Below are positions 1 to 64,000 of a stretch of DNA of 64,000 nucleotides, piece after piece (within the stretch, counting starts at the first letter, position 1; every line of letters starts with the position of its first letter). Source of the stretch: a virus. Taxonomy: Duplodnaviria; Heunggongvirae; Uroviricota; Caudoviricetes. Location of the stretch: IMG/VR virus record IMGVR_UViG_3300013383_000019; one strand, given 5' to 3'. The translations under genes were made by a program, and so were the position numbers. The notes beneath the pieces are model-generated. The model made no database searches and was not told the DNA's origin. It saw only the letters and a list, made by a program, of their open reading frames with translations.

Positions 1-74
1 GTAAGCATCTGCTCAACCTTGCCCTCAGCCTTCTCCCAGAACTCGCGCAGTTCACGATCTTCAACCTTTTTCAT
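1..74 (-). CDS. Hypothetical protein, N-terminal fragment. Starts MKKVEDRELREFWEKAEGKVEQML and runs off the window edge.
   Basis: Reverse-complement ATG at 72-74 and an open frame to position 1; belongs to the minus-strand operon with 105..362. Confidence 0.35.
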   Translation of the reverse strand, partial: MKKVEDRELREFWEKAEGKVEQML

Positions 75-104
75 CCTCAAATACCTCCTCTGTTTTATTG
101 TCGC

Positions 105-362
105 TTACTTGTTCTTCTTACCAGCCAGTTCCTTATCGGCCTCGTCCAGCGCCTCGTTCAGCGCTTCCACTTCGGCCTCCAGATCTGCGATCTTATCGTG
201 CAGCGCCTGCTGCCCGCCAAGGTCGTCAATGATCTCCTGTGCGTAGTTGAACAGCAGATTTTTTAGCGTTTCCTTTGCGCCAGCGATACCGTTACCCCGC
301 GCCTTCGCAGACTCGTAAGCAATGCGCGCGCCTGTGAGATTCGTGTAATGTTCCTGTTTCAT
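105..362 (-). CDS. Hypothetical coiled-coil protein, 85 aa.
   Basis: Six-frame track ORF with a TAA stop; co-oriented with the downstream minus-strand genes. Confidence 0.45.
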   Translation of the reverse strand: MKQEHYTNLTGARIAYESAKARGNGIAGAKETLKNLLFNYAQEIIDDLGGQQALHDKIADLEAEVEALNEALDEADKELAGKKNK

Positions 363-504
363 GTGTTTTCCTCCAATAATTCATGATGTTAAATGAGTTC
401 CACCGGCGAGGTAGATAGGTTATACCACCCCGCAGGCATATCTTTCGAACCCTGTAACGTTACAAGGATTCTCAGCAAAAAAGAGATGTTGGAAACGAAA
501 AGAT

Positions 505-515
505 GTGCTATAATG
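505..515 (+). promoter_or_regulatory. Extended -10 promoter (tgtgcTATAAT) for cassette ORF 580..849.
   Basis: TGnTATAAT motif about 65 nt upstream of the RBS gagagg and the ATG at 580. Confidence 0.5.
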
Positions 516-579
516 AACTTGCCGGGTCCGCTCCATAGCATGCCTCACCGATACTTTGAAAAAGAGAGGTATTTTGTCT

Positions 580-849
580 ATGAAGAAGTAGAATTCCTGG
601 CATAAAGACTTATTGATCGTATTCCTTGGCATCACATTGTTTTGCATTGGGATACAGTACGGCACAGCAAACGACATAGCGCTGTTCTGGTCCATCGTAC
701 AAATGGTGGCCTCCGAAACTGTATTGGGCGCAATAGAATTTACCCTATCATGCGCCGGGTGCTCTACGGAAATTGCAAACTGCGCCACATAGGTGCTGCT
801 TGTAATAGAACTGCTCTGTACTCTATTTGCACCGCCACAAAGTCAATAA
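580..849 (+). CDS. Small two-TM membrane protein (cassette copy) with in-frame TAG at codon 4 and one further in-frame TAG. Either an amber-gated gene or a pseudogene.
   Basis: Reads MKK*NSWHKDLLIVFLGITLFCIGIQYG...CAT*VLLVIELL..; RBS gagagg; TAA stop; paralogs at 995 and 1412 share the ATG-AAG-TAG start. Confidence 0.4.
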
Positions 850-930
850 GCCAGAGAGGCAGCTTCCTGGAGGTTGCCTCCTTTCGTTTCCAACGTTACC
901 CACCCCTAACCCTACACAAAGAAGAAAGCA

Positions 931-941
931 TGTGATATACT
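931..941 (+). promoter_or_regulatory. Extended -10 promoter (tgtgaTATACT) for cassette ORF 995..1240.
   Basis: TG-n-TATACT motif; the same motif recurs upstream of the minus-strand cassette at 42384. Confidence 0.45.
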
Positions 942-994
942 GAATACGCTACTTGTAGCACGCCTCGCCAAATATAAACACGGAGGTGTTCGCT

Positions 995-1240
995 ATGAAG
1001 TAGAACATTGAAAAGATTATCGCTTGGGTTTGTCTTGTCGTCTCATGTATCGGTCTGCTGGTCCCCGCCATATCCTTTGTCGGGTTACTCCTGTCTGCGA
1101 TACTCATGATTACGTCAGACGCCACATAGCCAGCTATAGACCTCCTGCTGGCACTCATTGGCTGTCTCATTCCGGCTGTGAGTATATTTGCCCTTATGCT
1201 CACACTATAGGAATGGGCAGTCGCTGTGTCCGATGAGTAA
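995..1240 (+). CDS. Small two-TM membrane protein (cassette copy) with three in-frame TAG codons. Either an amber-gated gene or a pseudogene.
   Basis: Reads MK*NIEKIIAWVCLVVSCIGLLVPAISFVGLLLSAILMITSDAT*PAIDLLLALIGCLIPAVSIFALMLTL*EWAVAVSDE; RBS cggagg; TAA stop. Confidence 0.4.
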
Positions 1241-1341
1241 GCTGTAGTCTTTTCTGAGGCGTGGCACATCCAGTGTCATGCCTTCTTTGTGTCAACCAAT
1301 TATTGATCCCTCCCCTAACCCTACACAAAGCAACGAACGCA

Positions 1342-1350
1342 TGATATAAT
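1342..1350 (+). promoter_or_regulatory. Extended -10 promoter (aTGaTATAAT) for cassette copy 1412.
   Basis: TGnTATAAT motif 60 nt upstream of the RBS aggagg. Confidence 0.45.
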
Positions 1351-1411
1351 GGACTTGAAGGTTCCCACCTCGTAGCAAACCTCGGCAATATATCTCAGGA
1401 GGTAATTGCCT

Positions 1412-1640
1412 ATGTAGTATCTGTAGAATCTTCATAAAGAAAAGATCATTGCCTGTATTTGCCTTGTCCTGTCATGCGTCGGACTGTTTGTCTCCGCCAT
1501 ATCCATTGTCGGAGCGCTTCTGGCCTTAGCTATAATGCTCAGGCATATCTGCGGTTGATTTTCTGCTGGCATTCTTCGGCTGCATTATTCCTATTGTGGG
1601 GGTAATTGGACTATTCTTCACGCTCTAGGAATGGGCAATC
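1412..1640 (+). pseudogene. Third cassette copy, M*YL*NLHKEKIIACICLVLSCVGLFVSAISIVGALLALAIM.., with two early in-frame TAG codons and a frameshift indel relative to copy 995.
   Basis: Homology to 995..1240 breaks frame near 1560 (a 67-nt versus 75-nt aligned block). The conserved 'ctctaggaatgggca' block is kept. Confidence 0.35.
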
Positions 1641-1861
1641 ACGATGTCGAGCAACGAACCGGCATTATCGGTTGCCCCATTTCTACGGCAAGAGTAATCA
1701 AACATTGCTCATGCTTCGGGAATAGGTAATCGTAATACCCAGCAAAGAATAAACCGCCGGTTTCCTGGGAACGGCGCAATCCAGCGTCGCGTGTTGCTTT
1801 GTGTCAACCAAATTGTTATTCAATTTTCAAGGTTTCCCCCACTCCCATCGATTTCGATGGG

Positions 1862-2149
1862 TTATTCCCTTTTAACGCCGCCCTGAATGGCGGCTACAAA
1901 TTCCCCGTTGGATACCGGCAACTTCACCCCCAGCCGGATACAGTTGTAAGCCATCAGCCCCGCATAGCAGGCTGAAAGATCTTCGTCTCCATCCAGTCCT
2001 GCCCCAAATTCCGCCGCCACCTGTAAGACCCCGGCCTTGTGCGCTTCAGTGTCGGCCTTGAACAGCGCAGCGTTCGCGTCATAGAATTCCCGCCACTTCT
2101 GCGCCTGTTCGGCCGCATAAGCTTCATCCATCGGTTTGCATTTCGGCAT
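1862..2149 (-). CDS. Hypothetical protein, 95 aa.
   Basis: Track ORF with a TAA stop; minus-strand operon with the primase. Confidence 0.5.
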   Translation of the reverse strand: MPKCKPMDEAYAAEQAQKWREFYDANAALFKADTEAHKAGVLQVAAEFGAGLDGDEDLSACYAGLMAYNCIRLGVKLPVSNGEFVAAIQGGVKRE

Positions 2150-2166
2150 ACAAAACTCCTCACTTC

Positions 2167-2177
2167 TGTGCTATAAT
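2167..2177 (+). promoter_or_regulatory. Extended -10 promoter (tgtgcTATAAT).
   Basis: TGnTATAAT motif 30 nt upstream of the small ORF 2209. Confidence 0.4.
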
Positions 2178-2208
2178 TTCATTAACGCCGGGCGCAGGAA
2201 AGGATCAT

Positions 2209-2358
2209 TATGAAACCTCTGAATCGCGATGAAATCCAAATGCTGGCCCTCGAATACGCGAAATTGAAATGCTCGTCAACAGATACGGCTGTCAATCTTG
2301 CAAAATTTTATCTGGAGGCATACACTGAGATCTTGAACTATGTTCAAGGTAACACCTA
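2209..2358 (+). CDS. Small hypothetical protein, 49 aa (MKPLNRDEIQMLALEYAKLK...).
   Basis: RBS aggaaagga and the promoter above; overlaps the convergent ORF 2292..2504, so only one of the two may be real. Confidence 0.3.
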
Positions 2359-2504
2359 ACTTCAAGTTCGACTTTCCCAACCTCAGCTAGATATTTTGAA
2401 ACGTCACTAATGTCGTATGCGTCCGGCGATTGTGTAATTTTCCCATAAAGGAACTCCATCCACCCGAGCAGAATCTCTTCCATTCGTTCCAACTTATTCT
2501 CCAT
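2292..2504 (-). CDS. Hypothetical protein, 70 aa, translationally coupled to the primase-polymerase gene.
   Basis: RBS GGAGGA 9 nt upstream; 11-nt overlap with the end of 2494..3942. Confidence 0.4.
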   Translation of the reverse strand: MENKLERMEEILLGWMEFLYGKITQSPDAYDISDVSKYLAEVGKVELEVRCYLEHSSRSQCMPPDKILQD

Positions 2505-3942
2505 TAACCAGTTCCTCCAATTCTTTTTTCCCCATAATCTTTTTCAGCCGCGCCTGCAGCACCATGGCCTGCAGCACCATGCTATATACTTCCATAAAAT
2601 TCTCCTTCGTGGGCTCAGCCAGATGATCCGGCAGCGTGACCTGCTTCGCCTGAAGGCTCCACTCCTCTGGCAATGGCGGCGGTGTGGATCCAACCACATA
2701 ATATTTGTTCGGCTTTCGTTTCAGCTGGCCGTTCTCCATGTATGCGGCTCCATGAACCAGATCGATCTGCCGCTGGCGTACCATCTTCCACGCCGCGTCA
2801 AAGACTGTCTTCCACGTCGTTCCCAGTGCCGCCGCCGCCCAGTCGTAGCTCATCTGGCAGGTAACATGTCGTTTCAGTTTCCACCGCAGCAGGAACATGA
2901 ACTTCCGGCAGGTACGATTCGGCTGTGCCGCCCAATAAGCAATGTCGTCCGCGGTGAACACGGTCGGCTTACCTTTTCCGGGTGACGCCGCCACAAACTG
3001 CTCGCTGTAGACCCAGCGCATAATGTCGTCCGTCTCGCGCTCCAACGCCGCCGGCGACTGAAGTAGGAAATCCTCCGGCTGGTGCGCCGCCCAGGCCAGC
3101 AGTTCCGCGCGGTTGCGCTCCTGGCTTAGCCCGCGCCGCCGGTTATACATCCCAATGGCCAGCATCGTGTTGTGTCGGTGCCCCGGCTCTAACAAATCGG
3201 GATAGCCGTCGCCCTCCATCTGCGCCAGGTCTGCCCGCTTCATCTTCCGCGCGGGGACTGTTTCATTCTCCGGCATATCAAACGGCTTGCGCGGCGGCAG
3301 GATTTCCAACACCTTTTCGAAGTCGGCCACCGCCATCTGCTGAATCTGTAATATATACGCCGGATCCTCGATGGGCTGCAGCGTATCCCGATCCAGATAC
3401 CAGCACACCCGCCCGGTCTTGCAATGCACTGACAGCGGCAGCTTTATGGCCTGCCCGTTGGTCGGCCTGAACTCTATCTTGTGCGGGTCGAAGTTGCCGT
3501 CCACGCATACGCAGTCGTAGAACTTGCGCAGCTGCTCGGTGTACACAAGCCTGTCAAAGAAGATCTCGACATGGTACCCTTTGCCTCCGCTGGTGCTGAC
3601 GTAAATCAGTTCGCGGGGGACGCCATACCCGGTCAGGATCTCGATCAGCTTCTTTACCTCGAACGGATCGGGATAGTCGACGTCAAAGCAGATGAATTTG
3701 CTGCTGTACGCACCGGCGAAGACGCTGATTGCCAGCCTGCGATTCAGATGCTGGCACACCGCCCGGTTGGTCAGCTTCACGGGACCGGAGCTGGACTTGG
3801 GCATGTATATCCGATACCCCGCTTCCAGCTCGGGTGCCGCCTGCATTACCACATAGCGCTGGCGGTATGAGATGTACAGGTCGCAGAGGCGGTTCACGAC
3901 GTCGTAAAAGTTTTCCATGGCAGGTCCCCCTGATTTAATCAA
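2494..3942 (-). CDS. Primase-polymerase of the archaeo-eukaryotic primase (AEP) family; a replication initiation protein.
   Basis: 482 aa with the motifs CFDVDYPD (DxD), SGGKGYHVEIFF and TGYGVPREL, which are typical of Prim-Pol domains. Sits next to a repeat-rich putative origin. Confidence 0.75.
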   Translation of the reverse strand: MIKSGGPAMENFYDVVNRLCDLYISYRQRYVVMQAAPELEAGYRIYMPKSSSGPVKLTNRAVCQHLNRRLAISVFAGAYSSKFICFDVDYPDPFEVKKLIEILTGYGVPRELIYVSTSGGKGYHVEIFFDRLVYTEQLRKFYDCVCVDGNFDPHKIEFRPTNGQAIKLPLSVHCKTGRVCWYLDRDTLQPIEDPAYILQIQQMAVADFEKVLEILPPRKPFDMPENETVPARKMKRADLAQMEGDGYPDLLEPGHRHNTMLAIGMYNRRRGLSQERNRAELLAWAAHQPEDFLLQSPAALERETDDIMRWVYSEQFVAASPGKGKPTVFTADDIAYWAAQPNRTCRKFMFLLRWKLKRHVTCQMSYDWAAAALGTTWKTVFDAAWKMVRQRQIDLVHGAAYMENGQLKRKPNKYYVVGSTPPPLPEEWSLQAKQVTLPDHLAEPTKENFMEVYSMVLQAMVLQARLKKIMGKKELEELVNGE

Positions 3943-3949
3943 TCATTAA

Positions 3950-3968
3950 TAAAGGGAACATTTTAATG
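3950..3968 (-). promoter_or_regulatory. Conserved phage promoter motif AAAATGTTCCCTTTATTA; copy 1 of 5, upstream of the primase gene.
   Basis: Reverse complement of taataaagggaacatttt, about 30 nt upstream of the primase start on the minus strand. Confidence 0.55.
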
Positions 3969-4020
3969 GCCGTTTTTTCAGTTTGGCGAAAAAAATTTTT
4001 GCGGCAGCCGCAGAAGCATT

Positions 4021-4108
4021 GTTAAATATTTCACATTGAAATGAAAAACTTAAGTGAACGAATGGATATGGTCTAGGGAAGAGTAGGGATATATACTTCG
4101 TATATATA
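4021..4108 (+). repeat. Copy A of the 90 bp regulatory repeat module. It contains aaaacttaagtgaac and the palindrome atatatacttcgtatatat.
   Basis: About 85-90% identical to 4231..4317 and to the inverted copy 20645..20735. Confidence 0.8.
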
Positions 4109-4230
4109 AACTGTAATATTTGGGAGCTGCGGTCTTGGCGGTTTGTCTCCGACCTTTGGTCATGACCTTGACCTCAGCCTTCGGCCTTCGGCCTTGGCCA
4201 GACCATGAAATTAGTTATTACGATATACAT

Positions 4231-4317
4231 GTTAAATATTTCACATTGAAACAAAAAACTTAAGTGAACATGAGGATATCGGTCTTGGGAAGAGTAGGAT
4301 ATATACTTCGTATATAT
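4231..4317 (+). repeat. Copy B of the 90 bp regulatory repeat module, a direct tandem of copy A.
   Basis: Sequence identity to 4021..4108. Confidence 0.8.
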
Positions 4318-4481
4318 GGGCTCAGGTTCTGATCTTGAAATAAGGGGAGTTTCTGCACTTCTTCGCAGCTTCGCTCTGCTCAGAAGTACAGAAATGTCAT
4401 CGCTTCGGAACGGCCTGCGGCCTTCGCAGCTTCGGCCTTGGGACCTTGGGGCAGGGGCCTCATACCTTCTTGGAATTATCG

Positions 4482-4505
4482 TTAAATAATTCACATTAAA
4501 ACAAG
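4482..4505 (+). repeat. Partial copy C of the 90 bp module (gttaaataattcacattaaaacaa).
   Basis: Matches the 5' end of copies A and B. Confidence 0.5.
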
Positions 4506-5249
4506 GGGCGCGGCTTCGCAATTTCGTGGCTTCGCGGCTTCGCGGCTTCGGCCGTTGTCTTCGCTCCTGGGGGCTTCAGCTTCAAAGAAAAAATATCTCT
4601 GCAACGGGAAGGTTATGCCCGAAACCCACTCCCAATATATCCGACAACGGTTAAGGCCGAAATTTATTTCGATATTTATCGAAGCAAAATGGCGGGTTTT
4701 GGACGTTTTTCAGGCATTTTTCAGGGGGATTGGCGGAGCATTTGGGCGTCTTTGAAGGCCATTTTATGATATAGTTTAATAACGAATTCACCATGAAATG
4801 AGCGACCAGAGAGTGAACAGCCAGAGAAGCTGGCGCGAGCTGAGGTGAAATGGGTAAAGATTGTGCAAAGTTATGGCTGGGAATGCGAAAATATGTTGAT
4901 ATGTAACAGGCATAGAGGATTTGGAAGGCCGCCACACGCCACAAACGTAAACTATCATAACAGGTCATAATATGCCATTATGTCCTGTTATCTTTTTAAC
5001 AATACACATGCTTTTTCTAATAAATATAATGTGTATCGATATGCAATAAAGCGAATAAAAGCCATGGCAAGGCAATGCCTAGCGTCGAACTAGGTAAACG
5101 AGCGTTTACATCATGACAATAGTTATTTATTTAACAATTAAACACTCATTTAATCGTTCACAACAGTAAACATCTGTTTACCTTTTCGTTAAATATTTAA
5201 CGTAGTCCAGCCCAAAGCGCTTCACTTTGCTGAAGCGTCTGCCTTGGCT

Positions 5250-5435
5250 CTCCACCCCTCCACCCCTCCACCCCTCCACCCCTCGGAGGGAAGCGCTCTA
5301 CCCTGATAAAGCGCTTACCCCCGATGCCCTGCCTTCGCCGTCCTTCGCCGTCCTTCGCCGTCCTTCGCCTTCCTTCCCTTCCTTCCCTTCCTTCCTCCCT
5401 CCCTGCCTTCCCTTCCCTTCCCTTCCCTTCCCTAT
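5250..5435. repeat. Polypyrimidine tract on the plus strand, polypurine on the minus strand, with (CCACCCCT)4, (CCTTCGCCGT)3-4 and (CCTTC/CCCTT)n runs. The minus strand carries G4-capable GGGAAG / GGAGGGGT repeats.
   Basis: Direct reading of the sequence: ccacccctccacccctccacccctccaccc ... ccttcccttcccttcccttccc. Confidence 0.8.
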
Positions 5436-5552
5436 ATAGCACCATAATACCAGTTAGATATATCTAACGCCATCCTTTTTGCTATATAATAGGTAGAAAC
5501 CGCCGCCAAGCAAAAAGTTGCGAAAAAAAGCAAAAAAAATTTGCAGAAGGGG

Positions 5553-5581
5553 TTGACATACACTGCATAGTGTGCTATCAT
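5553..5581 (+). promoter_or_regulatory. Sigma70-type promoter: TTGACA, 17 bp spacer, extended TGcTATCAT.
   Basis: Consensus -35 box, exact 17 bp spacing and an extended -10; about 270 nt upstream of the ATG at 5852. Confidence 0.6.
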
Positions 5582-5589
5582 GCGTCATG

Positions 5590-5850
5590 TCAAGACACTG
5601 TGCAGTGTCTTCCGCACCTTGACAGTCCAATAGCCCCCGCCCCCGTCGCAGGGATTGCGCCCCATGGGTGCGCGCCGTCGGTGTATCCGGCAAGGGCGCG
5701 CGAAAAAGCCCACAAGCGCATGATATGCGATAGAGGACGGGCGCACAAGAGCATTTTTCCGCCGCTTGCAGGATTCCTTCCCTGCCAAAAAGCTTATTAA
5801 GGTTACCCAAAAATAATTTAACAGCGGCGCACGCCGCAGAAGGAGAAAAC
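5590..5850 (+). other. Long GC-rich 5' leader, about 260 nt, with a perfect hairpin (aagacactg-tg-cagtgtctt); possibly a structured regulatory RNA.
   Basis: Lies between the promoter and the RBS aaggaga; an inverted repeat at 5590-5612; C- and G-rich tracts. Confidence 0.3.
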
Positions 5851-5851
5851 C

Positions 5852-6649
5852 ATGGAAAAGACCACCACCATCATCAGCGCGGAAAATGCCAAAACCATCG
5901 CCCAGAAAATGACCGAACGGGCAAGTGCGCCTCAAATTAAGACCGTGCGCGTCAACGTCAATCCGTGCTGTTTCGCGTCCAACTTTGCGGAACAGCTGCG
6001 GGAACGCCAAACCGCGCTGGATAACGCCATTGCTCTGTACAAGTCTACCTATACGGAAAAAGGCGATATCATTAGCGCATGGGCGAACGTCGAAACGGCG
6101 CTAGAGGACTATAACGCCGAATACAAAGCCTTGCAGATTGACGCTTTGCGCAACGCCGGGACGGCTGTATATGTCACGTCTCCGATGTGCAAGGTTTGCA
6201 AGGTTCGCCGCGACAAAGACGGGCTTTATAAGTCTATGGACTTTGTTGACATGCCTGTTTTACCGTCTGAGTTCGACGACCGCGAAAAACCCATGTTTGC
6301 AAGTGCCCACTGGAAAGACGCCTTCCGCAACCTTGCGAACGCTTGCGGTTTTGTGTTCGGCGAAGAATGCGCCTTCGAAAACCGCGAAGGTGCTTCTAGC
6401 CGCGCAAAAATCAAAGACGCGCTTGCGGATTGCATTAAAGCTGTTTTCGGCTCTGAGTGCAAATACAGTCCGCGTTCTAGCGACGTTAGCGCGTTACTGT
6501 ACAGTTTCGCAAGTCGTGACACGCGCAACGTTAACAGCTTTAAGCGTATGGCCGTGAGCATGTTCCGTTGGTGCATTATCGACACTATCGGCGCGGCCAT
6601 GAACGGCGCTAGCTACAAATTTACCGCGACCAAAAAAGACGCCGAATGA
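5852..6649 (+). CDS. Hypothetical protein, 265 aa.
   Basis: Track ORF with RBS aggaga, a strong promoter and a downstream terminator. Confidence 0.6.
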   Translation: MEKTTTIISAENAKTIAQKMTERASAPQIKTVRVNVNPCCFASNFAEQLRERQTALDNAIALYKSTYTEKGDIISAWANVETALEDYNAEYKALQIDALRNAGTAVYVTSPMCKVCKVRRDKDGLYKSMDFVDMPVLPSEFDDREKPMFASAHWKDAFRNLANACGFVFGEECAFENREGASSRAKIKDALADCIKAVFGSECKYSPRSSDVSALLYSFASRDTRNVNSFKRMAVSMFRWCIIDTIGAAMNGASYKFTATKKDAE

Positions 6650-6775
6650 CCCTATACCTATACCCTGCCGTCCTGCGGGCGGCGGAAAAATGCTCTTGTG
6701 TGTGTGCTATGATTTTCGATAAAGGCCACCCCTTTGTGGGGCTGGTCTATTTCTCGTGCCTTAATTTATTTCAAT

Positions 6776-6815
6776 AAAGCGTTTGCTCCGGCCTTTTCAA
6801 ACGCTTTATTTTTGC
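6776..6815 (+). terminator. Rho-independent terminator.
   Basis: Stem aaagcgtttg...caaacgcttt followed by atttttg. Confidence 0.6.
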
Positions 6816-7433
6816 CAAACAAGGCAATCATAGCAATGGGCGTTATAAATTTATGGCAAGGCAAGCCTATAACCATAGCTGTATAGCATAGCATGGCATG
6901 GCTTGCGTGCTCTACCTACCATGGCGGCGGTATGCCTATAAGACGCAGCGGCGTTGTATAAAGGCAGGAATCATCATATCCGACGATAGTGGCGGCGGGG
7001 CTGAAAAAGCCATACCCGGCGTATCCTAGCAGGGACAAAACACGCGTTCGAAAGAGCGCCTGTAGCGCGTCGTACCGTTGCGAAACAGGAACGGCTATAA
7101 GGGGATACGATTCTATTTTTGCGCAGAACTTTGCGGTTTGCAAGGGGCGGTTTATGCGAGACCGTCTCTTGCGACCGCAGCAAAGCGAAAGCGGAATGAT
7201 TGTTTTATTGAATTTACAGGAATGTTATAACTATGGATAGAGGAAATTCTACACCATACGAAGAAAATTCGGCTTCGCCCGCTTTGCCTGCGCAGCCTTC
7301 TGCCTTGCATTTGGCTCCGCCTTCGGCCTTGCCGGCCTTGCCTTTTGGCAACAATTCTGCTTCGCCGGCCTTGCCTTCCGGCGGCAGCTATGTTACAATG
7401 GCGGCAGAATGTGAAGGTAAAGGCGGGAAGAAT

Positions 7434-7664
7434 ATGGCGATCGATATGAAGCGGAAAAAGCAATATGATAATGAATGGCAGCGGCAAAATTGTATTCGAA
7501 TAAATTTTACAATTCGAAATAATACCGATACGGCAAAAGGTGTTATGATGTTGAAAGAACAGAAAATACCTGTTACGCCATACATTGAAAAAGCCCTTCG
7601 TAAACAACTCATCGCCGACGGCTATTTACGGCAATCCATCCAATCCAACGAAACAGAAGAATAA
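7434..7664 (+). CDS. Small ribbon-helix-helix-like DNA-binding protein, 76 aa.
   Basis: MAIDMKRKKQYDNEWQRQNCIRINFTIRNN.. resembles CopG/RHH plasmid and phage regulators. The track ORF 7233..7664 has an N-terminal extension that is a translation of Ala/Pro-coding repeat DNA and is probably not real. Confidence 0.45.
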   Translation: MAIDMKRKKQYDNEWQRQNCIRINFTIRNNTDTAKGVMMLKEQKIPVTPYIEKALRKQLIADGYLRQSIQSNETEE

Positions 7665-7678
7665 CCTGCAAAATTGAG

Positions 7679-7716
7679 AACAGCCCTATGCGCAAGCCGC
7701 GGGGGCTGTTTTTCTA
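7679..7716 (+). terminator. Rho-independent terminator.
   Basis: Stem acagccc...gggctgt followed by ttttc. Confidence 0.5.
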
Positions 7717-7964
7717 TGCCCAAAATTAAGCAAAGGAGGTAATCCTCACCCGGATCCTCATGCCTTATGGTGTGAATTATGCAGTCGTTGGCGAATGGCG
7801 GAATATCATGACGGTGTTTATGTCTGCAAACCGCAGCGGGTTTCATGCCGGTGTGCGCGGCGTTTGAGCCCGGCTTATGAACCGGCGCAGCTGCTTGCGG
7901 CTCAACAGCTCTACGGCTCTGCCTATATGGCAAATAAAGGAGGTGTGCAATTCGAAAATCGTAG

Positions 7965-8112
7965 ATAACGATGCGGGAAATTTGTAAATTCCTGCATCGC
8001 CCATCGCCACATCGCGGAAATTTACAAATTTGTCGGATCGTCTGATTGCGGAAATTCTGGAATAGCCTGATTGCGGAAATTTATATTTAAGACATCGCGG
8101 AAATTTCAAAGG
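7965..8112 (+). promoter_or_regulatory. Array of five GATTGCGGAAAT(TT) / CATCGCGGAAATTT repeats with AAATTTGTAAATT palindromic cores; a putative operator and promoter region for the early operon.
   Basis: Five copies within 150 bp, immediately upstream of the RBS aaaggagga and the ATG at 8123. Confidence 0.55.
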
Positions 8113-8122
8113 AGGAATCCCC

Positions 8123-8269
8123 ATGGACTACATCACCAGCGCAGCATACCTGTACGACGGCGGCTGGCGCAAAGAGGACAAGGAGCAGCTGATTGCGGAA
8201 TATGGCCTTTCAGAAGAGGACGCGCAGAAAATCTGCGCAGAGCTTGCAAGATTTGAAGAGGAGGAATAG
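8123..8269 (+). CDS. Small early protein, 48 aa; the first gene of the early operon.
   Basis: RBS aaaggagga; ends in TAG immediately before the next gene. Confidence 0.5.
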   Translation: MDYITSAAYLYDGGWRKEDKEQLIAEYGLSEEDAQKICAELARFEEEE

Positions 8270-8271
8270 CA

Positions 8272-8505
8272 ATGCGGGACGCTATGCGAAACATCTGGGA
8301 ATCTGCGCAAATTGGGCGCAAAGTCGGAGTGGTGGCGCTGGTGATCGTGCTGATGACCGGCGCATTTTTTGTGGGCGGAATCTGGGCGGTCACGCATATG
8401 CACGTCTACACCCGGCAGGGCGGAGAAGTCCGCGCGGAGGTATTCGGCAATGTGTTCAGCCATAACGCCGGGCAAATTCGCAGTTGGAGGGGGCGGATGG
8501 AATGA
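8272..8505 (+). CDS. Small membrane protein, 77 aa.
   Basis: Track ORF with RBS ggaggaa; hydrophobic core VGVVALVIVLMTGAFFVGGIWAV. Confidence 0.55.
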   Translation: MRDAMRNIWESAQIGRKVGVVALVIVLMTGAFFVGGIWAVTHMHVYTRQGGEVRAEVFGNVFSHNAGQIRSWRGRME

Positions 8506-8699
8506 TTGCGAAACTTGCCGCGCTGTATCTGGCGCTGAGCATGGCCGCGTCGGCGGCCTATAATACCTGCCCGCAGCATGCGTGGGACATCGCGGAACAT
8601 CGCAGCGGGCTGTTAATCGTGTCGGTGGACGAGGACGGAATCTGGCTGTTGAACCCGCTGAGCAATGCGGGAGACGATTGGTTAGGAGGAATAAAATGA
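8502..8699 (+). CDS. Hypothetical protein, 65 aa.
   Basis: ATGA overlap with the previous gene; RBS ggaggg. Confidence 0.5.
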   Translation: MIAKLAALYLALSMAASAAYNTCPQHAWDIAEHRSGLLIVSVDEDGIWLLNPLSNAGDDWLGGIK

Positions 8700-8917
8700 G
8701 CAATCTCAAAACGGCAGACCTTTTCGGGCTGGATAATCGCGAAAATTCCAATAATCGCGGAACCTACGACGTTACCATTGCCGGCGGAGAGCGCAAGCGC
8801 AGCGTGTTCGCGCCGACCCGCAAGGACGCAATTCATCAGGCATGGCGGGAGCGCTGGCTTGACCCGGAACTGGGCAACGATTGGGACGAAATCGAAATTA
8901 AACGGAGGAGGAAATAA
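8696..8917 (+). CDS. Hypothetical protein, 73 aa.
   Basis: ATGA overlap; RBS ggagga. Confidence 0.5.
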   Translation: MSNLKTADLFGLDNRENSNNRGTYDVTIAGGERKRSVFAPTRKDAIHQAWRERWLDPELGNDWDEIEIKRRRK

Positions 8918-8919
8918 CC

Positions 8920-9519
8920 ATGTCCATTTACGGAAATTCCATGTTGGCCACACTGCGCCGGGATTGCGACGGCGAATTCATCGCGCTGAGCACCTGCGCA
9001 AAATTGGACGGGCGGCACGGCCGCTTTTTAATCAACGCAGACCGGCTGGGCAAATGGCTGGCTTCAAATACCGGCGACGAATTCTACGATTCTGATTGCG
9101 GAAACTGGCTGCGCATCACTCCGGCGGGAACCCTGCAGCTGTGCTGGGTGAGCAGTGTCGGCGGCAACAAGGGTATGTGTTTAACGCAGACCCTTCGCGT
9201 AGACCGCGCGGCGCTGAAACAGCTCATCACCGGCGAACAGGAATCCTTGAAGCTGTTCGTCCCGGAGAATCGGAGCGGCAGGGCGCGGATTGAACTGGCG
9301 CAGAGCGCCCATGTTCCTCGGAACCCACACATGCGGCGCGCGTTCAGCAAAGCCTTGGCGCGGGCGTTTGGCTGGGAGGGCGCGACCATTACGCTGTACC
9401 CGGACGGCGCGCAGGATTATTACTTCGTGGAGACGTGTGAGAACGGCAAGCGTGGAATCTGCGGCGGGCTGATCTATTCGGATTATCGCGGACATAGCCA
9501 GTATAACGTGCATACCTGA
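8920..9519 (+). CDS. Hypothetical protein, 199 aa.
   Basis: Track ORF with RBS ggaggagg. Confidence 0.6.
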   Translation: MSIYGNSMLATLRRDCDGEFIALSTCAKLDGRHGRFLINADRLGKWLASNTGDEFYDSDCGNWLRITPAGTLQLCWVSSVGGNKGMCLTQTLRVDRAALKQLITGEQESLKLFVPENRSGRARIELAQSAHVPRNPHMRRAFSKALARAFGWEGATITLYPDGAQDYYFVETCENGKRGICGGLIYSDYRGHSQYNVHT

Positions 9520-9537
9520 CAAAGGGAGGATATCGCA

Positions 9538-9666
9538 ATGATGATTTTTACAACTCGCAAGGAAGCGGAAGAATTCGCCTATGGCGATGAAGTTGTCGTC
9601 AAGGTGGACGGCGGCTGGGCAGTCATGAAGGCGCAGGATTATAACGTGTGGAAGGAGCAGAAATAA
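9538..9666 (+). CDS. Small protein, 42 aa.
   Basis: RBS aaagggagga; coupled to the next gene. Confidence 0.4.
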   Translation: MMIFTTRKEAEEFAYGDEVVVKVDGGWAVMKAQDYNVWKEQK

Positions 9667-9668
9667 CC

Positions 9669-10043
9669 ATGATGTACAATACGATTCGAGAAGCTGCGAC
9701 CGCGTGGGTGAATTCATTTAACGCGGTGCCCACTACGGTAGTTGAAAAGCTGATGCAGCTTGACCTTGACGATGTGCGGGAAATCACGCCCGGCCGCAGG
9801 GACGAGGATGCAGACTATCTTCCCATGTGGGGCACGATGTGGTCGTTCGGCGACTCCGCGGACGATTACTGGCTTGAGGAGGAAGACGGGCTGGAGCTTA
9901 TGGCCGAGTGCGGCTTCCGCATCTACGAGCAGGAGGATTTCGGCTACCTCTTCGGTATCGACGGAGCCGGTTACAGCTTCATGGACAACCATTGGATTCC
10001 GCTGTATAAGGCGCGCGGACTGCAGTGGCATAGGGAGGAATGA
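9669..10043 (+). CDS. Hypothetical acidic protein, 124 aa.
   Basis: RBS ggaaggag; in-frame portion of the track ORF 9648..10043. Confidence 0.55.
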   Translation: MMYNTIREAATAWVNSFNAVPTTVVEKLMQLDLDDVREITPGRRDEDADYLPMWGTMWSFGDSADDYWLEEEDGLELMAECGFRIYEQEDFGYLFGIDGAGYSFMDNHWIPLYKARGLQWHREE

Positions 10044-10046
10044 ACC

Positions 10047-10748
10047 ATGCAGCGCTACAAAACCGAATACGATGCTCAGGCCGGTGAATTCATGCGCAAA
10101 TGGGGCGTGAAGATTCGCCGGCATTTTGTTGGGAAAATGCGGTACTTCCCGTATGACCGCGAACCGCGCAACGTGTGGGAAATTACGCTGGAGCGCGGCG
10201 ACCACGGGTATTCCTTCGCGTTCGGAGACAGCTTTGCCAACACGCAGAAATCCCCGCGCCATGAGCCGTCCGATTACAACATTCTGGCGTGCGCATCGGT
10301 GGATTCCCGCTTTGATTGCGCGGATGTGCGGGACATGATCGATAAATATGGATGTGGCGAACCCGGAGATCAGCGCGAATTTGACATACTCAACCGCATT
10401 TTGCTTACATCTAACGAACACAGTCGAAAACTGCGAGAAATGTTCGCGGATTGTCTCGACGAATTGCGGAGATTCGGTGATATGGCGGACGTGAACCCGA
10501 AACTTCGTCCGGAACTTGAACCGCTGACGGAGAAAATTCAGCGCCATGAGCTCCGGCTCCAGCAGTACGGCGAGCAGTTGCGGGAAAAGGGCGGATACAA
10601 GGATTATGAAACCCAGTTTGCGTGGGACGTGCTGCACAAAGTGATGATGACGTTCGAAATCCACAGATGGTATGACGAATATGGCTGCAACGACCAGGAT
10701 ATCACGGCGCTGGCCATTGCGGCGTGCAAAAAGGCGGGGGTGCTGTGA
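10047..10748 (+). CDS. Hypothetical protein, 233 aa.
   Basis: Track ORF with RBS gggagga. Confidence 0.6.
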   Translation: MQRYKTEYDAQAGEFMRKWGVKIRRHFVGKMRYFPYDREPRNVWEITLERGDHGYSFAFGDSFANTQKSPRHEPSDYNILACASVDSRFDCADVRDMIDKYGCGEPGDQREFDILNRILLTSNEHSRKLREMFADCLDELRRFGDMADVNPKLRPELEPLTEKIQRHELRLQQYGEQLREKGGYKDYETQFAWDVLHKVMMTFEIHRWYDEYGCNDQDITALAIAACKKAGVL

Positions 10749-10943
10749 ATGGTAAAGATCGAATTTGCAACAGGCAACGCGGCCTTCGAGGGCGATTACG
10801 AAATCGCGGAAGTGCTCACTTGTCTCGACCGGCTGAAGGGGCTCATTTATTCCGGCCGCAGGAGCGGCAAGGTTATGGACAGCAACGGGAACTGCGTCGG
10901 CGAATGGACGCTGGATTCGAAAAATGCGAAAGCAGAGGGTTAG
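10749..10943 (+). CDS. Hypothetical protein, 64 aa, ending ..KNAKAEG*(TAG).
   Basis: Track ORF. Its 29-bp 3' junction sequence is repeated at 11158. Confidence 0.5.
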   Translation: MVKIEFATGNAAFEGDYEIAEVLTCLDRLKGLIYSGRRSGKVMDSNGNCVGEWTLDSKNAKAEG

Positions 10944-10945
10944 CG

Positions 10946-11182
10946 ATGGACGATGCGCGTTATGCCTGCAAATATTGCGGCACGGAAATCCTGTGGGAAA
11001 AGTCTGACGAGAATCGCGGCGAGATTTGGTGCTGCGAAAAGTGCGGCGAACCCTTTTGCGCGCAGTGCGCGATCGACCGCATCGGTAAGCAGGCTTATCT
11101 GGATATGATGCAGATGAAGAAGGGCGACGAGTTGATTCTTTGTCCGGACTGTTATGCGAAAAATGCGAAAGCGGAGGGTTAG
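10946..11182 (+). CDS. Zinc-ribbon protein, 78 aa (CxxC ... CxxC ... CxxC), also ending KNAKAEG*(TAG).
   Basis: RBS gagggttagcgATG; four CxxC pairs. Confidence 0.55.
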   Translation: MDDARYACKYCGTEILWEKSDENRGEIWCCEKCGEPFCAQCAIDRIGKQAYLDMMQMKKGDELILCPDCYAKNAKAEG

Positions 11183-11184
11183 CG

Positions 11185-11604
11185 ATGGGACGCGGAAACT
11201 ATCTCGCCTACGGCGGCAATTACGGGGACTGTGGTTATCAGTGGTATGTGGACAACGACGTCTGGAACTGGGACGACGACCCCGAAAACACCCGCGCAAT
11301 GCTCATAGCGCGTTATAAATCCTTCGGCCCCTGCGATAAGTGGCTGGATCGTGAAAGCCATGTATTCGCGCAGAACCGGCTGTTCTATGTGGGCGTGGCC
11401 GATAACGAGAATTCCTGCGCCATTTTTCTCTCGCCCCGCGACGACGGCTTTGTCCGGAATGAGCAGCGGCGGCACTATCCCCGCTATCGGGCGGCGCTTG
11501 AGGGCATGCTGTGCGATCTGGTCGGCGTGGAAAATGTGCGCATACGAACCTCCGCATGGACTTCGCAAAGCCTTGCGGCCAACGACGAAACGAAAGGAGC
11601 CTGA
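11185..11604 (+). CDS. Hypothetical protein, 139 aa.
   Basis: Starts after the duplicated junction; in frame with the end of track ORF 11140..11604. Confidence 0.55.
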   Translation: MGRGNYLAYGGNYGDCGYQWYVDNDVWNWDDDPENTRAMLIARYKSFGPCDKWLDRESHVFAQNRLFYVGVADNENSCAIFLSPRDDGFVRNEQRRHYPRYRAALEGMLCDLVGVENVRIRTSAWTSQSLAANDETKGA

Positions 11605-11607
11605 ACC

Positions 11608-11928
11608 ATGGAAGAACTGAATCGTATCTGCGAAGAACTTGCCCGCATTGCGAAGGCGCTGGGCGCGGACGAACCCGAAATCGAACGCGAAGCCGAGCGG
11701 CGGCTGCGCGAACAGGCCAACCGCGAAGCCTTCATCCGGTCGAGCCGGGATTTCCTGCGCAAGGTCAACCCGCGGCTTGCGCATGTCGGCTATTACTATG
11801 ACGAAGCGGCCGGCGTGGAGCAGGCCGTGCTGCTGTTCCCGAATCGGCTGGTAAATGTGGACGTGGCCGGGATGGATACGCTGGCGCTCACCAAGGAACT
11901 CATGTGGGCGGCGGCGGACGTGGCGTGA
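11608..11928 (+). CDS. Hypothetical protein, 106 aa.
   Basis: Track ORF with RBS aaaggag. Confidence 0.55.
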   Translation: MEELNRICEELARIAKALGADEPEIEREAERRLREQANREAFIRSSRDFLRKVNPRLAHVGYYYDEAAGVEQAVLLFPNRLVNVDVAGMDTLALTKELMWAAADVA

Positions 11929-11942
11929 GCCGGAGGATGCAA

Positions 11943-12200
11943 ATGAGACACGCAGTGATTATTCATTACCCGGAATGCGATACCGAGGACGAAGTGGCCG
12001 TGTTCACCACTACGGCGACCCGCTCTGAACTATTGAACGCGCTGGAGCGCGCAAAAGAAGTCTACCGCAAACCGTACATTTCAGACCGGTTCGACCGCGC
12101 CTACTGGACGTGCAAAATGGCGGCGAAGCTGGTGAACGGAACGTGGGGGTTCGTTGCCCCGGACACCGTTATGATCGACATTGAAGAACCGGAGGGATGA
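11943..12200 (+). CDS. Hypothetical protein, 85 aa.
   Basis: RBS ggagga; in frame with track ORF 11904..12200. Confidence 0.5.
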   Translation: MRHAVIIHYPECDTEDEVAVFTTTATRSELLNALERAKEVYRKPYISDRFDRAYWTCKMAAKLVNGTWGFVAPDTVMIDIEEPEG

Positions 12201-12499
12201 AAATGCTTTCGCAAACTGATCTCTGGAAGCTGCGGCAGGAAATCCCGCTGGGCTCCCTGTATGTTGCAGACTATCGCAATAGCTTTGGAATCGATCCGCA
12301 CAAGGTTTGCGATTTCTTCGACGGATTTCTGGAATTCGTCGGGGAGGAAATGCGGGAGGACCACCCCGGATTTGACGACAAGGATTTCTGGGAGCTGCTC
12401 CCCGATTACGATACCCCGGAACAGTTGCTGGACTGGTATTACTGCTTTGAGGAAGACCCATTGCCGCTAGCGAAGACCGAAGATGATAAGGAGGCTTGA
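12197..12499 (+). CDS. Hypothetical acidic protein, 100 aa.
   Basis: Track ORF with RBS ggaggg. Confidence 0.55.
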   Translation: MKMLSQTDLWKLRQEIPLGSLYVADYRNSFGIDPHKVCDFFDGFLEFVGEEMREDHPGFDDKDFWELLPDYDTPEQLLDWYYCFEEDPLPLAKTEDDKEA

Positions 12500-12501
12500 C
12501 T

Positions 12502-12978
12502 ATGCACGGCAGAATTTATCAGATTGAAACTCACCCACTCGTTCCGGACGAGGCCCTGAGCATAAGCTGGGATTTGGACGATATCAAACCCGAAATCGCG
12601 GATTATGTGGACGACGACCCGAACCCAACCAGCTCCATCTCTTGGCTGAAGAAAAATCTGGCGAATCGCTGCGGCGACACCATCATCATTCTGGACGACG
12701 GATTCATCTTGCGGGAAGGTTTCCGCGAAGCGTACTTTCGGCATGCTCATGAAAGATTTCTCAACGAATTACGCGGACTTGAAAAGTATTCTCTTTCCGA
12801 TTTTGCTACCGGTCAAATCTGGGAGGGCGTATTCAATCTGAATGAAGACTATAACGACAGGTTCGGCGATTACGTTTGGTCGGAGGAGAATGGCCTCGAA
12901 ACCCGCGACGAGTTCATGCGGCGCGCGAAGCCAGGAATCCGCTATTACTTCGGCGGTACGCTGGATTATCACTGGTAA
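12502..12978 (+). CDS. Hypothetical protein, 158 aa.
   Basis: RBS aaggagg. Confidence 0.55.
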   Translation: MHGRIYQIETHPLVPDEALSISWDLDDIKPEIADYVDDDPNPTSSISWLKKNLANRCGDTIIILDDGFILREGFREAYFRHAHERFLNELRGLEKYSLSDFATGQIWEGVFNLNEDYNDRFGDYVWSEENGLETRDEFMRRAKPGIRYYFGGTLDYHW

Positions 12979-12998
12979 ACACGGGAGGAGGAAGAATT

Positions 12999-13268
12999 AT
13001 GGCAAATGGATTTGACAAGCTCGGCTTCTTTGAAATGTCGTGCAAGGAATATTGCTGCGAAGAGGTACCGATGTTCGAGAGACTTATCTGGAACGTCATT
13101 TGCGACGCCTATACCAACCACAACACCAGCAAAGACCAGATAGTGCTGCGTCTGGCGGACATGCTGCCTGATTACTCCTTCGGCGAAGTCGCGCAGTTTG
13201 CAGACGATTCCTGCCTAACCGAATGGGGCAAGGCTGAGAAGCGCGAATGGAAGGAGGCACACAAATGA
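12999..13268 (+). CDS. Hypothetical Cys-containing protein, 89 aa.
   Basis: RBS gggaggagg. Confidence 0.5.
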   Translation: MANGFDKLGFFEMSCKEYCCEEVPMFERLIWNVICDAYTNHNTSKDQIVLRLADMLPDYSFGEVAQFADDSCLTEWGKAEKREWKEAHK

Positions 13269-13579
13269 CCGGCAAGCTCAGCCGGTATGAGATGGAAACC
13301 AGCATCCTCTGGAATGAGGAAGAGAAAACCTGCACCTGCTTCACCTGCTCCCCGGCGCTTCAGCGCAGGCTGGACGGTTTATGTGCAAAATCCTTGTTGA
13401 TTCACAGGGAAGAAATGGGCGACGGTGGTATCCGGTACACTTTCCCCAAGAAGTGGGTGCGTGTCGTTATGCCTTGTGCGCTCACAGAGGAAGAGAAAGA
13501 AAAACGCGCCCTGCGCATTAAGGAAGCGCGCGAACAGCGGCGTATCGCGAAGAAGGAGGAACCGGCGAATGAGAATTGA
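13265..13579 (+). CDS. Hypothetical protein, 104 aa.
   Basis: RBS ggaaggagg; 4-nt overlap. Confidence 0.5.
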   Translation: MTGKLSRYEMETSILWNEEEKTCTCFTCSPALQRRLDGLCAKSLLIHREEMGDGGIRYTFPKKWVRVVMPCALTEEEKEKRALRIKEAREQRRIAKKEEPANEN

Positions 13580-13955
13580 GTGCTGCGTGCCCGTTGCGGG
13601 CGTGGATATCAGTAAGGCGCGCAATGCGCGCATGGTGGATGCCAAGACCAACCGTATCCGGCTCTCCGTGATCTATAATTTGGGCGGAACCAACTGTTTC
13701 ACCTACAAGAACGAACCCCGCGGCTATTACCTGCACGCCACGCCGGAATATGAGTATGGGCACGTGGTAAGTTGTTTCCTCGGCTCAGGCATTAAACATT
13801 TGCTGCTGGAAGTGCCGCGCCAATCCAAGAAGCGGGCGATAGAAGCTTGTGCCAATGCGGAACAGCTCGCCCCGCAGCTGGTGGAATGGTGCTGCAACGA
13901 ATACGGGCTGACCGTAGAGCCGACCGAAATCAAATTCAACGTGGAGGGAAAATAA
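13569..13955 (+). CDS. Hypothetical protein, 128 aa.
   Basis: RBS aggagga. Confidence 0.5.
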   Translation: MRIECCVPVAGVDISKARNARMVDAKTNRIRLSVIYNLGGTNCFTYKNEPRGYYLHATPEYEYGHVVSCFLGSGIKHLLLEVPRQSKKRAIEACANAEQLAPQLVEWCCNEYGLTVEPTEIKFNVEGK

Positions 13956-14290
13956 TGAAGCTCATCACAAAAGAAATCGAACGCCGGCTGGAAAAATATC
14001 CGTTTGGCTCGCAGGACGGCGAAGGCAAAGGCGCACAGGTGCTGGTCAAGTTCTTCGGCGGCGGCACCTGCACATGGCTGGTCACGGAAGCGGAACGTAC
14101 CGACGACGGCGGCTGGGATTTCTACGGCCTTGCCAACATCGGCTACGGCTGGGAGTGGGGCTGGTTCAGCCTGCAGGAGCTGGAAGAAGTGAAGTTCCCG
14201 CCGTTCGGTCTGGGCGTTGAGCGGGATCTATATCTGCCCGCCGGCGCAGTCGTGAAAGACCTGATCGGGGAGGATGCCGTTTTTTGCTGA
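13955..14290 (+). CDS. Conserved phage/ICE-type hypothetical protein, 111 aa (KYPFGSQDGEGKGAQVLVKFFGGGTCTWLVTE...GWEWGWF).
   Basis: RBS ggaggg; the motif pattern recalls conserved mobile-element proteins, but the family name is uncertain. Confidence 0.5.
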   Translation: MKLITKEIERRLEKYPFGSQDGEGKGAQVLVKFFGGGTCTWLVTEAERTDDGGWDFYGLANIGYGWEWGWFSLQELEEVKFPPFGLGVERDLYLPAGAVVKDLIGEDAVFC

Positions 14291-14404
14291 GAATCCTTAA
14301 TGCGGCACAAGCGCGGAGAAGATGTCGCACCGGATAGGGGTTAGGATACACCGCGAACTAGAGCATGAGAAACCCTGTGTCTGCAGGGGCTTGGAGGACA
14401 AAGA

Positions 14405-14755
14405 ATGGGCTATCTGACTTCGTATTCTATGGAGGCGCTGCATGTCGCGGCGCAGGATGTTGAAAAGATAGAAGCGGCTATCGAGGAGCTGAATATGCCG
14501 CTGGGCGACTTCTATTACGACCCGCAGGATCAGGTCTTTAACGCGGAGCCGAATGGAGAATGGCGCTGGTACGGCCATGAGGACGATATGGCTGAGCTCA
14601 GCGAGCGTTTCCCCGGCGCGCTCTTCAAGCTGCACGGCGAGGGAGAGAACCGCGACGATGTGTGGGATAAATACTTCGCCGGCGGCGAGATGATCGAGAA
14701 GGTTTACGCGGTGATGTTTATGCCGGAGCCGAAGAAGGTGAAATGGGAGGCGTAG
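14405..14755 (+). CDS. Hypothetical acidic protein, 116 aa; ends in TAG.
   Basis: Track ORF with RBS ggaggacaaaga. Confidence 0.55.
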   Translation: MGYLTSYSMEALHVAAQDVEKIEAAIEELNMPLGDFYYDPQDQVFNAEPNGEWRWYGHEDDMAELSERFPGALFKLHGEGENRDDVWDKYFAGGEMIEKVYAVMFMPEPKKVKWEA

Positions 14756-14837
14756 GTCGGTACACCGACATACGAAGCAAGGAGGGCAGAATAAATTAAA
14801 CTATCATTCATTCAGCAAGAATAGCGCAGTTAATGTA

Positions 14838-14869
14838 ACCGTCGCAAATACTCTGCGGCGGTTTTTATT
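14838..14869 (+). terminator. Rho-independent terminator at the end of the early operon.
   Basis: Stem accgtcgca / tgcggcggt (one mismatch) followed by ttttatt. Confidence 0.5.
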
Positions 14870-14890
14870 AATCAAACGGAGGTTATAATT

Positions 14891-15868
14891 ATGCAGAAAG
14901 TCAACGTGAACGCGAACGGAACTTCCAAGCCTACCACCCTTGAAGATATCGCGAAAATCGTCGGGTGCAGCGAGAGCCACGCCTATTGCGTTCTTACCGG
15001 CAGGAACAATGGAACAGACGCAGATAAAATTCGCGAAGTCGCCCGGAAGATGAATTATGATCCACGCAAGGCAAAGCTGAAAAGAAGCTGGGATATTGCT
15101 GATTTGGAAAAGATCCAGGCACCTGCCGCCCCTGTGGCGTCCTTCGCCGAGTTGGGAGAGTTGCTTGGCTTCAAGCGCCAAAATGTAAGTAGTTATTACT
15201 ACGGCTCGCAGGGTTCCCCCGCGCTCATCGCTTATGTCCGCGCCGCCGCAGAACGCTTTGGCTATATCCCCGGCCGGAAAAAGAAGCGCAGCAAACCTTC
15301 CGGCTACGTCTCCGCCAAAGACATCGCCCAGCGCACCGGCTATGCGGTCAGCACCGTATACAACGCGCTCGAATCCACCCCGAACAGGCTCCCCGCGGCC
15401 ACCGTTCAGAAAATCCGGGACGCCGCCAAAGAAATGGGCTATAACCCCGCCCGCTATCAGCCGCCGCACACCGGCAAGCAGAACCCGCACGCTTACTTGA
15501 AGCATTCCAATTTCCCCTCTCCGGAGGTCGAGAAGGAACGCATGGAAATCCTGCGCAAGCAGGGCTATACCAATGAAGAAATCGCCCAGAAAATCGGCAA
15601 GTCCTACCTGCACGTGCTCACCAAGCTCGGCGCGCAGCCCAAGGCCATCACGCACATGAGTCTCACCGCCGCGGCCGCAGATCGCCGCTTCCGCAAACAG
15701 CTGCGCGAACGCTATCAGCTGCAGGGCATGCTGGAAGAATACATCGCTGCCGAGGCCGAGCTGGAGCAGATGAAGGCAAAGGAATCCGCGCTCAAGGCCA
15801 AGATCGTCGAGCTCAAGCCGCATGTCGACCGCGCCGGCCAGCTCGATAAGCAAATTTCCGCAAAATAA
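14891..15868 (+). CDS. Regulator with four tandem helix-turn-helix domains (at least two LacI-type HTHs) and a C-terminal coiled coil; no ligand-binding domain.
   Basis: TLEDIAKIVGCSESHAYCVLTG...KIREVARKMNYDP and SAKDIAQRTGYAVSTVYNALES...KIRDAAKEMGYNP are LacI-HTH-like repeats; FAELGELLGFKRQNVSSYY and TNEEIAQKIGKSYLHVLTKLG are two further HTHs. Confidence 0.6.
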   Translation: MQKVNVNANGTSKPTTLEDIAKIVGCSESHAYCVLTGRNNGTDADKIREVARKMNYDPRKAKLKRSWDIADLEKIQAPAAPVASFAELGELLGFKRQNVSSYYYGSQGSPALIAYVRAAAERFGYIPGRKKKRSKPSGYVSAKDIAQRTGYAVSTVYNALESTPNRLPAATVQKIRDAAKEMGYNPARYQPPHTGKQNPHAYLKHSNFPSPEVEKERMEILRKQGYTNEEIAQKIGKSYLHVLTKLGAQPKAITHMSLTAAAADRRFRKQLRERYQLQGMLEEYIAAEAELEQMKAKESALKAKIVELKPHVDRAGQLDKQISAK

Positions 15869-15896
15869 TTTTGCACAGGTGAAAAAACAGGGGCTC

Positions 15897-15916
15897 AAAT
15901 GTTCCCTTTATTATAC
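15897..15916 (+). promoter_or_regulatory. Conserved phage promoter motif AAATGTTCCCTTTATTATA, copy 2 of 5.
   Basis: The same 18-mer as at 3950(-), 29139, 48355 and 53843; about 30 nt upstream of the ATG at 15948. Confidence 0.55.
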
Positions 15917-15947
15917 GAGAAAACAATTTTCCAAGGAGGTCGATCCC

Positions 15948-16229
15948 ATGCCTGAAAACTTCATCGACCTGTGCTACGAACTCATCAAGCAGCTGGAACA
16001 GAACCACGAACTGTTCGAGAAGATCGAGCGCGGCGAAATCACCGATAACGAGGAGGGCCAGCTGATCGTCAACGCCGCGGTCGCGGCCAAAGGGGCGCTC
16101 GAAGCCGAAATCCGCCGCCGCATGAGCGATCCCACCGTGCCCGAAGAGGATAAGGCCGCCGGCGCGATGCTGGTTCTCTCCTATGACGCGGAACGGAAGA
16201 ACGGAAAAGAGGAGGCGCTCGCGGAATGA
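15948..16229 (+). CDS. Hypothetical protein, 93 aa.
   Basis: RBS aaggagg. Confidence 0.5.
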   Translation: MPENFIDLCYELIKQLEQNHELFEKIERGEITDNEEGQLIVNAAVAAKGALEAEIRRRMSDPTVPEEDKAAGAMLVLSYDAERKNGKEEALAE

Positions 16230-16429
16230 CCCACGTAGTCACAGTTGAAATCCGCCGGTTCTACCGGGTGTATGTCGAAGACGAAAACAATTCCCTGACC
16301 GGCAGCGAAATCACCGATAAAGCAAAGGAGGAAGTGCTCGAACATCAGGACGCTGTGCTGACCGACGACCTTGATCTGGAAATCGAACCGCAGGATATCC
16401 TGCACGTCGAATATGAATATTCATTCTAA
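16226..16429 (+). CDS. Hypothetical acidic protein, 67 aa.
   Basis: Track ORF with a 4-nt overlap. Confidence 0.45.
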   Translation: MTHVVTVEIRRFYRVYVEDENNSLTGSEITDKAKEEVLEHQDAVLTDDLDLEIEPQDILHVEYEYSF

Positions 16430-16444
16430 TAGGAGCGTATAATT

Positions 16445-17518
16445 ATGAAGTACGGCCGCACCCTGATGGAACTCGCGCAGGAAATCGAACGCCAGAACAA
16501 TGCTAAGCGCGACTATCTTGTCGATACCGCGCAGCTCACCATGGGGCTTGATGTAACCGATGAAGTCCGCCTGAACATCGATAACAGCGCTTACGCTTTT
16601 CACGTCAACGAAGTCGCCCATCAGCAAATCGGCCAGCAGACGGGCATTCCGCTCCCCTATTATCGCCGGATGCTCAGCGACGCGCCCGGCCTGCTCGCCA
16701 CCAATGTCAACCACTGGATGCGGCACCGGGACGAGGACGCAAAGGAGCGCCGCCGCATGGTGCGCACGCTGGATAACACTGCCCGCGCCTTCCTCTCCGA
16801 TCGTTATCGCCGCATCGATAACTACGAAATCGCCAACATCGTCCTCCCCATCCTCGGCGAAATCAAGGATGTGCAAATCGCCAGCTGCGAGGTCACCGAC
16901 CGCAAGCTGTATATCAAAGCCGTCAACCCGCGCCTTCAGGCGGACGTGACCCCCGGCGACGTCGTGCAGTCCGGTATCTGCATCACCAATTCGGAGGTCG
17001 GCCTCGGCAGTTTCGAAGCCTCCCCGCTCGTCTATCGGCTGGTGTGTTCCAACGGCATGGTTGTAAATGATGCGGCGCAGAAGCGCCGTCATATTGGGGC
17101 CAAAGCCCAGCAGGGCGAAGACTATGCGCTCTATGCGGATGAAACCATTACGGCGGACGACCGCGCGTTCATGCTGAAGGTGCGTGATACCGTGCGCGCT
17201 ATTGTGGATGAGACGCAGTTTGATAAGGTGGTCGCCATGATGCAGGAAGCCCGCGATGCGAAGATCACCGCCGAAAGCATCCCCGCCTTCGTCGAGCTCA
17301 CCGCCAAGGAATATGCCATTGGCAAAAAGGAAAGCGAGAGCGTCCTCAGCTACCTCATTCATGGCGGCGATCTCAGCTTGTACGGCCTGAGCAACGCCGT
17401 CACCCGCTTCAGCCAGGACGTGCCCAGCTATGACCGCGCTTCCGAGCTGGAAAGCATCGGCTATGATGTGCTGTCCATGCCGGCGAAGAAATGGAAGCAG
17501 CTGAACCACTCGGCGTAA
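16445..17518 (+). CDS. DUF932-like phage/plasmid protein, 357 aa.
   Basis: Overall resemblance to the DUF932 family, including a CSNGM-type motif (LVCSNGMVV). Confidence 0.5.
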   Translation: MKYGRTLMELAQEIERQNNAKRDYLVDTAQLTMGLDVTDEVRLNIDNSAYAFHVNEVAHQQIGQQTGIPLPYYRRMLSDAPGLLATNVNHWMRHRDEDAKERRRMVRTLDNTARAFLSDRYRRIDNYEIANIVLPILGEIKDVQIASCEVTDRKLYIKAVNPRLQADVTPGDVVQSGICITNSEVGLGSFEASPLVYRLVCSNGMVVNDAAQKRRHIGAKAQQGEDYALYADETITADDRAFMLKVRDTVRAIVDETQFDKVVAMMQEARDAKITAESIPAFVELTAKEYAIGKKESESVLSYLIHGGDLSLYGLSNAVTRFSQDVPSYDRASELESIGYDVLSMPAKKWKQLNHSA

Positions 17519-17767
17519 TGAGGCTCATTCATTGCAAGGGGTTTCCAAAGTGGAAGACCCTTCCCCATGCGGTGTGCCTTAAAACGGGGTATACCATACC
17601 CCATAGACGGCGGTAATATTGCCCGGCTGGATGATGGGGGTACCGTAGTTTTAACCACGGTATTTGCAGCAATCCGCAAAGGAGGGTACGCAAATGAACA
17701 CCCCTAGCAAAGCGTAGGCGGTAATCATTGTAAAAGAACCTGAACTTTATTCCGAGGAGGAAATTGA

Positions 17768-18526
17768 ATGGAAAACCAGACGCAAATTTTTAACAACGAA
17801 CAGTTTGGAAACGTCAGGATTATCGAGGAAGCCGGGAAATTCTTGTTCTGCGGCAGCGATGTAGCGAAGGCGCTGGGATATGCCCGTCCTAATGACGCGA
17901 TCGCCGCGCATTGCCGGTATACGGCAAAACGCAGTATACCTCACCCGCAGGCCGCGGATAAACAAATCGACATGATTTTCATTCCCGAAGGCGACGTTTA
18001 CCGCCTCATCACCCACAGTAAACTCCCGGATGCAGAAAAATTCGAACGCTGGGTGTTCGACGAAATACTTCCCGCCATCCGCAAAACGGGCGGCTACATC
18101 GCCGGCGAAGAAAACATGACAGACGATGAGCTCGTCGCCAAGGCGCTCATTATCACAACCGAGAAGCTCAAGCAGCGCGAAGCAAGGATTGCCGCGCTCA
18201 GCGCGCAGATCGAGGAAGATCGCCCCTATACTCATTTCGGCAAGTCCATCTCCGCCAGCGACGCCACCATCCTGCTCGGCGATTTCGCCAAGGTCGCCGC
18301 CAACAGCGGCATTCCCATCGGCCGCAACCGGCTCTTCAAGTGGCTGCGCGATAACAAATACCTCATGCCGGATAATAAACCGTATCAGCGGTATGTCGAT
18401 CAGGGCGTGTTCGCTGTCAAGGAAAGCAAGGTCTTCACCGGCTTTGAGGAAACCATCCGGACAACCACGCTCGTCACCGGCAAAGGGCAGAAATATCTCA
18501 TGGAACGATTGGAGGCCGGCGCATAA
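17768..18526 (+). CDS. Phage antirepressor with a Bro-N domain and a KilA-C domain.
   Basis: N-terminal FNNEQFGNVRII..FCGSDVAKALGY (Bro-N); C-terminal KilAC-like region; RBS gaggagg. Confidence 0.7.
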   Translation: MENQTQIFNNEQFGNVRIIEEAGKFLFCGSDVAKALGYARPNDAIAAHCRYTAKRSIPHPQAADKQIDMIFIPEGDVYRLITHSKLPDAEKFERWVFDEILPAIRKTGGYIAGEENMTDDELVAKALIITTEKLKQREARIAALSAQIEEDRPYTHFGKSISASDATILLGDFAKVAANSGIPIGRNRLFKWLRDNKYLMPDNKPYQRYVDQGVFAVKESKVFTGFEETIRTTTLVTGKGQKYLMERLEAGA

Positions 18527-18734
18527 GCCGTGGACAGTTCATGTTCACCGTTGATGGAAGAGGTTCGCCGCGGTCGTGCAGTTCTGCAAAGACAACAAGC
18601 GCTATCGCGATTGCTGCCAGTAACAAGACGCCGAGAGGTGTTGCTCCGGCGGTCGGGAACAAAAATACCAAGCCGCTGTAATTGCTTACAGCTTGTAACA
18701 CGCAGGTTACGCCACGCAAGAGATAAATCATCAA
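18498..18734 (-). CDS. Small membrane protein, 78 aa; paralog of 36590..36871.
   Basis: Shared block NYSGLVFLFPTAGATPLGVLLLAAIAIALVVF; sits antisense within a plus-strand gene array. Confidence 0.45.
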   Translation of the reverse strand: MMIYLLRGVTCVLQAVSNYSGLVFLFPTAGATPLGVLLLAAIAIALVVFAELHDRGEPLPSTVNMNCPRLMRRPPIVP

Positions 18735-18813
18735 TTTGGTTAAAAACTTACGGCTCGGCGTTTTCTTCCATCAACCGTGGACATGAACATTATAACATGC
18801 AAGGAGCCTTGAA

Positions 18814-19350
18814 ATGAAACTTGATATCGACGATACGAAATTTTTCGACGACCCAATCTTCGGCAACCTCTGGGCGATAAAAACAAACGGCGTGTGGTGG
18901 TTTTCCGGGCTGAATATCGCGCACTCGCTCGGATATGAGAATCCGGAAGCCGCCGTGAAAAACCATTGTGCGCCGGCTGGTATTGTCTGGCGGGAAGACA
19001 GGCCGTGCGTCTCGCTCAGCAACGCGCTTCGGCTCACAGCGTTCAGCACATCTCCCAAAGCCACAGCATACGGCGACTGGCTCGGCAACGACGTGGTCCC
19101 CGCGCTCTTCAAAAAAAACAGCATCTATTGCATCCCAAGCAAGGACGAAACCACATGGCGCAGCGCTATGGCACTTCTGATTGTCGCGCTTATCGTCTCC
19201 TTTGGATCGCTCGCAATCCATCTGATCGCTCATTCGGACTTGCATAAAAATTCAATTACGGCAACTAATCCGCCGGCGATTGTGGCAACTGCGATTGCCG
19301 CCCTCCCCCAGGAAGATCTCATCCTCTCAAATCTATCGCGAAAATATTGA
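18814..19350 (+). CDS. Bro-N domain protein with a C-terminal TM segment.
   Basis: FGNLWAIKTNGVWWFSGLNIAHSLGYENP is the Bro-N signature. Confidence 0.6.
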   Translation: MKLDIDDTKFFDDPIFGNLWAIKTNGVWWFSGLNIAHSLGYENPEAAVKNHCAPAGIVWREDRPCVSLSNALRLTAFSTSPKATAYGDWLGNDVVPALFKKNSIYCIPSKDETTWRSAMALLIVALIVSFGSLAIHLIAHSDLHKNSITATNPPAIVATAIAALPQEDLILSNLSRKY

Positions 19351-19532
19351 ACCCCTTCCTCGCTGATATAGTACTGCACCTCGGTTGGGGTGCCGCACTG
19401 AAAATTCAGAAATTTACGAGTTGCAAGTCCTTTTTGATAAAGCGGGAAACCTTCTTCTTGCGTAAGCTTCTCGCCGCGCTTCAATCGAACCAGATCGCGA
19501 TGCTCTTTTTTCGTAAGCTTAAGGGTATCCAT
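19230..19532 (-). CDS. Hypothetical protein with a C-terminal TM segment, 100 aa; its tail overlaps 18814..19350.
   Basis: Track ORF with RBS gaggtgg; the convergent 120-nt overlap lowers confidence. Confidence 0.3.
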   Translation of the reverse strand: MDTLKLTKKEHRDLVRLKRGEKLTQEEGFPLYQKGLATRKFLNFQCGTPTEVQYYISEEGVQYFRDRFERMRSSWGRAAIAVATIAGGLVAVIEFLCKSE

Positions 19533-19610
19533 ACAACCACCTCGCCCTTGATTATATCATATAATCCGGCGTCATAAAATCATGAGCGGAACAAAACAAA
19601 AACGGGACGG

Positions 19611-19892
19611 TTACCCGCCCCATTCCTTCCTTGTCGGCGCGATTGCGGCTAACCATCCCAGCCAGGAAATAACGATTAGTCCAATCGCCAGCCACTCTGC
19701 CGGGATAAACCCGAGCTACGCCAACCCTACCCCGATGTAACCCATCAGGCTGCGCTGAATCATCGCCCCGCGTGCCGCGAGGGCGACCCCAGCTGAATTC
19801 AGCGCAAAGTTTACAGGGAAAGGCGCAAGCGCTCCGGTCTATCCAAGTATGAGTGAAACCGACGCAGAATGTTTATCGAGCAACTTTATCAT
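19611..19892 (-). CDS. Small membrane protein, 93 aa, with two in-frame TAG codons (codons 18 and 59) and its own promoter. Either amber-gated or a pseudogene.
   Basis: Reads MIKLLDKHSASVSLILG*TGALAPFPVNFALNSAGVALAARGAMIQRSLMGYIGVGLA*LGFIPAEWLAIGLIVISWLGWLAAIAPTRKEWGG; RBS gggaggag; extended -10 TGgTATAAT about 50 nt upstream. Confidence 0.4.
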
Positions 19893-20040
19893 TTTCTTTT
19901 CTCCTCCCAAAACAAAATGGCGAAAGGAAAAGAAACGCAAGCGCTCTTATTTGCATTATACCATACGTAGAACAGGTGTGCAACGTTCCGCTCATGATCT
20001 TATGGCGCTGGACGCGCCAAATAAAACAGGAGGTATCCAT

Positions 20041-20307
20041 ATGCAGGATAACAACGACAAAGCGAAAAGAAAACAGGTCAGGGATGTTATCGATTCTATA
20101 AAGCTGCTCGGCTGCGCGGTTTTGTTCACCGGCTGCGGCGCAACGTTGCCCACCCGTGTGCCGGGCGTATCAGTACTGGAAACAGGACCGCTGTGGGCGG
20201 TGCCGGTAATGTGGGTCGGCGCGCTCATCCTTGTAGCTCTCAGTGTCTGGATGAACCACAACAAAGAAAAATGGCAGGAACCCGAAGAGAAAAACGAAAC
20301 CAAGTAA
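20041..20307 (+). CDS. Small membrane or lipoprotein-like protein, 88 aa.
   Basis: RBS aggaggt; sequence LLGCAVLFTGCG and a TM helix. Confidence 0.45.
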   Translation: MQDNNDKAKRKQVRDVIDSIKLLGCAVLFTGCGATLPTRVPGVSVLETGPLWAVPVMWVGALILVALSVWMNHNKEKWQEPEEKNETK

Positions 20308-20331
20308 AGCAAAGCAAAGGAGCGTAAAACC

Positions 20332-20637
20332 ATGACCCTTACAGCCGGTATTCTCAGCGTCCTTTTCGTCCTCGCCCTCGTCACAGCGTCCTTCTTCCTC
20401 GGCATGCGCATTTCGAATCTCTATCACCGGCATGAGCAGGAGGCGATCAGCAGCGCCCTCCGCCGCAATAAGGAAGCCGCGCATGAGAACTATCTCATGT
20501 CCGAGCGGGAACGCTGGTGGAACGCGTACAGCGCGACATCTGCCAAGACAGGTTCAAGCTCCAAAGCGCAGGTAATCCCCGTCGAGTTCACCGATAAGCT
20601 GAGCTCCGAAGGAAAGGCGACGATACGGATTCACTAA
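20332..20637 (+). CDS. Membrane protein, 101 aa.
   Basis: Track ORF with an N-terminal TM helix. Confidence 0.45.
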   Translation: MTLTAGILSVLFVLALVTASFFLGMRISNLYHRHEQEAISSALRRNKEAAHENYLMSERERWWNAYSATSAKTGSSSKAQVIPVEFTDKLSSEGKATIRIH

Positions 20638-20644
20638 GTCCGCT

Positions 20645-20735
20645 ATATACGAAGTATATATCCTACTCTACTCAAGACCATTACCATTCGTTCACTTAAG
20701 TTTTTTGCTTAAATGTGATTGTTTTAACAATTATG
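20645..20735 (-). repeat. Inverted third copy of the 90 bp regulatory repeat module, about 170 bp upstream of antirepressor gene 20890.
   Basis: Its reverse complement aligns at about 85% with 4021..4108, including the palindrome tatatacgaagtatatat and aaaacttaagtgaac. Confidence 0.75.
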
Positions 20736-20889
20736 TGGTAATAATCATCCTGCCCGCCCATTTGACAAACCCGGTTCAATTTTGCTTAACTCTATGCGTG
20801 TCGGGTTTCACGGTCGACGGCGAAAAGGGTGCCGTGAAACGTGACAGGCTTCTCTACTACCACAGATCAGAAACTGAAAGGAGTTCAAG

Positions 20890-22035
20890 ATGGAAAATCA
20901 GATTCAGCTTTTTAAGAACGAACAGTTCGGGGACGTGAGAACGGTACTGCAGAACGGCGAACCATGGTTTGTGGCCGCCGATGTGTGTAGGTGTATTGGT
21001 CTGGGTAATGTTTCCAGCGTTATCAACCGTCTTGATGATGAAGAAAAACGGAAGTATGAAATTGAAACATCCGGTGGAAAGCAGACGCTCAACTTTGTCA
21101 ACAAAAACGGGCTGATTGTTATCGTTTGTGGCAGCCGAAAAGAAATTGCAAAACGCTTCAAGAATTGGATTTCTACTTCTGTTTTCCCGGCGCTTGGTCT
21201 ACGGTGGAGCCTTGACGATATCTATCAGCAGGAAACGGTTTGCGCTTCGTCTGAACTGTCGGTTTACAATAGTGCAGAGTTCGGTTCTGTTCGCGTCCAC
21301 CGAGATGAAAACAATGACCCATGGTTTGTAGCGGCGGATGCTTGCAGAATCCTTTCGCTTTCTGACACGTCGCAGGCAATGGAACGAATTGATGATGAAG
21401 ACAAAAGGGTGTTCAGAGGAATACGCACCGCAAATAATACCCTTTTCGCGTGGTGCGTTAATGAATCCGGGCTTTACTCTTTGATTATCGAATCGAACAA
21501 ACCTGAGGCCAAAGCCTTCCGGCGCTGGATCACCCATGAGGTTATCCCCTCCGTCCGCAAGCATGGCCTTTACGCCGCCGATGAGCTGCTCGCCAACCCT
21601 GATCTGTTCATCAAGGTTCTGCAGGATCTCAAAGAGGAACGCGCCCGCGCCGCTCAGCTGGCCACGCAGAACGCCGTCCAGTCCCAGCAGATCGCGGAAA
21701 TGCAGCCCAAGGTCAGCTACTATGATCTCATCCTGCAAAATCAGTCCGTCATGCCCATCGTGCAGATTGCCAAGGACTACGGGTTCTCTGCGCGGACGAT
21801 GAACCAGAAGCTGCATGAGCTCGGCGTGCAGTATAAGAGCGGCGGCGTGTGGCTGCTGTATCAGAAGTACACCCCGGAGGGATATACGCAGACCAAGACC
21901 TATCTTAACGACGACGGGGCCTGCAACGTTCACACCTACTGGACGCAGAAAGGCCGGCTCTTTCTCTACGACCTGCTGAAACGGAAGGGGATTCTTCCCA
22001 GAATCGAACAGAATAACGAGGAGGTATGCGCGTAA
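20890..22035 (+). CDS. Antirepressor with two tandem Bro-N domains and a KilA-C domain.
   Basis: FKNEQFGDVR..WFVAADVCRCIGL and AEFGSVRVHRDENNDPWFVAADACRILSL are Bro-N repeats; C-terminal KilAC-like region. Confidence 0.7.
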   Translation: MENQIQLFKNEQFGDVRTVLQNGEPWFVAADVCRCIGLGNVSSVINRLDDEEKRKYEIETSGGKQTLNFVNKNGLIVIVCGSRKEIAKRFKNWISTSVFPALGLRWSLDDIYQQETVCASSELSVYNSAEFGSVRVHRDENNDPWFVAADACRILSLSDTSQAMERIDDEDKRVFRGIRTANNTLFAWCVNESGLYSLIIESNKPEAKAFRRWITHEVIPSVRKHGLYAADELLANPDLFIKVLQDLKEERARAAQLATQNAVQSQQIAEMQPKVSYYDLILQNQSVMPIVQIAKDYGFSARTMNQKLHELGVQYKSGGVWLLYQKYTPEGYTQTKTYLNDDGACNVHTYWTQKGRLFLYDLLKRKGILPRIEQNNEEVCA

Positions 22036-22331
22036 TGGAACATCTTGTAACCGTCGGCGTTGTTCTTGAGGATGATGCCGTTCAAAGGAGCGTGGTCAAC
22101 GCGCTCCGGGATAAGCTTTACGGTCAAATTGAGGATGCGCTCTGCGCCGAGTATTACCGCTACCGTAATCCGAAATCCGCGCTGACAGTCCTCGTCGAAC
22201 ATAGCACTGAGAAATTCCTTGAAGACCATAAGGCGGAAATTGTGGCGGCGACCGCGTCGTTGCTGGCCGAAAAGCTGCGGAACACCAAAGCCGTGAAGGA
22301 TATGGTAAAGGGGCTGGCTGATGACGCGTGA
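22026..22331 (+). CDS. Hypothetical protein, 101 aa.
   Basis: Track ORF. Confidence 0.45.
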   Translation: MRVMEHLVTVGVVLEDDAVQRSVVNALRDKLYGQIEDALCAEYYRYRNPKSALTVLVEHSTEKFLEDHKAEIVAATASLLAEKLRNTKAVKDMVKGLADDA

Positions 22332-22683
22332 AAAGGTTATAAGGTTGTTGCGGCAGTTTATCCACCAGTTTGATGGACGGGATGTGGAGGATGAATTTGT
22401 TGAGGACGTGCTTGAAGCAGCTGCTGACATGCTGGAGCAGGACACGCAGACTTGGATAAGCGTCAAGGACAGAATGCCGCCCGAAAAACATTATGGGCCC
22501 ACGCCCGGCATTGGTTTTACTTGTTCTGACGCTTGTCTTGTCGCGGTAGATATCAACGGGATCGACCGCACCGTAGCGCAAGATTGGACTGTCGATGGAT
22601 CTTGGCGGCGTTATGCCGGCTATGTCGCCCACTGGATGCCCATGCCCTGCGCGCCAGAACCGTTAAAGGAGGAACAGACATGA
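22321..22683 (+). CDS. DUF551-like phage protein.
   Basis: WISVKDRMPPE motif. Confidence 0.45.
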   Translation: MTREKVIRLLRQFIHQFDGRDVEDEFVEDVLEAAADMLEQDTQTWISVKDRMPPEKHYGPTPGIGFTCSDACLVAVDINGIDRTVAQDWTVDGSWRRYAGYVAHWMPMPCAPEPLKEEQT

Positions 22684-22859
22684 CGACGGCGACCGTCACA
22701 ATTCCCATTCTGCCGACAATTATGGGGCTTGTAGGCTACTTTGCACTTGCCGCAGTCAGCCGGGACGATAGGTGGTGGGTAGAATTTACAGCATTGGCGT
22801 TTGGCGTGACAATGTTTTTCGCAATACTCGGAATGCAAACAGCAATACTGGGAGGATAA
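22680..22859 (+). CDS. Small membrane protein, 59 aa.
   Basis: RBS ggaggaa; two TM helices. Confidence 0.4.
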   Translation: MTTATVTIPILPTIMGLVGYFALAAVSRDDRWWVEFTALAFGVTMFFAILGMQTAILGG

Positions 22860-22862
22860 AGA

Positions 22863-23075
22863 ATGAAACGTATCAGCTTGGATAACGGTCACACTTTCCT
22901 GTCTGTCCGCGAAGCATTCCTTGAAATCGCTCAGCGAAAGCTCTGGGATGTTGTCGTCGCGGCGATGGACGATGAAACCCGCGAACGTACGCACGCCGCC
23001 GTCGTTCCCTGCAGCAACGAGGAATTTCTCGAAGAATATCTTGCCCGCGCCAATGAAGATCTGATCATCGGCTGA
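22863..23075 (+). CDS. Hypothetical protein, 70 aa.
   Basis: Track ORF. Confidence 0.4.
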   Translation: MKRISLDNGHTFLSVREAFLEIAQRKLWDVVVAAMDDETRERTHAAVVPCSNEEFLEEYLARANEDLIIG

Positions 23076-23097
23076 ATGGGAGGAGGTGACCGGCTGA

Positions 23098-23403
23098 ATG
23101 GAACCCGAAAAAATCCTCTGCCCCGGCTGCGGCGAAGCGATGTCCCTGCGTCCGCTGGGCTATTCCGAATATGGTCGGAGCGGTTATTGCTATCACTGCA
23201 ACTATTGCGGCTGGGATTCCCCGCCGGATGAAACTGCGCTCGGCGCGCATTACAGGGCCTCCGTCCGCGCCGGCTTCGTTCCGTATGAATACCATGAACG
23301 CTGTATGGAGCTGGAAATTGAGAAACGAATCGCTCTTGAAAAACGACTGAAGGAATTGGAGGAACGGCTAAAACCTGATTGCCGCCGCGGCGGCTCATAT
23401 TGA
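23098..23403 (+). CDS. Zinc-ribbon protein, 101 aa.
   Basis: CPGCGE ... CYHCNYCG motifs. Confidence 0.45.
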   Translation: MEPEKILCPGCGEAMSLRPLGYSEYGRSGYCYHCNYCGWDSPPDETALGAHYRASVRAGFVPYEYHERCMELEIEKRIALEKRLKELEERLKPDCRRGGSY

Positions 23404-23419
23404 TGTTTGCCCCGACATA

Positions 23420-23428
23420 TGCTATGAT
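23420..23428 (+). promoter_or_regulatory. Extended -10 promoter (TGcTATGAT) for the defence cassette.
   Basis: TGnTATGAT about 90 nt upstream of 23517. Confidence 0.35.
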
Positions 23429-23516
23429 AAATACAACAGGTTTGCCTTCCGCCGCGTTTGGTAACGGAGCAAACACAATGGGCGCTTTGCAGGCCGCCGG
23501 AAGGGAGTAACGCGCA

Positions 23517-24527
23517 TTGGCGATTACCAAAATTCAGTTAAACAATATCACGGTCTTCAGTTCTCTTGATTTGCCGCTTTCCAAAGGGATAAACGTTTTT
23601 ATCGGCGAAAACGGCGTCGGGAAAACGCATATCATGAAGTTGCTGTACAGCGCCTGCAGAGCGGTGAGGCATGATGTTTCTTTCGCGCAGAAAGTCGTAA
23701 AGGTCTTTATGCCCGACGGTGCCTGCATCCATCGCCTGATCAGCCGCAAGAAAAACATCAAGACAGGTTCTGTCAGCATTTTTTCAGACGCCGCGAAGCT
23801 CTCAATGAATATTACTTCCCAAACCAAAAAATGGGATGCGGATGTGCGCGGCGAAGAGAGGTGGGAGCGTCAGTTCCCGGAACTGAACAGCACCTTTATT
23901 CCCGCAAAGGAAATTCTCTCCAACGGCTGGCATTTTGAAGCCGCTGTCCATGTCGGCAACGTAGAGTTTGATGAAACCTATGTCGACGTGGTAAGCGCGG
24001 CTAAGATTGACATCAATACCGGCCGCGATCCGGAGAGTAGAAAGAAGTATCTCGATATTCTTTATCGGGCAACCAAGGGCAAGGTTTTGCTTGAAGAGGA
24101 TCGGTTTTATCTCCGTCCGGGCAATCAGGCAAAAATCGAGTTCAGTCTGGTTGCGGAAGGGATTCGAAAGCTTGCTCTCCTGTGGCAGCTGATAAAGAAC
24201 GGAACGCTGGAAAACGGAGCTGTTCTTTTCTGGGATGAGCCCGAAGCGAATCTGAATCCAAAGTATATTCCCGTCGTTGCAGAAACGCTGCTTGCTCTGC
24301 AGCGCGATGGAGTACAGGTATTCGTTTCTACGCACGACTATTTCCTGACGAATTATCTCGAAATCAAACGCAAGGCAGAGGATGAAATCCTTTACCATTC
24401 GCTTTATTGGGAAGATTCGGAAGTGGTTTGCGAAACGCAGAAGTCTCTCGCCGCGCTCCAGCATAATGCAATTTCTGAAACCTTCCGGCAAATGTACGAA
24501 GATGAAATCAGGAAAGCGATGGGTTGA
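23517..24527 (+). CDS. ABC/AAA_21-type ATPase, 336 aa; a candidate defence-system ATPase.
   Basis: Walker A GENGVGKT, Walker B LFWDEPEANL and an H-loop STHDYF. Confidence 0.65.
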   Translation: MAITKIQLNNITVFSSLDLPLSKGINVFIGENGVGKTHIMKLLYSACRAVRHDVSFAQKVVKVFMPDGACIHRLISRKKNIKTGSVSIFSDAAKLSMNITSQTKKWDADVRGEERWERQFPELNSTFIPAKEILSNGWHFEAAVHVGNVEFDETYVDVVSAAKIDINTGRDPESRKKYLDILYRATKGKVLLEEDRFYLRPGNQAKIEFSLVAEGIRKLALLWQLIKNGTLENGAVLFWDEPEANLNPKYIPVVAETLLALQRDGVQVFVSTHDYFLTNYLEIKRKAEDEILYHSLYWEDSEVVCETQKSLAALQHNAISETFRQMYEDEIRKAMG

Positions 24528-24533
24528 GCGCCT

Positions 24534-25052
24534 ATGAGTCTGTCAGTTCGTGAGTCTGGCATCACGTTCGGTCCGTTCGACGAAGCACGCTTTTATCATG
24601 TCGAGAAATCCGGTTCATATAATCGTCTTGGCAAAAATTTTTCAACCGTTGAATTTATTTTTATGAACCGGAAAAATCAGCTCTGCTTTGTCGAAGTGAA
24701 GTCCTCTTCTCCAAGACAGAATGGAAGTCCGGGACAATTTGAGACATGGATAACGAAAGTCGTCTCGAAGTTCTGCGATTCGCTTCAGCTTTTCCTGGCA
24801 GTTTATACGGAGAGGCGCGCTGAACCGTGCCTTGGCGGTGCTATCCGGCATGCCGATATAAAAACATTGCCGATGAAATTTATACTCATTATCCCCAATC
24901 ATCGTCCGGAATGGCTTGCGCTGATACAAAATGAGTTGAAACAGCGCCTATATAAAACCACCGCGATGTGGAATATCGACGTGGCGGTCATGAATCAAAA
25001 CCTCGCAAAAGAATACGGCATGATCTGCCGCGAAAAATCAACTTCAACTTAA
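24534..25052 (+). CDS. Small partner of the ATPase, 172 aa, with a PD-(D/E)xK-like motif (..FVEVKSS..); a putative nuclease effector.
   Basis: 6-nt gap after the ATPase; E-V-K motif after a hydrophobic strand. Confidence 0.45.
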   Translation: MSLSVRESGITFGPFDEARFYHVEKSGSYNRLGKNFSTVEFIFMNRKNQLCFVEVKSSSPRQNGSPGQFETWITKVVSKFCDSLQLFLAVYTERRAEPCLGGAIRHADIKTLPMKFILIIPNHRPEWLALIQNELKQRLYKTTAMWNIDVAVMNQNLAKEYGMICREKSTST

Positions 25053-25067
25053 CAGAAGGAGCGCCCC

Positions 25068-25337
25068 ATGTATTATTATCTCATTCGCGCAACCGGCAAC
25101 CGCAACAAACTTCTCTGCTGGGATACCGACCCCATGGCCATCGCCTCCCGTCTCAAGCTCCTCTATGATAACGAGGACTGCGACGGCAAAGCCCTCCCCG
25201 CCAGCGGGAATTCAGAACTGACAGATATCCTCCCGCCCGATACCATTACCGCCTTCCGCAAGCCGGACGGCACCATGTACGCCATGATTATGATGGAACA
25301 CGCGCCGGACGAGAATATTCTGAATAAAATGAAGTAA
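25068..25337 (+). CDS. Hypothetical protein, 89 aa.
   Basis: Track ORF. Confidence 0.4.
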   Translation: MYYYLIRATGNRNKLLCWDTDPMAIASRLKLLYDNEDCDGKALPASGNSELTDILPPDTITAFRKPDGTMYAMIMMEHAPDENILNKMK

Positions 25338-25409
25338 TTATAATAAAGTTGACGCTCCGCAGAAAATGTATTATAATTTTTAAGGAAACCAAGCGGAAGG
25401 AGGATCTGC

Positions 25410-26030
25410 ATGGAAGCGTTTTATGATTATCTTTTGAAGAAATACGGGAAGAACGTTCCAATTTTTTTCGATGACGTATCATTTGAAAATTATTCCCGTC
25501 CATGGGTCAGTAGCCAGCTTGCTGCTCTTTGCAAGTGCGGGAAACTAAAACGTTTCCAAAAAGGGGTGTATTACATCCCCTCCGAGACGATTTTCGGCCC
25601 CAGCGTTCTGAATCCGCGCGATGTCATCGAAAGAAAATATATCAAACGGAATGGAGCGGTAATCGGATTTTACGCCGGCGCGACGCTCATAAATAACTTA
25701 GGGCTCTCGACACAGATGCCAAATGGCGTTGAAATCTTTACAAACGCCGTTTCTTCCCGTTCCAGAATTGTTTCCGTCGGTGGGCAGCAGGTTGTGCTGA
25801 AACGGCCTCCGGCGCGCGTCACTTCGAAAAATGTTTCGACGATGATGCTCTTTGAGGTGCTGGATGCTTTGCCGCCCAACGCATTATCGCAAGAACGTCG
25901 GGATGCGCTGCGCAAATTTATAAAAGCAAACGGTGTTACAAAGGAAAATATATCTCAGCTTTGCGGCTTTTTCCCCGATAAGCCGATTCGAACTCTTGTT
26001 GAAAGCGGGGTGATTTACGATGCTACATGA
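25410..26030 (+). CDS. AbiEi-family antitoxin or transcriptional regulator (type IV TA / abortive infection).
   Basis: Located immediately upstream of the AbiEii-like gene, overlapping it by 11 nt; size and composition are typical of AbiEi. Confidence 0.5.
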   Translation: MEAFYDYLLKKYGKNVPIFFDDVSFENYSRPWVSSQLAALCKCGKLKRFQKGVYYIPSETIFGPSVLNPRDVIERKYIKRNGAVIGFYAGATLINNLGLSTQMPNGVEIFTNAVSSRSRIVSVGGQQVVLKRPPARVTSKNVSTMMLFEVLDALPPNALSQERRDALRKFIKANGVTKENISQLCGFFPDKPIRTLVESGVIYDAT

Positions 26031-26925
26031 GGATAGAGAGTTCTTTGCGCAGCTGGTGCTTCGAACAGCCGAAGCGAAAGCGATTCTGCCCAGTATTATT
26101 GAAAAGGATTACTATGTGACGGAATACCTGCGTGCGTTTTTTCTGTCGCAGCCTAACGCTGTGTTTAAGGGTGGCACCTCGCTCTCCAAATGCTATCATG
26201 TAATCGATCGTTTTTCAGAGGATATCGACTTGAATATCGATTGCGATGCCCGCCTCTCGGAGGGCCAACGGAAACAGTTGAAACGTAATATTGTGTCTGC
26301 CTTTGCGAAAATCAGTGCCATTCCCACTAATCTTGGAGAAACCCGCAGCCGCAGAGATTTTAATCGTTACCTTGCAGATTATTCTTCTGTTATTGAAGAT
26401 GATTTTCTTCGCCGCAGGCTCATGGTGGAAACGATGGTTTCCATGCGTTCTTTTCCGTGTGAGACAAAGCCGGTTTCCAGTTTTGTCAGCGATTATTTGC
26501 TGGGAAACGGTTTTGAGAACATCGTCTGTCAGCATGGGGCGGGTTCATTTCCAGTGAAGGTACAGGCGATAGAAAGAACCTTTGTCGATAAGACATTCGC
26601 TCTGTGTGATTACTATCTTACCGACCGGGTAGCCGAGCATTCCCGGCATCTTTATGATCTTTATAAGATTTTACCGCTCATACGGTTTGACGATACGTTT
26701 TACACGCTTGTAGAACAGGTAAGAATGGAACGTGCGCCGCACACTGTACGCCCCTCCGCCGCCGTTCGAGGAAGCGCTATCTCTGTCATAAAGGAAATTA
26801 TCGCAAACGCGGCTTATCGTGAAGATTACGAAAAAATAACCATACCACTTCTTTTTACACCTGTTCCCTATGATCTTGCTGTTTCCGTTCTTTCTGACAT
26901 CGTTTCGTCGCATATGTTCTCCTGA
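26020..26925 (+). CDS. AbiEii/AbiGii-family nucleotidyltransferase toxin (DUF1814).
   Basis: KGGTSLSKCYHVIDRFSEDIDL matches the AbiEii signature (KGGTAL..R.SEDlD). Confidence 0.65.
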   Translation: MLHEDREFFAQLVLRTAEAKAILPSIIEKDYYVTEYLRAFFLSQPNAVFKGGTSLSKCYHVIDRFSEDIDLNIDCDARLSEGQRKQLKRNIVSAFAKISAIPTNLGETRSRRDFNRYLADYSSVIEDDFLRRRLMVETMVSMRSFPCETKPVSSFVSDYLLGNGFENIVCQHGAGSFPVKVQAIERTFVDKTFALCDYYLTDRVAEHSRHLYDLYKILPLIRFDDTFYTLVEQVRMERAPHTVRPSAAVRGSAISVIKEIIANAAYREDYEKITIPLLFTPVPYDLAVSVLSDIVSSHMFS

Positions 26926-26926
26926 C

Positions 26927-26950
26927 AGCCCCTCCGGGGCTTTTCTTTTG
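26927..26950 (+). terminator. Rho-independent terminator.
   Basis: agcccc-tcc-ggggct followed by tttctttt. Confidence 0.6.
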
Positions 26951-27015
26951 CCCTCAGTTCAAAAAGAAAGGAGGTTCACTCTTCCCTTATTTCAACCCAT
27001 AAGGAGTCCTGACAA

Positions 27016-27630
27016 ATGAATAAACTTCCCGTGCATATCAGCGCCGGCAACACGAAGATGGGAGCGATCCCGTCTTTTTCTTTACCCTCCGGCGCGTCCT
27101 GTTCCTCTTCCGCCTGCAAAACCTGCTTCTGCGAAGGCTGCTATGCCCGCAAGCTGGAACGCCTCCGCCCCAGCGTCCGCAACGCCTATGCGGAAAACTT
27201 CTCCCTCGCTCAAGAGGATCTCCCCGCCCTTGAAGCCTATCTCGCCTGGTATTTTGATTCCCCTAACGCCCCGCGTATGTTCCGTATTCATGTCTCCGGC
27301 GATTTCTTCTCCCGCGAATATCTCGATATGTGGCTGCGCGTTATTCGTTCTCATCCCGGCACCAAGTTTCTTGCCTTCACTAAGCGGTACGACCTCTTCG
27401 CCGCAATCGATCGCGAAACCCTCCCCGAAAATTTCCGTCTCGTGCTCAGCGCGTGGCCGGGCGTCGAAATGCCTAGTGCATTGCTGGGTTATTATCCCGT
27501 CGCCTTTATGCAGGATGGGCGCGAAACCCGCGTCACCGCTGACGCCATGCCCTGCAGCGGCAATTGTTCCGCCTGTGCCAAGTGCTGGGATCTTGCCGGC
27601 GGCCAGTCCGTCGTCTTCCATAAGCACTGA
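27016..27630 (+). CDS. Cys-rich hypothetical protein, 204 aa (CSSSACKTCFCEGCYA; C-terminal CSGNCSACAKC).
   Basis: Track ORF with RBS aaggag. Confidence 0.5.
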   Translation: MNKLPVHISAGNTKMGAIPSFSLPSGASCSSSACKTCFCEGCYARKLERLRPSVRNAYAENFSLAQEDLPALEAYLAWYFDSPNAPRMFRIHVSGDFFSREYLDMWLRVIRSHPGTKFLAFTKRYDLFAAIDRETLPENFRLVLSAWPGVEMPSALLGYYPVAFMQDGRETRVTADAMPCSGNCSACAKCWDLAGGQSVVFHKH

Positions 27631-27714
27631 GCAAAACTGTCAAAAATAGCCCGTCCCCGCCGCGAATTTTTGACGCGGCGTTAAATAAATAAGAACGTTC
27701 GTTCGCATTTCCTC

Positions 27715-27743
27715 TTGACAATTCCTTCCGCGTCGGGTATCAT
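27715..27743 (+). promoter_or_regulatory. Sigma70-type promoter: TTGACA, 17 bp spacer, TATCAT.
   Basis: Consensus boxes 27 nt upstream of the ATG at 27770. Confidence 0.55.
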
Positions 27744-27769
27744 ATGTCGCAGAAACGAGGTGTTTAATT

Positions 27770-28015
27770 ATGTGTGACAAAATCAAAAACCCACGCGGTG
27801 CCGGCCGCAAAACCCTTGGGGCGGAACCCCGCAGCGAACGCGTTCATCTCCGGCTCGAGCCCTGGATTGTTCATCGCGTCGATTCCCTCTGCCGGCAGGC
27901 GGGGGTTACCAGATCGGAAGCAATCCGGCAGGCAATTCTCTTCTATCTTTCCGAAACCGAAAAACAATTAGGAGGACAAAATTATTATGATGAATCAGAA
28001 TCCCGAAATCTTTGA
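27770..28015 (+). CDS. Ribbon-helix-helix (CopG/Arc-like) DNA-binding protein, 81 aa.
   Basis: RGAGRK..RVHLRLEPWIVHRVDSLCRQAGVTRSEAIRQAI. Confidence 0.55.
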   Translation: MCDKIKNPRGAGRKTLGAEPRSERVHLRLEPWIVHRVDSLCRQAGVTRSEAIRQAILFYLSETEKQLGGQNYYDESESRNL

Positions 28016-28208
28016 AACGAATAACTTCGCCCTCGAAACCTTCATCCACGTCCACGATATTCGCTATGAGAACTCCTATAAGGATGAGTTCGGCACGCGT
28101 TACTGGCGCTATCTGCGCACGCCCCGGCTGAATGAGGTCGTTGAGGAATATAAACAGATCGTCGCCGCGCGCAGAAGGAGGGAGCAGGGAAATGTACAGG
28201 CTGGTTGA
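27987..28208 (+). CDS. Hypothetical protein, 73 aa.
   Basis: RBS ggaggacaaaattatt; overlaps its neighbours. Confidence 0.4.
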   Translation: MMNQNPEIFETNNFALETFIHVHDIRYENSYKDEFGTRYWRYLRTPRLNEVVEEYKQIVAARRRREQGNVQAG

Positions 28209-29088
28209 ACGCTATGCCGCGAGCTATAAGGCCGGCGGCGCTTCGGACGTTTCAGCGGCGCATTGCGCCGAGGTTCTGAACCGTATCCTCCGGCAGCTGG
28301 AGCGGGATTACGGCGTGCAGGTCGGGGAAAATAAGCTCTCCGGCCTTACGCCCGCCGTGCTGGATGATTATTATAATCAGCTTGCCGCCCGCTGCAAGAT
28401 GACCACGCGTAACAATTACGTTTGCATGCTCAACCCGTTCTTCCGCTGGGCGTGGAAGGTCGCGCAGGCCATCCCGGAAGATCTCAGCGGCGTGCTGACT
28501 ACGCATAAGCTTCCGAACGAGAAGGCCGTCCCAAAGTGGGAGCGCAAGGAAAAGTACATGACCGTCCAGCAGACATGCAAGCTGCTCGGCGATATGCCCG
28601 GCCGCAATAAACTGCGCGATCGCGCCATCTGCACGCTTATTCTGGAATCCGGCATGCGCGTGAGCGAGCTGTGCGCCCTGACCATCGGCGATGTGCTCGA
28701 CGGCGAGCGCGGCAAAATCTACTGCAAACGCAAGGGCGGCAACTGGGAGGATGTTTACGTCAAGGATTCGTTTTACGATGTGCTCGACGCGTATCTTCAA
28801 ACCCGCTCCGACGCGGGCGATCATTCCCGCCCGCTCTTTCTTTCCACGCACGGCCGGCCGATGAACCGGAAGACTGTTTACGGCGCGCTCGCCTTCAAGC
28901 AGAAGCAGCTCAGCCTCGCCACAGGGCCTCATTGCTTGCGGCATACCTTCATCTCCGAGGTCGAAAAGCGCAACGGCGCAGGCGTGGCGAGGGATTGCGC
29001 TAATCATTCCTCCCTGCGCGTTACGAATCGGTATGATCACTCCCATCCCGAGCAGCTCGCGAGGGCTGTGAATACGCTGCCGTGGTGA
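28192..29088 (+). CDS. Tyrosine site-specific recombinase (phage integrase or XerC/D-like).
   Basis: RDRAICTLILESGMRVSELCALTIGDV, HCLRHTF and RVTNRYDH are the Arg-His-Arg-Tyr catalytic motifs; RBS agaaggaggg. Confidence 0.8.
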   Translation: MYRLVERYAASYKAGGASDVSAAHCAEVLNRILRQLERDYGVQVGENKLSGLTPAVLDDYYNQLAARCKMTTRNNYVCMLNPFFRWAWKVAQAIPEDLSGVLTTHKLPNEKAVPKWERKEKYMTVQQTCKLLGDMPGRNKLRDRAICTLILESGMRVSELCALTIGDVLDGERGKIYCKRKGGNWEDVYVKDSFYDVLDAYLQTRSDAGDHSRPLFLSTHGRPMNRKTVYGALAFKQKQLSLATGPHCLRHTFISEVEKRNGAGVARDCANHSSLRVTNRYDHSHPEQLARAVNTLPW

Positions 29089-29138
29089 AATAAAAATTTT
29101 TTCAAAGAAAATTTTCGAAAACTGAAAAAACAGCGCCA

Positions 29139-29158
29139 AAAATGTTCCCTTTATTATT
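29139..29158 (+). promoter_or_regulatory. Conserved phage promoter motif, copy 3 of 5.
   Basis: aaaatgttccctttattatt about 35 nt upstream of the TTG start at 29192. Confidence 0.55.
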
Positions 29159-29191
29159 GAAAAACAAAATTCGAGAAGGGGGTATTTTACC

Positions 29192-30226
29192 TTGGCAATC
29201 AGTAAAGCGAGAAAATCGCAGGTGCGCATCAAGCTTGGCATCGGCGGCATCTCCGGCAGCGGCAAAACGATGAGCTCTCTCCTGCTCGCCTATGGTCTTG
29301 TCCACGCCGATCATCCCGATTGGCCGGACGCGCAGGTTTGGGATAGAATCTGCGTCGTCGATACCGAAAACCGCTCCGCCAATCTGTTCGTCGATGAGCA
29401 GGTCGGCAATGTGCGAATCGGAGAGTTCTGCAAAATCGATATCACTCCGCCCTTCGGGCCTCAGAAATACATTGACGCGATTGACGAAGCGCAGCGCGCC
29501 GGCATGGAATTTCTCATCATTGATTCGCTCACCCATGCATGGACAGGCGAAGGCGGCTTGCTTGAAATGCAGGCCAACGCGGCAAAGCGCAGCGGCAACA
29601 GCTACACCGCCTGGCGGGATGTCACTCCGCTGCATAATAAACTCATTGATAAAATCCTTCAGTGCGATATGCACGTCATCATCACTGCGCGTTCCAAGAA
29701 AGAGTACGCCATGGAAGAAGAGAATGGCCGCAAGAAGGTCGTCCAGAAAGGTATGGGCATTCAATTCCGCGATGGGCTGGAATATGAAGTCACCACCTTC
29801 TTCGAGCTTGATCAGGCGCATCAGGCATGCGCCACGAAGGATCGTACCCGCCTGTTCGACGGCCAGTATTTCGTCATCACGCCCGAAGTCGGCGCGAAGA
29901 TTCATGGTTGGCTGGCCGGCGCAAAGCCGGAAGCTGTAACGGCACCCATTGAGCGTGCTGTGAAGGCTCCCGTTTCCGAACCGATGCCCGCCGCCGCATC
30001 CCCAATGGATGAATCGCAGCTCCCCTTCAGCGAGCCGCCCGCCCCCATCCCCGCTTCGGCTGTCACGCCGGAAATGGTAGATGCTGTCATCAAGGCCGCT
30101 TCAAAAACGATGGAACGCGCCGATTTGCTGGCAAAAGTCAAATCGATCACCGGCGGCACCGCGAATTATCGTACCATTAAAGATCAGGCTACGCTCGACG
30201 CGCTTTACGCCGCGTTTGCCGCCTGA
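29192..30226 (+). CDS. Sak4-like RecA-fold single-strand annealing or recombination ATPase.
   Basis: Walker A GISGSGKT; Sak4-like size; followed by an SSB gene; TTG start with RBS gagaaggggg. Confidence 0.6.
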   Translation: MAISKARKSQVRIKLGIGGISGSGKTMSSLLLAYGLVHADHPDWPDAQVWDRICVVDTENRSANLFVDEQVGNVRIGEFCKIDITPPFGPQKYIDAIDEAQRAGMEFLIIDSLTHAWTGEGGLLEMQANAAKRSGNSYTAWRDVTPLHNKLIDKILQCDMHVIITARSKKEYAMEEENGRKKVVQKGMGIQFRDGLEYEVTTFFELDQAHQACATKDRTRLFDGQYFVITPEVGAKIHGWLAGAKPEAVTAPIERAVKAPVSEPMPAAASPMDESQLPFSEPPAPIPASAVTPEMVDAVIKAASKTMERADLLAKVKSITGGTANYRTIKDQATLDALYAAFAA

Positions 30227-30243
30227 GAAAGGGAGGAAAAGCA

Positions 30244-30747
30244 TTGAGTCTTCATAGAACTGAAATCATCGGCCGTCTTACGGCTGATCCTGAAAACCGC
30301 ATGGTCGGCGAAAATATGGTCACCAACTTTAACGTGGCCGTCGACCCCGATTATCAGCCCCGCAACGGCGAAGAAAAAGCCGCGACCTTTTATCGCGTCG
30401 CCGTCTGGGGCAAGCAGGCCGACGCCTGTGCTAAGTATCTCCATAAAGGCGATCCCGTCTATTGTGATGGCGAGCCGAGCGTCCGTTCCTATCAGGGGCG
30501 AGATGGCACAATGAAATTCTCCCTCGAGCTCCGCGCCGGCAAGGTGCAGTTCCTCTCATCTAAGAAGGATGCGCAGGCCGCCGCACCAGTTCAGCCTCAG
30601 CCCCAGCCTTACGGATACGCTCCGCCCGCTCCGGCTTATGCCCCCGCTCAGCCTGTCCCCGCTTATAATAATTACGCTGTGCAGCCTCCTGTCGCGCCCG
30701 CTGCCGCTTCCGCCAATCGTTTCAATGAGGATGATCTTCCCTTTTAA
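30244..30747 (+). CDS. ssb: Single-stranded DNA-binding protein.
   Basis: OB-fold N-terminus, a Gln/Pro-rich linker and the C-terminal acidic tail EDDLPF; TTG start with RBS gggagg. Confidence 0.8.
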   Translation: MSLHRTEIIGRLTADPENRMVGENMVTNFNVAVDPDYQPRNGEEKAATFYRVAVWGKQADACAKYLHKGDPVYCDGEPSVRSYQGRDGTMKFSLELRAGKVQFLSSKKDAQAAAPVQPQPQPYGYAPPAPAYAPAQPVPAYNNYAVQPPVAPAAASANRFNEDDLPF

Positions 30748-30825
30748 CTTTTCTCCTCATCCCGTAATTTCGTAAATCGCCCATAGAAAACGTTTATATC
30801 AGGCTGCTGGCAGAAAGGATGCCGA

Positions 30826-31377
30826 ATGAATCTTTCTCCCAGCCAGGAAGATCAGATTTTTCGTTCCTGTATAAATCTGGTCTGGTCAGCTGTCCATCAG
30901 TTTAGACGCCGCAATGATAAAAATTATAGCGCCTGCGCGGAGGATCTCTTTCAGGAAGCGTCCATTGTTATGCTGGAGCATATCCGCCGCAGCCCCGATA
31001 TTGAAACGGCGCGCAAAGCCCCGCTTCTTGATATGACGAACGCAATGTGCCGCTACCTGATGGAGATGAATGTCGTCCATATCCCCAAGCGCACGACTGA
31101 TTTCACAAAAACCATTTCCTATCCCGTTGATTCGTCGATTATGTTCGATGGGCTGGATTATTATGCCAAAGAAGGCTCTACTGCGGAAGATATCGAGACA
31201 CAGGCTGATTTCGATATCTTCCTCGGCACCCTTTCCAAGCCTGAAAGAATACTTGTCCAGCAGAAAATGAACGGTGCCACCACGCGCGATGCGGGGCGTG
31301 CCGCCGGCTTTGGCGATGCTACGGCCATGCGCACCCTGCAGCGTATCCGAAAAAAATATGCGGCGTTCGCCGCCTGA
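30826..31377 (+). CDS. Sigma-70-family (region 2 and region 4) sigma-factor-like protein.
   Basis: Region 2-like NLVWSAVHQF and a region 4 HTH ERILVQQKMNGATTRDAGRAAGFGDATAMRTLQRIRKK. Confidence 0.55.
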   Translation: MNLSPSQEDQIFRSCINLVWSAVHQFRRRNDKNYSACAEDLFQEASIVMLEHIRRSPDIETARKAPLLDMTNAMCRYLMEMNVVHIPKRTTDFTKTISYPVDSSIMFDGLDYYAKEGSTAEDIETQADFDIFLGTLSKPERILVQQKMNGATTRDAGRAAGFGDATAMRTLQRIRKKYAAFAA

Positions 31378-31388
31378 AAGAGGTTTCA

Positions 31389-32903
31389 ATGGCTGTTAAT
31401 TTTTATGATAAGATGAATGAAACGCTCGTGAATGGTTCGGCGAACGTTTCTTATACCGATAACGGCGCGAAGGTTTATCGCACCAGCGGCCATGCCCTGC
31501 TTGATCTGAATTTTGCCGTCTCCTCTCTGCGGGAAGCGCCTGAAGAGAAGATCGAAACGATGTTTGCCGCCGCCTGTGCGGAAGATATAGCCGCGGCGAT
31601 CGTCTGGCTCTTCTTTGCCCGCGATTGCCGGCAGGGTATGGGAGAACGGCGGCTCTTTCGCGTCTGCGCCCGCTATCTGGCGCGCGAGTTTCCTTATGCC
31701 CTGATGCGCCTGCTCCCGCTTTTCGCGGAGTATGGCCGCTGGGACGATTTGTTTACCCTGCTCGATACGCAGCTCGCTTCTTCCGTTCTCGATATCCTTG
31801 CCGATCAGATGCGGCAGGATACGGCGGATATGCTGCAAAAGCGGCCGATTTCGCTCCTTGCCAAATGGCTTCCATCCGAAAAGAGCCGCGTCCCCTCCCA
31901 TCGCGAAGCCGCAAAATTGCTGGCCGCAAAGTTTCACGTCACGCCGCGCAATTATCGCCGCGCCGTCGCAAAGCTGCGCCGCTATCTGGATGTTATCGAG
32001 CTGAAAATATCAGCCGGCGAGTGGGGGCAAATCAATTATAATACCGTCCCCTCCCGCGCGAATTTGATTTATCGCAAGGCGTTCCTTAAGCATGATGAAG
32101 ATCGCCGGCAGCAATATCTGGAAGATCTCAAGGCTGGCGTGAAGGATGTCAAGATTAATTCCTCCGTCCTCATGCCGCATGAAATCGCCGCAAAATATGA
32201 CGAAGGTGAACGGCGTGTGGACGACGCGCTTGAAGCGCTCTGGCGGGCGCTCCCTGATACCGTCCCCGATGGAGCGGAAACCATCGTCGTCGCCGATGGC
32301 AGCGGCAGTATGACGTGCGGTTTGAAAGCCGGCGGTGTTCAGCCGCTCGATATCGCGCACGGTCTGGCGATTTATTTTGCCGAACGGCTGCATGGCGTTT
32401 ACCGTAATCGCTATATCACCTTCTCCGTGCGTCCTCAGCTGGTCGATCTTTCCGGCGCGAGCACGCTGCTGTCCAAGCTGCGCATTGCCCGCCGGCATGA
32501 TGAATGTTCGAATACGAATATCGAGGCTGTGTTTGATCTTATCCTTGATACGGCGGTTCAAAATAAGCTCAGGCAGGAAGAGCTTCCGAAAAATATCCTC
32601 ATCATTTCCGATATGCAGTTCGACGCCGGGTGTTATCCGCACTTCAATCGCAGTCTGTTCGATGAGGTGAAGGAGAAGTACGATTTTTATGGTTATTCCC
32701 TGCCCCGCCTGGTCTTTTGGAATGTTTGCGGCCGCACCGATACCATTCCCGTCAGGGAAAATGATTTCGGCGTCGCGCTCGTTTCCGGTTTCTCGCCTAA
32801 CATTGCAAAGATGGTCATGTCCGGCACGCTCGATCCCTATCAGTGCCTCATGGAGCAGCTGCGCAGCGATCGTTACCTGCTTGTTTGGGAGGCGCTCAAG
32901 TGA
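31389..32903 (+). CDS. Large DUF2828-like (vWA/TROVE-like) phage protein, 504 aa.
   Basis: Size and N-terminal pattern (..NGA..Y..SG.ALLDL..) are typical of DUF2828 phage proteins; the family assignment is tentative. Confidence 0.45.
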   Translation: MAVNFYDKMNETLVNGSANVSYTDNGAKVYRTSGHALLDLNFAVSSLREAPEEKIETMFAAACAEDIAAAIVWLFFARDCRQGMGERRLFRVCARYLAREFPYALMRLLPLFAEYGRWDDLFTLLDTQLASSVLDILADQMRQDTADMLQKRPISLLAKWLPSEKSRVPSHREAAKLLAAKFHVTPRNYRRAVAKLRRYLDVIELKISAGEWGQINYNTVPSRANLIYRKAFLKHDEDRRQQYLEDLKAGVKDVKINSSVLMPHEIAAKYDEGERRVDDALEALWRALPDTVPDGAETIVVADGSGSMTCGLKAGGVQPLDIAHGLAIYFAERLHGVYRNRYITFSVRPQLVDLSGASTLLSKLRIARRHDECSNTNIEAVFDLILDTAVQNKLRQEELPKNILIISDMQFDAGCYPHFNRSLFDEVKEKYDFYGYSLPRLVFWNVCGRTDTIPVRENDFGVALVSGFSPNIAKMVMSGTLDPYQCLMEQLRSDRYLLVWEALK

Positions 32904-32904
32904 T

Positions 32905-33414
32905 ATGGGGAAAAAGCTCAAATATAAACCGCTTTCGCAGCGGATTGTGAAGGATATCCTGAATTCAAACCCGGAGCAGCCGCCGTCAGCTTCCGCATCC
33001 CCCGCTCCTGCCCCCGTGCTCAGGTTATATCGCAAGCAGGAGTACGATACCCTCCAACCGGTCGATCAGATTCGCGCCTTTCTCGATTTCGCCCGCTCCG
33101 CCGTCACCCGCTATGAGGAAAACGAGCGCCGCTGGCAGGAGTTCGATCAGGAAACGCAGGATCTTCTCCATGTTATCGAGCTGTCTGATAATCTGAACGC
33201 CTCCAAAGGCTATGATATGTATAGGCGGCTGGCCGCTGTCCGCCGGGAACGCCGGCAGTGTAAAAACGAAATGGACCTGCTCAAGCCGGTTTATGATTTC
33301 TTCGCCGATAAGCAGGCCATTAACCAGCTTGCGCAGGTGCAGGGCAAATGCCGCGCCTGTAAAGAGTTGGTCGATAGCCGCAGCTATACTCTCCGAACGA
33401 ATGTGATGGATTGA
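32905..33414 (+). CDS. Hypothetical protein, 169 aa.
   Basis: In frame with the end of track ORF 32689..33414. Confidence 0.45.
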   Translation: MGKKLKYKPLSQRIVKDILNSNPEQPPSASASPAPAPVLRLYRKQEYDTLQPVDQIRAFLDFARSAVTRYEENERRWQEFDQETQDLLHVIELSDNLNASKGYDMYRRLAAVRRERRQCKNEMDLLKPVYDFFADKQAINQLAQVQGKCRACKELVDSRSYTLRTNVMD

Positions 33415-33415
33415 T

Positions 33416-35245
33416 ATGAATAACAGAGATCAGATGATCCGGTTCGCGGATCAGTATCTCGGCAATTTTAAGGTGAAACCCAAGCAGGATGGGGGCGAAG
33501 AAATCGTCCCGGAGTATTGCCCCTTCTGTCACGGCGGGGATAACGGGGATAAGGAAACCTTCGCGCTTTCCATCGATAAAGGGGTGTTTGTCTGCAAGCG
33601 CGGCACCTGCGGCAAGCGCGGGCACTTTGACGAGCTGGCCGAATTCTTCGGCGATACCAATGCCGCCCGCTCCGCTCGCTCCTCCAGCTTCGCCAAGCAA
33701 AAGCCTAAAGCGTGGAAACTCCCCGATACGCATCTCAACCCGCCCACGGAAGCGATCTATCAGTATTTTGAGAAGCGCTGCATCAGCCGCGAAACGGTCG
33801 ACGCCTTCAAAATTCAGTCCGACGACGCCGGCATGATCGTCTTCCCTTTTTATGAAAACGGCGTCAATGTCTTTGAGAAGTTCCGCCGGCCGTGGAAGCC
33901 GAAAGAGGGTGAAAAAGGAAAGGAGTGGCGCGCCCCCGGCACAAAGGCTGTTCTCTTCGGGATGGATATGTGCTCCTTCGCCCAGCCGCTCGTCATCACG
34001 GAAGGCCAGCTGGACGCCATGTCGCTTTATGAGGCCGGCGTCACCAACGTCGTTTCCGTCCCCTCCGGCTGCGAGGATTTCAGCTGGATTGAAAACTGCT
34101 GGGACTGGCTGGAAAAATTCAAGCGAATCGTTCTCTTTGGTGATAACGATGATCCCGGCCGCAAGATGGTTCAGCAGGTGGCCAAGCGGCTGGACGAGTC
34201 GCGGTGCGCTATCGTTGAGGATTATCCCTACTGGGAAGACCGCGGCAAGGAATGTAAGGATGCGAACGAAATTCTCTTTGCGTTGGGTCCATTCGAACTG
34301 GTCGATATGGTCGAGAACGCCCGACAGGTTCCCATCAAGGGTTTGCTCGATCTCGGCACCGTCACCCCGTATGACCCGACGACCGTTCCCCGAATCAAGA
34401 CGATGATCCCCGCGTTGGACGCGGCGATTGGTGGCTTGGTTGAGGGCGGGCTTACGGTTTTTACAGGTGACGCGGGCGGCGGAAAATCCACGCTAACGGG
34501 CTTGCTTCTTCTCAATGCAATCGAGCAAGGACACAATGTCTGCGCTTATTCGGGGGAGCTCCGTAAAGAAAAATTTCAGGAATGGATCAACCTCCAGTGC
34601 GCCGGTTCCGATTATATCGGTCTGAAATATGATTCCGTCCGCAGCAAACAGGTGCCTTCTCTCAGCTGGCAGGTTCAGCAGCGGCTTTCGGAATATTACG
34701 GCGGCAAGTTTTTTCTCTTCGATAATAACGAAATCTTCGAGCATAATCAGGCGGAATCCATTCTCGAAGTGTTTACCATGGCGGTTCGCCGCTATGGCTG
34801 CAAGCTTTTTCTTGTCGATAACCTGATGACTTCTCTCTCTGACGTCGATGAGGAAACCCGTGCGCAGGGCAAGTTTATCGGCGCGCTCAAAAAGTTTGCC
34901 GTTCGTTTTTCAGTCCATGTGCTGGCCGTTTGTCACCCGCGCAAGCGTAAAGCGGGCGAACAATTTGGGAAATTTGATGTCGCCGGTTCTTCACAGATCG
35001 TCAACCTTGCAGATTCCGCCATCGTTGTTGAGCGCCCGAATTTGCGCATCATCAAAAACCGCGAAGGCGGCATCGAAAAACTCATCGAGTGCTGTTATTG
35101 CGGCGATAGCCGCCGCATCTATCAGGCCGATAAAGGCGATCTGAATAATTTCAGCTGGAATAAGGAGGGAGTGCAGAAGCCTGACCCGCGCGCCGATTCC
35201 ATGCCGGAGTATGGCATCATGCTGGCTCAGACATTGCCGTTCTAA
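33416..35245 (+). CDS. Bifunctional DNA primase-helicase (Zn-ribbon, Toprim and DnaB/RepA-like helicase).
   Basis: CPFCHGGDNGDK..CKRGTCGKRGH zinc ribbon; Toprim VITEGQLDAMS..LFGDNDDPGRK; Walker A GDAGGGKST and Walker B LFLVDNLM. Confidence 0.8.
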   Translation: MNNRDQMIRFADQYLGNFKVKPKQDGGEEIVPEYCPFCHGGDNGDKETFALSIDKGVFVCKRGTCGKRGHFDELAEFFGDTNAARSARSSSFAKQKPKAWKLPDTHLNPPTEAIYQYFEKRCISRETVDAFKIQSDDAGMIVFPFYENGVNVFEKFRRPWKPKEGEKGKEWRAPGTKAVLFGMDMCSFAQPLVITEGQLDAMSLYEAGVTNVVSVPSGCEDFSWIENCWDWLEKFKRIVLFGDNDDPGRKMVQQVAKRLDESRCAIVEDYPYWEDRGKECKDANEILFALGPFELVDMVENARQVPIKGLLDLGTVTPYDPTTVPRIKTMIPALDAAIGGLVEGGLTVFTGDAGGGKSTLTGLLLLNAIEQGHNVCAYSGELRKEKFQEWINLQCAGSDYIGLKYDSVRSKQVPSLSWQVQQRLSEYYGGKFFLFDNNEIFEHNQAESILEVFTMAVRRYGCKLFLVDNLMTSLSDVDEETRAQGKFIGALKKFAVRFSVHVLAVCHPRKRKAGEQFGKFDVAGSSQIVNLADSAIVVERPNLRIIKNREGGIEKLIECCYCGDSRRIYQADKGDLNNFSWNKEGVQKPDPRADSMPEYGIMLAQTLPF

Positions 35246-35847
35246 TGAGAAAGAAAATTCGTCCGCCGCTCACTGATGCGCAGCGCGCCTTCCTCGAGCG
35301 GAATTATGGGCTGCTTGTCCTCTATGCTTCAAAGCTCGCACGCTACCGGCGGGATTTGGGGTTCGATGATTCGCTTGGGCTCGTCCATCTTGTTGCGGTT
35401 TACGCCGTGCAGAGCTATGTCCCCGGCAAATGCGCCTGGTCGACTTATCTCTGGCATCAGGTTCGCAGCGAGCTCTCCCATCTTAACGCGCACAATAACA
35501 CGCAGTCCCGTAAACCAGAGAGTGGCGTCGGTTTTCTTTCCGATATGATGATCGACTATTATCTCCCCGGCGATCAGCGCTGTATCACCGATGCAGACGC
35601 CTTTATGGATGCGCAGCGCATCGTTTCTTATATGAAATCCATTGTCGGCGAGGATGCGGCACGGCTATATCTGCGTTATCATATAGCCGGCAAAACCTGT
35701 CAGTCGCTCGGTGACGAGCTCGGGCTCAGCCGCCAACGCGTTCAGCAGCGCGTCGCGGAAACGGGCGCGCGAATTCGGACAAAATTAATGGAGGGAAAAC
35801 AATGGCTAGGTATCGCAGATGGGATCGTGGGGTCGTCTCCACATTGA
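35245..35847 (+). CDS. Second sigma-70-family sigma-factor-like protein.
   Basis: Region 2-like LGLVHLVAVYAVQSY and a region 4 HTH SLGDELGLSRQRVQQRVAETGARIRTKL. Confidence 0.55.
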   Translation: MRKKIRPPLTDAQRAFLERNYGLLVLYASKLARYRRDLGFDDSLGLVHLVAVYAVQSYVPGKCAWSTYLWHQVRSELSHLNAHNNTQSRKPESGVGFLSDMMIDYYLPGDQRCITDADAFMDAQRIVSYMKSIVGEDAARLYLRYHIAGKTCQSLGDELGLSRQRVQQRVAETGARIRTKLMEGKQWLGIADGIVGSSPH

Positions 35848-46800: not shown

Positions 46801-48354
46801 GCTTTTATCGACGGGGCGACAGCGGATCGATACGGATATCTAAAAAACGATCTTCTTTCCGTCACCGTCGTCAACATCAACACCGCCGCCTACAAGGCCG
46901 CCAATATCCCCCTCCCCTCTGTTAACGAACTGCTCGCCATGTGCCCGCCGGATGATCCAGTCTGGGATATGTACGCCAAAGGCTACACCATGGGGCTCAA
47001 TCAGGTTGAGCGCGAGAAGGCCACTGAAAAGGTCGCCCGCTATAAGCCGCGCAATATTACCGAGCTGGCCGCGTTCGTCGCCGCCATCCGCCCGGGCTTC
47101 AAGTCGATGATCGATACATTCCTCGCCCGCCGGCATTTCGATTATGGTATCCCCTCGCTGGATAACCTGCTTCAGACGAAAGAAATTCCCGACAGCTTCC
47201 TCATGTTTCAGGAGCAGATCATGAAGGTCCTCCAGCATGGCGGTTTCACCGGGGCCGAATCCTACGCCGCCATCAAGGCCATCTCGAAGAAGCATCCCGA
47301 AAAGGTGCTCGCTCTCAAGGAAAAGTTCCGCGCCACGTTCTCTCAGCGCATCGTGGAGGAGGAGCATGTCACTGAGGCCGAAGCTCTCGCCACCACCGAT
47401 AAAATCTGGCAGATCATCAACGATTCCTGCTCCTATCTTTTTAATGCATCGCATGCCACCTGCGTCGCGCTGGATAGTCTTTACGGCGCATGGCTCAAGG
47501 CGCACTATCCTTATCAGTATTACACCACCCTGCTTCGCGCCTACGCCGCCAAGAAGGATAAAGACCGCATCGCCAAAGCCAAGGAGGAAATGCGTCGGGC
47601 GTTCGGCATCCGCGTCGTCGCTTGCAAGTTCGGGCAGGATAACCGCGATTTCTTTATCGATGAAAGCGCGCACACCATCGCCGACGCGCTCACCTCCGTC
47701 AAGCACGTCAGTAGAAAAGTCGCCGACGCGCTCTATAAAATGCGCGATACGCTGTATCTTTACTTCACCGATCTGCTTTACGATATGGATATGTCTCCGG
47801 CCTTCGACGCTACAAGCATCACCGCGCTCATCAAGATGGGATACTTCAGCGATTTCGGCGGCTCCGCCAAACTGCTCAAGCTCTTTCAGGAGTTCAAGTC
47901 CGGCGAGAACCGGTTCTATAAAGGGCTCGTTGAGAAGACACAGCAGAAACGCCTCGTCGCCCTGCGCGATCTGGAAGCAGCTTTGCCGGATGAGGATCTC
48001 CCCATGGAAGAAATCATCCCCTTCGAGTGCGATTATTTCGGTGCCCCCCTCAGCGTCTATCCCGAAAAGAAGGGCTGCTACGCCGTCATCGATGTGGATG
48101 AAAAATACAGCCCCAAGCTGAAGCTCTATAGCGTCTCCACCGGAGACACCGGTGTGATGAAAATTCGCAAGCCCGATTTTGCTAAAAATCCCGTCAAGGC
48201 TGGCGACGTCATCAAGCTCCTTGGCTGGCAGAAGAAGCCCGCTTATCAGTATCAGGACGGCAAACGTTCTATCAAACCCGGCGTGACCGAGCTTTGGATG
48301 GACGGCTACAAAAAAATTTCCGTTTCGCCCGCTCAAACTGAAAAAGCGGGGTGA
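43843..48354 (+). CDS. dnaE: DNA polymerase III alpha-subunit-like (DnaE-type, N-terminal PHP domain) replicative polymerase interrupted by an intein.
   Basis: PHP motifs HKHDHISN and ATDSHF; polymerase core; RBS aaggggtggagg; the track ORF 43438..48354 carries an unsupported 5' extension. Confidence 0.75.
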   Translation: MYVNYHKHDHISNIMLADSVATMEDYAKRAVELNQTVLSSCNHGTQGNYWECAELAEKYGLKWRYVTEAYFVKDRFEKDKSNCHLILAAKTCKGVGDLNYALSEANITGYYYRPRIDLELLMALDPKDVFVTTACVGGIWKYGAEEAERLVTLLNDHFRGSFMLEVQAHNVDKQKDVNRFVLDLYRKYNIPLIAATDSHFIYPEDSKLRDQLLESHHLKYEDEEGWDMDYPSEKHLLDRFKAQGVLSVAQINEAMENTNVFLDFEDVSFDKRRKLPAAYPGMTQEERNQKYLDLVHQAWDRYKAEVPQERWPEYEEAIRYETDAVTGTNTSDYFLIDNRIVDTAKREGGVLTQSGRGCFTDTARVPTLTGLKQISQVVPGDVVIDKDGDYQKVIETFSYDIDEPLVEIQAPANKMFGSYPTCTLDHRVLVCRLNGSYDWVEASRLKKGDLLCVPKIVQPASQTAEVVDLSKYISRASMFDGDHIFELRKDMMREAFGWEILMKKFHISRSALYNFVVGRTSAEVRRGPGVYLNKAKREILDYYGVDTQEALTQKYKDTCFRLMSRWVVKDALYYEFLGMMYGDGWVRHRNDGSYVCGIAINAENEKNIYNRKIFETMASRVGGTIYEAKAKNKKLVQLTLHASSFAKYLGCTYFISKKGNDKVVPDEILLLDNEKSKAFLSGLMRTDGCFAESDRKCFDNTSPSLMNAFNILCMKAGEKPPRLTVRDRWFDKRGYNCKTSYKWVIPVYSTPYGMSRKISENDKYWLIPVTGINLLPRQKCKVYDLHIENSHSYLLNHMVVHNSGVSFLTNMLLGFSSVDRLKMPVTMYPDRFISKERLSTGQMPDLDLNCGNVEVFEKAQAEVMGEWHSAQMVAFGTLKRLSAWKMYCRSTNVAFETANAISDSLKKYELDVKYAEDDEDREAIDPFDYVPKEYHEQLRMSNKYLGMVDSISPSPCSYLLTDQDIRREIGLYRINSKTGKKGTIYAAFIDGATADRYGYLKNDLLSVTVVNINTAAYKAANIPLPSVNELLAMCPPDDPVWDMYAKGYTMGLNQVEREKATEKVARYKPRNITELAAFVAAIRPGFKSMIDTFLARRHFDYGIPSLDNLLQTKEIPDSFLMFQEQIMKVLQHGGFTGAESYAAIKAISKKHPEKVLALKEKFRATFSQRIVEEEHVTEAEALATTDKIWQIINDSCSYLFNASHATCVALDSLYGAWLKAHYPYQYYTTLLRAYAAKKDKDRIAKAKEEMRRAFGIRVVACKFGQDNRDFFIDESAHTIADALTSVKHVSRKVADALYKMRDTLYLYFTDLLYDMDMSPAFDATSITALIKMGYFSDFGGSAKLLKLFQEFKSGENRFYKGLVEKTQQKRLVALRDLEAALPDEDLPMEEIIPFECDYFGAPLSVYPEKKGCYAVIDVDEKYSPKLKLYSVSTGDTGVMKIRKPDFAKNPVKAGDVIKLLGWQKKPAYQYQDGKRSIKPGVTELWMDGYKKISVSPAQTEKAG
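44914..46248 (+). mobile_element. Intein of 445 aa with a LAGLIDADG homing endonuclease, inside the DnaE-like gene.
   Basis: N-terminal splice block G|CFTDTARV; C-terminal VVHN|S; two LAGLIDADG motifs, LGMMYGDGWV and LSGLMRTDGCF. Confidence 0.7.
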
Positions 48355-48375
48355 AAAATGTTCCCTTTATTATAT
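48355..48375 (+). promoter_or_regulatory. Conserved phage promoter motif, copy 4 of 5.
   Basis: aaaatgttccctttattatat 30 nt upstream of the ATG at 48405. Confidence 0.55.
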
Positions 48376-48404
48376 GAAAAGAAAACTTTGAAAGGGGTTC
48401 TGTT

Positions 48405-49487
48405 ATGGAAACAAGAGATTGGCGCAAAACGGTGGAAGATATGGCCGCCGAGCGTGAGCGCATCCGATCTCAACGTATCAAAAAAATAATCCTTATCGCC
48501 GCCTGCGCGCTTCTTGTGCTTGTACTTAGCGTCAACGCAGTGGGAGTCGTTCCGTATAACCATACCGGCGTACTGCGTCGGGCGGGAGTTGTCCAGAAGG
48601 AAGGCGTGTCAGAAGGCTGGTTTCTTAAAATCCCGTTTGTCGATTCGCTTGATCTAATCTCCAATCAGGTCCAGACGCTGCGTATCGCCAGCGGCACTTC
48701 GAAGCCAACCACGTCTGATACCGCCGAAACAAAAGATCGTCAGCTCGTGCCTGTCTTTGAGTTCGAGATTCAGCATCAGCTCGCGCCGGAAAAGTCTTAC
48801 GATGTGTATACCAACTACGGTAAGAATTACACCGGTGTCCTGGTCGAGTCCAACGCTCTGGCGATTATCAAACAGGTCTTCTCTCTTTATGATAGCGAAG
48901 ATATCGTCAATAATAAGGAAGCAATTCCCGCGCAGATCGCCGAGCGGCTGGATGAGATCACGAAACCGTACGGTATCAATATTCTCCGCGTCAACATGAA
49001 GACGTACGATTTTACGCCGGAGTATACTGCCATCCTTGAGGAGCGTGCCCGCCTCAGCGCTGAACTCACCAACACCGAACTGCGCCAACAGAAAGAAAAA
49101 ATTTCCGCGCAAACCGAATACGACGTCGCCGTCAAACAGGCCGAACAGAAAGCCGAGCAGGAACGCATCAAGGCGGAAAGCGATCAAGCCGTCGCGCTGA
49201 TCAACGCACAGGCGTCCGCCGAGGCTGAAAAGATCCGTGTGGATAACGAAGCCTATGTGATCAAGACCCGTGCCGCGGCTGATAAGCAGGCCAGGCTGGA
49301 TGCCGCCGAAGCTACCAAGGCTGAATTGGAAGCCAGCAAGGCCGGCTTGAGCGAGCTTGTAATCCAACAGCAGATGATCGAAAAATGGAACGGCCAGCTG
49401 ATGCCCAACTTCGGCAGCGGCAGCGGTTTCAATTTTGCGAATCTGACCAATGTTCTCGAACAATATCTCCTTGGAGGTGAAGAATAA
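48405..49487 (+). CDS. SPFH/band-7 (prohibitin or HflK-like) membrane protein.
   Basis: N-terminal TM helix; SPFH-like core; long Ala/Glu/Lys coiled coil. Confidence 0.55.
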   Translation: METRDWRKTVEDMAAERERIRSQRIKKIILIAACALLVLVLSVNAVGVVPYNHTGVLRRAGVVQKEGVSEGWFLKIPFVDSLDLISNQVQTLRIASGTSKPTTSDTAETKDRQLVPVFEFEIQHQLAPEKSYDVYTNYGKNYTGVLVESNALAIIKQVFSLYDSEDIVNNKEAIPAQIAERLDEITKPYGINILRVNMKTYDFTPEYTAILEERARLSAELTNTELRQQKEKISAQTEYDVAVKQAEQKAEQERIKAESDQAVALINAQASAEAEKIRVDNEAYVIKTRAAADKQARLDAAEATKAELEASKAGLSELVIQQQMIEKWNGQLMPNFGSGSGFNFANLTNVLEQYLLGGEE

Positions 49488-49865
49488 ATGGAAGAACTGC
49501 GCTTTGTAAACGCCGGCTTGAAGCATGCCGTCTGCGCGAATCATGTCATCGCCGTTCTTAACCCGCGCACCATGACCTCGAAAGAATAGGTGAAAGCCGC
49601 CAAAGGCCGTAAGCATCTGCTTGATGCGACGGTCGGGCGCAAAATCCGCTCCGTCATTCTCTTTAACGAGGGCACCGTTATGCTCTCCTCTCTCCGGTTT
49701 GAAACGCTGCTCATGCGCCTCAACGGCGATATGCGCGGCAACCTCTATGATCGGGATAGCGAATACGCTGAAACCGATCCTGAAAACACGGACGGCGTCG
49801 AGGCGGATTCCCTCATTAATAATGAAGAAGGAAAGGAGGAATCAACCTTCGATGAAGGTAATTGA
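49488..49865 (+). CDS. RemA/DUF370-like protein with an in-frame TAG at codon 34 (49587-49589) and an acidic C-terminal extension.
   Basis: MEELRFVNAGLKHAVCANHVIAVLNPRTMTSKE*VKAAKGRKHLLDATVGRKIRSVILFNEGTVMLSSL aligns with B. subtilis RemA (..[46 protein letters not shown]..) on both sides of the TAG. Confidence 0.55.
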
Positions 49866-50520
49866 CCAGTCTTTTAAGATTCTCTCGCCGTCCACGCCGG
49901 AGCGCGCACTGGAAACGCTGCGCCTTATCGAATACGCCGCCCGTAATTGCTATCGCTCGCATGATAAAATCACGGCCGATAGCTGGCGCAAGTTTCTTGG
50001 CGGGCTTATAAAGCGGGGGCATGAAGCCCCTATTGAGTTTGGCGACGCCATGGTTGAGCTCGTCACCGGGCGCGATGTCCTGGCCGAGATCACACGGCAC
50101 CGGCTCCCCAGTTTCTGCGTTCAGAGCCAGCGCTATGTCGAAGATGATAAGACCGGAGATATCAGCTTCATCCGGCCGGATATCTATCTTCCAGCCGAAG
50201 GCCCCGATCTGGATGCGAAAACATGGTGCGCTTCCCGCGGCTGGGATGCGTCCATGGAGCATGCCGAAACTTATTACCGGTATCTCAGGCATGAGTGCGG
50301 CATGAAGGCGGAGGACGCACGTAAAGTACTCCCCAATTCCACCGCCTGCATCATCGTCATGAAGGCGAATCTGCGGGAATGGCGGCATATTTTTCAGCTG
50401 CGCACCTCGTCGGCCGCTTATCCGGAAATGCGCTCGCTCATGCGCCCGTTGCTTTGCGAATTCCAGAAACTGTTTCCCGTTATTTTTGATGATATCACAT
50501 GGGAGGAAAAGAATGCTTGA
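49852..50520 (+). CDS. thyX: Flavin-dependent thymidylate synthase ThyX.
   Basis: ThyX signature ITRHRLPSFCVQSQRY (RHR..S....S.RY); RBS gaaaggagga. Confidence 0.85.
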   Translation: MKVIDQSFKILSPSTPERALETLRLIEYAARNCYRSHDKITADSWRKFLGGLIKRGHEAPIEFGDAMVELVTGRDVLAEITRHRLPSFCVQSQRYVEDDKTGDISFIRPDIYLPAEGPDLDAKTWCASRGWDASMEHAETYYRYLRHECGMKAEDARKVLPNSTACIIVMKANLREWRHIFQLRTSSAAYPEMRSLMRPLLCEFQKLFPVIFDDITWEEKNA

Positions 50521-50731
50521 TGGGTTTATCAAGAATCCAGACTCTGAATTTCTTTGGAACCTTCGGAAACGAATCAAGGCCAACTCGGGTTTCTGCCCCT
50601 GCAAGAGGGAAAAGACGAAGGATACGAAGTGCCCCTGTAAAGACTTCCGCGAGCATGGCGATTGCGCCTGCGGCATGTATATCCGCAATCCGAACGTGGA
50701 TGAAGAATTTGTAAACGAGGGGTATGTCTGA
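50513..50731 (+). CDS. Small Cys-rich protein resembling the ferredoxin-thioredoxin reductase catalytic chain (CPC..CPC..C.C).
   Basis: GFCPCKREKTKDTKCPCKDFREHGDCACGMY; paralog at 56391. Confidence 0.5.
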   Translation: MLDGFIKNPDSEFLWNLRKRIKANSGFCPCKREKTKDTKCPCKDFREHGDCACGMYIRNPNVDEEFVNEGYV

Positions 50732-51240
50732 TGAATACCGACGAAATCTATTTTGAAAAGGTTTCCTTTGACGAGTTCCGGGAGACGTTCGAAAAAGGAA
50801 GGCAAATCGCCCCTTTGGGCGTAGCCGAAATGCGTAAGATCTGGGAGGCGATTCCGCTTCCCTGCCGCGCAACGGCCGGTTCGGCGGGCTATGATTTCTT
50901 CCTTCCCTATGAAATTGAAGTCCTCCCCGAGTATCCGCTCACTCTGCCGACAGGTATCCGCTGCCATATGCCGCCCGGCGTAGTCCTCGCGATCGTTCCC
51001 AAATCCGGGCTCGGTTTCAAATATGGCCTGCGCCTGCGCAACAGCACCGGGATCGTCGACAGCGATTATTACTATTCGTCTAATGAGGGGCATATTCAGG
51101 CCAAGCTCACCGCCGAAGAGCCCGTTCGTCTGCCGGGCTGCGCGAAGTTTATGCAGGGCATTTTCCTCCCTTATCTGACGGCCGCGAACGATACCGCGTC
51201 CGGCGTGCGCAACGGGGGATTTGGCAGCACAGGTGTCTGA
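50731..51240 (+). CDS. dut: dUTP diphosphatase.
   Basis: Motifs RATAGSAGYDF, GIVDSDYYY and RNGGFGSTG. Confidence 0.8.
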   Translation: MNTDEIYFEKVSFDEFRETFEKGRQIAPLGVAEMRKIWEAIPLPCRATAGSAGYDFFLPYEIEVLPEYPLTLPTGIRCHMPPGVVLAIVPKSGLGFKYGLRLRNSTGIVDSDYYYSSNEGHIQAKLTAEEPVRLPGCAKFMQGIFLPYLTAANDTASGVRNGGFGSTGV

Positions 51241-51409
51241 TATGTTCTTTGTTGGCTGCATGTTTGGAATCTCCACCGTTTCGCTGTTTGCCAGCCTCGT
51301 GCGTCTGGGGGTTCCTTTATGGGTGTTAGTTGCCATTCTTGCTGTTTTTCTGGTTGTCATTGTCTCTTGTGATGATGACGATGATAATCATTCTCTTCCG
51401 AGGCGGTGA
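51221..51409 (+). CDS. Small membrane protein with a poly-Asp tail.
   Basis: Track ORF; TM helices then DDDDD. Confidence 0.4.
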   Translation: MAAQVSDMFFVGCMFGISTVSLFASLVRLGVPLWVLVAILAVFLVVIVSCDDDDDNHSLPRR

Positions 51410-51419
51410 TGTAATGTAG

Positions 51420-51767
51420 ATGTTGATTGATTTCCTTGGCGTTTTTCTTGGGGCGGCGGTACTTACCGCGCTCATCTGGATATTGACGCACTGGGTTTCC
51501 TATGTGGCCGCGTGGGTGCTGGCCGTCACGGTCTGCGTTGCAGGCACGTTCCTGCGCGCATGGATTGATATTAAATATGGTGAAAGGATTCGAAATTATG
51601 GCAAACGAAATGAAAGAACTGTGGGATCTGCTCAACTTTCTTGCGGAGAAGGAGGAGCCGAAAACAGACTCTTCCCTGAAGACGGAGAAACCGGCAAAGC
51701 CGGAGGGAGTGAAGGAATTCCCGAAGCCGAAGGAAGACCTGCCGGAGGAAATGAAGCAGGCGATTAA
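51420..51767 (+). CDS. Hypothetical membrane protein; its true 3' end is uncertain because it overlaps 51598..51879.
   Basis: Track ORF with N-terminal TM helices; the C-terminus looks like out-of-frame read-over. Confidence 0.3.
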   Translation: MLIDFLGVFLGAAVLTALIWILTHWVSYVAAWVLAVTVCVAGTFLRAWIDIKYGERIRNYGKRNERTVGSAQLSCGEGGAENRLFPEDGETGKAGGSEGIPEAEGRPAGGNEAGD

Positions 51768-51879
51768 CGCCGGCCGCACGCGCGCCGCTTATTTCGCCGC
51801 TCTTTACAAGATGCTTCTCTCGCTGGAGATCCCGGACGACGTCGCTTATGACGTGACGCTCGCCGATGCCCGCAGATGA
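51598..51879 (+). CDS. Hypothetical protein, 93 aa.
   Basis: RBS aaagga. Confidence 0.4.
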   Translation: MANEMKELWDLLNFLAEKEEPKTDSSLKTEKPAKPEGVKEFPKPKEDLPEEMKQAINAGRTRAAYFAALYKMLLSLEIPDDVAYDVTLADARR

Positions 51880-52241
51880 CGCTTTCTCAGCTAAACGAAG
51901 CTGTGCGCCAGGCGGTTGCGGGTACGCTGTGTGACCCTGACAAGGTGGAAGTCCTCATTTCCCTGGGCTTCCCCTCGTTGGGGCCTCCGGCGGGTGTCGA
52001 AGTTTCCCATGGTTATCTCGGCTTTGACTGGGAGGGCGAAGGGTTCCGACTGGTTCCCGCCAGCGAGCTGGTTGAATGGCGCAAGAACCGGGATAACCCC
52101 CTCCCTCCGCTGGAACAAACCATGGATGATGGGCGGCGCAAGCTTCATACGCTGCGCTGCCCCGCCTGCCCCAACGAAGTTAAACGAACCGATCGATATT
52201 GCCCGCAATGCGGGCAGAGATTAAAAAGGAGCACGCAATGA
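51876..52241 (+). CDS. Hypothetical protein with a C-terminal zinc ribbon.
   Basis: CPACPNE..CPQCGQ. Confidence 0.5.
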   Translation: MTLSQLNEAVRQAVAGTLCDPDKVEVLISLGFPSLGPPAGVEVSHGYLGFDWEGEGFRLVPASELVEWRKNRDNPLPPLEQTMDDGRRKLHTLRCPACPNEVKRTDRYCPQCGQRLKRSTQ

Positions 52242-52960
52242 TTTGGCTTACCGGCGATAAACACGGCGATTATAGTTCCGTCGAACTTTTCTGCGAGTCC
52301 CATGACGTCGGTAAAGACGCAGGCGGAGATATCATGGTTGTGCTTGGCGATAACGGGGTGAATTACTTTGGCGGCAAACGGGATAGAAAACTCAAGGCCG
52401 AGCTCACCACTTTGCCGCTGACCTTCTTTATGGTTCGCGGCAATCATGATCAGCGCCCCAGCCGCAAGGTCTGCCGCGAGGAAGACTATGTCAGTTCTTA
52501 TCTTTCAGGCCCCGTGCTCGTCGAGGATGAGTTTCCAAATATTCTCTATGCGAAAGACGGCGGCCTGTATGATTTCAGCGGCATGAGCGTCATGGTGATC
52601 GGCGGTGCTTACAGCATCGATAAATTTATCCGGCTCGAGCGTCAGGCGCAGGGATTCCCGCAATATCGCTGGTTCCCCGATGAACAGCTTTCGAAATCTG
52701 AAAGAGATTCTATTCTGGAAACCGCGCGCGTCCATCGCCCCGATGTTATCCTCTCTCATACCTGCCCCCAGAGCATGATCCCCTGGGATCGATGCGCTCC
52801 CAATATTTATGGAGGCCCTCCCGATTATACCATGGAACGCTGGATGGACGAGGTAGACGCCGCCGCGCTCGAGCCTGAATGGTTTTGCGGGCACTGGCAT
52901 CTTGATCGCCGCGTGCCGCCCCGCACCCGTTTTCTGTATCATGATTTTATTGATTTCTGA
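52238..52960 (+). CDS. Calcineurin-like metallophosphoesterase (lambda-PPase-type Ser/Thr phosphatase).
   Basis: Motifs LTGDKHGD, VLGDNGVNYFG and VRGNHDQ; RBS aaaaggag. Confidence 0.7.
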   Translation: MIWLTGDKHGDYSSVELFCESHDVGKDAGGDIMVVLGDNGVNYFGGKRDRKLKAELTTLPLTFFMVRGNHDQRPSRKVCREEDYVSSYLSGPVLVEDEFPNILYAKDGGLYDFSGMSVMVIGGAYSIDKFIRLERQAQGFPQYRWFPDEQLSKSERDSILETARVHRPDVILSHTCPQSMIPWDRCAPNIYGGPPDYTMERWMDEVDAAALEPEWFCGHWHLDRRVPPRTRFLYHDFIDF

Positions 52961-52969
52961 GGTGATAAA

Positions 52970-53326
52970 ATGCTTGGCGATAATGTAATCTTCGGGGTCG
53001 GTAAAGACGTCCCCGTCGTCGTGAACAGCGAAGGCGGCAAGCAAAGCCGCAGCCCTTATGCTTTCCAGCTTCTGCCCGTGCATGCAATGTTTGCCGCGGC
53101 TGAAGTCGCGAAGGCCGGTGCTGAGAAATACGGCGAAACCTTCGCCTGCCGTAACTATACAAAAATCCCGCCCGAGGAGCATATCGGGCATTGCATCCAA
53201 CATCTGTACGCTTATCTTGCCGGCGATATCAGCGATGATCATCTGGCGCACGCCATTGTCCGCGCGCTCTTCGCTTATGAGACAGATAAGCTGGCGCGTG
53301 AAAGCGAGGGGACGCCCTGTGCCTGA
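52970..53326 (+). CDS. Hypothetical protein, 118 aa.
   Basis: Track ORF. Confidence 0.45.
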   Translation: MLGDNVIFGVGKDVPVVVNSEGGKQSRSPYAFQLLPVHAMFAAAEVAKAGAEKYGETFACRNYTKIPPEEHIGHCIQHLYAYLAGDISDDHLAHAIVRALFAYETDKLARESEGTPCA

Positions 53327-53828
53327 AACCGCCGTCGATGTCTTCGCCTGCGATCTCTCGCTCCATCGCCCCGGCTTTGCGCTGCTTCATTGTGAGAATA
53401 ATACGATCACCGTGCGCGAGCTCAGCAATGTCAACAACAAGTATGCCCGCAAGAAAACGCATGGCCAGATGCTTCTGGAGATTGCGCGCGAATAGAAGCG
53501 ATATATGACCACCTACCCAAACGCCATATTAGTTCGCGAGAAAGCAATTTACCCCGGCCGCTATCAGATGAAGACCATCGGGGTTTTGCATAAGGTTGTC
53601 GGCGTGGCCGATCTTTATGCCTGGCATTTGACAGGCAGAGAGTTTGAAGAGATCGATCCTCGCATGACCAAGCGCATCGTCACCGGCGATGCTAACGCGG
53701 AGAAAGATCGTGTCGCCGAAATGCTGGATGATTACGTTGGCGCTCAGCGCTATGCCTGCGACGACGAATCTGATGCGGTAGCGGTAGGCGTCGCGTGGCT
53801 TATTCAAAATAAAATTTTTCAAATGTGA
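53319..53828 (+). CDS. RuvC-like Holliday-junction resolvase with an in-frame TAG at 53493-53495.
   Basis: GTG start. N-terminal VDVFACDLSLHRPGFALL (RuvC D-x-G/S-type motif); C-terminal DESDAVAVGVAW matches the RuvC D.ADA.A.A motif. Track ORFs 53058..53495 and 53505..53828 are in frame and are separated by TAG-AAG-CGA-TAT. Confidence 0.55.
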
Positions 53829-53842
53829 AAAAGGGGGCATGA

Positions 53843-53863
53843 AAATGTTCCCTTTATTATATG
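53843..53863 (+). promoter_or_regulatory. Conserved phage promoter motif, copy 5 of 5.
   Basis: aaaatgttccctttattatat 20 nt upstream of the ATG at 53883. Confidence 0.55.
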
Positions 53864-53882
53864 AAAGGAGTTTGATTCCGAA

Positions 53883-54095
53883 ATGACGCTTTATACTCTT
53901 CCCGGCTGCCCCATGTGCGACCTGCTTGCCGAGCGGCTCGCGCAGCTTTAGATCCCATGCAATATTGTTTCCGATGCGGAGCAGCTGAAGGCAAAAGGCA
54001 TTCAGGTTGTCCCCGCCCTCGAAGACAAGGACGGCAATCTCATGAACTTTGCGCAGGCTATGAAATATCTCAGCAAAGGAGTATCTGTTGAATGA
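53883..54095 (+). CDS. nrdH: NrdH/glutaredoxin-like redoxin with an in-frame TAG at codon 23 (53949-53951).
   Basis: MTLYTLPGCPMCDLLAERLAQL*IPCNIVSDAEQLKAKGIQVVPALEDKDGNLMNFAQAMKYL has the CPxC redox motif and NrdH/Grx-like spacing on both sides of the TAG; ATGA overlap with nrdD. Confidence 0.55.
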
Positions 54096-56413
54096 TCCCC
54101 GACAAATATGCGCGCTATCGTCCGGAAGCAAATTTCATCAGACGTTATATGGATGAAAAATGCGCCGCCGAAAGCAGCGACTATGATCCAAACTCCAATG
54201 TCAGTTCAAAGAATCTGGCCACCCTCGCGTCCGAAAGCGGTAAGCGCGGCCGCATCTATACCAGCCGGTTGATGATGCACGATATGCTCACCGCCATGTA
54301 CGGCGAGGAAGAGGCCGACAGCTACATTGACAACCTCGAAACCCATCGTGTCTATTGCCATGATGAAACCGGCCAAACCCCGCAGATCTATTGCGCCAGC
54401 ATCACCATGTACCCGTTCCTACTGCACGGCTTGAAGGGGCTGGGCGGCACGTCGGATGCTCCCAAGACGCTGCAAAGTTTCGCCGGCGGGTTTGTCAATC
54501 TGGTGTTCGCCGCCTCCGCTCAGGTGCTCGGCGCGATTGCCACTCCAGAGTTTCTCGCCTATATGAACTATTTCCTCGTCAAGGAATACGGCGAAGATTA
54601 TTATCTGAAGCCTGATACGCAGGCCGAGCTCTTTGGCCGCAAGCGCACCATTGATAACGTGATCACCGATACCTTCGCGCAGGTTGTCTACTCGGTCAAT
54701 CAACCGGCGGCGGCGCGCGGCAATCAGGCCGTCTTCTGGAATATTTCCTATTTTGATGAGCCGTATTTCCGCGGGCTGTTCGAAGGTTTCGCCTTCCCGG
54801 ACGGCACAGTAATGACCGATCTCTGGGAGTCCCTCTGGTGGCTGCAGGTTCGGTTTATGAAGTGGTTTAATCAGGAGCGGCTCCGCAAGATCATCACCTT
54901 CCCGGTCGAAACGTTCTCTCTCCTGAACAACGGCAAGACGGCTGTTGACCAGCGGGCACTGAAGCATATCGCCGAGATGTATGCCGAAGGGCACAGTTTT
55001 TTCACTTATACCAGCGATAGCGTGGATAGCTTGAGTTCGTGCTGCTTTGCGCCGGATACACTGTTCTCCGTCTGGGACCAGCATAACACATTGCTTGTCG
55101 GGGCTGCAGAGCGTCTTTACCAGATGCTTGAACAGGAACAGGATTTTCGTGTTCGGGTTATGCTCGGTGAGGAAGTGGTTCCCGCGACTCTCATTCGTCT
55201 CCCCGGCCGTCAGATGTATTTTATCACAATCGACGTCAAGCCGAACGCCCGCCGTATGTATGAGGTGACGGATAACCATCTTTTCCCCACCCGGCGCGGA
55301 GACGTCCAGGCGAAGGAGCTCGTCGAGGGGGATGAAGTCCAGTGTTGGGATCCCGAAAGCAGGATGTATACATACCGCCCGGTATCTGAGGTGATCGAGA
55401 GCGCCAATACATACGATTATGTTTACTGCCTCGAGGTTGATGATGGGTGCGAGCCCTACTTCATGCTTCCCTCCGGAGTAATTACGCATAACTGCCGCCT
55501 GAAAAACAACATCGTTGAAAACCAGTTCACTTACAGCCTTGGCGCGGGCGGCATCGCGACCGGCTCCAAGCGCGTCATGACCATCAATATCAACCGGCTC
55601 GTTCAGGGCTGCGGCGGCGATCTGGCCAAGGTCAAAGCCTCGCTTGACGATCTGACCGCGCATGTCCATCGCTATTTGAAAGCGTATAACGCGATGGTGA
55701 AGGATGCGCAGGCCAAGCATATGATCCCGCTTTATGACGCAGGGTTCGTTTCGCCGGAGAAGCAGTATCTTACCGTTGGCATCAACGGTCTGGTCGAGGC
55801 GGCGGAGTATCTGGGCATTCCGGTCGGTGACAACAAGGCTTACGGCGAGTTCACTGATCTCATCCTTGATACGATTCACCGGCGGAACGTGGCCGATGCC
55901 GAGCCGGGCGTTATGTTTAACACGGAGTACGTGCCAGCCGAAAGCTTAGGCGTGAAGAACGCCAAATGGGATAAAGCCGACGGGCTCTCCGTCCCGAGAG
56001 CGTGTTATAACAGCTATTTCTTCGTGGTTGAAGATCCTAAAACAACGGTTCTTGATAAGATTCGGCTGCATGGCGATCGTTATATCCGCAATCTCGACGG
56101 CGGCAGCGCCTGCCATATCAACCTCGAAGAACACCTCACCGCTCGCCAGTACGAGCTGCTCATTCTCAACGCGATTCATGAAGGCTGCTCGTATTTTACC
56201 TTCAACGTTCCCAATACCATCTGCAACGACTGCGGGTATATCAGCAAGCACAAGCTGGAGAAGTGCCCAAAGTGCAGCAGTGAAAATCTGGATTATGCCA
56301 CGCGCATCATCGGCTATCTGACCCGCGTGTCGAAGTGGTCGGCCGAGCGCAAGAATGAATATGACCGGAGGTATTTCGGTGGACAGGAATATGAAAATCA
56401 AACTGAATCCTGA
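54092..56413 (+). CDS. nrdD: Anaerobic ribonucleoside-triphosphate reductase NrdD (class III), containing a mini-intein.
   Basis: C-terminal zinc ribbon CNDCGY..CPKCSS plus the glycyl-radical motif RIIGYL; large catalytic core. Confidence 0.8.
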   Translation: MIPDKYARYRPEANFIRRYMDEKCAAESSDYDPNSNVSSKNLATLASESGKRGRIYTSRLMMHDMLTAMYGEEEADSYIDNLETHRVYCHDETGQTPQIYCASITMYPFLLHGLKGLGGTSDAPKTLQSFAGGFVNLVFAASAQVLGAIATPEFLAYMNYFLVKEYGEDYYLKPDTQAELFGRKRTIDNVITDTFAQVVYSVNQPAAARGNQAVFWNISYFDEPYFRGLFEGFAFPDGTVMTDLWESLWWLQVRFMKWFNQERLRKIITFPVETFSLLNNGKTAVDQRALKHIAEMYAEGHSFFTYTSDSVDSLSSCCFAPDTLFSVWDQHNTLLVGAAERLYQMLEQEQDFRVRVMLGEEVVPATLIRLPGRQMYFITIDVKPNARRMYEVTDNHLFPTRRGDVQAKELVEGDEVQCWDPESRMYTYRPVSEVIESANTYDYVYCLEVDDGCEPYFMLPSGVITHNCRLKNNIVENQFTYSLGAGGIATGSKRVMTININRLVQGCGGDLAKVKASLDDLTAHVHRYLKAYNAMVKDAQAKHMIPLYDAGFVSPEKQYLTVGINGLVEAAEYLGIPVGDNKAYGEFTDLILDTIHRRNVADAEPGVMFNTEYVPAESLGVKNAKWDKADGLSVPRACYNSYFFVVEDPKTTVLDKIRLHGDRYIRNLDGGSACHINLEEHLTARQYELLILNAIHEGCSYFTFNVPNTICNDCGYISKHKLEKCPKCSSENLDYATRIIGYLTRVSKWSAERKNEYDRRYFGGQEYENQTES
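55043..55492 (+). mobile_element. Mini-intein of 150 aa without an endonuclease domain, inside nrdD.
   Basis: N-terminal block C|CFAPDTLF; C-terminal VITHN|C; Hint-domain length; the flanks rejoin to a ..SSC-CRL.. extein. Confidence 0.6.
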
Positions 56414-56576
56414 TAAGGATTTCGTCGCGATGCTCAGGGGGAGAATAGCCGCTAACAACGGCTATTGCCCCTGCCGGGTCGAGAAGACTGATGATAACAA
56501 ATGTCCGTGCCTTGCGTTCCGGACGACAAAGGAATGTTGCTGCGGCCTCTATGTGCAGGTACCGGCCGATGATTAA
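56391..56576 (+). CDS. Second FTR-catalytic-chain-like small Cys protein.
   Basis: GYCPCRVEKTDDNKCPCLAFRTTKECCCGLY; paralog of 50513..50731. Confidence 0.45.
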   Translation: MKIKLNPDKDFVAMLRGRIAANNGYCPCRVEKTDDNKCPCLAFRTTKECCCGLYVQVPADD

Positions 56577-57045
56577 ATACACCGGTTACAGCGTCGTCCT
56601 GCAGGAAGTCCCTGATGAAATCAGTCTCGCGGTGGAGGTTTCAAACTGCCCGCATCGCTGCCCCGGCTGTCACTCGCCGGAGCTGCAGCAGGATGTCGGC
56701 TATGATCTTGAGCACGATCTTCCAACTTTACTCAAGGAGTATGCGGGCCGAATTACCTGCGTCTGCTTTATGGGTGAGGGGAATGACCGAGACGCGCTGG
56801 CGCGATGCCTGATGTCGGTGCGGAAGGCGGGACTTAAAACCTGCCTCTATTCCGGCTCGCAGGTGTTCGATCTCTCCCTTCAGTGCTGGGTTGATTACTA
56901 CAAAATCGGCCCCTACATTGAAGAGCGCGGTGGGCTCGACTCACCGAACACCAATCAGTCCATGTGGCTGCTGTCATCCGGCAAAAACGGTATGGCAATG
57001 AACTACTCCAATATCACTTATAAATTCCAACATAGAAAGGTTTGA
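56569..57045 (+). CDS. nrdG: Anaerobic RNR activating protein NrdG (radical SAM).
   Basis: CPHRCPGCHS cluster; about 158 aa; immediately downstream of nrdD. Confidence 0.7.
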   Translation: MIKYTGYSVVLQEVPDEISLAVEVSNCPHRCPGCHSPELQQDVGYDLEHDLPTLLKEYAGRITCVCFMGEGNDRDALARCLMSVRKAGLKTCLYSGSQVFDLSLQCWVDYYKIGPYIEERGGLDSPNTNQSMWLLSSGKNGMAMNYSNITYKFQHRKV

Positions 57046-57049
57046 TGTG

Positions 57050-57226
57050 ATGGGTGCTCCTCAAATTATTGTAATTATTCTGTATTCGCTTTCTTTCCTT
57101 GTGAATTTGCTAAACGCTCTTAAAGAGAAAGACCCGACTAAAATAGCAGCCGGCTGTATCGGGTCGGTTGTAGGAACAGGAATGATGGTCGGCCTGCTCC
57201 TCTGGGGCGGTTTCTTTGGAGGTTAA
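57050..57226 (+). CDS. Small two-TM membrane protein, 58 aa.
   Basis: MGAPQIIVIILYSLSFLVNLL...GMMVGLLLWGGFFGG. Confidence 0.35.
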   Translation: MGAPQIIVIILYSLSFLVNLLNALKEKDPTKIAAGCIGSVVGTGMMVGLLLWGGFFGG

Positions 57227-57230
57227 TATT

Positions 57231-57458
57231 ATGGGCGAAGTAAAACGCGTCTGCTCCTGTAAAAAAGGCGGCTGTGCGGTGAGGTATAAAACGCTCGTTC
57301 GAGATTACGAGCACACGCTTGTCCGCTGTCAGAACCTGAATCTGTATTGCGACTATTTGCTGAAACACTTTCTAGGTCAGTCGCAGCGCGACGCCGTCAT
57401 GGAACGCTTCAGCGGGATGCCTGGCTATAGCGAAGCGGAGGCGCTCGGAGTCGAATGA
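57231..57458 (+). CDS. Cys-rich small protein, 75 aa.
   Basis: RBS ggaggt; CSCKKGGC..C..C. Confidence 0.45.
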   Translation: MGEVKRVCSCKKGGCAVRYKTLVRDYEHTLVRCQNLNLYCDYLLKHFLGQSQRDAVMERFSGMPGYSEAEALGVE

Positions 57459-57652
57459 CCAACTCCTTCATTGTTTCCGCGCTCCACACAGGCCGGAACG
57501 TCGAAGTTTATGCTGTTCGTAACGATAAGAACGGCTACCCGCAATTCCTCGTCTATGAAAATCGTCAATGGTGTTGGCGTTCTGCAAAAAACTACGAGCC
57601 GCTGTCTGCGGCCGGAAAGGAAATGCCTGTAAACGGATATGAAATTGAGTGA
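57455..57652 (+). CDS. Hypothetical protein, 65 aa.
   Basis: Track ORF with a 4-nt overlap. Confidence 0.4.
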
Positions 57653-58880
57653 ACTGGAAACGATCGAGCAGACTGACCCGCAAGTGTCTGCCCTAATTCG
57701 TAAAGAATATCTGCGTCAGACGGGCGGAATCGAACTGATCGCCTCGGAGAATTATCCAAGTCCCGCCGTGCTGGCCGCGGCCGGTTCTATTCTGACCTGT
57801 AAATACGCCGAAGGGTATCCCGGCAGGCGCTATTATGGCGGTTGTGAGTATATTGACGAAATCGAGCGTCTGGCCATTGAGCGCGCGAAGCAGCTCTTCG
57901 GGGCCGAACATGCTAATGTGCAGCCGCATTGCGGCACCACGACCAACAACGCCGTCTACGCTGCGGTGCTCAAACCGGGCGATAAGGTGCTGGGGATGTC
58001 GCTCAGCGGCGGCGGCCACCTGAGCCATTGCAATCCGCAAGGCCAGGGCGGTCGGCTTTACGACGCGGTGCTCTACGGGGTTAATGAAGAAACCGGCCTG
58101 ATCGACTACGACAGGGTTTATGACCTCGCTCAGCAGCATCGGCCGAAGCTCATCGTCTGCGGCGCTTCCGCTTATTCCCGTGTGATCGATTTCAAAAAGT
58201 TCCGCGAGATTGCCGATAGCGTCGGCGCTTATCTTCTGGCCGATATCGCGCATATCGCAGGTCTGGTCGCGACGGGGCTTCATCCTTCTCCTGTCCCCTA
58301 CGCTGATTTTGTAACGACTACCACACATAAAACGTTACGCGGTCCTCGCGCCGGGTTGATTCTGTGCAAAGCCGAGTATGCCAGGCAGATTGATCTTGCG
58401 GTGTTCCCCCGCCTGCAGGGCGGCCCCTTGGAACATATCATCGCAGCCAAAGCTATTGCCTTTAAGGAAGCGCTAGAACCCGGCTTTAAGCAGTATCAGA
58501 AGCACGTGCTAAAAAACGCGAAGACGTTCGAGCGGGTTCTTACCGAACGCGGCGTCCGTCTTGTCACCGGCGGCACCGATAATCATCTGCTTCTGCTCAA
58601 TGTCTCCCATGCGGGCAAGACAGGCAAGGAAATTGAGGCCGCTCTCGGCGCGTGTCATATCACGGTTAACAAGAATACCATTCCCGGCGAGAAGCTAAGC
58701 CCCAACGTGGCAAGCGGTATCCGCATCGGCTCTCCCGCCATTACGACGCGCGGCATGCGTGAGCCGGAAGTAAAATTTATTGCTAACACAATCGCCGATA
58801 TTCTTGAAGGCGCGAACCCGTCGGATTATGCGAAAGACGTTCGCGATCTTGCCCTTAATTTCCCGCTGTTTATGAGGTGA
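57639..58880 (+). CDS. glyA: Serine hydroxymethyltransferase.
   Basis: IELIASENY; PLP-binding motif [14 protein letters not shown]; 413 aa. Confidence 0.85.
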
Positions 58881-58883
58881 AGC

Positions 58884-59156
58884 ATGAAAACATTGAATGA
58901 AATTATCGATGGACTTTCCGCTCTCCGCGACCAGGACCATGAGCTGATTGACGATGCGATTACCACATTGATCTATCTGGATGAGGTTGCCGCCGCAATG
59001 GGATGGGACGTTCTCAAGCGGGTTTCTAAAGCCTATGCCGGCGGGGACCTGTACTTGTATGGGCGCAACGGGATGATTTACAGCCGCGTATCGGGCAAAG
59101 CAATGCCTGTTGAAGACGCGATTGATGAATTCGTGGCGAAGGTAGAATCCGACTAA
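58884..59156 (+). CDS. Hypothetical protein, 90 aa.
   Basis: Track ORF. Confidence 0.45.
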   Translation: MKTLNEIIDGLSALRDQDHELIDDAITTLIYLDEVAAAMGWDVLKRVSKAYAGGDLYLYGRNGMIYSRVSGKAMPVEDAIDEFVAKVESD

Positions 59157-59218
59157 CTTCGCATATTGCCGGCCTGCGCCGTGCAATGAGTGCGGAAGCC
59201 GCCCGGAGCCCATTACAG

Positions 59219-59449
59219 CTAACACCGAATGGGCAATCCGGACTGTTTCTCGATACTAACCTAAGTACCGATTCGTATCGACTCCCGGCCTGTGGGGACT
59301 TTTACGTGTGACGTCTAGCCCTGTTTAACAAAGATAGTGTCTCCGCCCGTCCTCCGGCGTTTGTCTTCTACGAATCCGTGCTCTTTGAGTATTGAGATAA
59401 CTTCCCGAGAAGATATGTTCTTCTTCAAGAAAATCACCTCCGCACTCAT
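59219..59449 (-). CDS. hicA: HicA-family mRNA-interferase toxin (orphan) with two in-frame TAG codons; it ends in TAG followed by one codon and a TAA.
   Basis: MSAEVIFLKKNISSREVISILKEHGFVEDKRRRTGGDTIFVKQG*TSHVKVPTGRESIRIGT*VSIEKQSGLPIRC aligns with the HicA consensus ..LIKLLEK.GF..VRQKGSH.IF.HP.G...TVP.H.GKDLK.GTLRSILKQAGL; the second TAG sits at the conserved GT-L position. Confidence 0.55.
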
Positions 59450-59504
59450 TATACGGCACGGGGCGACAATATACAACCATTAAAAGCAAAGGTGATGATA
59501 CGGT

Positions 59505-60215
59505 TTGGCAAAACGAAAAACTATCGATTATTCTAACCCGCCGGAGACACTGGACGATCATCCGTTCTTCGGCCTCCAGCTTGACGGCGAACAGAGGGCG
59601 TTTCGCGACGCGATCTGGGACCCCGAAAAGCTGATCGTTCTCTGCGATGCGAAAGCCGGCTGCGGCAAAACAACCATCGCAGTTATGACGGCCGAACTGC
59701 TCGTCAAATATGGGCGTTATGAGGGCATCGTTTACGTCACTTCCCCTGTACAGGAACAGAAGATCGGGTTTCTCCCCGGCACCGTGCAGGATAAGCTCTC
59801 TGTTTATAACGAGCCGTTTTATCAGGCGGCGCTCAAGGCCGGCATCGATGTAATGCACGCTGTCAAGCAGGAGAACATGATGAACGTAAAGGAGGATACC
59901 GCGTATATCGACTGTGTGTCCCACACCTTCTTCCGCGGGCAAAACATCGAAAATAAGGTCGTTATCATCGATGAAGCGCAGAACTATTACTTCGATGAGC
60001 TCAAGAAAACCCTGACCCGCATCCATGACAGCTGCAAAACAATCGTCATCGGTCATACCGGCCAGTGCGATCTGTATCACCGGCCTGAACATTCCGGCTT
60101 TGTGGATTATCTGGCCGAGGCGAGATATGAACCTTTTGCCGCCGTCTGTAAACTGACCCATAACTATCGCGGTGTTGTGTCCAACTGGGCTGACAGCGTA
60201 GAACATAGATCCTGA
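59505..60215 (+). CDS. phoH: PhoH-like ATPase.
   Basis: Walker A DAKAGCGKTTIA; PhoH-like size and conservation; probable TTG start. Confidence 0.7.
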   Translation: MAKRKTIDYSNPPETLDDHPFFGLQLDGEQRAFRDAIWDPEKLIVLCDAKAGCGKTTIAVMTAELLVKYGRYEGIVYVTSPVQEQKIGFLPGTVQDKLSVYNEPFYQAALKAGIDVMHAVKQENMMNVKEDTAYIDCVSHTFFRGQNIENKVVIIDEAQNYYFDELKKTLTRIHDSCKTIVIGHTGQCDLYHRPEHSGFVDYLAEARYEPFAAVCKLTHNYRGVVSNWADSVEHRS

Positions 60216-60226
60216 GAGGAGAACAT

Positions 60227-60844
60227 ATGGACGGACTTGTACTTCCTATTCTTTCTGATAACGTTGGCAATTATCAGTTGCCAGATCCTGAACTGGTATC
60301 CTATTACACGCTGGAAAAAGAGCGCAAACTCTGGCTCGACGGCGAAGTCGATATCAACATGCTCGAGTATGAGCGGCTGATCCTCCGCTGGAACATTGAA
60401 GACGCGGGCAAGCCGGTCAATGAGCGCAAACCGATCTGGCTGTATCTGATGAATTACGGCGGCGACGCCGATATGATGTGGTCTTTCATTGATACAATCG
60501 AATCCTCTGTGACGCCGGTTTATACGGTTAACATGGGCGTGTGCGCTTCAGCGGCTGGTATCATCTTCCTCAGCGGTCATAAGCGTTTCATGCTTCCCCG
60601 CGCTCGCGTTGTAATCCACGAGGGCAGCGCCTCCCTTTCCGGCGACAGCACCAAGGTGTTCGACGCGGCCGACAGCTACAAAAGTTCCCTAAAAGCCATG
60701 AAGGAACATATCCTCAAGAAGACCAACATTCCTGCTAAGCTGCTGAATAAAAAGCGCAACAATGACTGGGAACTGGATTCCGTTTTTTGCCTTGAGCACG
60801 GAGTCTGCGACATCATTGTGAAAACAATGGACGAAATTATTTAA
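60227..60844 (+). CDS. ClpP-family serine peptidase.
   Basis: PIWLYLMNYGGDADMMWSFIDTIE..VNMGVCASAAGIIFLSG..RVVIHEGS is a ClpP-like fold with Ser and His. Confidence 0.65.
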   Translation: MDGLVLPILSDNVGNYQLPDPELVSYYTLEKERKLWLDGEVDINMLEYERLILRWNIEDAGKPVNERKPIWLYLMNYGGDADMMWSFIDTIESSVTPVYTVNMGVCASAAGIIFLSGHKRFMLPRARVVIHEGSASLSGDSTKVFDAADSYKSSLKAMKEHILKKTNIPAKLLNKKRNNDWELDSVFCLEHGVCDIIVKTMDEII

Positions 60845-60877
60845 CCCACCCCATCATTGCGGTCTGCCGTTTACAAA

Positions 60878-60915
60878 CAAAAATGGACATGCCCAGTAGA
60901 AGGCCGTCCATTTTG
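60878..60915. terminator. Bidirectional rho-independent terminator.
   Basis: Stem aaaatggac / gtccatttt with T-runs on both strands. Confidence 0.55.
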
Positions 60916-60926
60916 AAGCGAGGTCG

Positions 60927-61139
60927 CTCACCGGTGATCATCAAAATTCACACCGGTTTGCCGCCCGATACTCTTCTAGGTTCCCGCTGGGAGTTCTTTG
61001 CTGCGGGGTACCGTAACGTGGAGCCCGTTCTCAGGGTTCTCAAGAACCGTATGGCTTCCCTTACCACGGTTTTTGAGCTTGCGCCACTGCTACTTTTCGA
61101 GTATCGAGATAACCTCTTTGCTACCTAACGGCTTATGCA
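60927..61139 (-). CDS. hicA: Second HicA-family toxin paralog with two in-frame TAG codons (codons 17 and 55).
   Basis: MHKPLGSKEVISILEK*QWRKLKNRGKGSHTVLENPENGLHVTVPRSKELPAGT*KSIGRQTGVNFDDHR; GSH, TVP and GT-[TAG] align with the HicA consensus. Confidence 0.55.
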
Positions 61140-61266
61140 TTGAAGCCACCTCCTGTGGCTATTATACACAAACACGCGGCAGACTGCAATGTTTTCTTTT
61201 GTGAACGGGGAGATGGAGCGGTACAGCAATATTAAGGGGCGATCGCGTTAACCCCGCCGGTTTCTA

Positions 61267-61431
61267 TTACCGGCAATGCTGCTCCCAAGTACAAATAGTG
61301 TACTTAGGCTCAGGTTTGTTTTTCCTGGCCTTTTCGAGTTGCCCCGTCAGCCAGGTTTTCATCTATGAGATCACCTTTTTGACGACGTACTCAAGAAACA
61401 GTTCGATCATAACGTCACAAACATGTTCCAT
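61267..61431 (-). CDS. Small protein upstream of hicA-2, MEHVCDVMIELFLEYVVKKVIS*MKTWLTGQLEKARKNKPEPKYTICTWEQHCR. It is either read through at the TAG or is two coupled mini-ORFs joined TAG-ATG.
   Basis: RBS aaaggag; the TAG is immediately followed by ATG. Confidence 0.3.
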
Positions 61432-61549
61432 TGGCACATCGCTCCTTTCACATAGCGCTACGCATCCCGATGCATCAGGTGCGGCTATGTAAACGCGATC
61501 GCCTCCGCTCCTCTCCCCGCCGACACAATTATATCATAAGGAGAACACA

Positions 61550-61867
61550 ATGACATTTGACTTATTCGATGAAATTCTGCACCGATTGATGGAATGGAAC
61601 GACTTCTGCGAAAAGGTTTCGGATGCAACAGACGACGCCATACGCCTTCCTGAACTGTGCCAGCTGGACGATCCCATTGTAAACCTGCTGGAAATTATTA
61701 TGAAAGATAAAGAAAACGACTGGACCGGCTACTTCTGTTGGGAGCTTAACTTCGGCCGGCGATATAAACCTGGCATGATAACGGACGGGGACAAAGACAT
61801 TCCGCTCGCCACCACACGCGATCTGTATAACCTGCTGCTTGAAAACATGAAGGAGGATAAGGTTTAA
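61550..61867 (+). CDS. Hypothetical protein, 105 aa.
   Basis: Track ORF with RBS aaggaga. Confidence 0.5.
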   Translation: MTFDLFDEILHRLMEWNDFCEKVSDATDDAIRLPELCQLDDPIVNLLEIIMKDKENDWTGYFCWELNFGRRYKPGMITDGDKDIPLATTRDLYNLLLENMKEDKV

Positions 61868-62298
61868 TGGAAAACTATCTGCGCATCACCGGCACAAAAG
61901 AGCAGCTCGATGAAGCCGTCCTGAAACTGTGCGGCAAGAAAGGCGTCGTTAAATTTAAGCCCAGCGGCGCTTATCTTAAACAGCATCCCGCAATTCCTGA
62001 AACCGGCGTGAAGGAGAAATCTCCCGTTACATTCGATCCAGGGTTTAATGATGAGCGGCTGCTTGCCTTCAAAACGGTTTATATGCCGCCCTTTATGCTT
62101 TATAAAGGCATTACAAAGCAGCTTCCGGATATTGAAATGGAATATGCCTATATGGACCGCTCTCGGTATCATGAAGTCGGTCATGGTTTTTATAAAGCCG
62201 GTAAGACGCATAATTGCGAACAGAAAAAATTCAAAGCGTCCTCACCGCAGCTGGAACCCCTATACAGAAGCCTTCTTCAAAAAATGAAATATAATTAA
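61867..62298 (+). CDS. Hypothetical protein, 143 aa.
   Basis: Track ORF with a 1-nt overlap. Confidence 0.5.
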   Translation: MENYLRITGTKEQLDEAVLKLCGKKGVVKFKPSGAYLKQHPAIPETGVKEKSPVTFDPGFNDERLLAFKTVYMPPFMLYKGITKQLPDIEMEYAYMDRSRYHEVGHGFYKAGKTHNCEQKKFKASSPQLEPLYRSLLQKMKYN

Positions 62299-62313
62299 AA
62301 GGAGATAAATACA

Positions 62314-62502
62314 ATGCAATATATTTTTAACGCCCCTGAACCAGAGGAAATGAGCAAAGCCTTAAAGCGTCTTCTTGCCGCTCAAAAAGAATATGATGCG
62401 GCCATGAAGGAAATGAGGCGCGTTACTTTTGTCCCGTGCTTTGCAGAAATTGAAGCTACCAATGAACAGTTTTCCTCAGAGAAAAATGGGGCGGCAGAAT
62501 AA
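62314..62502 (+). CDS. Hypothetical protein, 62 aa.
   Basis: Track ORF with RBS aaggagataaataca. Confidence 0.4.
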   Translation: MQYIFNAPEPEEMSKALKRLLAAQKEYDAAMKEMRRVTFVPCFAEIEATNEQFSSEKNGAAE

Positions 62503-62505
62503 TTA

Positions 62506-62670
62506 CTGCCACCCTTCCTCGGATATAATTTTCTCCAGCAGATTATAAATTGCTTCAAGCGCATCTTTGAGCCCTGGTACATCGGCGGATTCTTGGATCT
62601 TCTCTACAGCTTCACTCAGCTTATCAAGTTCTGCGCCTATTTTCTTTTTCTCGTTGTCTGTCACATGCGC
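62506..62670 (-). CDS. Small coiled-coil protein, 54 aa, with a GTG start.
   Basis: RBS ggaggtgg; convergent with 62314..62502. Confidence 0.3.
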
Positions 62671-62721
62671 CACCTCCACTTACATTGTAACACATCGCAT
62701 TTTAGAAAGGAATATTAAAAT

Positions 62722-63045
62722 ATGAAGAAGGCAATGTTATCTCAGCCGATGGCTGGCAAAACCGAACAGGAAATTATTGAAACCCGCAACCGTGCCATTA
62801 AGGCGCTGGAGAACATGGGCTATGTTGTCGTCAATACACCCTTTACCGATGAATGGTACAACAAGGAGGCGATGACCGAGCGCGGCGTCGTTCAGATTCC
62901 CTTGTCTTTTCTCGCAAAGAGCCTTGAAAATATGAGCCTGTGTCATGCCGCTTACTTTTGCAATGGTTGGGAGCAGGCACGCGGCTGCCGGCTTGAACAT
63001 GAGGCGGCTAAGGCTTATGGGGTCGAAATTCTTTATGGGGAATGA
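62722..63045 (+). CDS. DUF4406-like protein (nucleoside deoxyribosyltransferase-like fold).
   Basis: N-terminal ..QPMAGKTEQEI and C-terminal ..GWEQARGCRLEHEAAKAYGVEI resemble DUF4406. Confidence 0.45.
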   Translation: MKKAMLSQPMAGKTEQEIIETRNRAIKALENMGYVVVNTPFTDEWYNKEAMTERGVVQIPLSFLAKSLENMSLCHAAYFCNGWEQARGCRLEHEAAKAYGVEILYGE

Positions 63046-63361
63046 TCTACCTGTCTCGTCAAAGGAGGGACTGCTTTGTATTGCTGTATGTGTGGCCGTG
63101 ATCTGACCAACGTCTTCTATGAACCGGCTGGATTATTTTCGCACGAATACATTTGCCTGGACTGTTTGAGAAAAATTAAAGGAGAATGCCATGTTCGGAA
63201 TCGCAGAGAAGAATATACTATTGACTGAACAAAAATGCTTTGACGCCGGCAAAGTGAAAATTCTTATAACAGAACATTTCGCTGCGGACGGCCAACCATT
63301 CGCCGACCTCTTCAAAGAATTCATCCTTCGCAATCTTAAAATTGCGTCTTAATTCCACTTA

Positions 63362-63370
63362 TGCTATAAT
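63362..63370 (+). promoter_or_regulatory. Extended -10 promoter (TGcTATAAT) for the serine recombinase gene.
   Basis: TGnTATAAT 50 nt upstream of the ATG at 63420; a hairpin aacccgcat-gcaa-atgtgggtt lies in the leader. Confidence 0.4.
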
Positions 63371-63419
63371 CAACCCGCATGCAAATGTGGGTTGTTTCTC
63401 TATCGAAAGGAGGATGGGA

Positions 63420-64000
63420 ATGAAACAACCCTGGGTAGCCGCTCTTTACATGCGGCTAAGCAACGATGACGGAGAGCCGGGCGACAGTGGCAGCATTGAA
63501 ACGCAGCGCCGGATTCTTCATCAATATTGCGAAGACAACAACATTGCGATTTATGATGAATACGTCGACGATGGATGGTCTGGTACAAATTTTGACCGAC
63601 CGGCGTTTCAACGTATGATGGCGGACATTGACAAAGGCGCGTTGAATTGCGTTATCACAAAAGACCTCTCCCGGTTGGGGCGCGAACACATTCAGGTGGA
63701 TCGCTACTTGGAATACGTGTTCCCTGAGAAGCGCGTCCGCTATGTGGCGGTAAACGACGGCGAAGACTCCGAGAAAGGTATGAGCGACTTCTCCCCTTTT
63801 AAGAACCTCTTCAACGAGTGGTACGCCAAAGACACCAGCCGGAAAGTAAAGGCCGCGCTAAAAGCGAAATATGAAAAAGGCGAACGCCTAGGCCCCACAC
63901 CGCCGCTCGGTTATATATGGAGTCCGAAAGAAAAAGGCAAACTCCTCATCGACGAAGACACCCGCTGGATCATCGAAAAGATATACGCGCTTGCGCTGGA
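63420..64000 (+). CDS. Large serine recombinase (resolvase/invertase N-terminal catalytic domain), N-terminal 193 codons; continues past the window end.
   Basis: AALYMRLSNDDGEPGDSGSIETQ (catalytic Ser-containing motif) and VITKDLSRLGRE; RBS aaaggagg. Confidence 0.75.
   Translation, partial: MKQPWVAALYMRLSNDDGEPGDSGSIETQRRILHQYCEDNNIAIYDEYVDDGWSGTNFDRPAFQRMMADIDKGALNCVITKDLSRLGREHIQVDRYLEYVFPEKRVRYVAVNDGEDSEKGMSDFSPFKNLFNEWYAKDTSRKVKAALKAKYEKGERLGPTPPLGYIWSPKEKGKLLIDEDTRWIIEKIYALAL

Follow-up and report, generated by a model that had tools for sequence, protein, structure and literature searches.

In stop-codon-recoded phages, recoding has been proposed to block premature lysis or the synthesis of toxic proteins and possibly to separate lysogeny from lysis; Borges et al. 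saw only TAG-to-Gln and TGA-to-Trp changes, and in one recoded clade the most strongly recoded genes included one for a transmembrane protein from the lysis cassette (bioRxiv 10.1101/2021.08.26.457843). Code 15 of the crAss-like phages was validated by proteomics (PMC9523058). Amber suppressor tRNAs in phage tRNA arrays have been proposed as triggers of a code switch, and the predicted isotypes of the gut-phage suppressor tRNAs were Gln (69%), Trp (19%), Ile (10%) and Tyr (1%), Leu not being reported (PMC10879173). In the papers searched we found no bacterial virus described as having TAG naturally reassigned to Leu.

TAG is read as Leu in the mitochondrial codes 16 and 22, and supP is a Leu-inserting amber suppressor of E. 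coli; LeuRS ignores the anticodon, so that a single anticodon change makes a Leu suppressor. Translationally silenced mRNAs of small membrane proteins are known from the type I toxins hok and tisB and from the lambda S holin (sdi stem-loop, dual starts). Phage morons, in which a promoter, a single ORF and a terminator stand between or against the operons, are normally expressed in the lysogen.

The window (the whole stretch of 64,000 nucleotides analysed here) corresponds to the early/replication region of a temperate gut phage with a genome of about 117 kb; its host probably belongs to the Clostridia. It contains small autonomous cassettes with in-frame TAG codons. As in the recoded gut phages of Borges et al., a suppressor tRNA is encoded by the phage, TAG is depleted as a terminator, and in-frame TAG is found in a subset of genes, the replication genes seen and the integrase being free of it. 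Unlike in those phages, TAG apparently stands for Leu, the recoding is very sparse (about 12–15 TAG-bearing genes), the terminase and the tail genes seen are spared, there is no concentration in the structural and lysis modules, and most of the TAGs lie in autonomous promoter-to-terminator cassettes of the early region, clustered in the first codons. The suppressor belongs to a tRNA array, as in the theta-ribozyme survey; here its isotype is Leu-like, and no ribozyme was matched by Rfam around it. The proposed reading of UAG by a derivative of tRNA-Leu recalls codes 16 and 22 and supP, which are organellar codes or laboratory mutants, whereas the present case is virus-borne and concerns few genes, the code of the host being presumably the standard one. 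Comparable to hok, tisB and lambda S are the small hydrophobic proteins, the (predicted) 5' structures occluding the SD or start and the proposed tight post-transcriptional control of a putatively lethal membrane protein; in the cassettes the in-frame stops would be an extra lock, neither an antisense RNA nor a dual start was seen, and there is no sequence homology. Unlike morons, the cassettes would be untranslatable in full without a suppressor.

The gating idea itself is not new, having been published as a hypothesis on phages with recoded stop codons (bioRxiv 10.1101/2021.08.26.457843). What is new is the Leu-type suppressor, the sparse recoding, concentrated as it is in toxin-like cassettes, and the clusters of TAG early in the ORFs. 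The published support for recoding as a hold on harmful late proteins is statistical; in this phage the recoded genes form a compact case, being few, small and self-contained and including a HicA toxin gene without adjacent antitoxin, and the gating hypothesis is therefore directly testable.

Anatomy of the cassettes

All six cassettes claimed in the first-pass annotation were located (c1–c6 in Table 1), and the six -10 motifs quoted there read as quoted at the mapped positions. Six was an undercount, as the same build is shared by the HicA gene, the ORF at 61431-61267(-), c8 and a further unit, c7, located just outside the window. The extended -10 motif TGNTATAMT occurred 13 times in the window versus 1.8 expected, a number reached in none of 100 shuffles. 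The c5 promoter may alternatively be read as TTGACG-18-TATGAT (42835-42806). On the opposite strand, the promoter-like sites seen were all weak. Each single ORF is surrounded by a promoter and a terminator of its own, as in a moron, and its presence varies among relatives. Downstream of c5, a GC hairpin followed by a T-run is visible in the sequence.

Table 1. Coordinates of the cassette features and of other TAG-bearing genes in the window (z, fold z-score; codon numbers of the TAGs in brackets)
Feature	Position	Strand	Details
c1 extended -10 promoter, TGCTATAAT	506..514	+	tgtgcTATAAT 504-514
c1 leader, CCUC upstream of SD (GAGAGG)	521..579	+	z = -0.3, weak
c1 ORF, 89 codons, stop TAA	580..849	+	TAG 589-591 (4), 790-792 (71)
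c1 terminator-like hairpin and T-run	856..880	+	
c2 extended -10 promoter, TGATATACT, -35-like TACACA	933..941	+	tgtgaTATACT 931-941
c2 leader, predicted hairpin: CCUC with GGAGG, 5' end with AUGAAGUAG	948..994	+	z = -4.05
c2 ORF, 81 codons, stop TAA	995..1240	+	TAG 1001-1003 (3), 1127-1129 (45), 1208-1210 (72)
c2 terminator-like hairpin	1256..1284	+	
c3 extended -10 promoter, TGATATAAT	1342..1350	+	atgaTATAAT 1341-1350
c3 N-half, 48 codons, frame-0 stop TGA	1412..1558	+	TAG 1415-1417 (2), 1424-1426 (5)
c3 C-half, +1 frame, stop TAA	1557..1697	+	TAG 1626-1628
c3 terminator-like hairpin	1772..1789	+	
c4 extended -10 promoter, TGGTATAAT	19955..19963	-	tggTATAAT 19963-19955
c4 leader, CUUUUCCU predicted to pair with SD region	19893..19948	-	z = -2.6
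c4 ORF, 93 codons, stop TAA	19611..19892	-	TAG 19841-19839 (18), 19718-19716 (59)
c4 terminator	19598..19627	-	
c8, possible extra cassette, small TM ORF	36590..36895	-	TAG 36877-36875 (7); promoter 37098-37090
PAPS-reductase-like gene	37870..38730	+	TAG 38215-38217
c6 terminator	42093..42117	-	
c6 ORF, 85 codons, stop TGA	42127..42384	-	TAG 42288-42286 (33), 42210-42208 (59)
c6 leader, predicted hairpin sequestering SD and AUG	42385..42429	-	z = -4.1
c6 extended -10 promoter, TGATATACT	42436..42444	-	atgaTATACT 42445-42436
c5 ORF, 81 codons, stop TGA	42511..42756	-	TAG 42660-42658 (33), 42525-42523 (78)
c5 leader, predicted hairpin sequestering SD and AUG	42757..42794	-	z = -2.4
c5 -10 region, TGATATAAA	42801..42809	-	atgaTATAAA 42810-42801
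RemA-like gene	49488..49865	+	TAG 49587-49589
HicA toxin ORF, 70 codons, extra cassette	60928..61140	-	TAG 61092-61090, 60978-60976; promoter TGTATAAT 61168-61161
54-codon ORF, extra cassette	61267..61431	-	TAG 61365-61363; promoter 61536-61528

In the leaders of c2, c4, c5 and c6 a pairing with the SD was predicted with z-scores from -2.4 to -4.1, the folds of c2 and c6 being equalled by none of 200 shuffles; the predictions were weak for c1 and c3. Relative to that of c6, the c5 leader shows one compensatory change, C-G to U-A. A conserved leader had been described for all cassettes; the motifs are shared within the pair c2/c3 and within the pair c5/c6, but not beyond either pair. The same two pairs (49% and 45% identical, respectively) carry the proposed paralogy, but c1 is distant (26%) and c4 is a singleton, which makes the division into two families a loose one. 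The ORFs, 81–93 aa in length, are hydrophobic as claimed; their hydrophobic stretches are 20–40 aa long and therefore permit two to four membrane spans instead of a fixed two. A strongly basic tail was present only in c7, and c1 and c2 are net acidic. Compared to c2, the c3 ORF is frameshifted by a net deletion of 11 nt.

Internal TAA and TGA are absent from c1–c6 and all the interruptions are TAG, c3 being additionally frameshifted. An early TAG (codons 2–5) is common to c1, c2 and c3, in spite of an identity of no more than 26% between c1 and c2, and the TAG at codon 33 was confirmed in both copies of the 42-kb region, c5 and c6. Differences between c2 and c3 at codon positions 1/2/3 numbered 10/3/16 and 15/3/16, including downstream of the TAGs. 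Judged by their mode of change, the cassette ORFs are protein-coding, because paralog divergence spares codon position 2 and the c6 TAGs are kept in orthologues. The possibility of non-coding RNAs was rejected on this coding-type substitution pattern.

Suppressor tRNA and decoding of TAG

A tRNA gene with anticodon CTA (CUA) is present at 15041-15117 of four contigs (L005-L008) that are 97–99% identical to positions 1-10,362 of the window. The gene is located outside the window, 4.7 kb to its left, in a tRNA cluster beside the terminase module, and is known from these near-identical contigs. It scored 39.9 bits against the Rfam tRNA model, the gathering score of which is 29. Within the window, the tRNA search found no tRNA, the Rfam scan no family, and neither a release factor nor an aminoacyl-tRNA synthetase was seen among the 20 larger proteins scanned.

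The CUA tRNA resembles a tRNA-Leu. In the D-arm, 18 of 20 positions agree with a tRNA-Leu of the relative L033, and the six tRNAs closest to it are without exception of the Leu or suppressor kind. It begins with the pair G1-C72 and carries the discriminator A73, in which it differs from the tRNA-Gln genes of the clade (TG..., ending GCCA). In L033 and L034, both relatives of this phage, the CTA tRNA has a long variable arm and a length of 85 and 87 nt, respectively. Because the tRNA of this phage has a short variable arm (5-nt loop), a C-C mismatch in its 4-bp anticodon stem and a G2-U71 pair, we can only infer that it is charged with Leu.

The L034 terminase gene has five TAGs in frame; the residues opposite them in the terminase of the present phage are L, L, L, L and Y, the four Leu codons being CTT, TTG, TTG and CTG. 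A 239-aa protein has four TAG sites, two of which are opposite Leu in both other phages, and TAG59 of c6 is opposite TTA, a Leu codon, in c5. Altogether Leu was found at about 9 of 17 sites (P about 1e-5 at a 10% background). The other residues observed were Y, Q/T, R/T, A, V, I and D/H, and a single sequence had Gln, at one site. The most likely reading of TAG is therefore Leu and not Gln, since the tRNA is tRNA-Leu-like and four of the five TAGs in the L034 terminase are opposite Leu. Genetic code 15 (TAG = Gln) was discarded on the Leu residues at about half of the aligned TAGs and on the Leu-type D-arm of the tRNA, unlike that of the tRNA-Gln of the clade. Neither the phage-borne suppressor nor the Leu reading had been noticed in the first-pass annotation. 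The Leu reading, if true, widens the range of known phage codes. Gene callers using the standard code or table 15 would mis-annotate this clade, and the families of membrane proteins, being truncated at TAG, are missing in full-length form from the protein collections searched.

TAG serves very rarely as a terminator. In a gene map of 82 ORFs, based on coding score and called with TAG as sense, the ORF at 14405-14758 was the sole apparent case; outside the window, the serine recombinase ends in TAG.

Proposed suppressor-dependent translation and its alternatives

We propose, as the best reading of the cassettes and on balance a probable one, that they are autonomously transcribed genes in which TAG is a sparse sense codon, the need for a suppressor in full-length translation acting as a gate. 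In this model a cassette would consist of an extended -10 promoter of the host type, an SD-pairing leader, a small hydrophobic ORF (in one extra cassette that of HicA) with two or three in-frame TAGs, often in the first 2–10 codons, and an intrinsic terminator. The CCUC tract of the leader is predicted to pair with the SD and, in c2, c5 and c6, the start codon would also be paired. When the suppressor tRNA is scarce, release factor 1 would stop the synthesis of c1–c3 and c7 after a few codons and that of c4–c6 after 17–32 residues, and the full-length, presumably membrane-active or toxic protein would not be made in spite of the presence of the mRNA. Accumulation of the suppressor, possibly at a given time of the phage cycle, would then give the full-length product. 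With n TAGs the yield would follow roughly the nth power of the suppression efficiency, a relation that would create a threshold-like switch, and it may be for such regulation that the TAGs have been retained. The amber gating put forward in the first-pass annotation stands as far as suppression dependence is concerned, which is supported by the phage CUA tRNA, the conserved TAGs and the two TAGs of HicA; the holin or toxin role attached to it did not gain such support.

The alternative that survives best, which we hold to be unlikely, involves no gating: TAG would be a rare Leu codon of the clade, and the cassettes horizontally acquired morons in which TAG richness reflects ancestry. TAG makes up about 1% of the codons of the L034 terminase (5 in 566), which is of the same order as in the cassettes, and a paralog of c8, named c9 (about 18735-18520(-)), is devoid of TAG. 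The cassette regions have a GC content of 0.46–0.48, below the window average, and are accessory, c5 and c6 being missing from relatives at ≤68% identity. In this phage, however, the 523 cassette codons include 14 in-frame TAGs, against 84 standard Leu codons, whereas genes of at least 150 aa have 2 in 13,357 codons (2 of about 1,160 Leu-type codons), one of the two in a doubtful ORF. The positions of the TAGs also argue for the gate, both in c1, c2 and c3, where an early TAG is found despite the low identity of c1 and c2, and in c7, where a TAG immediately precedes LLCLA as it does in the L034 orthologue, the primases of the two phages being only 38% identical. The related phages, a check called for by the first-pass annotation, gave the same picture: in L039 and L040, whose PARP proteins flanking c6 are 89% and 74% identical, respectively, both c6 TAGs are kept while the neighbouring codons change, and the L040 orthologue has a different N-terminus, promoter and leader. 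The one recognisable toxin among the TAG-bearing genes, HicA, has no adjacent antitoxin, which also speaks against a purely ancestral origin.

A bolder version of the gate, to which we give little credence, is a genetic-code tripwire or timer: untranslatable mRNAs of the toxin and membrane proteins, made from host-type promoters, would turn lethal on the arrival of a suppressor tRNA, either the phage's own Leu-type tRNA at induction or that of an invading recoded phage, with the number of early TAGs setting a steep threshold. Still less probable is that other phages are the sole target, the cassettes being transcribed in the lysogen and an invader's amber suppressor tRNA allowing the membrane proteins and HicA to abort the infection. 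Suppressor-carrying phages are common in the gut, the promoters are autonomous and of the host type, the orientation of the units does not follow that of the phage operons, and besides HicA, which has no antitoxin next to it, defence-type modules are represented in the phage by AbiEii together with a DUF6088 partner and by an AAA_21 ATPase. An invader's suppressor of the Gln type would, however, put Gln into hydrophobic segments. The suppressor is moreover carried by the prophage itself, and self-activation at induction is therefore a simpler reading than a defence against invaders.

It is very improbable that TAG is a true stop, with short peptides as the functional products (32 residues and one helix in c5 and c6, 17 residues in c4) and the remainder untranslated. 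Public gene calls made with the standard code do give 32-aa products for c5 and c6, and a length of about 30 residues with a single TM helix is typical of the peptides that act as type I toxins. The same reading would leave mere 1–3 residues for c1, c2, c3 and c7, and would have to explain why codon position 2 is spared beyond the TAGs and why the frame is open to TAA and TGA in all the units and their orthologues. Three Pfam domains (HicA_toxin, RemA-like and PAPS_reduct) extend across the in-frame TAGs.

Decaying pseudogenes with accumulated stop codons are less credible again: they would agree with the frameshift of c3 and with the lack of homologues of the cassette ORFs, but not with interruptions that are all TAG and never TAA or TGA, with TAG positions conserved in the c6 and c7 orthologues, or with intact promoters, SD sites and terminators and coding-type substitutions. 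A tRNA-Pyl lacks the G18G19 of a normal D-loop and a TTCGAAC T-loop; its anticodon stem is of 6 bp and its variable loop of 3 nt. TAG as pyrrolysine, for which the sole argument is the 'Pyl' label that ARAGORN gives to any CTA anticodon, has a negligible probability, as the CUA tRNA has G18G19, TTCGAAC, a 4-bp anticodon stem and a 5-nt variable loop, Leu stands opposite TAG, and no Pyl gene was seen in the subset of proteins scanned.

Relatives, protein function and other TAG-bearing genes

The cassettes are accessory. An orthologue of c6 alone is present in L040, and neither c5 nor c6 in L074 and L075; in strain-level contigs c5 and c6 are 100% identical, and these contigs are therefore uninformative. 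Relatives of the PARP gene that neighbours c6 were examined at 32 GTDB loci, and none had beside it a TM ORF with TAG that was convincing. No relative of c2 was found in IMG/VR or in a word-indexed protein search, the leader pattern of c5/c6 had no occurrence in IMG/VR, and megablast of positions 1-25,000 of the window gave no match among the INPHARED phages. Homologues of the primase (P0031, P0003, P0032) turned out to belong to small integrated elements or prophage remnants, with neither cassettes nor a suppressor tRNA. The TAG richness of the cassettes could be a simple inheritance from more heavily recoded relatives.

The membrane ORFs had been considered holin-like or toxin-like; searches of Pfam, of PHROGs and of 1.8 billion representative proteins gave no homologue of them. 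An exhaustive HMMER search with c6 retrieved its own 32-aa stub and two matches to proteins of 552 and 986 aa, judged spurious. The holin proposal also fits poorly with the location of c1–c6, which are in the early region and not beside the endolysin. A survey of the structural and lysis genes, covering all but about 30 kb of the genome, showed no TAG in the terminase and the structural genes beside it, in the tail genes, in the endolysin or in the best candidate for a canonical holin (93 aa). Gating is not, therefore, a general late-gene strategy of this phage. A PG_binding_1 protein is encoded 0.9 kb away from c7, on the opposite strand.

The HicA ORF matches PF07927 over profile positions 1-58 of 58 (E = 1.3e-15), as well as HicA structures in the PDB, and the domain spans both its TAGs. 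No HicB was found beside it, the upstream ORFs giving no HicB match; downstream, a hairpin with a T-run is visible, followed by a converging ClpP-like gene. The leader of c8 is about 190 nt long. The TAG of the RemA-like gene is retained in L039 and L040. The RemA-like and PAPS-reductase-like genes, to which the first-pass annotation had not drawn attention, show that TAG is also found in genes with ordinary roles. One TAG is carried, finally, by the signal-peptide protein adjoining the endolysin.

Anatomy and coding status of the cassettes

The six units agreed with the description in the first-pass annotation, the extended -10 motifs that it quoted, the strong RBSs and the small hydrophobic ORFs all being present (coordinates in the table), and TGNTATAMT occurred 13 times in the window versus 1.8 expected. 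Terminator-like hairpins were located 3' of c1, c2, c3, c4 and c6, and another was visible after c5. The interruptions in all six ORFs consisted of TAG alone (14 of 523 codons), with no TAA or TGA within them; in genes of at least 150 aa, TAG represented 2 of 13,357 codons, one of them in a doubtful ORF. The proposed grouping into two paralog families proved loose: c2/c3 and c5/c6 were 49% and 45% identical, respectively, c1 was a distant relative, and c4 stood alone.

Differences between c2 and c3 at codon positions 1, 2 and 3 numbered 10, 3 and 16 in the N-terminal half and 15, 3 and 16 in the C-terminal half, a pattern extending past the TAGs. In the related phage L039, whose neighbouring PARP protein was 89% identical, c5 and c6 were both present, with amino-acid changes and all four TAGs kept. 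In L040 (PARP protein 74% identical), c5 was absent and the c6 orthologue differed in N-terminus, promoter and leader, with both TAGs at unchanged positions. The first-pass annotation had named random TAA or TGA codons or frameshifts in relatives as speaking against its reading; for c5 and c6 the opposite was seen. Sequence comparison indicates that the cassette ORFs are coding sequences, whose TAGs do not represent decay.

Compared to c2, c3 showed a net 11-nt deletion, by which the middle TAG was lost and the C-terminal half placed in the +1 frame. This frameshift was found in all five strains compared, and c3 could be a pseudogene, encode a 48-aa product or undergo programmed frameshifting. 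In strain L007, the C-terminal half carried about 16 substitutions, the +1 frame and its TAG being preserved.

In the minimum-energy folds of all six leaders, the Shine-Dalgarno site was base-paired to a CCUC tract, and the start codon was also paired in the predicted folds of c2, c5 and c6. Fold z-scores were -4.05, -2.6, -2.4 and -4.1 for c2, c4, c5 and c6, respectively, and weak for c1 and c3. A single compensatory pair (C-G to U-A) was observed between the c5 and c6 leaders. This predicted pairing, together with the compensatory pair, faintly suggests that the leaders may form a second translational lock.

Positions of the features (in the window unless stated otherwise)
Feature	Position	Strand	Remark
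Cassette c1	580-849	+	
Cassette c2	995-1240	+	
Cassette c3	1412-1697	+	
Archaeo-eukaryotic primase (AEP)	2494-3942	minus	Pfam
ORF-poor segments	3942-5852; 6649-8272		about 3.5 kb
Repetitive segment	5200-5480		CT/GA-rich
Gene with true TAG stop	14405-14758		
c8 paralog	18520-18797	minus	no TAG
Cassette c4	19892-19611	minus	
Defence-type island	23517-26925		lower GC; AAA_21 ATPase, DUF6088 protein, AbiEii nucleotidyltransferase toxin
Tyrosine integrase	28132-29088		Pfam
Unit c8	36895-36590	minus	probably same cassette build
c8 as member of paralogous pair	36590-37098	minus	~190-nt leader; TAG at codon 7
PAPS-reductase-like gene	37870-38730	+	one TAG
Small hydrophobic ORF	38810-38968	minus	one TAG; antisense within DNA ligase gene
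PARP/WGR and DnaE regions	40397-42051; 43438-48354		
Cassette c6	42384-42127	minus	
Cassette c5	42756-42511	minus	
RemA-like gene	49488-49865	+	one TAG
HicA toxin	61140-60928	minus	two in-frame TAGs; own promoter; Pfam profile positions 1-58/58, E = 1.3e-15
54-codon ORF	61431-61267	minus	cassette build
Unit c7	tRNA cluster, outside window		same cassette build
Suppressor tRNA	L005-L008, 15041-15117		
tRNA region of L033	14300-20207		
tRNA region of L034	13298-17109		
Secreted/membrane protein	L003, 13976-14377, right of window	minus	adjoins endolysin

The phage and its suppressor tRNA

Pfam matches of the large ORFs revealed a replication and early phage region, with, besides the AEP primase, a Toprim/DnaB-type primase-helicase, DNA ligase, a PARP/WGR protein, an intein-containing DnaE polymerase, anaerobic ribonucleotide reductase, SHMT, PhoH, ClpP, Bro/ANT antirepressors, an AbiEii module and the tyrosine integrase. 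Exact-protein look-ups located the window in numerous samples, on metagenome contigs 88-119 kb long, among which ERZ27300206 k119_58561 was 100% identical to the window across the final 11,279 bases of the latter. A serine recombinase, an endolysin-like gene and tail genes lay close beyond the right end, and a tRNA cluster, a terminase and a 528-aa gene, taken to be the portal, close beyond the left end. The genomes and MAGs that contained relatives of the PARP gene mostly bore the labels Ruminococcus, Oscillospiraceae or other Clostridia. These findings mark the element as a temperate gut phage, about 117 kb in size and probably infecting Clostridia.

The ORF-poor segments were devoid of ORFs with a positive coding score on both strands, and public gene calls were nearly absent (one of 196 aa in L007 and one of 79 aa in L006); they could correspond to an origin, iterons or an unknown RNA. 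The 151-aa gene upstream of PARP/WGR had homologues in related phages with faint to weak Macro-domain matches, and the DnaE intein was absent from the relatives L040 and L074. The AEP-primase module and its row of small genes recurred in three short integrated elements or remnants within bacterial chromosomes (L009, L010, L073; related to the window at ~2.5-14 kb), which had their own integrases and no suppressor tRNA.

No tRNA was found within the 64-kb window. The cluster of six tRNAs, 4.7 kb left of its first base, included one with the anticodon CTA, identical in four contigs each 97-99% identical to the window; its score with the tRNA model of Rfam was 39.9 bits (gathering score 29). The ARAGORN label tRNA-Pyl was ruled out because the D- and T-loops were ordinary. 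The anticodon stem of this tRNA had 4 bp and a mismatch between C31 and C39, and G2 was paired with U71; such 4-bp stems have been linked to stop-codon reading (2026 NAR paper, PMC13092985). The related phages L033 and L034 (about 100-111 kb), with primases 36-38% identical to the present one, each possessed 21-22 tRNAs, a CTA tRNA among them, and the L034 terminase was closely similar to that of the present phage along its whole length. Skipping-rope, drum and RAGATH-36 RNAs were interspersed among the L033 tRNAs, a skipping-rope RNA immediately following the suppressor.

The amino acid inserted at TAG

TAG is most likely decoded as leucine, judging from the tRNAs and the aligned proteins. 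The CTA tRNAs of L033 and L034 (85 and 87 nt) had the long variable arms of class II, and all three suppressors shared the tRNA-Leu type D-arm GTGGYGYAAYTGGCAGNCGC and the A73 discriminator. The six tRNAs, among 48, most similar in the D-arm to the present suppressor were tRNA-Leu genes and the two other suppressors. Its variable arm was short, as in several Leu-anticodon tRNAs of L033/L034 (74-79 nt); E. coli LeuRS reportedly needs neither the anticodon nor a long arm for leucylation (Asahara et al.; Larkin et al.).

The terminase of L034 had five in-frame TAGs, which were opposite L, L, L, L and Y in that of the present phage; the motifs around them were otherwise identical, for example LAMGV[TAG/L]YPGSL. 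Leu was also opposite two of four TAG sites of a 239-aa protein in both other phages, c6 TAG59 was opposite TTA in c5, and c2 TAG45, aligned by eye, opposite TTG in c1. Elsewhere, V was opposite the PAPS reductase TAG (in L040), I opposite the RemA-like TAG, V/V/L/F/E and D/D/H opposite the HicA sites in PDB HicA proteins, and Q/T, R/T and A opposite the remaining sites. Leu thus occupied about 9 of 17 TAG-aligned sites (P about 1e-5 with a 10% background). In the literature read, TAG reassignment in phages is reported to be to Gln, and the isotypes predicted for Sup tRNAs are Gln, Trp, Ile and Tyr; Leu is not among them (bioRxiv 10.1101/2021.08.26.457843; PMC10879173).

Proposed amber gating and further TAG-bearing genes

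TAG-bearing units were more numerous than six, yet sparse: c7, the 54-codon ORF, HicA and probably c8 were added. No HicB was present next to HicA. The terminase, tail genes, endolysin and best holin candidate contained no TAG, and TAG was the true stop of the serine recombinase and of one further gene (14405-14758). Two ordinary genes, PAPS-reductase-like and RemA-like, carried one TAG apiece, that of the latter conserved in L039 and L040.

Gating by amber suppression, proposed in the first-pass annotation, is already a published hypothesis for recoded phages (bioRxiv 10.1101/2021.08.26.457843). Its core, the amber dependence of translation, is well grounded by the coding status, the conserved TAGs and the phage-borne suppressor gene; the holin or toxin function and the role in timing suggested by that annotation are more speculative. 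Without suppressor, translation would stop after 1-3 residues in c1-c3 and c7 or 17-32 in c4-c6; with it, full-length proteins would be made, and, with 2-3 TAGs per ORF, output would be expected to depend steeply on the amount of suppressor, increasing with it. The absence of an antitoxin beside HicA speaks for harmful gated products. The main rival is that the TAGs were simply inherited from more heavily recoded relatives. This is made less likely by an early TAG being retained in c1, c2 and c3 despite 26% protein identity, and also between c7 (TAG at codons 4 and 10, very basic C-tail) and its L034 orthologue (codons 2, 4 and 8), whose codon-8 TAG aligned with the second of c7, immediately 5' of LLCLA. 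Stop-codon-recoded phages are known; new here are the Leu-type suppressor, the very sparse recoding, the clustering of TAGs early in ORFs and the concentration of recoding in autonomous cassettes whose products resemble toxins and may act as such.

The c8 ORF and its paralog were small TM ORFs sharing LFPTA.ATP..LLL.AIAIALVVF, each with an extended -10 promoter. The antisense ORF within the ligase gene, with a TGTATAAT motif upstream at 39048, may be due to chance. In the secreted or membrane protein adjoining the endolysin, a TAG fell in the hydrophobic core of the signal peptide (MNKVFCILLT*VFMMTVCVG), and public calls start 3' of it.

What the first reader, a model, noticed from the sequence alone, without database searches (positions are those of the whole stretch)
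3943..5851. A 1.9 kb non-coding control region next to the primase gene: candidate replication origin with iterons, an AT-rich block and a 200 bp G4-capable polypurine/polypyrimidine tract
No credible ORF lies between 3943 and 5851. The region contains:
- the tandem 90 bp modules;
- dispersed CTTCGGCCTTG / GGCTTCGC iterons at 4190-4560, with relatives at 7260-7390;
- an AT-rich segment with the palindromes cgttaaatatttaacg and atggcaaggcaatgcc at 4950-5200;
- at 5250-5435, a strand-asymmetric tract of (CCACCCCT)4, (CCTTCGCCGT)n and (CCCTT)n. Its complement is a run of GGGAAG/GGAGGGGT repeats that could form G-quadruplexes or triplex DNA.

Such tracts are unusual in phage genomes. The tract lies between the putative origin and a strong sigma70 promoter at 5553-5581, so it may act as a replication-fork or transcription barrier or switch.
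Basis: seen in the sequence. Interest (0 to 1): 0.5.

Follow-up and report, generated by a model that had tools for sequence, protein, structure and literature searches.

The report
Gene-free phage control region, possible origin
The 1.9 kb stretch without protein genes next to a phage primase gene is a real, conserved control hub (promoters, operator sites, a small-RNA gene, a folded mRNA leader, and possibly the replication origin), but its G-quadruplex-prone repeat tract is a recent repeat expansion found only in this phage's closest kin.

Summary
Window 3919-5851 has no conserved ORF. It lies between an AEP primase-polymerase gene (2494-3918, minus strand) and a 265-aa ORFan (5852-6649). 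A 1.35-1.95 kb gene-free gap sits in the same place in every related contig that spans this region (uncultured gut Clostridia phages and prophages).

The gap is a mosaic, not one "origin". It contains:
- the primase promoter;
- duplicated about 95-nt modules with hairpins;
- short-period GC-rich repeats;
- a promoter-to-terminator unit (about 4777-4997), best read as an sRNA gene and absent from Rfam;
- the most AT-rich, least stable DNA of the 64 kb window, carrying palindromic boxes found nowhere else in it;
- the pyrimidine tract;
- two tandem rightward promoters, the strong one flanked by operator pairs that differ in every relative;
- a 235-nt mRNA leader with strong covariation.

The tract (5250-5435) holds the only canonical G4 motifs in the window, on the minus strand. 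Its repeat numbers differ between near-identical genomes. Relatives keep only a shorter pyrimidine-rich stretch without G4 motifs, so G4 capacity is probably incidental.

An origin in the AT-rich, box-bearing part (about 5000-5480) is plausible but unproven.

The parts
2494..3918 (-). AEP primase-polymerase gene (474 aa), the left flank of the region.
   Evidence: Translation. Pfam AEP-TOTE, E = 2.3e-10. 165 homologues.
3919..4015 (-). Primase leader and promoter: -35 TCGCCA at 3989-3984 and -10 TAAAAT at 3965-3960. Upstream are an A7T5 tract and the small GC hairpin 4000-4012.
   Evidence: The same promoter (TTCAAA-17-TAAAAT) is found in L010, L021, L023 and L013 by the scan, and the block reads as conserved in the other relatives' sequences.
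4016..4110 (.). Module copy 1. It has a half-palindromic box GTTAAATATTTCAC (4021-4034), the motif AAAACTTAAGTGAAC, a purine run GGGAAGAGTAGG, and the AT hairpin H1 ATATATAC-TTC-GTATATAT (4089-4107).
   Evidence: H1 is kept, with partly different stem sequence, in all relatives that have this part.
4226..4320 (.). Module copy 2, 89.9% identical to copy 1 over the 89 nt aligned and starting 210 nt after it. Its box is at 4231-4244 and its H1 hairpin at 4299-4317.
   Evidence: L022 also has two copies. The type-A relatives have one.
4350..4394 (-). Hairpin H2 with a 13-bp stem. It folds better on the minus strand, where G.U replaces a C.A mismatch. In type-A relatives a T-run follows it on the minus strand, as in an intrinsic terminator.
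   Evidence: DNA fold -13.2 kcal/mol (z -4.9) on the minus strand versus -11.0 (z -3.1) on the plus strand. Stem sequences differ but still pair in the window, L010-type relatives and L022.
4177..4557 (.). Dispersed short-period GC-rich repeats: (GCCTTCG)x3.4 at 4177-4199, copies at 4413-4441, and (CGCGGCTT)x5.2 at 4509-4550. A third box, GTTAAATAATTCAC, lies among them at 4481-4494.
   Evidence: Relatives carry other numbers and forms. L022 has (NACGAAGT)x4 on the other strand.
4658..4681 (.). Two overlapping palindromes, CGAAATTTATTTCG and CGATATTTATCG, upstream of the sRNA promoter.
   Evidence: Read. Conserved in L010, L014, L018, L019, L021 and L028.
4765..4997 (+). Candidate sRNA gene. 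It has a -10 TATGAT at 4765-4770, a body of about 4777-4956 with a near-invariant core (about 4886-4951), a terminator hairpin at 4957-4991 and a U-run at 4993-4997.
   Evidence: Alignment A1. Compensatory changes at three pairs of the terminator stem. Hairpin followed by a U-run. The -10 is conserved. One copy is found in each of 17 related loci, always on the strand opposite the primase. No Rfam match.
4998..5249 (.). AT-rich block with protein-binding-type boxes: GTAAAC-N4-GTTTAC at 5094-5109 and 5166-5181, the perfect palindrome CGTTAAATATTTAACG at 5187-5202, and RAAGCGCTY repeats from 5214. This is the best origin (DNA-unwinding) candidate.
   Evidence: The boxes are conserved in 8 relatives. 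L013 and L023 have a different AT-rich block with AACCTAYC...GATAGGTT palindromes instead.
5250..5435 (-). Pyrimidine (+) / purine (-) tract made of three microsatellites. The G4 motifs are on the minus strand. (CCCTT)n is the complement of (AAGGG)n.
   Evidence: Copy numbers differ among the window, L006 and L008. Relatives have a stretch of only about 50-90 nt without G4 motifs.
5453..5490 (+). Perfect palindrome GTTAGATATATCTAAC (5453-5468) overlapping the -35 of promoter P1 (-10 TATAAT at 5485-5490). On the minus strand, -10-like hexamers (TGGTATTAT, TGCTATATA) face the purine tract.
5508..5611 (+). A-tracts (5508-5545), then the strong promoter P2 (TTGACA 5553-5558, TATCAT 5576-5581). Two operator-like palindromes flank it: ACACTGCATAGTGT at 5560-5573 and AAGACACTGTGCAGTGTCTT at 5592-5611.
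   Evidence: The -35 and -10 are conserved in all relatives, but the paired palindromes differ in the window, L006, L010, L013, L014, L019, L021, L023 and L028.
5617..5851 (+). Structured 5' leader of the 265-aa gene. It is present only where that gene is present.
   Evidence: Alignment A2. RNAalifold predicts 53 pairs, 14 of them with compensatory changes. 94.3% of cells are paired; 0 of 500 shuffles reach this, and slid controls give 34-45%. G.U pairs mark the plus strand as the folded one.
5852..6649 (+). 265-aa ORFan, the first gene of the rightward operon and the right flank of the region.
   Evidence: No Pfam or PHROG hit. Only 8 homologues in 5.8 billion proteins. The AlphaFold model is unusable, with pLDDT 49.5.

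Best explanation
This is the divergent early control region of a family of temperate phages of uncultured gut Clostridia. It is a mosaic of separate cis elements, not one origin.

Shown:
- Leftward, a conserved promoter drives the primase-polymerase gene.
- Rightward, two tandem promoters drive the early operon. P1 has its -35 inside a conserved 16-bp palindrome. The strong P2 carries one operator in its spacer and one at about +12.
- The P2 operator sequences differ in every relative, as expected for immunity-specific repressor sites.
- The early mRNA starts with a 235-nt structured leader.
- Between the promoters lies an independent promoter-to-terminator unit of about 220 nt, best read as an sRNA gene.
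- Upstream of the primase promoter are module(s) with conserved hairpins (H1, H2).

Inferred:
- The gene-free core (about 5000-5480) is the most likely place for the origin used by the adjacent primase-polymerase. It combines the least stable DNA of the window with two sets of palindromic boxes and RAAGCGCT repeats.
- The pyrimidine/purine tract is a clade-specific slippage expansion of a shorter, conserved, strand-asymmetric spacer. What selection keeps is the strand asymmetry and position. G-quadruplex formation is not needed for its function.
For: - A gap of 1.35-1.95 kb is found at the same place in the 12 related loci that span it, where the primase protein is 65-100% identical. The gap has no conserved ORF.
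- Conserved promoters were found by the same scan in all relatives.
- The P2 operator pairs are swapped even between the window and L006, whose gaps are 95% identical overall.
- Four assemblies break at or just before P1/P2 (L009, L012, L028, L029). This fits strain heterogeneity at that point.
- sRNA unit: the terminator covaries. One copy per locus is found, always in the same relative orientation. The core motifs are also present 440-500 nt upstream of primases that are only 33% identical.
- The leader structure is supported by 14 compensatory pairs, and 0 of 500 shuffles match it.
- The AT block is the least stable DNA of the 64 kb, and its boxes are unique to this gap.
- The primase-polymerase is the only recognisable replication gene among the larger ORFs tested within 24 kb.
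- The gene-orientation switch and the in-window minimum of cumulative GC skew both fall here.
- Tract: repeat numbers differ among genomes with identical primases. G4 motifs occur only in that clade. A pyrimidine-rich stretch on the same strand and at the same place is present in 7 of 10 informative relatives.
Against: - No experiment or coverage data show origin activity.
- The GC-skew minimum is confounded by the change of gene orientation, and only 64 of about 118 kb were seen.
- No DnaA boxes and no classical iterons of about 20 bp were found.
- The box types do not co-vary with either domain of the primase, so the protein that binds them is unknown.
- The sRNA body shows no covarying structure (fold z -0.17). 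It could instead encode a 19-25-aa peptide in most relatives, though not in L012 or L022.
- All promoters are consensus predictions only.
Confidence: 0.55

Rival explanations
1. One reading: the whole region is an iteron-type origin, and the G4- or triplex-forming tract acts as a replication-fork or transcription barrier or switch between the origin and the early promoter.
For: - Repeats, an AT-rich block and adjacency to the primase are real.
- The tract is strongly G4-capable on paper.
- Its (AAGGG)n strand is a motif reported to form triplex and G4 structures and to stall replication at long repeat lengths (PMC10402041, abstract as listed).
Against: - G4 motifs are absent from all relatives outside the window, L006 and L008.
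- The tract varies in length between near-identical genomes.
- The "iterons" have 7-8 nt periods and flip strand in L022.
- Much of the 1.9 kb consists of RNA elements and promoters.
- The (AAGGG) run has only 5-6 units.
Confidence: 0.12
2. Transcription-primed origin. A leftward promoter next to the palindrome transcribes the tract, so the RNA and the non-template strand are G-rich. A stable R-loop forms, possibly helped by G4 on the displaced strand, and its RNA 3' end is extended by the primase-polymerase into the adjacent AT-rich unwinding block. The divergent sRNA, antisense to any long leftward transcript, would then act as a ColE1 RNA I-like regulator.
For: - A -10-like hexamer (TATGAT, TATAAT or TGGTATTAT) directly precedes the purine-rich run GAAGGGATAGGG on the minus strand in all 9 relatives that have the palindrome. 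It reaches the promoter-scan threshold in the window, L006, L019 and L021.
- The tract's orientation is the one reported to favour RNA-DNA hybrid G-quadruplexes, with a G-rich non-template strand (PMC4176368 and PMC3488243, abstracts listed).
- The AT-rich block lies immediately downstream in that direction.
- H2 looks like a minus-strand terminator.
- Titles and abstracts listed report R-loops at or next to herpesvirus lytic origins (PMC12203722, bioRxiv 10.64898/2026.08.31.748444). R-loop priming at ColE1, T4 and mitochondrial origins is stated from my own knowledge; the review PMC4412123 was listed but not read.
Against: - The leftward promoter has no convincing -35 in most relatives.
- G content of the first 120 nt falls from 54% in the window to 17-34% in L013, L023 and L010.
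- There is no evidence of transcription.
Confidence: 0.12
3. Rho-loading insulator. Read in the plus direction, the tract gives a C-rich, G-poor, unstructured RNA (C 53%, G 11%), which is an ideal rut site. It would terminate read-through from the sRNA gene or the AT-block promoter before it reaches the repressed early promoters.
For: - Composition.
- The plus-strand RNA of the tract is weakly structured (-28 kcal/mol over 206 nt).
- C exceeds G on the plus strand in 8 of 9 relatives.
- A semi-conserved plus-strand promoter follows the sRNA terminator: TACACA-16-TATAAT in the window and TTGCCC-17/18-TATTAT or TATAGT in L018 and L019.
- That Rho prefers C-rich, G-poor RNA is established knowledge, stated from memory.
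Against: - Neither Rho in the host nor plus-strand transcription of the tract was tested.
- L013 lacks the skew.
- The promoter is not conserved in L010 or L014.
Confidence: 0.12
4. Purely transcriptional switch. The region holds only promoters, operators and non-coding RNAs for the lysis-lysogeny decision, and the origin lies elsewhere, for example inside or downstream of the primase gene.
For: - Dense promoters and palindromes.
- Hypervariable operators typical of immunity regions.
- AT-rich DNA is also typical of promoter regions.
- No DnaA boxes or classical iterons.
Against: - About 480 nt (5000-5480) carry no predicted transcript end or gene that the boxes could regulate.
- No repressor gene lies in or next to the gap.
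- Large gaps beside homologous primases recur even at 30% identity: L001-L003 and Bacillus methanolicus L017.
Confidence: 0.3

Closest known systems
Non-coding origins beside replication genes of temperate Firmicutes phages and satellites, such as S. thermophilus Sfi21-type phage ori and SaPI ori next to pri-rep (recalled from memory)
   Same: A gene-free segment with direct and inverted repeats and an AT-rich stretch lies next to the primase or initiator gene.
   Different: This gap is three to five times longer. It also contains an sRNA-like gene, a structured leader and both early promoters. Repeat periods are 7-10 nt or 17 nt rather than matched iteron sets flanking the AT block. No function has been tested.
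RSF1010 oriV, served by the RepB' primase (recalled from memory)
   Same: Repeats, GC-rich and AT-rich segments and conserved hairpins lie near the gene of a plasmid- or phage-encoded primase.
   Different: RSF1010 has 3.5 iterons of 20 bp and two ssi hairpins on opposite strands. Here the H1 hairpins are direct repeats (one copy in most relatives), and in type-A relatives H1 sits in the spacer of a predicted promoter.
Transcription-primed origins: ColE1 RNA II/RNA I, T4 oriF/oriG, mitochondrial LSP-CSB II, herpesvirus oriLyt R-loops (PMC3488243, PMC4176368, PMC12203722 as listed; PMC4412123 listed but not read; ColE1 and T4 from memory)
   Same: A G-rich non-template tract lies next to an unwinding region, downstream of a possible promoter. 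A divergent small RNA could act as an antisense regulator.
   Different: Promoter activity, R-loop formation and RNA processing are all untested. G-richness is strong only in the window's own clade.
Disease-type (AAGGG)n / polypurine mirror repeats (CANVAS, PMC10402041, abstract as listed)
   Same: The same repeat unit is on the minus strand, so triplex and G4 formation are possible in principle.
   Different: There are only 5-6 units here, far shorter than my recollection of the expanded disease alleles. The tract is embedded in other microsatellites.
Lambdoid immunity regions and arrays of 7-bp heptads bound by the Inc18 omega repressor (recalled from memory)
   Same: Paired operators around a strong early promoter differ between otherwise similar phages. 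Arrays of 7-8 bp units occur in either orientation.
   Different: No repressor gene lies in or beside the region. The binding proteins are unknown.

Membership tests
Iteron-type theta origin | Several direct repeats of about 17-22 bp that bind the initiator | tested here: inconclusive
   TRF and the repeat finder give 7-, 8- and 10-nt periods. RAAGCGCTY units with about 17-nt spacing occur 2+2 times. The binding protein is unknown.
Iteron-type theta origin | AT-rich DNA-unwinding element next to the repeats | tested here: met
   GC is 24% at 5105-5204, and the four least stable 100-nt windows of the 64 kb all lie in this gap.
Iteron-type theta origin | DnaA boxes (present in many but not all such origins) | tested here: not met
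   No TTATCCACA within one mismatch anywhere in 3919-5851.
Iteron-type theta origin | Supports autonomous replication with its initiator | not testable with these tools
   Needs a plasmid replication assay or coverage mapping.
RSF1010-type oriV with ssi sites | Two primase-recognised hairpins on opposite strands | tested here: not met
   The H1 copies are direct repeats, and there is a single copy in most relatives.
Canonical G-quadruplex motif (G>=3 N1-7)x4 | Motif present | tested here: met
   Motifs at 5255-5285 and 5397-5435 on the minus strand, the only ones in the 64 kb. G4-aware folding agrees.
Functional (selected) G-quadruplex element | Motif conserved in related genomes at the same site | tested here: not met
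   Present only in the window, L006 and L008. Absent at this site in L010, L013, L014, L018, L019, L021 and L023, and none evident by eye in L028.
R-loop / transcription-primed origin | Promoter reading into a tract whose non-template strand is G-rich | tested here: inconclusive
   A conserved -10-like hexamer abuts the purine run. It reaches the scan threshold in only 4 of 10 relatives.
Rho-dependent terminator (rut site) | At least about 80 nt of C-rich, G-poor, weakly structured RNA | tested here: met
   The plus strand is C 53% and G 11% over 186 nt, with weak predicted structure. Rho dependence was not tested.
Any Rfam RNA family | Score at or above the family's gathering threshold | tested here: not met
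   No hits at gathering thresholds over the whole window. Only chance-level hits at E <= 10 in 3800-7000.
Bacterial or phage sRNA gene with an intrinsic terminator | Promoter, no conserved ORF, and a covarying GC/AU hairpin followed by a U-run | tested here: met
   A conserved -10. Compensatory changes at 3 pairs of the terminator stem and a U-run. The small ORFs are broken in L012, L014 and L022 (read by eye). Transcription itself was not tested.
Structured cis-regulatory mRNA leader | Covariation-supported secondary structure in the 5' UTR | tested here: met
   53 pairs, 14 of them compensatory. 94.3% of cells paired versus 34-45% in slid controls. 0 of 500 shuffles reach this.

The most novel reading that the evidence does not exclude
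The pyrimidine/purine tract, the conserved leftward -10 beside it, the AT-rich box region and the divergent small RNA together form a transcription-primed, antisense-controlled origin. A G-rich RNA forms an R-loop, helped by G4 on the displaced strand in this clade. An archaeo-eukaryotic-type primase-polymerase extends that RNA. This would be a phage counterpart of ColE1 RNA II/RNA I, mitochondrial CSB II and herpesvirus oriLyt. The small RNA would be an ancient partner of this primase family, because its core motifs persist next to primases that are only 33% identical.
Probability: 0.1. Interest if true: 0.75.

Novelty: new member of a known kind. Interest (0 to 1): 0.4.

Why it matters
If the AT-rich, box-bearing core is the origin, this family offers a compact replicon (AEP primase-polymerase plus adjacent origin) from abundant, uncultured human-gut Clostridia phages. 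No homologue was found in the reference phage collection.

Whatever the origin question, the region yields three things:
- two RNA elements absent from Rfam, an sRNA-like unit linked to this primase family and a strongly covarying 235-nt leader;
- a natural series of at least nine different operator pairs on one conserved promoter, useful for studying immunity specificity;
- a caution: the most conspicuous feature, the G4-prone tract, is the least conserved one.

Tried and rejected
- DNA similarity of the gap to reference phages: no match.
- tblastn of the primase against phages: no match.
- tblastn against plasmids gave only 25-29% identical hits in small Staphylococcus plasmids. Their "non-coding" stretch appears to hold an unannotated ORF, so they say nothing about origin architecture.
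- Rfam at gathering and at permissive thresholds: nothing credible. No tRNA or tmRNA.
- Exact-pattern scans of IMG/VR for the sRNA core and the leader: none. A looser two-motif pattern found only L001-L003 again, one possible distant case (L034) and five hits that look like chance. The metagenome scan was not run, because the two attempts were rejected for pattern syntax.
- The 265-aa neighbour has 8 homologues and no names. Its AlphaFold model has pLDDT 49.5, so no fold search was attempted.
- Coding tests of gap ORFs were negative.
- I looked for co-variation between primase domains and box or module types as a way to identify the box-binding protein. There was none; the family is mosaic.
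- Target search for the sRNA core by duplex folding against all translation-initiation regions gave uninformative energies and was dropped.
- Whole-genome GC skew was not possible, because only 64 of about 118 kb are held. The in-window minimum at 5-6 kb coincides with the gene-orientation switch.
Full report
**Where it is.** The window is identical to part of ENA contig ERZ808259 NODE_28 (118.5 kb; locus L007). Window 3919-5851 lies between a leftward gene and a rightward gene. The leftward gene (2494-3918, 474 aa) has DxD and GxGYH motifs and matches Pfam AEP-TOTE at E = 2.3e-10, so it is an archaeo-eukaryotic-type primase-polymerase. The rightward gene is a 265-aa ORFan (5852-6649) with 8 homologues in 5.8 billion proteins and no annotation. 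Two contigs of an uncultured Clostridia MAG from Hadza gut carry primase homologues 90% and 59% identical. Several relatives sit two or three genes from an integrase and next to bacterial genes, so the family is temperate. Among the larger ORFs tested in the first 24 kb, no other replication gene is recognisable. The hits there are anti-repressor (Bro-N/ANT) paralogues, DUF932, DUF2958, a multi-HTH protein and an AAA_21/AbiEii-like ATPase.

**Checking the observation.** All the listed features are in the sequence.
- TRF reports (GCCTTCG)x3.4 at 4177-4199, (CGCGGCTT)x5.2 at 4509-4550, (CTCCACCC)x4.4 at 5250-5284, (CCTTCGCCGT)x6.5 at 5332-5394 and (CCTTC)x15.6 at 5362-5433.
- The "tandem 90 bp modules" are two about 95-nt direct repeats, 89.9% identical over 89 nt and starting 210 nt apart. 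A third copy of only the first 20-30 nt lies at 4476-4505.
- The tract at 5250-5435 has A15 C99 G21 T51. It contains the only canonical G4 motifs of the 64 kb, all on the minus strand, and is the only region with |G4Hunter| >= 2. The only 100-nt windows with >= 80% pyrimidine start at 5296-5372. G4-aware folding places three quadruplexes in the minus-strand RNA.
- The AT-rich block is the least GC-rich and least stable DNA of the window.
- The promoter at 5553-5581 matches 11 of 12 consensus positions and has an upstream TG.

**Is it non-coding?** Public gene calls leave the homologous gap empty in the related contigs that span it. The one exception is a 97-aa call on the opposite strand of the GC-rich leader in L021. 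The window's gap ORFs have no Pfam hit. Translated comparison of gap ORFs between relatives gives matches in all frames and on both strands, and the ORFs are interrupted in relatives. That is the signature of DNA- or RNA-level conservation.

**Comparative anatomy.** I collected the gap from loci whose primases are 65-100% identical to the window's: L006, L008, L010, L012-L014, L018, L019, L021-L023 and L025-L030. Wherever the contig spans it, the gap is 1.35-1.95 kb. From left to right in window orientation:

1. **Primase promoter and leader.** These are conserved in the relatives. The scan finds TTCAAA-17-TAAAAT in L010, L021, L023 and L013, and TCGCCA-18-TAAAAT in the window.
2. **Hairpin module.** A purine run (GGGAAGAGTAGG or GGGAAAAGAGAG) is followed by the AT hairpin H1. 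Its stem is ATATATAC/GTATATAT in the window, TATACTAC/GTAGTATA in the "type A" relatives and ATGATATATAC/GTATATATCAT in L012. The module is single in most relatives and duplicated in the window clade and in L022. In type-A relatives H1 is exactly the spacer of a predicted leftward promoter, TTGGTA-17-TATACT.
3. **Hairpin H2 (4350-4394).** Its stems differ but still pair in three lineages. It folds better on the minus strand, where type-A relatives have a T-run after it. It probably terminates a leftward transcript.
4. **GC-rich short-period repeats.** These are built on CTTCG and GGCCTTG. Their number and form vary, and in L022 they appear as (NACGAAGT)x4 on the other strand.
5. **Two overlapping palindromes (4658-4681).**
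6. **A promoter-to-terminator unit, about 4777-4997.** It has a conserved -10 (TATGAT or TATAAT) and a near-invariant core (GCGAAAATATGTTGAT..GACAGGCATAGAGGATTTGGAAGGCCGCCACACGCCACAAACGTAAA). A hairpin plus U-run follows, and its stem shows compensatory changes at three pairs.
   - A profile finds exactly one copy in each of 17 related loci, always on the strand opposite the primase.
   - The motifs AGGCATAGGG and CAAAACGTAAA, with a downstream terminator, also lie 440-500 nt upstream of primases that are only 33% identical, in three IMG/VR phages.
   - The body has no covarying fold (z -0.17).
   - A 19-25-aa ORF starting at the conserved ATGTTGAT is open in most relatives, but it is stopped at codon 4 in L012 and absent in L022. 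It has no good ribosome-binding site and no third-position bias when read by eye.
   - I read the unit as an sRNA gene. It is not in Rfam.
7. **The AT-rich block.** It carries GTAAAC-N4-GTTTAC twice and GTTAAA-NN-TTTAAC-type palindromes. Both box types occur nowhere else in the 64 kb. Relatives keep two to four of each. L013 and L023 have a non-homologous AT-rich block with different palindromes (AACCTAYC...GATAGGTT).
8. **RAAGCGCTY repeats with about 17-nt spacing, then the pyrimidine tract.**
9. **Promoter P1.** The perfect palindrome GTTAGATATATCTAAC has its right half in the -35 of a conserved promoter with a consensus TATAAT.
10. **A-tracts, then the strong promoter P2.** Its -35 and -10 are invariant. 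It has one operator-like palindrome in the spacer and a second at about +12. These pairs are different in the window, L006, L010, L013, L014, L019, L021, L023 and L028, even though the window and L006 gaps are 95% identical overall. That is what immunity-specific repressor sites look like. Four independent assemblies end at or just before this spot, which fits strain heterogeneity there.
11. **A 235-nt leader, present only with the 265-aa gene.** RNAalifold predicts 53 pairs, 14 with compensatory changes among six sequences. 94.3% of cells are paired, against 34-45% when the partners are slid, and 0 of 500 shuffles reach the observed values. G.U pairs mark the plus strand as the folded one.

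**The tract in particular.** Among genomes with identical primase proteins, the three microsatellites differ in copy number: CCACCCCT 4 versus 5, CCTTCGCCGT 3 versus 2, CCTTC 5 versus 6. They therefore slip on short time scales. Outside this clade the site holds only a 50-90-nt pyrimidine-rich stretch ending in a conserved CCCTATCCCTTCATCATAT. That stretch reaches >= 80% pyrimidine over 60 nt in L010, L014, L019 and L021, is weaker in L018 and L023, and is absent in L013. None of these has a G4 motif there; L028's stretch is short and also shows none by eye. What is kept is position and strand asymmetry, not G4 capacity.

Two directional readings remain open. On the minus strand, a -10-like hexamer directly precedes the purine run in all nine relatives that have the palindrome. 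This would give a G-rich RNA and a G-rich non-template strand, the arrangement reported to favour RNA-DNA hybrid quadruplexes (PMC4176368, PMC3488243), pointing into the AT-rich block. On the plus strand, the RNA would be C 53% and G 11% and weakly structured, which is an ideal Rho-loading site downstream of a semi-conserved promoter.

**Origin or not?**

For:
- The gap adjoins the primase-polymerase, the only recognisable replication gene among the ORFs tested nearby.
- It contains the least stable DNA of the window.
- It contains boxes unique to this gap.
- Gene orientation switches here, and cumulative GC skew reaches its in-window minimum here.
- Large gaps recur beside primases that are only 30% identical.

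Against or missing:
- There are no DnaA boxes and no classical iterons.
- Box types do not track either primase domain.
- GC skew is confounded by gene orientation and covers only about half of the genome.
- No functional or coverage data exist.

I put about 55% on the composite reading with the origin in about 5000-5480, about 30% on a purely regulatory region with the origin elsewhere, and about 10-12% each on the more specific tract mechanisms.

**Comparison with known systems.** The general kind is familiar: a non-coding repeat- and AT-rich region beside a phage or plasmid primase or initiator gene, combined with divergent early promoters and variable operators. Examples, recalled from memory, are Sfi21-type phage ori, SaPI ori, RSF1010 oriV and lambdoid immunity regions. 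It fails the RSF1010 test because the hairpins are direct, not opposed, and it does not meet the classical iteron definition. The unusual points are its size, the two RNA elements not represented in Rfam, the number of operator types on one promoter, and a clade-specific G4-capable microsatellite block. I file it as a new member of a known kind, with moderate interest.

Noticed in passing
window 4765-4997 (+); also L001 about 5250-5330 (-), L002, L003: A promoter-to-terminator unit of about 220 nt with a near-invariant 65-nt core. It is present once beside every related primase. Its core motifs (AGGCATAGRG ... AAACGTAAA) are also found 440-500 nt upstream of primases only 33% identical. It is not in Rfam. 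It is a candidate sRNA family linked to this AEP primase family.
   Followed up: partly
window 5617-5851 (+): A 235-nt structured 5' leader of the 265-aa ORFan. 14 of its 53 predicted pairs have compensatory changes among six sequences. There is no Rfam match. It is a candidate new cis-regulatory RNA.
   Followed up: yes
window 5744-5773 and 6671-6700: A 30-nt segment of the leader has an inverted copy (93% identical) just after the stop codon of the 265-aa gene. A profile search finds the same inverted partial copy in L013, L019, L021 and L023. It could pair the 5' and 3' ends of the mRNA, or it could be the inverted ends of a gene cassette.
   Followed up: partly
window 5560-5611 and homologous sites in L006, L010, L013, L014, L019, L021, L023, L028: The paired operator-like palindromes around the strong early promoter have at least nine different sequences on an otherwise invariant promoter. 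The matching repressor gene was not found in or beside the region.
   Followed up: partly
window 6650-7664: There is a second long gap, because the public gene call starts only at 7434. However, ORF 7233-7664 is open in the five relatives that carry this gene, and its downstream part is conserved as peptide (..ALPFG..SYxxMAAE..GKNM). The CTTCGCC/GGCCTTGCC repeats there probably encode SASPALP repeats.
   Followed up: partly
L009 start (= window 5518); L012, L028, L029 contig ends: Independent metagenome assemblies break at or just before the P1/P2 operator segment. L028 and L029 end at the same base. This is probably caused by strain-level variation there.
   Followed up: partly
L007 14796-14851 (outside the window, about 6.9 kb left of the primase start): There is a 58-nt copy (83% identical) of the primase promoter and leader segment (window 3943-4000). 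It lies at the 3' end of the endolysin-like gene, at the start of another 2.4 kb stretch with no called gene (L007 14825-17272).
   Followed up: no
L025 and L026, from about 360 nt upstream of the primase: In these relatives (primase 92% identical) the gap diverges after the third GTTAAATAATTCAC box into unrelated sequence. I guess this is a mobile-element insertion, but I ran no protein search on it. The prophage may be decaying.
   Followed up: no
L034 1765-3876 (IMG/VR UViG 3300021400_001287): An unrelated-looking phage has a gene-free region of about 2 kb. It carries the same two core motifs, purine-rich runs, many TTTGCTA/TTTGTTTAGTC repeats and a terminal CCTTGACAAC motif. No primase homologue was detected in the stretch held.
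   Followed up: partly
window 17768-18526, 18814-19350, 20890-22035: Three Bro-N or Bro-N/ANT anti-repressor paralogues lie within 4.3 kb.
   Followed up: no
plasmids NZ_CP073901.1 and about 30 others: Distant homologues of the primase-polymerase (25-29% identity) occur on small (6.45 kb), non-typeable Staphylococcus plasmids. There they may be the replication protein.
   Followed up: partly

What the first reader, a model, noticed from the sequence alone, without database searches (positions are those of the whole stretch)
3950..53863. Conserved phage-specific promoter motif AAAATGTTCCCTTTATTAT(A) in five places, plus two phage sigma-factor-like genes
An identical 18-19 nt motif sits 20-35 nt upstream of the start codons of five genes:
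- the primase-polymerase (minus-strand copy, 3950-3968);
- the ORF at 15948;
- the Sak4-like recombinase (29139);
- the SPFH protein (48355);
- the NrdH/NrdD operon (53843).

It contains a -10-like TATTAT. There is no conserved -35 at sigma70 spacing. Instead there is an invariant ATGTTCCC block directly upstream. That pattern suggests recognition by a dedicated factor.

The window encodes two sigma-70-family proteins, at 30826..31377 and 35245..35847, that could be that factor. The motif occurs on both sides of the mid-window recombinase and defence island, which argues that the whole window is one element.
Basis: seen in the sequence. Interest (0 to 1): 0.6.

Follow-up and report, generated by a model that had tools for sequence, protein, structure and literature searches.

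The report
Phage-specific bipartite promoter with phage sigma factors
A ~117 kb uncultured gut phage of Clostridia places one invariant two-block sequence (TGAAAAA, 10 variable bases, AAATGTTCCCTTTA) in front of its replication and nucleotide-metabolism operons, most likely as a promoter class read by a phage-encoded sigma factor; it is a real and well-conserved example of a known kind of regulation.

Summary
Five near-identical copies lie in the window, against 0.02 expected by chance. All are intergenic or at gene ends, and all point at a downstream gene.

The element is bipartite: TGAAAAA-N10-AAATGTTCCCTTTA. The "-10-like TATTAT" is not conserved in the sixth copy outside the window or in related phages.

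No reading fits a housekeeping sigma-70/sigma-A promoter. The same genome carries textbook TTGACA/TATAAT promoters elsewhere.

Both candidate genes are genuine but divergent sigma-70-family proteins.

Phages whose sigma-1 is only 28-34% identical keep the same gene order and usually a slightly altered version of the element. Both sites seen in each such genome carry the same alteration. This points to a phage-encoded reader. Sigma-1 (30826-31377) travels with the element in every lineage. Sigma-2 (35245-35847) was not found in the more distant ones.

My best reading is a middle-class promoter read by host core polymerase plus phage sigma-1, which also amplifies its own operon. No transcription data exist, so the factor assignment is inference.

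This is a new member of a known kind.

Side finding: the phage carries an amber-suppressor tRNA behind a sixth motif copy, and a few in-frame TAG codons.

The parts
3950..3980 (-). Promoter copy 1. TGAAAAA is at 3974-3980 and AAATGTTCCCTTTA at 3950-3963. It precedes the AEP primase-polymerase gene (ATG 3918; gene 2494-3918). A hairpin plus T-run lies just upstream at 4000-4012.
   Evidence: Pfam AEP-TOTE
15880..15910 (+). Promoter copy 2 (block 2 preceded by C instead of A). It lies in the 79-nt gap between the multi-HTH gene (ends 15868) and the small ORF starting at 15948.
29123..29153 (+). Promoter copy 3. It lies between the tyrosine integrase (ends 29088) and the operon AAA_24/Sak4-like, SSB, sigma-1, DUF2828, primase-helicase, sigma-2.
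   Evidence: The same position is conserved in eight lineages.
48339..48369 (+). Promoter copy 4. Its upstream block lies inside the last codons of the DnaE gene, and the DnaE stop TGA (48352-48354) lies in the spacer. It precedes the SPFH gene 48405-49487.
53826..53856 (+). Promoter copy 5. The TGA of TGAAAAA is the stop codon of ORF 53505-53828. It precedes the NrdH-like gene (53883-54091, with an in-frame TAG at 53949-53951) and NrdD (54092-56413).
30826..31377 (+). Sigma-1: 183 aa, sigma-70 family, two helical domains joined by a disordered linker. It is the favoured reader of the motif.
   Evidence: TIGR02937 aligned over its full length, E 3.9e-6. PHROG sigma families match. Orthologues in L041 and L043 pass the curated cutoff. 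The AF2 model's listed Foldseek matches are all sigma factors or sigma-containing polymerase complexes. It sits in the same syntenic position as the motif in all lineages examined.
35245..35847 (+). Sigma-2: 200 aa, sigma-70 family. Regions 2.3-2.4 (WSTYLWHQVRSE) and 4.2 (LSRQRVQQR) are recognisable. Its start overlaps the primase-helicase stop.
   Evidence: TIGR02937 at 2.8e-10 and Pfam Sigma70_r4 at 4.4e-5, both below their cutoffs. The AF2 model's listed Foldseek matches are all sigma factors or sigma-containing polymerase complexes. No homologue was found in the distant relatives L040, L041, L043 and L044.
14891..15868 (+). Multi-HTH protein: 325 aa, three LacI-headpiece-like HTHs, a fourth HTH and a coiled coil. 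It ends just upstream of copy 2. It is the rival candidate for the factor that binds the motif.
   Evidence: A 77% identical orthologue sits next to the copy-2 orthologue in L035.
27692..27743 (+). Canonical sigma-A promoter (TTGACA-17-TATCAT, 27715-27743) preceded by a LexA/Cheo-like box (27692-27705). It drives the RHH gene, a small ORF and the integrase. No intergenic terminator-like hairpin was predicted before copy 3, so it is a possible ignition source for the sigma operon.
5553..5581 (+). Canonical sigma-A early rightward promoter (TTGACA-17-TGcTATCAT) with palindromic operators. It shows what a housekeeping promoter looks like in this genome.

Best explanation
The element is the core of a phage-specific class of promoters, probably of middle timing. 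Host core RNA polymerase reads it when loaded with a phage-encoded sigma factor, most likely sigma-1 (30826-31377).

TGAAAAA acts as the -35 element. The invariant block AAATGTTCCCTTTA covers the extended -10, -10 and discriminator positions, roughly -18 to -5, with TCCCTT or GTTCCC in place of TATAAT. Transcription is predicted to start 5-8 nt after TTTA, which leaves a 15-30 nt leader carrying the ribosome-binding site.

The promoters head these units:
- the AEP primase
- a unit starting at 15948
- the recombination, replication and sigma operon
- the SPFH unit
- the NrdH/NrdD unit
- outside the window, the region upstream of a tRNA array that includes an amber suppressor

Sigma-1 sits in one of these operons, so the circuit would amplify itself. 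It could be primed by read-through from the LexA-box sigma-A promoter at 27715.

Shown here: the motif, its architecture, its conservation and its concerted variation; the sigma-family membership of both proteins; and the mismatch with sigma-A consensus.

Inferred: promoter activity, the start site, which factor reads the motif, and the timing.
For: - **Not chance.** Five copies against 0.02 expected, with no degenerate copies.
- **Placement.** All copies are co-oriented with the next gene and lie 22-34 nt before its start.
- **Start of a transcription unit.** In relatives a hairpin plus T-run sits directly upstream of the element. A similar hairpin precedes copy 1.
- **Bipartite shape with sigma-type geometry.** TGAAAA is 17 bp from TCCCTT, with TG at -15/-14.
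- **Selection on the two blocks only.** The two blocks are invariant in 20 distinct sequences from paralogous sites and relatives. The spacer and the bases after TTTA vary. Some of these sequences were retrieved with the pattern itself. Those found by protein homology show the same invariance.
- **Not sigma-A.** Of the five copies, the consensus scan was run over copies 1 and 3 and flagged only copy 1, weakly at 9 of 12. The best hexamer pairs score 8-9 of 12 at inconsistent positions. Textbook sigma-A promoters exist in the same genome.
- **Deep conservation with concerted change.** Genomes with sigma-1 at 28-34% identity keep the synteny and a variant element. L040 has TGAAAAA-N12-TGTTCCCATTA twice. 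L041 has TGAAAA[A/T]-N12-TGTTCCTATTA twice. L043 has TGAAATT-N13-TGTTTCCATTA. The variant is the same at both sites found in each of L040 and L041.
- **Sigma-1 travels with the element.** Sigma-1 is present in every lineage. Sigma-2 was not detected in L040, L041, L043 or L044.
- **Not a host motif.** The 21-specified-base pattern occurs in only 4 stretches among 185,579 species genomes. Three are in Clostridia MAGs; the two that align beyond the promoter are syntenic with this phage.
- **Sigma genes behind their presumed target.** This is the usual layout for ECF-type sigmas (established knowledge).
Against: - There are no transcription data, so neither promoter activity nor the start site is shown.
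- Both sigma genes lie downstream of copy 3. By analogy with SPO1 genes 33 and 34, that would make them late sigmas and the motif a middle promoter read by something made earlier.
- No independent promoter for sigma-1 was found in the conserved 57-82 bp gap before it.
- In distant relatives a terminator-like hairpin precedes the element, which would limit priming by read-through.
- The -10 proposed here (C at -11) has no precedent that I could test.
- The absence of sigma-2 from distant relatives rests on partial contigs of 8-21 kb.
- L044 has lost TGAAAAA and keeps only a related block 2.
- About 34 kb of the genome, the structural module, was not seen.
Confidence: 0.45

Rival explanations
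1. The promoters are read by host sigma-A holoenzyme recruited by a phage DNA-binding activator, in the manner of T4 MotA/AsiA, Mu Mor or P2 Ogr. The candidate is the early multi-HTH protein (14891-15868). It would bind the long asymmetric TGAAAAA...ATGTTCCCTTTA site and substitute for a -35 contact. The TA of TTTA would form the start of a weak -10.
For: - The multi-HTH protein has 3-4 tandem HTH units, which suits a long non-palindromic site.
- Its gene lies in the region headed by the canonical sigma-A early promoter, so it could be made before the motif-driven genes.
- It is conserved next to copy 2 in a relative.
- In the window, TATTAT has A at position 2 and T at position 6 in four of the five copies (TATTAA at copy 1). 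L041 has TATTAT directly after TGTTCC.
Against: - No hexamer with A at -11 and T at -7 keeps a fixed position across lineages. The bases after TTTA are ATAGTG, AGGGTG or GTGGTG in the tRNA copy, L025 and L032.
- The position that is conserved relative to TGAAAAA is TGTTCC, not a TATAAT-like hexamer.
- I could not test for the multi-HTH protein in the distant relatives, because the contigs do not reach that region.
Confidence: 0.2
2. Sigma-2 (35245-35847) is the reader of the motif, or the two sigmas split the job. Sigma-1 would then serve another class, for example late promoters.
For: - Sigma-2 is closer to classical sigmas. Regions 2.3-2.4 and 4.2 are recognisable and it gives the better TIGR02937 score.
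- Its region 4.2 motif SRQR resembles primary and TcdR-type sigmas, which read T-rich/A-rich -35 hexamers (PMC4031146).
- The -35 TGAAAA resembles TTGACA at 4 of 6 positions.
Against: - No sigma-2 homologue was found in L040, L041, L043 or L044, although all four keep a related element (L044 only a diverged block 2).
- The gene at the sigma-2 position in L040 and L041 is unrelated to sigma-2.
- No separate late motif was found that would give sigma-1 another job. However, most of the late region was not available.
Confidence: 0.12
3. The element is a promoter for a host alternative sigma factor, such as an ECF or stress sigma of the Oscillospiraceae host, which the phage exploits.
For: - TGAAAAA resembles the TGAAAC -35 of Firmicutes ECF sigmas (own knowledge).
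- High information content in both blocks is typical of ECF promoters.
Against: - The exact bipartite pattern is essentially absent from 185,579 species genomes apart from phage-like contigs.
- Block 2 changes in concert within each phage lineage.
- The ECF hallmarks, AAC in the -35 and CGT in the -10, are missing.
Confidence: 0.07
4. The element is not a promoter. It could be a repressor operator, a leader-peptide or RNA element, or a boundary sequence that promotes recombination between gene modules.
For: - Very high identity between copies is also seen for operators and for recombination boundary sequences.
- The motif contains an ATG that could encode MFPLL.
Against: - There is no dyad symmetry.
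- No consistent ribosome-binding site precedes the internal ATG, and the putative peptides differ in length and frame (read directly from the sequences).
- The variable spacer rules out a conserved hairpin (read directly from the alignments).
- The strict orientation, the distance to start codons, and the terminator-then-element layout in relatives all fit a promoter.
Confidence: 0.08

Closest known systems
Bacillus phage SPO1 sigma cascade (gp28 middle promoters AGGAGA-N17-TTTNTTT; gp33/34 late promoters), from my own knowledge
   Same: - A large Firmicutes phage encodes small sigma-70-family proteins that redirect host core polymerase.
- The target promoters are bipartite, highly conserved, unlike the TTGACA/TATAAT consensus, and sit in front of replication genes.
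- Sigma genes are themselves embedded in a regulated operon.
   Different: - There is no detectable sequence relationship. Sigma-2 has no tblastn match in 50,697 phage records. The sigma-1 family has only 164 clusters among 1.84 billion representatives.
- The motif is different.
- Here a sigma gene sits behind the same motif it is proposed to read.
ECF (group 4) sigma factors and their autoregulated promoters
   Same: - About 180-200 aa, with a sigma-2 and a sigma-4 domain joined by a linker.
- Both promoter blocks carry high information.
- The sigma gene's own operon is preceded by the target promoter in every lineage.
   Different: - No anti-sigma partner is evident.
- The -35 lacks the AAC signature and the -10 lacks CGT.
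- The window's sigma-1 and sigma-2 score below the TIGR02937 cutoff.
TcdR/UviA/BotR/TetR group 5 sigma factors of clostridia (-35 TTTACA, -10 GTTATA; PMC4031146)
   Same: - Small clostridial sigmas carried on mobile elements.
- The -10 begins with GTT.
- Sigma-2 carries the S-R-Q motif in region 4.2 that the paper proposes as a marker of the group.
- UviA is induced by DNA damage (own knowledge). That parallels the LexA-like box upstream of the sigma operon here.
   Different: - tblastn of sigma-2 against 72,556 plasmids finds no sigma homologue.
- The -35 is TGAAAAA, not TTTACA.
- Sigma-1 lacks SRQ.
T7-like or N4-like single-subunit RNA polymerase promoters
   Same: Near-identical copies of one long motif upstream of several operons.
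   Different: - Those promoters are a continuous block of about 20 bp, or hairpins. This one is two blocks with a variable spacer.
- No phage RNA polymerase gene was found in the roughly 83 kb examined.

Membership tests
Sigma-70-family sigma factor (sigma-1 and sigma-2) | Sigma-2 (regions 2.1-2.4) and sigma-4 (regions 4.1-4.2) domains detectable by profile | tested here: met
   TIGR02937 aligns over nearly its whole length (3-160 and 1-165 of 165) at E 3.9e-6 and 2.8e-10, both below the 42.9-bit cutoff. Sigma-1 orthologues in L041 and L043 score 46.6 and 45.3 bits, above the cutoff.
Sigma-70-family sigma factor (sigma-1 and sigma-2) | Fold of two helical domains matching solved sigma factors | tested here: met
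   AF2 models have mean pLDDT of 66-69, with two confident helical domains and a disordered linker. The listed Foldseek PDB matches are all sigma factors or sigma-containing polymerase complexes, at modest E-values of 6e-4 to 1e-2.
Sigma-70-family sigma factor (sigma-1 and sigma-2) | Binds core RNA polymerase and directs promoter-specific initiation | not testable with these tools
   Needs biochemistry or a reporter assay.
ECF (group 4) sigma | Own operon preceded by the cognate promoter (autoregulation) | tested here: inconclusive
   The element precedes the AAA_24, SSB, sigma-1 operon in all eight lineages. That sigma-1 is its reader is not shown.
ECF (group 4) sigma | -35 with an AAC signature and -10 with CGT/GTC at 16-17 bp | tested here: not met
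   The -35 is TGAAAAA. AAC follows it only in three of the five copies. Block 2 is TGTTCC, 12-13 nt after TGAAAAA.
ECF (group 4) sigma | Co-transcribed anti-sigma factor | tested here: inconclusive
   The neighbouring genes are SSB and DUF2828/DUF7788. No anti-sigma domain was reported. Small neighbouring ORFs were not analysed.
TcdR-like group 5 sigma | S-R-Q motif in region 4.2 (PMC4031146) | tested here: met
   Sigma-2 has LSRQRVQQR, and its relatives have S/T-R-Q. Sigma-1 lacks it.
TcdR-like group 5 sigma | Sequence similarity to UviA, TetR or BotR, and a TTTACA/GTTATA promoter | tested here: not met
   No sigma hit by tblastn against plasmids at E <= 1. The promoter blocks differ.
Housekeeping sigma-70/sigma-A promoter | TTGACA-like hexamer, 16-18 bp, TATAAT-like hexamer with A at position 2 and T at position 6, at a conserved position | tested here: not met
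   Best pairs score 8-9 of 12 at positions that differ between copies. The scan, run over copies 1 and 3 only, flagged only copy 1, weakly. The TATTAT is not conserved in relatives.
Single-subunit phage RNA polymerase promoter | Continuous conserved block of about 20 bp, plus a phage RNA polymerase gene | tested here: not met
   The element has two blocks with a variable 10-nt spacer. No RNA polymerase gene was seen among the proteins annotated in the window and flanks. About 34 kb of the genome was not seen.

The most novel reading that the evidence does not exclude
A divergent, lineage-restricted phage sigma factor (sigma-1) recognises a -10 region built on GTTCCC/TCCCTT instead of TATAAT and amplifies its own operon. 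The same promoter class sits upstream of the phage's amber-suppressor tRNA array. One transcriptional switch would then time both DNA replication and the phage's partial change of genetic code, in which in-frame TAG codons become readable.
Probability: 0.25. Interest if true: 0.65.

Novelty: new member of a known kind. Interest (0 to 1): 0.45.

Why it matters
Phage-encoded sigma factors with their own promoter classes are textbook biology (SPO1, T4). Almost nothing is known about transcription programmes of uncultured gut Clostridia phages.

This case gives three things:
- A precisely defined, deeply conserved promoter element.
- A small candidate set of readers: sigma-1, sigma-2 and a multi-HTH protein.
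- Natural variant pairs. Each lineage carries its own block-2 variant, which could be used directly in orthogonality and specificity experiments.

It would also link promoter class to expression of a suppressor tRNA in a phage with in-frame TAG codons.

Tried and rejected
- **Close relatives in public phage collections.** There are none. Megablast of 28-50 kb against INPHARED gave no match. The exact 17-mer in IMG/VR gave only 12 single, chance-like hits, and the bipartite pattern gave none. Protein-guided IMG/VR scans gave nothing useful. The primase-helicase reaches at most 32% identity in GenBank phages.
- **phAss-1.** I considered this published TAG-recoded gut phage group (PMC10607447) as the identity of the phage. 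Its genome is 136 kb and it did not appear in the megablast of 28-50 kb, so I dropped it.
- **A second conserved promoter motif, for late genes.** K-mer counting over 52 upstream regions in about 83 kb found none comparable. Most of the structural module was not available.
- **An independent sigma-A promoter for sigma-1.** The gap before the gene has conserved segments but no convincing hexamer pair.
- **Leader peptide (MFPLL...) and RNA hairpin readings.** Rejected: there is no consistent ribosome-binding site, the frames and lengths differ, and the spacer is variable.
- **A sigma-A reading with nAAAAT as the -10.** Rejected because position 2 is C or G at copy 2 and in L025.
- **The upstream AAAATTTT tract as an UP element.** Downgraded. 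In relatives it is the loop and tail of a terminator-like hairpin.
- **The GCGGAAATTT repeat.** It occurs four times at 8012-8106 and once, inverted, just upstream of copy 2. With 2 mismatches allowed it is not above chance window-wide: 28 matches against 22 expected.
- **Whole-genome scan.** The complete genome could not be scanned. Look-ups reach only 10 kb beyond the window on each side.

Full report
**1. The observation**

The 19-mer AAAATGTTCCCTTTATTAT, searched with up to three mismatches, occurs exactly five times. Shuffles give a mean of 0.02 and never more than one.

| Copy | Position | Strand | Mismatches |
|---|---|---|---|
| 1 | 3946-3964 | - | 1 |
| 2 | 15896-15914 | + | 1 |
| 3 | 29139-29157 | + | 0 |
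| 4 | 48355-48373 | + | 0 |
| 5 | 53842-53860 | + | 0 |

A profile built from the five sites recovers them at E of about 1e-11. Nothing else in the window scores better than E = 2.7. The set is therefore sharply bounded, and no copy lies inside a gene body. It is also the top direct-repeat family of the window.

Each copy points at the next gene and ends 22-34 nt before its start codon. The downstream genes:
- the AEP primase-polymerase (true start ATG 3918)
- a small ORF at 15948
- an AAA_24/Sak4-like gene (TTG 29192)
- an SPFH gene (48405)
- an NrdH-like gene followed by NrdD (53883 and 54092)

**2. What the element really looks like**

An invariant TGAAAAA lies exactly 10 nt upstream of AAATG. 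The full element is TGAAAAA-N10-AAATGTTCCCTTTA.

The window is about half of a ~117-119 kb phage genome that recurs in many metagenomes. Extending 10 kb beyond each end of the window revealed a sixth, weaker copy in the gap that precedes a six-tRNA array. It reads GTGAAAAAATGACCCTTAAAATGTTCCCTTTAATAG.

This copy and related phages keep both blocks intact. Some relatives were found by protein homology (L025, L026, L027-29, L034; sigma-1 about 68% identical). Others were found by pattern search (L030, L032, L033, L035-37). In all of them the 9-10 nt spacer changes, and the four to six bases after TTTA change: TTAT, ATAG, AGGG or GTGG.

In L030 only the ~110-nt promoter region is still alignable to the window at the DNA level, at 88% identity. 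The flanking DNA has diverged beyond blastn detection.

**3. It is not a housekeeping promoter**

The genome contains textbook sigma-A promoters:
- TTGACA-17-TGcTATCAT at 5553-5581, with palindromic operators
- TTGACG-17-TATAAT at 25349-25377
- TTGACA-17-TATCAT at 27715-27743

At the motif sites, no hexamer pair scores above 8-9 of 12. The best pairs fall at different positions in different copies. No hexamer with A at position 2 and T at position 6 keeps its place across lineages.

The geometry nevertheless fits a sigma-type promoter. TGAAAA is 17 bp from TCCCTT, with TG at -15/-14. The 14-nt invariant block would span about -18 to -5, which is the stretch a sigma factor contacts.

In more distant relatives a terminator-like hairpin with a T-run sits directly upstream of TGAAAAA. 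A similar hairpin precedes copy 1. This is the layout expected at the start of an insulated transcription unit.

**4. The two sigma-like genes**

Both proteins align over the whole TIGR02937 sigma-70/ECF model, at E 3.9e-6 and 2.8e-10, below the curated cutoff. Sigma-1 also matches PHROG sigma families.

The AlphaFold models show two helical domains joined by a disordered linker. Every listed Foldseek match in the PDB is a sigma factor or a sigma-containing polymerase complex. Sigma-1 orthologues from distant relatives pass the curated cutoff.

Sigma-1 belongs to a small family. Only 164 clusters among 1.84 billion representatives match at E <= 1e-3, and nearly all are about 180 aa.

Sigma-2 has recognisable regions 2.3-2.4 and 4.2, and carries the SRQ motif noted for TcdR-type sigmas (PMC4031146). 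It has no BLAST-level relative among plasmid or phage records.

**5. Which factor reads the motif?**

This cannot be settled without experiments, but comparative data help.

Sigma-1 orthologues that are only 28-34% identical sit in the same gene order: integrase, terminator-like hairpin, element, AAA_24, SSB, sigma-1, DUF2828, primase-helicase. Their elements are lineage-specific variants:

| Lineage | Element | Copies seen |
|---|---|---|
| L040 | TGAAAAA-N12-TGTTCCCATTA | 2 |
| L041 | TGAAAA[A/T]-N12-TGTTCCTATTA | 2 |
| L043 | TGAAATT-N13-TGTTTCCATTA | 1 |
| L044 | AAAAATGTCCCCATA, no TGAAAAA | 1 |

In L040 and L041 both sites carry the same variant. Such concerted change is what co-evolution with a trans-acting factor encoded by the phage would produce.

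Other evidence bearing on the choice of factor:
- The exact pattern is essentially absent from 185,579 species genomes. It occurs only on three contigs binned with Clostridia/Oscillospiraceae MAGs, two of them syntenic with this phage, plus one chance hit.
- Sigma-1 is present in all these lineages.
- No sigma-2 homologue was detected in L040, L041, L043 or L044. The gene at its position there is unrelated, and in L040 and L041 it has its own copy of the element. These contigs are partial, so the absence is provisional.
- The rival reader is the early 325-aa protein with three or four tandem HTH units (14891-15868). It ends just before copy 2 and is conserved there in a relative.

**6. Proposed circuit (inference)**

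1. Sigma-A promoters express early genes. One at 5553 has operators. One at 27715 is preceded by a LexA/Cheo-like box that is conserved in relatives.
2. The scan predicted no intergenic terminator-like hairpin between 27743 and the AAA_24 operon in this strain. Read-through could therefore deliver a first dose of sigma-1.
3. Sigma-1 then fires all copies of the element, including the one before its own operon, much as ECF sigmas do.
4. This switches on recombination, replication and nucleotide-metabolism genes and, possibly, the tRNA array.

The alternative is an SPO1-like order: an earlier factor reads the motif, and the two sigmas serve late genes. I cannot exclude it.

**7. Comparison with known systems, and verdict**

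The element works like SPO1 or ECF-type sigma-dependent promoters. It fails the tests for:
- a sigma-A promoter
- the ECF consensus signatures
- TcdR-type promoters
- single-subunit polymerase promoters

It is a new member of a known kind: a well-defined, deeply conserved promoter class in an uncultured phage lineage, with a short list of candidate readers. Interest is moderate. The side observation of a suppressor tRNA behind a sixth copy, plus a handful of in-frame TAG codons, raises it somewhat.

Noticed in passing
L022 13277-15117 (about 3-5 kb left of window position 1, on the window's minus strand); window 38215, 53949, 49587: The phage carries six tRNA genes, including a tRNA with anticodon CUA (an amber suppressor). 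TAG ends only 6 of 86 predicted genes. Several genes have in-frame TAG codons: the PAPS-reductase-like gene 37816-38730 (its TAG aligns with Lys in an uninterrupted orthologue), the NrdH-like gene 53883-54091, and ORF 49488-49865. There are about 10 in-frame TAGs in 83 kb, so this is light recoding rather than a fully recoded genome.
   Followed up: partly
window 27692-27743: A LexA/Cheo-like box (AGAACGTTCGTTCG) lies just upstream of a canonical sigma-A promoter that drives the RHH gene, a small ORF and the integrase. The box and promoter are conserved in four or five diverged relatives (GAACATTTGTTCG, GAACAAATGTTCT, CGAATATTTGTTCT). This suggests SOS control upstream of the sigma operon.
   Followed up: partly
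window 5553-5610: A strong sigma-A early promoter (TTGACA-17-TGcTATCAT) has an A-rich upstream tract. A perfect palindrome, AGACACTGTGCAGTGTCT, lies just downstream, and a related half-palindrome lies in the spacer. This looks like a repressor-operator switch.
   Followed up: no
window 7969-8122; 15852-15863: Four or five direct copies of T[CT]GCGGAAATTT lie within 150 bp upstream of ORF 8123. One exact inverted copy lies just upstream of motif copy 2. These could be operators or iterons. Window-wide, with 2 mismatches, the count is not above chance.
   Followed up: partly
window 3965-5851: This 1.9 kb gene-poor region lies between the two divergent arms. It holds two 210-bp tandem repeats containing the palindrome ATATATACTTCGTATATAT (4020-4320), with a third, inverted copy at 20641-20760. 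It also holds CCTTC-rich short tandem repeats at 5325-5435. It is a candidate origin of replication or regulatory region.
   Followed up: no
window 900-1820 and 42401-42811: Duplicated cassettes of about 420 bp and 370 bp. Each has a small ORF on the strand opposite to the surrounding genes and TGATATAATG-type extended -10 sequences. They resemble small toxin or membrane-peptide modules.
   Followed up: no
window 43438-48354: The DnaE-type DNA polymerase III alpha subunit (1638 aa) is interrupted by an intein (Pfam Intein_splicing, residues 526-937). The primase-helicase of relative L027 carries a LAGLIDADG insertion.
   Followed up: no
window 40397-42051; 23517-26925; 22863-23075: The accessory gene load in the replication arm includes:
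- a PARP-like ADP-ribosyltransferase (PF00644), next to an ORF whose L025 counterpart has a faint Macro-domain hit (40397-42051)
- an AAA_21 ATPase and a DUF6088/AbiEii pair with its own sigma-A promoter (23517-26925)
- an AcrIC5-like small ORF (22863-23075)
- two Bro-N/ANT antirepressors

These annotations come from the precomputed Pfam hits on identical contigs.
   Followed up: no
window 18571-18699 and 36732-36860: A 129-nt direct repeat at 71% identity occurs in two intergenic regions 18 kb apart. Its function is unknown.
   Followed up: no

Follow-up and report, generated by a model that had tools for sequence, protein, structure and literature searches.

The window, the whole 64-kb stretch of viral DNA analysed here, derives from a phage of a gut bacterium, about 120 kb in size, and contains a rightward early block (5852-20637). 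Upstream of the gene for an AEP primase-polymerase (prim-pol) to the left of this block, and again just past its last gene, upstream of an antirepressor-type gene, lies a non-coding module of about 90 bases, and about 35 small early genes are bracketed in this way. Three copies of the module, here named A, B and C, were found by repeat and sub-motif searches of the 64 kb, and this threefold occurrence is non-random, being beyond chance expectation. The features are listed below.

2494-3918, minus strand: AEP prim-pol gene, 474 aa (PF22548)
4020-4108, minus strand: copy A, read towards the primase
4107-4089, minus strand: palindrome of copy A, ATATATAC-GAA-GTATATAT, then CCCTACTCT
4059-4045, minus strand: box GTTCACTTAAGTTTT of copy A
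4034-4021, minus strand: head dyad GTGAAATATTTAAC of copy A
4215-4317, minus strand: copy B, duplicated in tandem at 210 bp from A, with the same parts and a 15-nt extension
4481-4505, minus strand: head-only remnant GTTAAATAATTCACATTAAAACAA
5122-5135: stand-alone head-type dyad GTTATTTATTTAAC
5188-5201: stand-alone head-type dyad GTTAAATATTTAAC, a perfect palindrome
14891-15868: gene for a four-HTH protein
20332-20637, plus strand: last early-block gene, 101-aa protein
20643-20744, plus strand: copy C, inverted relative to A and B; its palindrome TATATAC-GAA-GTATATA begins 8 nt past the stop codon of the 101-aa gene and is followed by CCTACTCT
20690-20704, plus strand: box GTTCACTTAAGTTTT of copy C
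20722-20735, plus strand: diverged head of copy C
20890-22035, plus strand: antirepressor-type gene, two Bro-N domains and KilAC/ANT
28192-29088: tyrosine recombinase

The identities given to the two flanking genes in the initial annotation were upheld, by PF22548 and a fold match for the prim-pol and by the paired Bro-N and KilAC/ANT domains for the antirepressor. In a structure model of the prim-pol (pLDDT 87.6) the N-terminal fold resembles CAPP (E 3e-10) and RSF1010 RepB' (3h20, E 7e-5; 3h25, which is RepB' with its initiator DNA, E 2e-3), and the C-terminal region looks like a winged helix, with a weak match to winged-helix regulators; no helicase domain was found in the protein. Besides an integrase, antirepressors and toxin-antitoxin genes, the large phage encodes its own Toprim-DnaB primase-helicase and DnaE polymerase.

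Copies of the module and their arrangement in related elements

The repeat search recovered the direct pair 4020-4069 and 4230-4279 together with inverted matches to 20644-20744. The motif AAAACTTAAGTGAAC is exact in A, B and C and has no other site in 64 kb (0.07 expected), ATATATACTTCGTATATAT is exact at 4089-4107 and 4299-4317 (0 expected) and has one mismatch at 20643-20661 on the reverse strand, and the head GTTAAATATTTCACATTGAAA stands at 4021 and 4231, and at 4481 with two mismatches. In global alignments A and B are identical at 80 of 90 positions (89%), A and C at 73 of about 88 shared positions (about 83%) and B and C at 76 of about 90 (about 84%); inverted copies are perfectly identical over 26 bp at most. 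About 15 bases beyond the head are common to B and C (4215-4229 versus 20736-20750) and missing from A. The tandem pair and inverted third copy described in the initial annotation are homologous, its figure of about 85% for the inverted copy is fair, and the partial copy it placed near 4482-4505 is present as a head. It was also right that all copies have the same orientation to the downstream gene, the head being proximal and the palindrome distal. The spacing of 120-170 bp from the gene start holds roughly: the end of copy C lies 146-155 nt from the antirepressor ATG (20890), whereas copies A and B end 102 and 297-312 nt, respectively, from the primase ATG (3918).

Further copies, for which the initial annotation had suggested a search, were found neither in the 64-kb window nor in the relatives' fetched loci (6-20 kb each), and a metagenome pattern search returned 118 matches, 117 of them unrelated chance matches. 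The head-only remnant recurs in one relative (L011), where it adjoins an IS end. A MITE or IS remnant, for which terminal inverted repeats with a target duplication and dispersed copies would be expected, does not fit the module, which occupies two fixed genomic positions only, with no scattered copies in the window or the fetched loci.

The window was compared with 25 related contigs, some from Oscillospiraceae phages (about 120 kb) and others from small integrated elements (about 13 kb). Every relative whose sequence extends over a module position has the palindrome there (12 primase-side and 18 antirepressor-side contigs, five with both). The pair is always inverted and always brackets the early block, one module facing outward at each edge. 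In 18 of 18 contigs the antirepressor-side module begins 6-13 nt past the stop codon of the last early gene, and in 12 of 12 the primase-side palindrome keeps the position that it has in the window, 180-190 nt upstream of the prim-pol ATG. The length of the early block varies (L151, 6.3 kb; L029 and L030, about 10 kb; the window, 16.5 kb; L027, about 17.5 kb), and the two sites are 6.3-17.7 kb apart. The tandem duplication on the primase side occurs in the window's lineage, to which the two extra stand-alone head dyads (5122-5201) are specific.

The universal part of the module is an AT-rich inverted repeat of 6-11 bp around a G-N-A centre, usually followed by ATACTCT. Read on the sense strand of the downstream gene, its centre is GAA or GTA without exception, and the arms are 3 nt apart in every variant. 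Between lineages the arms vary in a symmetric manner, as in ATATATAC/GTATATAT against TATACTAC/GTAGTATA. The initial annotation had described a conserved core next to the palindrome; other lineages carry other boxes in place of this core (aaaacttaagtgaac), and beyond the palindrome the module comes in swappable types. The window's own lineage-specific boxes are GTTCACTTAAG and a 14-bp dyad, GTTAAATATTTMAC. Types may also differ between the two sites within a genome (L029, L030 and L151). The sequence, conservation, position and orientation of the module are established, and the conservation of the two-site arrangement argues for a cis-acting function that would be common to both sites.

Because the copies are inverted, it had been proposed that recombination between them could invert the intervening 16.5 kb. 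Site-specific or homologous inversion is possible in principle: the palindrome centre is asymmetric, a tyrosine recombinase is encoded some kilobases away in the window and others near copy C in L019 and L022, and 10 nt are identical to a loxP arm (ACTTCGTATA), which is probably coincidence. However, no isomers were seen; all five related two-site contigs share the window's arrangement, and in the single-site contigs no junction is swapped and all flanks are canonical. Known recombination sites have a core of 6-8 bp (tyrosine recombinases) or 2 bp (serine invertases), unlike the 3-nt spacing of the arms here. The perfect identity in the window does not exceed the 26 bp given above, and differently typed sites of one genome have little in common beyond the palindrome core. 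A role in inversion is therefore very improbable.

Slightly less remote, though still improbable, is that the copies mark sites of DNA processing, either as the edges of a long terminal repeat carrying the early genes or as opposite-strand nick sites that duplicate it. In Twort-like phages, 12-bp inverted repeats edge the long terminal repeats (PMC7596081), and inverted 12-mers bound the non-redundant part of these phages (PMC7596081, PMC11598898). The layout of the window, inverted repeats around small early genes in a large Firmicutes phage, resembles that early terminal-repeat layout, and a number of long contigs are broken within the block or close to it. Contig ends nevertheless lie away from the modules; L028 and L029 break off 83 and 315 nt inside the primase gene, and the module is composite and about 90 bp long. 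Integrase, antirepressor and toxin-antitoxin genes indicate a lysogeny-type gene content unlike that of the Twort-like phages, the same arm is integrated in a bacterial contig (L151), and the small elements keep the pair despite having no packaging genes. Terminal redundancy of the block is hypothetical, and the copies are not terminal repeats of the sequence, as the initial annotation had already judged.

Promoters and transcript ends beside the module

At both sites the module comes just after one transcription unit ends, and a conserved promoter of the next, D1 or P_ant, follows 104-153 bp downstream.

3947-3998, minus strand: D1 promoter-like element, between copy A and the primase gene
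5553-5581, plus strand: TTGACA-17-TG-TATCAT, a strong promoter of sigma-70 type that heads the rightward early block
20762-20791, plus strand: P_ant, TTGACA-N18-TGcTTAACT (-35 at 20762-20767, TGc-TTAACT at 20783-20791)
20805-20813 and 20832-20840, plus strand: leader hairpin past P_ant, GTTTCACGG and CCGTGAAAC

D1 has the consensus AAAAATnTTTTT..AAAcTGAAAAA..AAATGTTCCCTTTATTA and five copies in the window, the other cores being at 15897, 29140, 48356 and 53843. P_ant, 110 bp from the palindrome centre, is nearly invariant across relatives, where its TTGACA follows the centre by 104 or 110 bp; the distance from the centre to the D1 core ranges over 124-153 bp (124, 137, 148 and 153 bp). A sigma-70-type promoter would have -35 and -10 hexamers spaced 16-18 bp apart; promoter scans detected no such site within any of the three copies. 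A weak TTGGTA-17-TATACT that overlaps the palindrome is confined to type-2 relatives, and its -10 reads CCTACT in the window. No promoter is thus recognisable in the module itself, and the separately conserved D1 and P_ant stand between it and the gene. Of the co-regulated operator and promoter modules proposed in the initial annotation, the operator part agrees with the dyads and the conserved two-site layout, and the promoter part falls away.

In another reading the module would be transcribed at the 3' end of early transcripts, where its hairpin could act in RNA as a terminator, as a processing or stabilising element, or as a nut/put-like antitermination signal that allows read-through into the flanking genes. 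The start of copy C so close behind the last early stop codon in all 18 contigs would suit a boundary signal of this kind, as would an orientation that is always that of the incoming transcription unit, and one arm change, in L030 (ATACGTAGTATGTAAT), would leave a G-U wobble at the RNA level. Yet the stem is weak and nearly all A-U, with no U-tract, and CCTACTCT follows in place of a T-run. A terminator scan, which looks for a G+C-rich stem and a U-run, detected no terminator-like site at the palindromes; as DNA the hairpin reaches only -2.5 to -3.8 kcal/mol, and folding z-scores of -0.6 to -2 are unremarkable. RNAalifold predicted no consensus structure and no pairs, and Rfam gave no match at gathering score in the window and, at E<=1, no relevant hit in 3800-6000 or L015 10250-10850. 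In L006 and L010 the primase-side palindrome is closely preceded, on its own strand, by a long hairpin followed by T6, read by eye (its 12-nt loop puts it outside the terminator scan's detection), suggesting that transcripts would often end short of the palindrome. A function in RNA is accordingly considered unlikely.

Possible roles as a replication element or in upstream control

The main alternative, less probable than upstream control and yet well ahead of those above, is that the module is a cis-element of replication, at which the adjacent prim-pol or another initiator would bind or prime at the palindrome and the pyrimidine tract 3' of it, at two remote locations on opposite strands. 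All 12 primase-side contigs have the module immediately upstream of the prim-pol gene, and the modelled prim-pol matches CAPP and RepB' and has no helicase. An AT-rich, hairpin-capable element adjoins this putative initiator gene, with a conserved C-GNA-G centre on one defined strand and a conserved ATACTCT 3' of the hairpin. Variable promoter spacing and a tolerated tandem duplication are consistent with such a role, as is the retention of both modules in the small elements of about 13 kb, in which no replication gene was called besides the prim-pol.

Several known systems offer a likeness. In RSF1010 the primase RepB' recognises the priming hairpins ssiA and ssiB (structure 3h25); they too are short hairpin-forming signals on opposite strands, and the gene beside the module codes for a primase with a modelled fold that matches RepB'. 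They stand side by side in one oriV, however, whereas the modules are 6-17 kb apart and each upstream of a promoter. The ori/crr of P4 is a further analogue. SPP1 has two similarly built origins, oriL and oriR, about 13 kb apart and bound by gp38 (PMC6316719). As in SPP1, two distant copies of a composite non-coding module with an AT-rich part are present, one beside the initiator gene, the other in an intergenic stretch with transcription signals on both sides; the SPP1 origins differ in consisting of direct repeats and an unwinding element, with oriL inside gene 38, where a short palindrome is found here. In pRN1, a prim-pol replicon, a stem-loop origin adjoins the prim-pol gene orf904 (PMC4234260). 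It likewise pairs a structural DNA element, conserved in structure across relatives, with a prim-pol replication gene, but the pRN1 element is a single 100-nt stem-loop downstream of the gene, and ORF904 has the helicase domain that is absent here.

Against a replication element, the module does not co-vary with the prim-pol as initiator sites of the SPP1 or SaPI type would, its type following neither the N-terminal, the middle nor the C-terminal type of the protein. L006 combines a type-2 module with a window-type C-terminus, and L010 and L030 combine type-2 modules with a different C-terminus that is only 44-53% identical. A long distance separates the second site from the prim-pol gene, and this site falls precisely within the region upstream of a different promoter. 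The copy C palindrome has no classical iteron array around it, and the two signals, 6.3-17.7 kb apart, do not lie together within one origin as ssi-type signals do. With a RepB'-like geometry, synthesis would run from both sites inward into the early block, and the large phage already possesses its Toprim-DnaB and DnaE proteins.

The reading that we tentatively prefer, short of even confidence, is that the module is a protein-binding control element upstream of two outward-facing units, a function predicted from its sequence and position. The element itself is undescribed, and its kind is familiar. In temperate phages, operators are repeated at divergent early promoters, an example of shared regulatory repeats that control separate promoters. 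Similarly, dyad sites occur here at two control regions, each oriented to its own downstream promoter, with an inverted repeat at both sites in all relatives and with specificity types swapped between related phages. The three places of dyad symmetry within the module, and the five head dyads (4021-5201) in a 1.9-kb control region, fit operator-type sites. Unlike temperate-phage operators, the module does not overlap the promoter, and its two sites, 6-17 kb apart, lie at the outer edges of the early block and not at its centre.

Other features weigh against upstream control. A distance of 104-153 bp is far for a simple repressor, D1 spacings differ by non-integral helical turns, and copy B is about 350 bp away. 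This variable spacing and the distant copy B suggest that a fixed phase with the promoter is not needed. The differing box types within L029, L030 and L151 imply that a single regulator could read only the core TAC-GNA-GTA. The strict strand asymmetry of the G-N-A centre is unlike a symmetric dimer site and fits better with a single-strand hairpin.

For upstream control, we infer protein binding, a transcriptional effect and a set of candidate binders. A dimeric DNA-binding protein would bind the dyad, and the other boxes may be bound by partners. The binder could be one of the Bro-N proteins, the prim-pol through its putative winged-helix tail, or an early protein that has no annotation. The 101-aa product of the last early gene is an unlikely DNA binder because of its hydrophobic, transmembrane-like N-terminal segment. 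Two binders proposed earlier found no support: the four-HTH protein was not called in the fetched stretches of the small elements L029, L030 and L151, which keep both modules, and no CI-like repressor occurs among the ORFs scanned. From its upstream position, the binder may switch both outward-facing units together, by activation or by looping and repression. Expression of the primase and of the Bro-N operon would in this way be coupled to the state of the early region.

Setting and structure of the repeated module

The window belongs to a large phage. It encodes a DnaE-type DNA polymerase with an intein, a Toprim-DnaB primase-helicase, a sigma-70 region 4 protein (35245-35847), a ligase, a PARP-like protein, NrdD, SHMT, ClpP, AbiE, an AcrIC5-like protein and a tyrosine recombinase. 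Its relatives are borne on contigs of 110-133 kb, such as ERZ26858129 NODE_21, SRR29834436_27298, ERZ26858473 NODE_12 and ERZ28751125 contig_25122, and one relative is located in an Oscillospiraceae MAG (the one match in a genome collection scan). The intein-interrupted polymerase III alpha gene occupies 43573-48354 (PHP, alpha, finger and HhH domains), and the lowest G+C of the window (0.42) is found at 45001-46000. Genes left of 3918 are transcribed leftward, and 3919-5851 comprises 1.9 kb without convincing ORFs and rich in simple repeats. From a strong sigma-70-type promoter onward, about 35 mostly small genes (the early block) run rightward as far as 20637, directly followed by the third copy of the module.

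2494-3918, minus strand: AEP primase-polymerase (prim-pol) gene
3947-3998, minus strand: copy of the promoter-like repeat D1
4020-4108: module copy A
4215-4317: module copy B
5553-5581: sigma-70-type promoter of the early block
20643-20744: module copy C, inverted
20762-20791: promoter P_ant, TTGACA-N18-TGcTTAACT
20890-22035, plus strand: antirepressor gene (two Bro-N domains and KilAC)

The initial annotation had described a tandem pair of ~90-bp modules and an inverted third copy, which is borne out by repeat search, sub-motif matches and alignments. Copies A and B form a direct repeat with a period of 210 bp, and the reverse complement of copy C is homologous to both (global identity 89% for A-B, ~83% for A-C and ~84% for B-C). 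Three sub-motifs recur far beyond chance: AAAACTTAAGTGAAC, which all three copies carry without mismatch and which motif search finds nowhere else in the window; the 19-nt palindrome ATATATAC-TTC-GTATATAT, exact in A and B and with one mismatch in C; and the head GTTAAATATTTCACATTGAAA, present in A and B and standing alone at 4481 with two mismatches. About 15 extra bases past the head are common to B and C. The region 4021-5201 contains five instances of a 14-bp head dyad, one of them (at 5188) a perfect palindrome; the dyad belongs to the window's lineage only. Each copy of the module is oriented alike toward the gene it faces, as had been proposed, and the identities assigned to the two genes also hold.

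Two further resemblances were set aside. The dif-like stretch CTTCCCTAGACC-ATATCC-ATTCGTTCACT lacks conservation in other module types and was treated as coincidence. CGAAG seemed linked to the palindrome centre, the primase-sense strand of 3919-5851 containing 18 occurrences (vs one on the other strand); it was dropped as evidence, being specific to the lineage of the window, L027 and L028 and absent from L010, L029 and L030. The strand-biased simple repeats at 4100-4600 and 5250-5433 (GCCTTCG x3.4, CGCGGCTT x5, CTCCACCC x4.4, CCTTCGCCGT x6.5 and CCTTC x15) are specific to the same lineage.

Several other elements were observed in the left part of the window. The segment ~4742-5000 (plus strand), conserved at 73-80% in three related loci (L006, L009, L010), reads as TTGAAG-17-TTTAAT, ~220 nt, a long hairpin (4950-4990) and T5, and may represent a small RNA unit. 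A 30-nt inverted repeat (5744-5773 / 6671-6700, 93% complementary) flanks the first early gene, which spans 5852-6649 and encodes a 265-aa protein without a family match. Directly 5' of the gene starting at 8123, five direct repeats (C/G)AT(C/T)GCGGAAATTT within ~130 bp (7971-8105), overlapped by an inverted repeat (7968-7995 / 8014-8041), look like an iteron or operator array. Both copies of a duplicated ~410-bp unit (899-1230 and 1308-1648; repeat families D3 and D7) show a -10-like motif extended by TG and end in a short frame for a hydrophobic peptide; they may be small toxin or membrane-peptide genes.

Conservation among relatives and in small integrated elements

Relatives were gathered via the primase, via the 101-aa gene preceding copy C and via a mid-block gene, the last giving both sites in one locus. 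The palindrome is present in every contig covering the positions (12 on the primase side, 18 on the antirepressor side, 5 on both), and the site pair is inverted, outward-facing and brackets the early block without exception, while the length of the block ranges from 6.3 kb in L151 through ~10 kb in L029 and L030 and 16.5 kb in the window to ~17.5 kb in L027. The palindrome next to the antirepressor begins 6-13 nt past the last early gene's stop codon, and this applies also to L029 and L151, in which that gene is shortened by deletion.

What all relatives share is an inverted repeat with 6-11 bp arms; its centre, read on the sense strand of the downstream gene, is invariably GAA or GTA, and ATACTCT usually comes next. 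The arms vary by lineage yet remain complementary (ATATATAC/GTATATAT vs TATACTAC/GTAGTATA). Past the palindrome at least three types can be distinguished, with boxes GTTCAYTTAAG..AATGTGA..TTTAAC, TAACTCT.TTTAGATCACCAAGAAA or ACTCT.T.AGTTCYYTTAAG, and across the clade each of them is found at either site. Co-variation within a genome was considered and rejected; the two sites agree in module type in the window, L027 and L028 and disagree in L029, L030 and L151. The number of tandem units is variable, L011 having one full unit and a head remnant beside an IS end. Insertions of IS elements directly beside the module were seen in two relatives; that of L011 (1-231) adjoins the head remnant and that of L124 (1690-2900) interrupts the leader that follows P_ant.

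Megablast of 1-24000 against GenBank phages gave no match, searches of IMG/VR with the module patterns found none, and a degenerate-pattern metagenome scan returned 118 matches, L124 being the sole relative. No such palindrome was seen in distant prim-pol relatives from IMG/VR (28-33% identity, five loci, L001-L005) or in distant relatives of the 158-aa early-block protein (12502-12978; L025, L026), and no database or literature match for the module was found. As judged from these sequences, the element is confined to a close clade.

An integrated element of ~13 kb was observed at ~1490-14700 of L151, a 272-kb bacterial contig, and also in L029, L030 and L006. In order, it carries integrase, Bro-N, module, early block, non-coding region, module, D1, AEP prim-pol, a few genes and integrase, with host ABC-transporter genes at one flank and DnaB/L9/ClpB genes at the opposite flank. 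Homology to it is seen in the left arm of the window (1-29088, integrase at its end). The primase of the element stands under D1, and no structural genes were called in the fetched locus; the element is possibly a satellite of the large phages. Since these small elements, which share the early block, keep the same pair of modules, the module is likely part of the minimal cis-acting equipment of the early-block unit.

Promoters, candidate binders and proposed control of the flanking units

The module had been suggested to act as operator and promoter. The latter role is not borne out: a promoter scan inside the module found none, and D1 or P_ant intervenes before each gene. D1, a repeat distinct from the module, is situated between copy A and the primase ATG and is kept there in the relatives inspected at that site. 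Its core AAATGTTCCCTTTATTA (consensus AAAAATnTTTTT..AAAcTGAAAAA..AAATGTTCCCTTTATTA) has five copies in the window, each just 5' of a gene: besides the prim-pol copy, those at 15862-15940, 29105-29183, 48321-48399 and 53808-53886 precede a 93-aa gene at 15948, AAA_24, Band_7 and the region before NrdD, all with an RBS. It is also conserved in relatives and small integrated elements, and the D1 family probably represents a class of middle or late promoters specific to the phage. The hairpin 4012-4000 was rejected as a terminator, the A/T run after it being part of the D1 consensus. P_ant, between copy C and the antirepressor ATG, is followed by a leader hairpin and is nearly invariant in relatives. 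The comparison identifies D1 and P_ant as the predicted promoters used by the flanking genes.

The leader itself differs in length. In relatives (L015 10430-10780, L027 18440-18755, L029 10890-11230, L124 1290-1560, and L151) it is conserved over ~320 nt with repeated GGGTG.CGTGAAAC-like segments, and in the window it measures only 90 nt and contains the hairpin GTTTCACGG/CCGTGAAAC. No Rfam match was found for it, and the ~320-nt form may be an undescribed cis-regulatory RNA.

The reading that we tentatively prefer is that of an upstream control module tying prim-pol and the Bro-N operon to one regulator. A cis-acting DNA site would be kept at both borders of the early block. In each case it lies past the end of one transcription unit and ahead of the following unit's promoter, 104-110 bp from P_ant and 124-153 bp from the D1 core, and a dimeric protein would bind the dyad there and couple expression of the two outward-facing units. 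A dimeric binder is suggested because the dyad symmetry persists through symmetric changes of the arms. Among the binders proposed initially, a CI-like repressor was not found in the ORFs scanned, and an RHH protein is encoded at 27770-28015. Both modules are retained in L029, L030 and L151, and the genes called on the fetched parts of these loci do not include the four-HTH protein (14891-15868). DNA binding is unlikely for the 101-aa protein adjoining copy C, whose N-terminus carries a hydrophobic, transmembrane-like segment. The Bro-N proteins, of which the window has three (17768-18526, 18814-19350 and 20890-22035), and the winged-helix tail of prim-pol remain candidates.

A boundary acting as RNA is improbable. 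The module has no Rfam match to a known RNA gene or riboswitch, its folding z-scores are -0.6 to -2 with no consensus structure predicted, and as an intrinsic terminator it is without a T-run and has a weak, A-T rich stem. In L006 and L010 the same strand shows a long hairpin and T6 shortly ahead of the palindrome, so that incoming transcripts would often end before it. Still less probable is a terminal-repeat boundary like that of Twort-like phages (PMC7596081, PMC11598898). A mobile element was rejected, the module occupying two fixed positions and no others in the 64-kb window and the fetched loci. The suggested inversion between the inverted copies was not supported either: the swapped junction was found in no contig examined, the centre measures 3 nt, and perfect identity between inverted copies extends over at most 26 bp.

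A replication alternative and wider meaning

The main rival, which we consider unlikely though more plausible than the boundary readings, is a cis-element for replication. The prim-pol structure model (pLDDT 87.6) matches CAPP and the RSF1010 primase RepB', and its C-terminal part shows a weak match to winged-helix regulators, a helicase being absent. RepB' recognises hairpin signals on opposite strands; the structure 3h25 shows it together with initiator DNA. Four features fit this rival: the G-N-A centre is strand-specific, the pyrimidine tract on its 3' side is conserved, both modules persist in the ~13 kb elements, and spacing to the promoters is not fixed. Precedents are the two similar origins ~13 kb apart in SPP1 (PMC6316719) and the stem-loop origin beside the prim-pol gene of pRN1 (PMC4234260). 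However, module type follows no part of prim-pol, co-variation with its domains failing, the second site lies well away from the prim-pol gene, in the upstream region of a promoter, and a RepB'-like geometry would direct both forks inward.

A specific and rather doubtful form of the replication alternative holds that the palindromes are single-strand or cruciform hairpin signals rather than duplex operators, at which the RepB'-like prim-pol starts DNA synthesis. Each would fold as an 8-bp A-T stem with a C-G closing pair and G-N-A triloop, followed by the conserved pyrimidine tract ATACTCT, and the signals at both early-block edges, on opposite strands, would be read by the adjacent prim-pol. 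G-N-A triloops closed by C-G form unusually stable DNA mini-hairpins.

A repeated cis-acting module common to two distant control regions of a phage is a familiar kind of element. To our knowledge, large Oscillospiraceae phages are uncultivated and essentially uncharacterised, and the module provides a concrete conserved non-coding element with a fixed logic, one outward-facing copy per early-block edge. Together with the flanking promoters, it offers an entry point to the switch between early and later expression, or to replication start sites, in this clade. It would be of more interest if the hairpins are read by prim-pol, which would mean hairpin-specified, prim-pol-driven initiation in these phages and their ~13 kb satellite-like elements, could also duplicate or amplify the early block, and would be a new case of an origin specified through an AEP primase.
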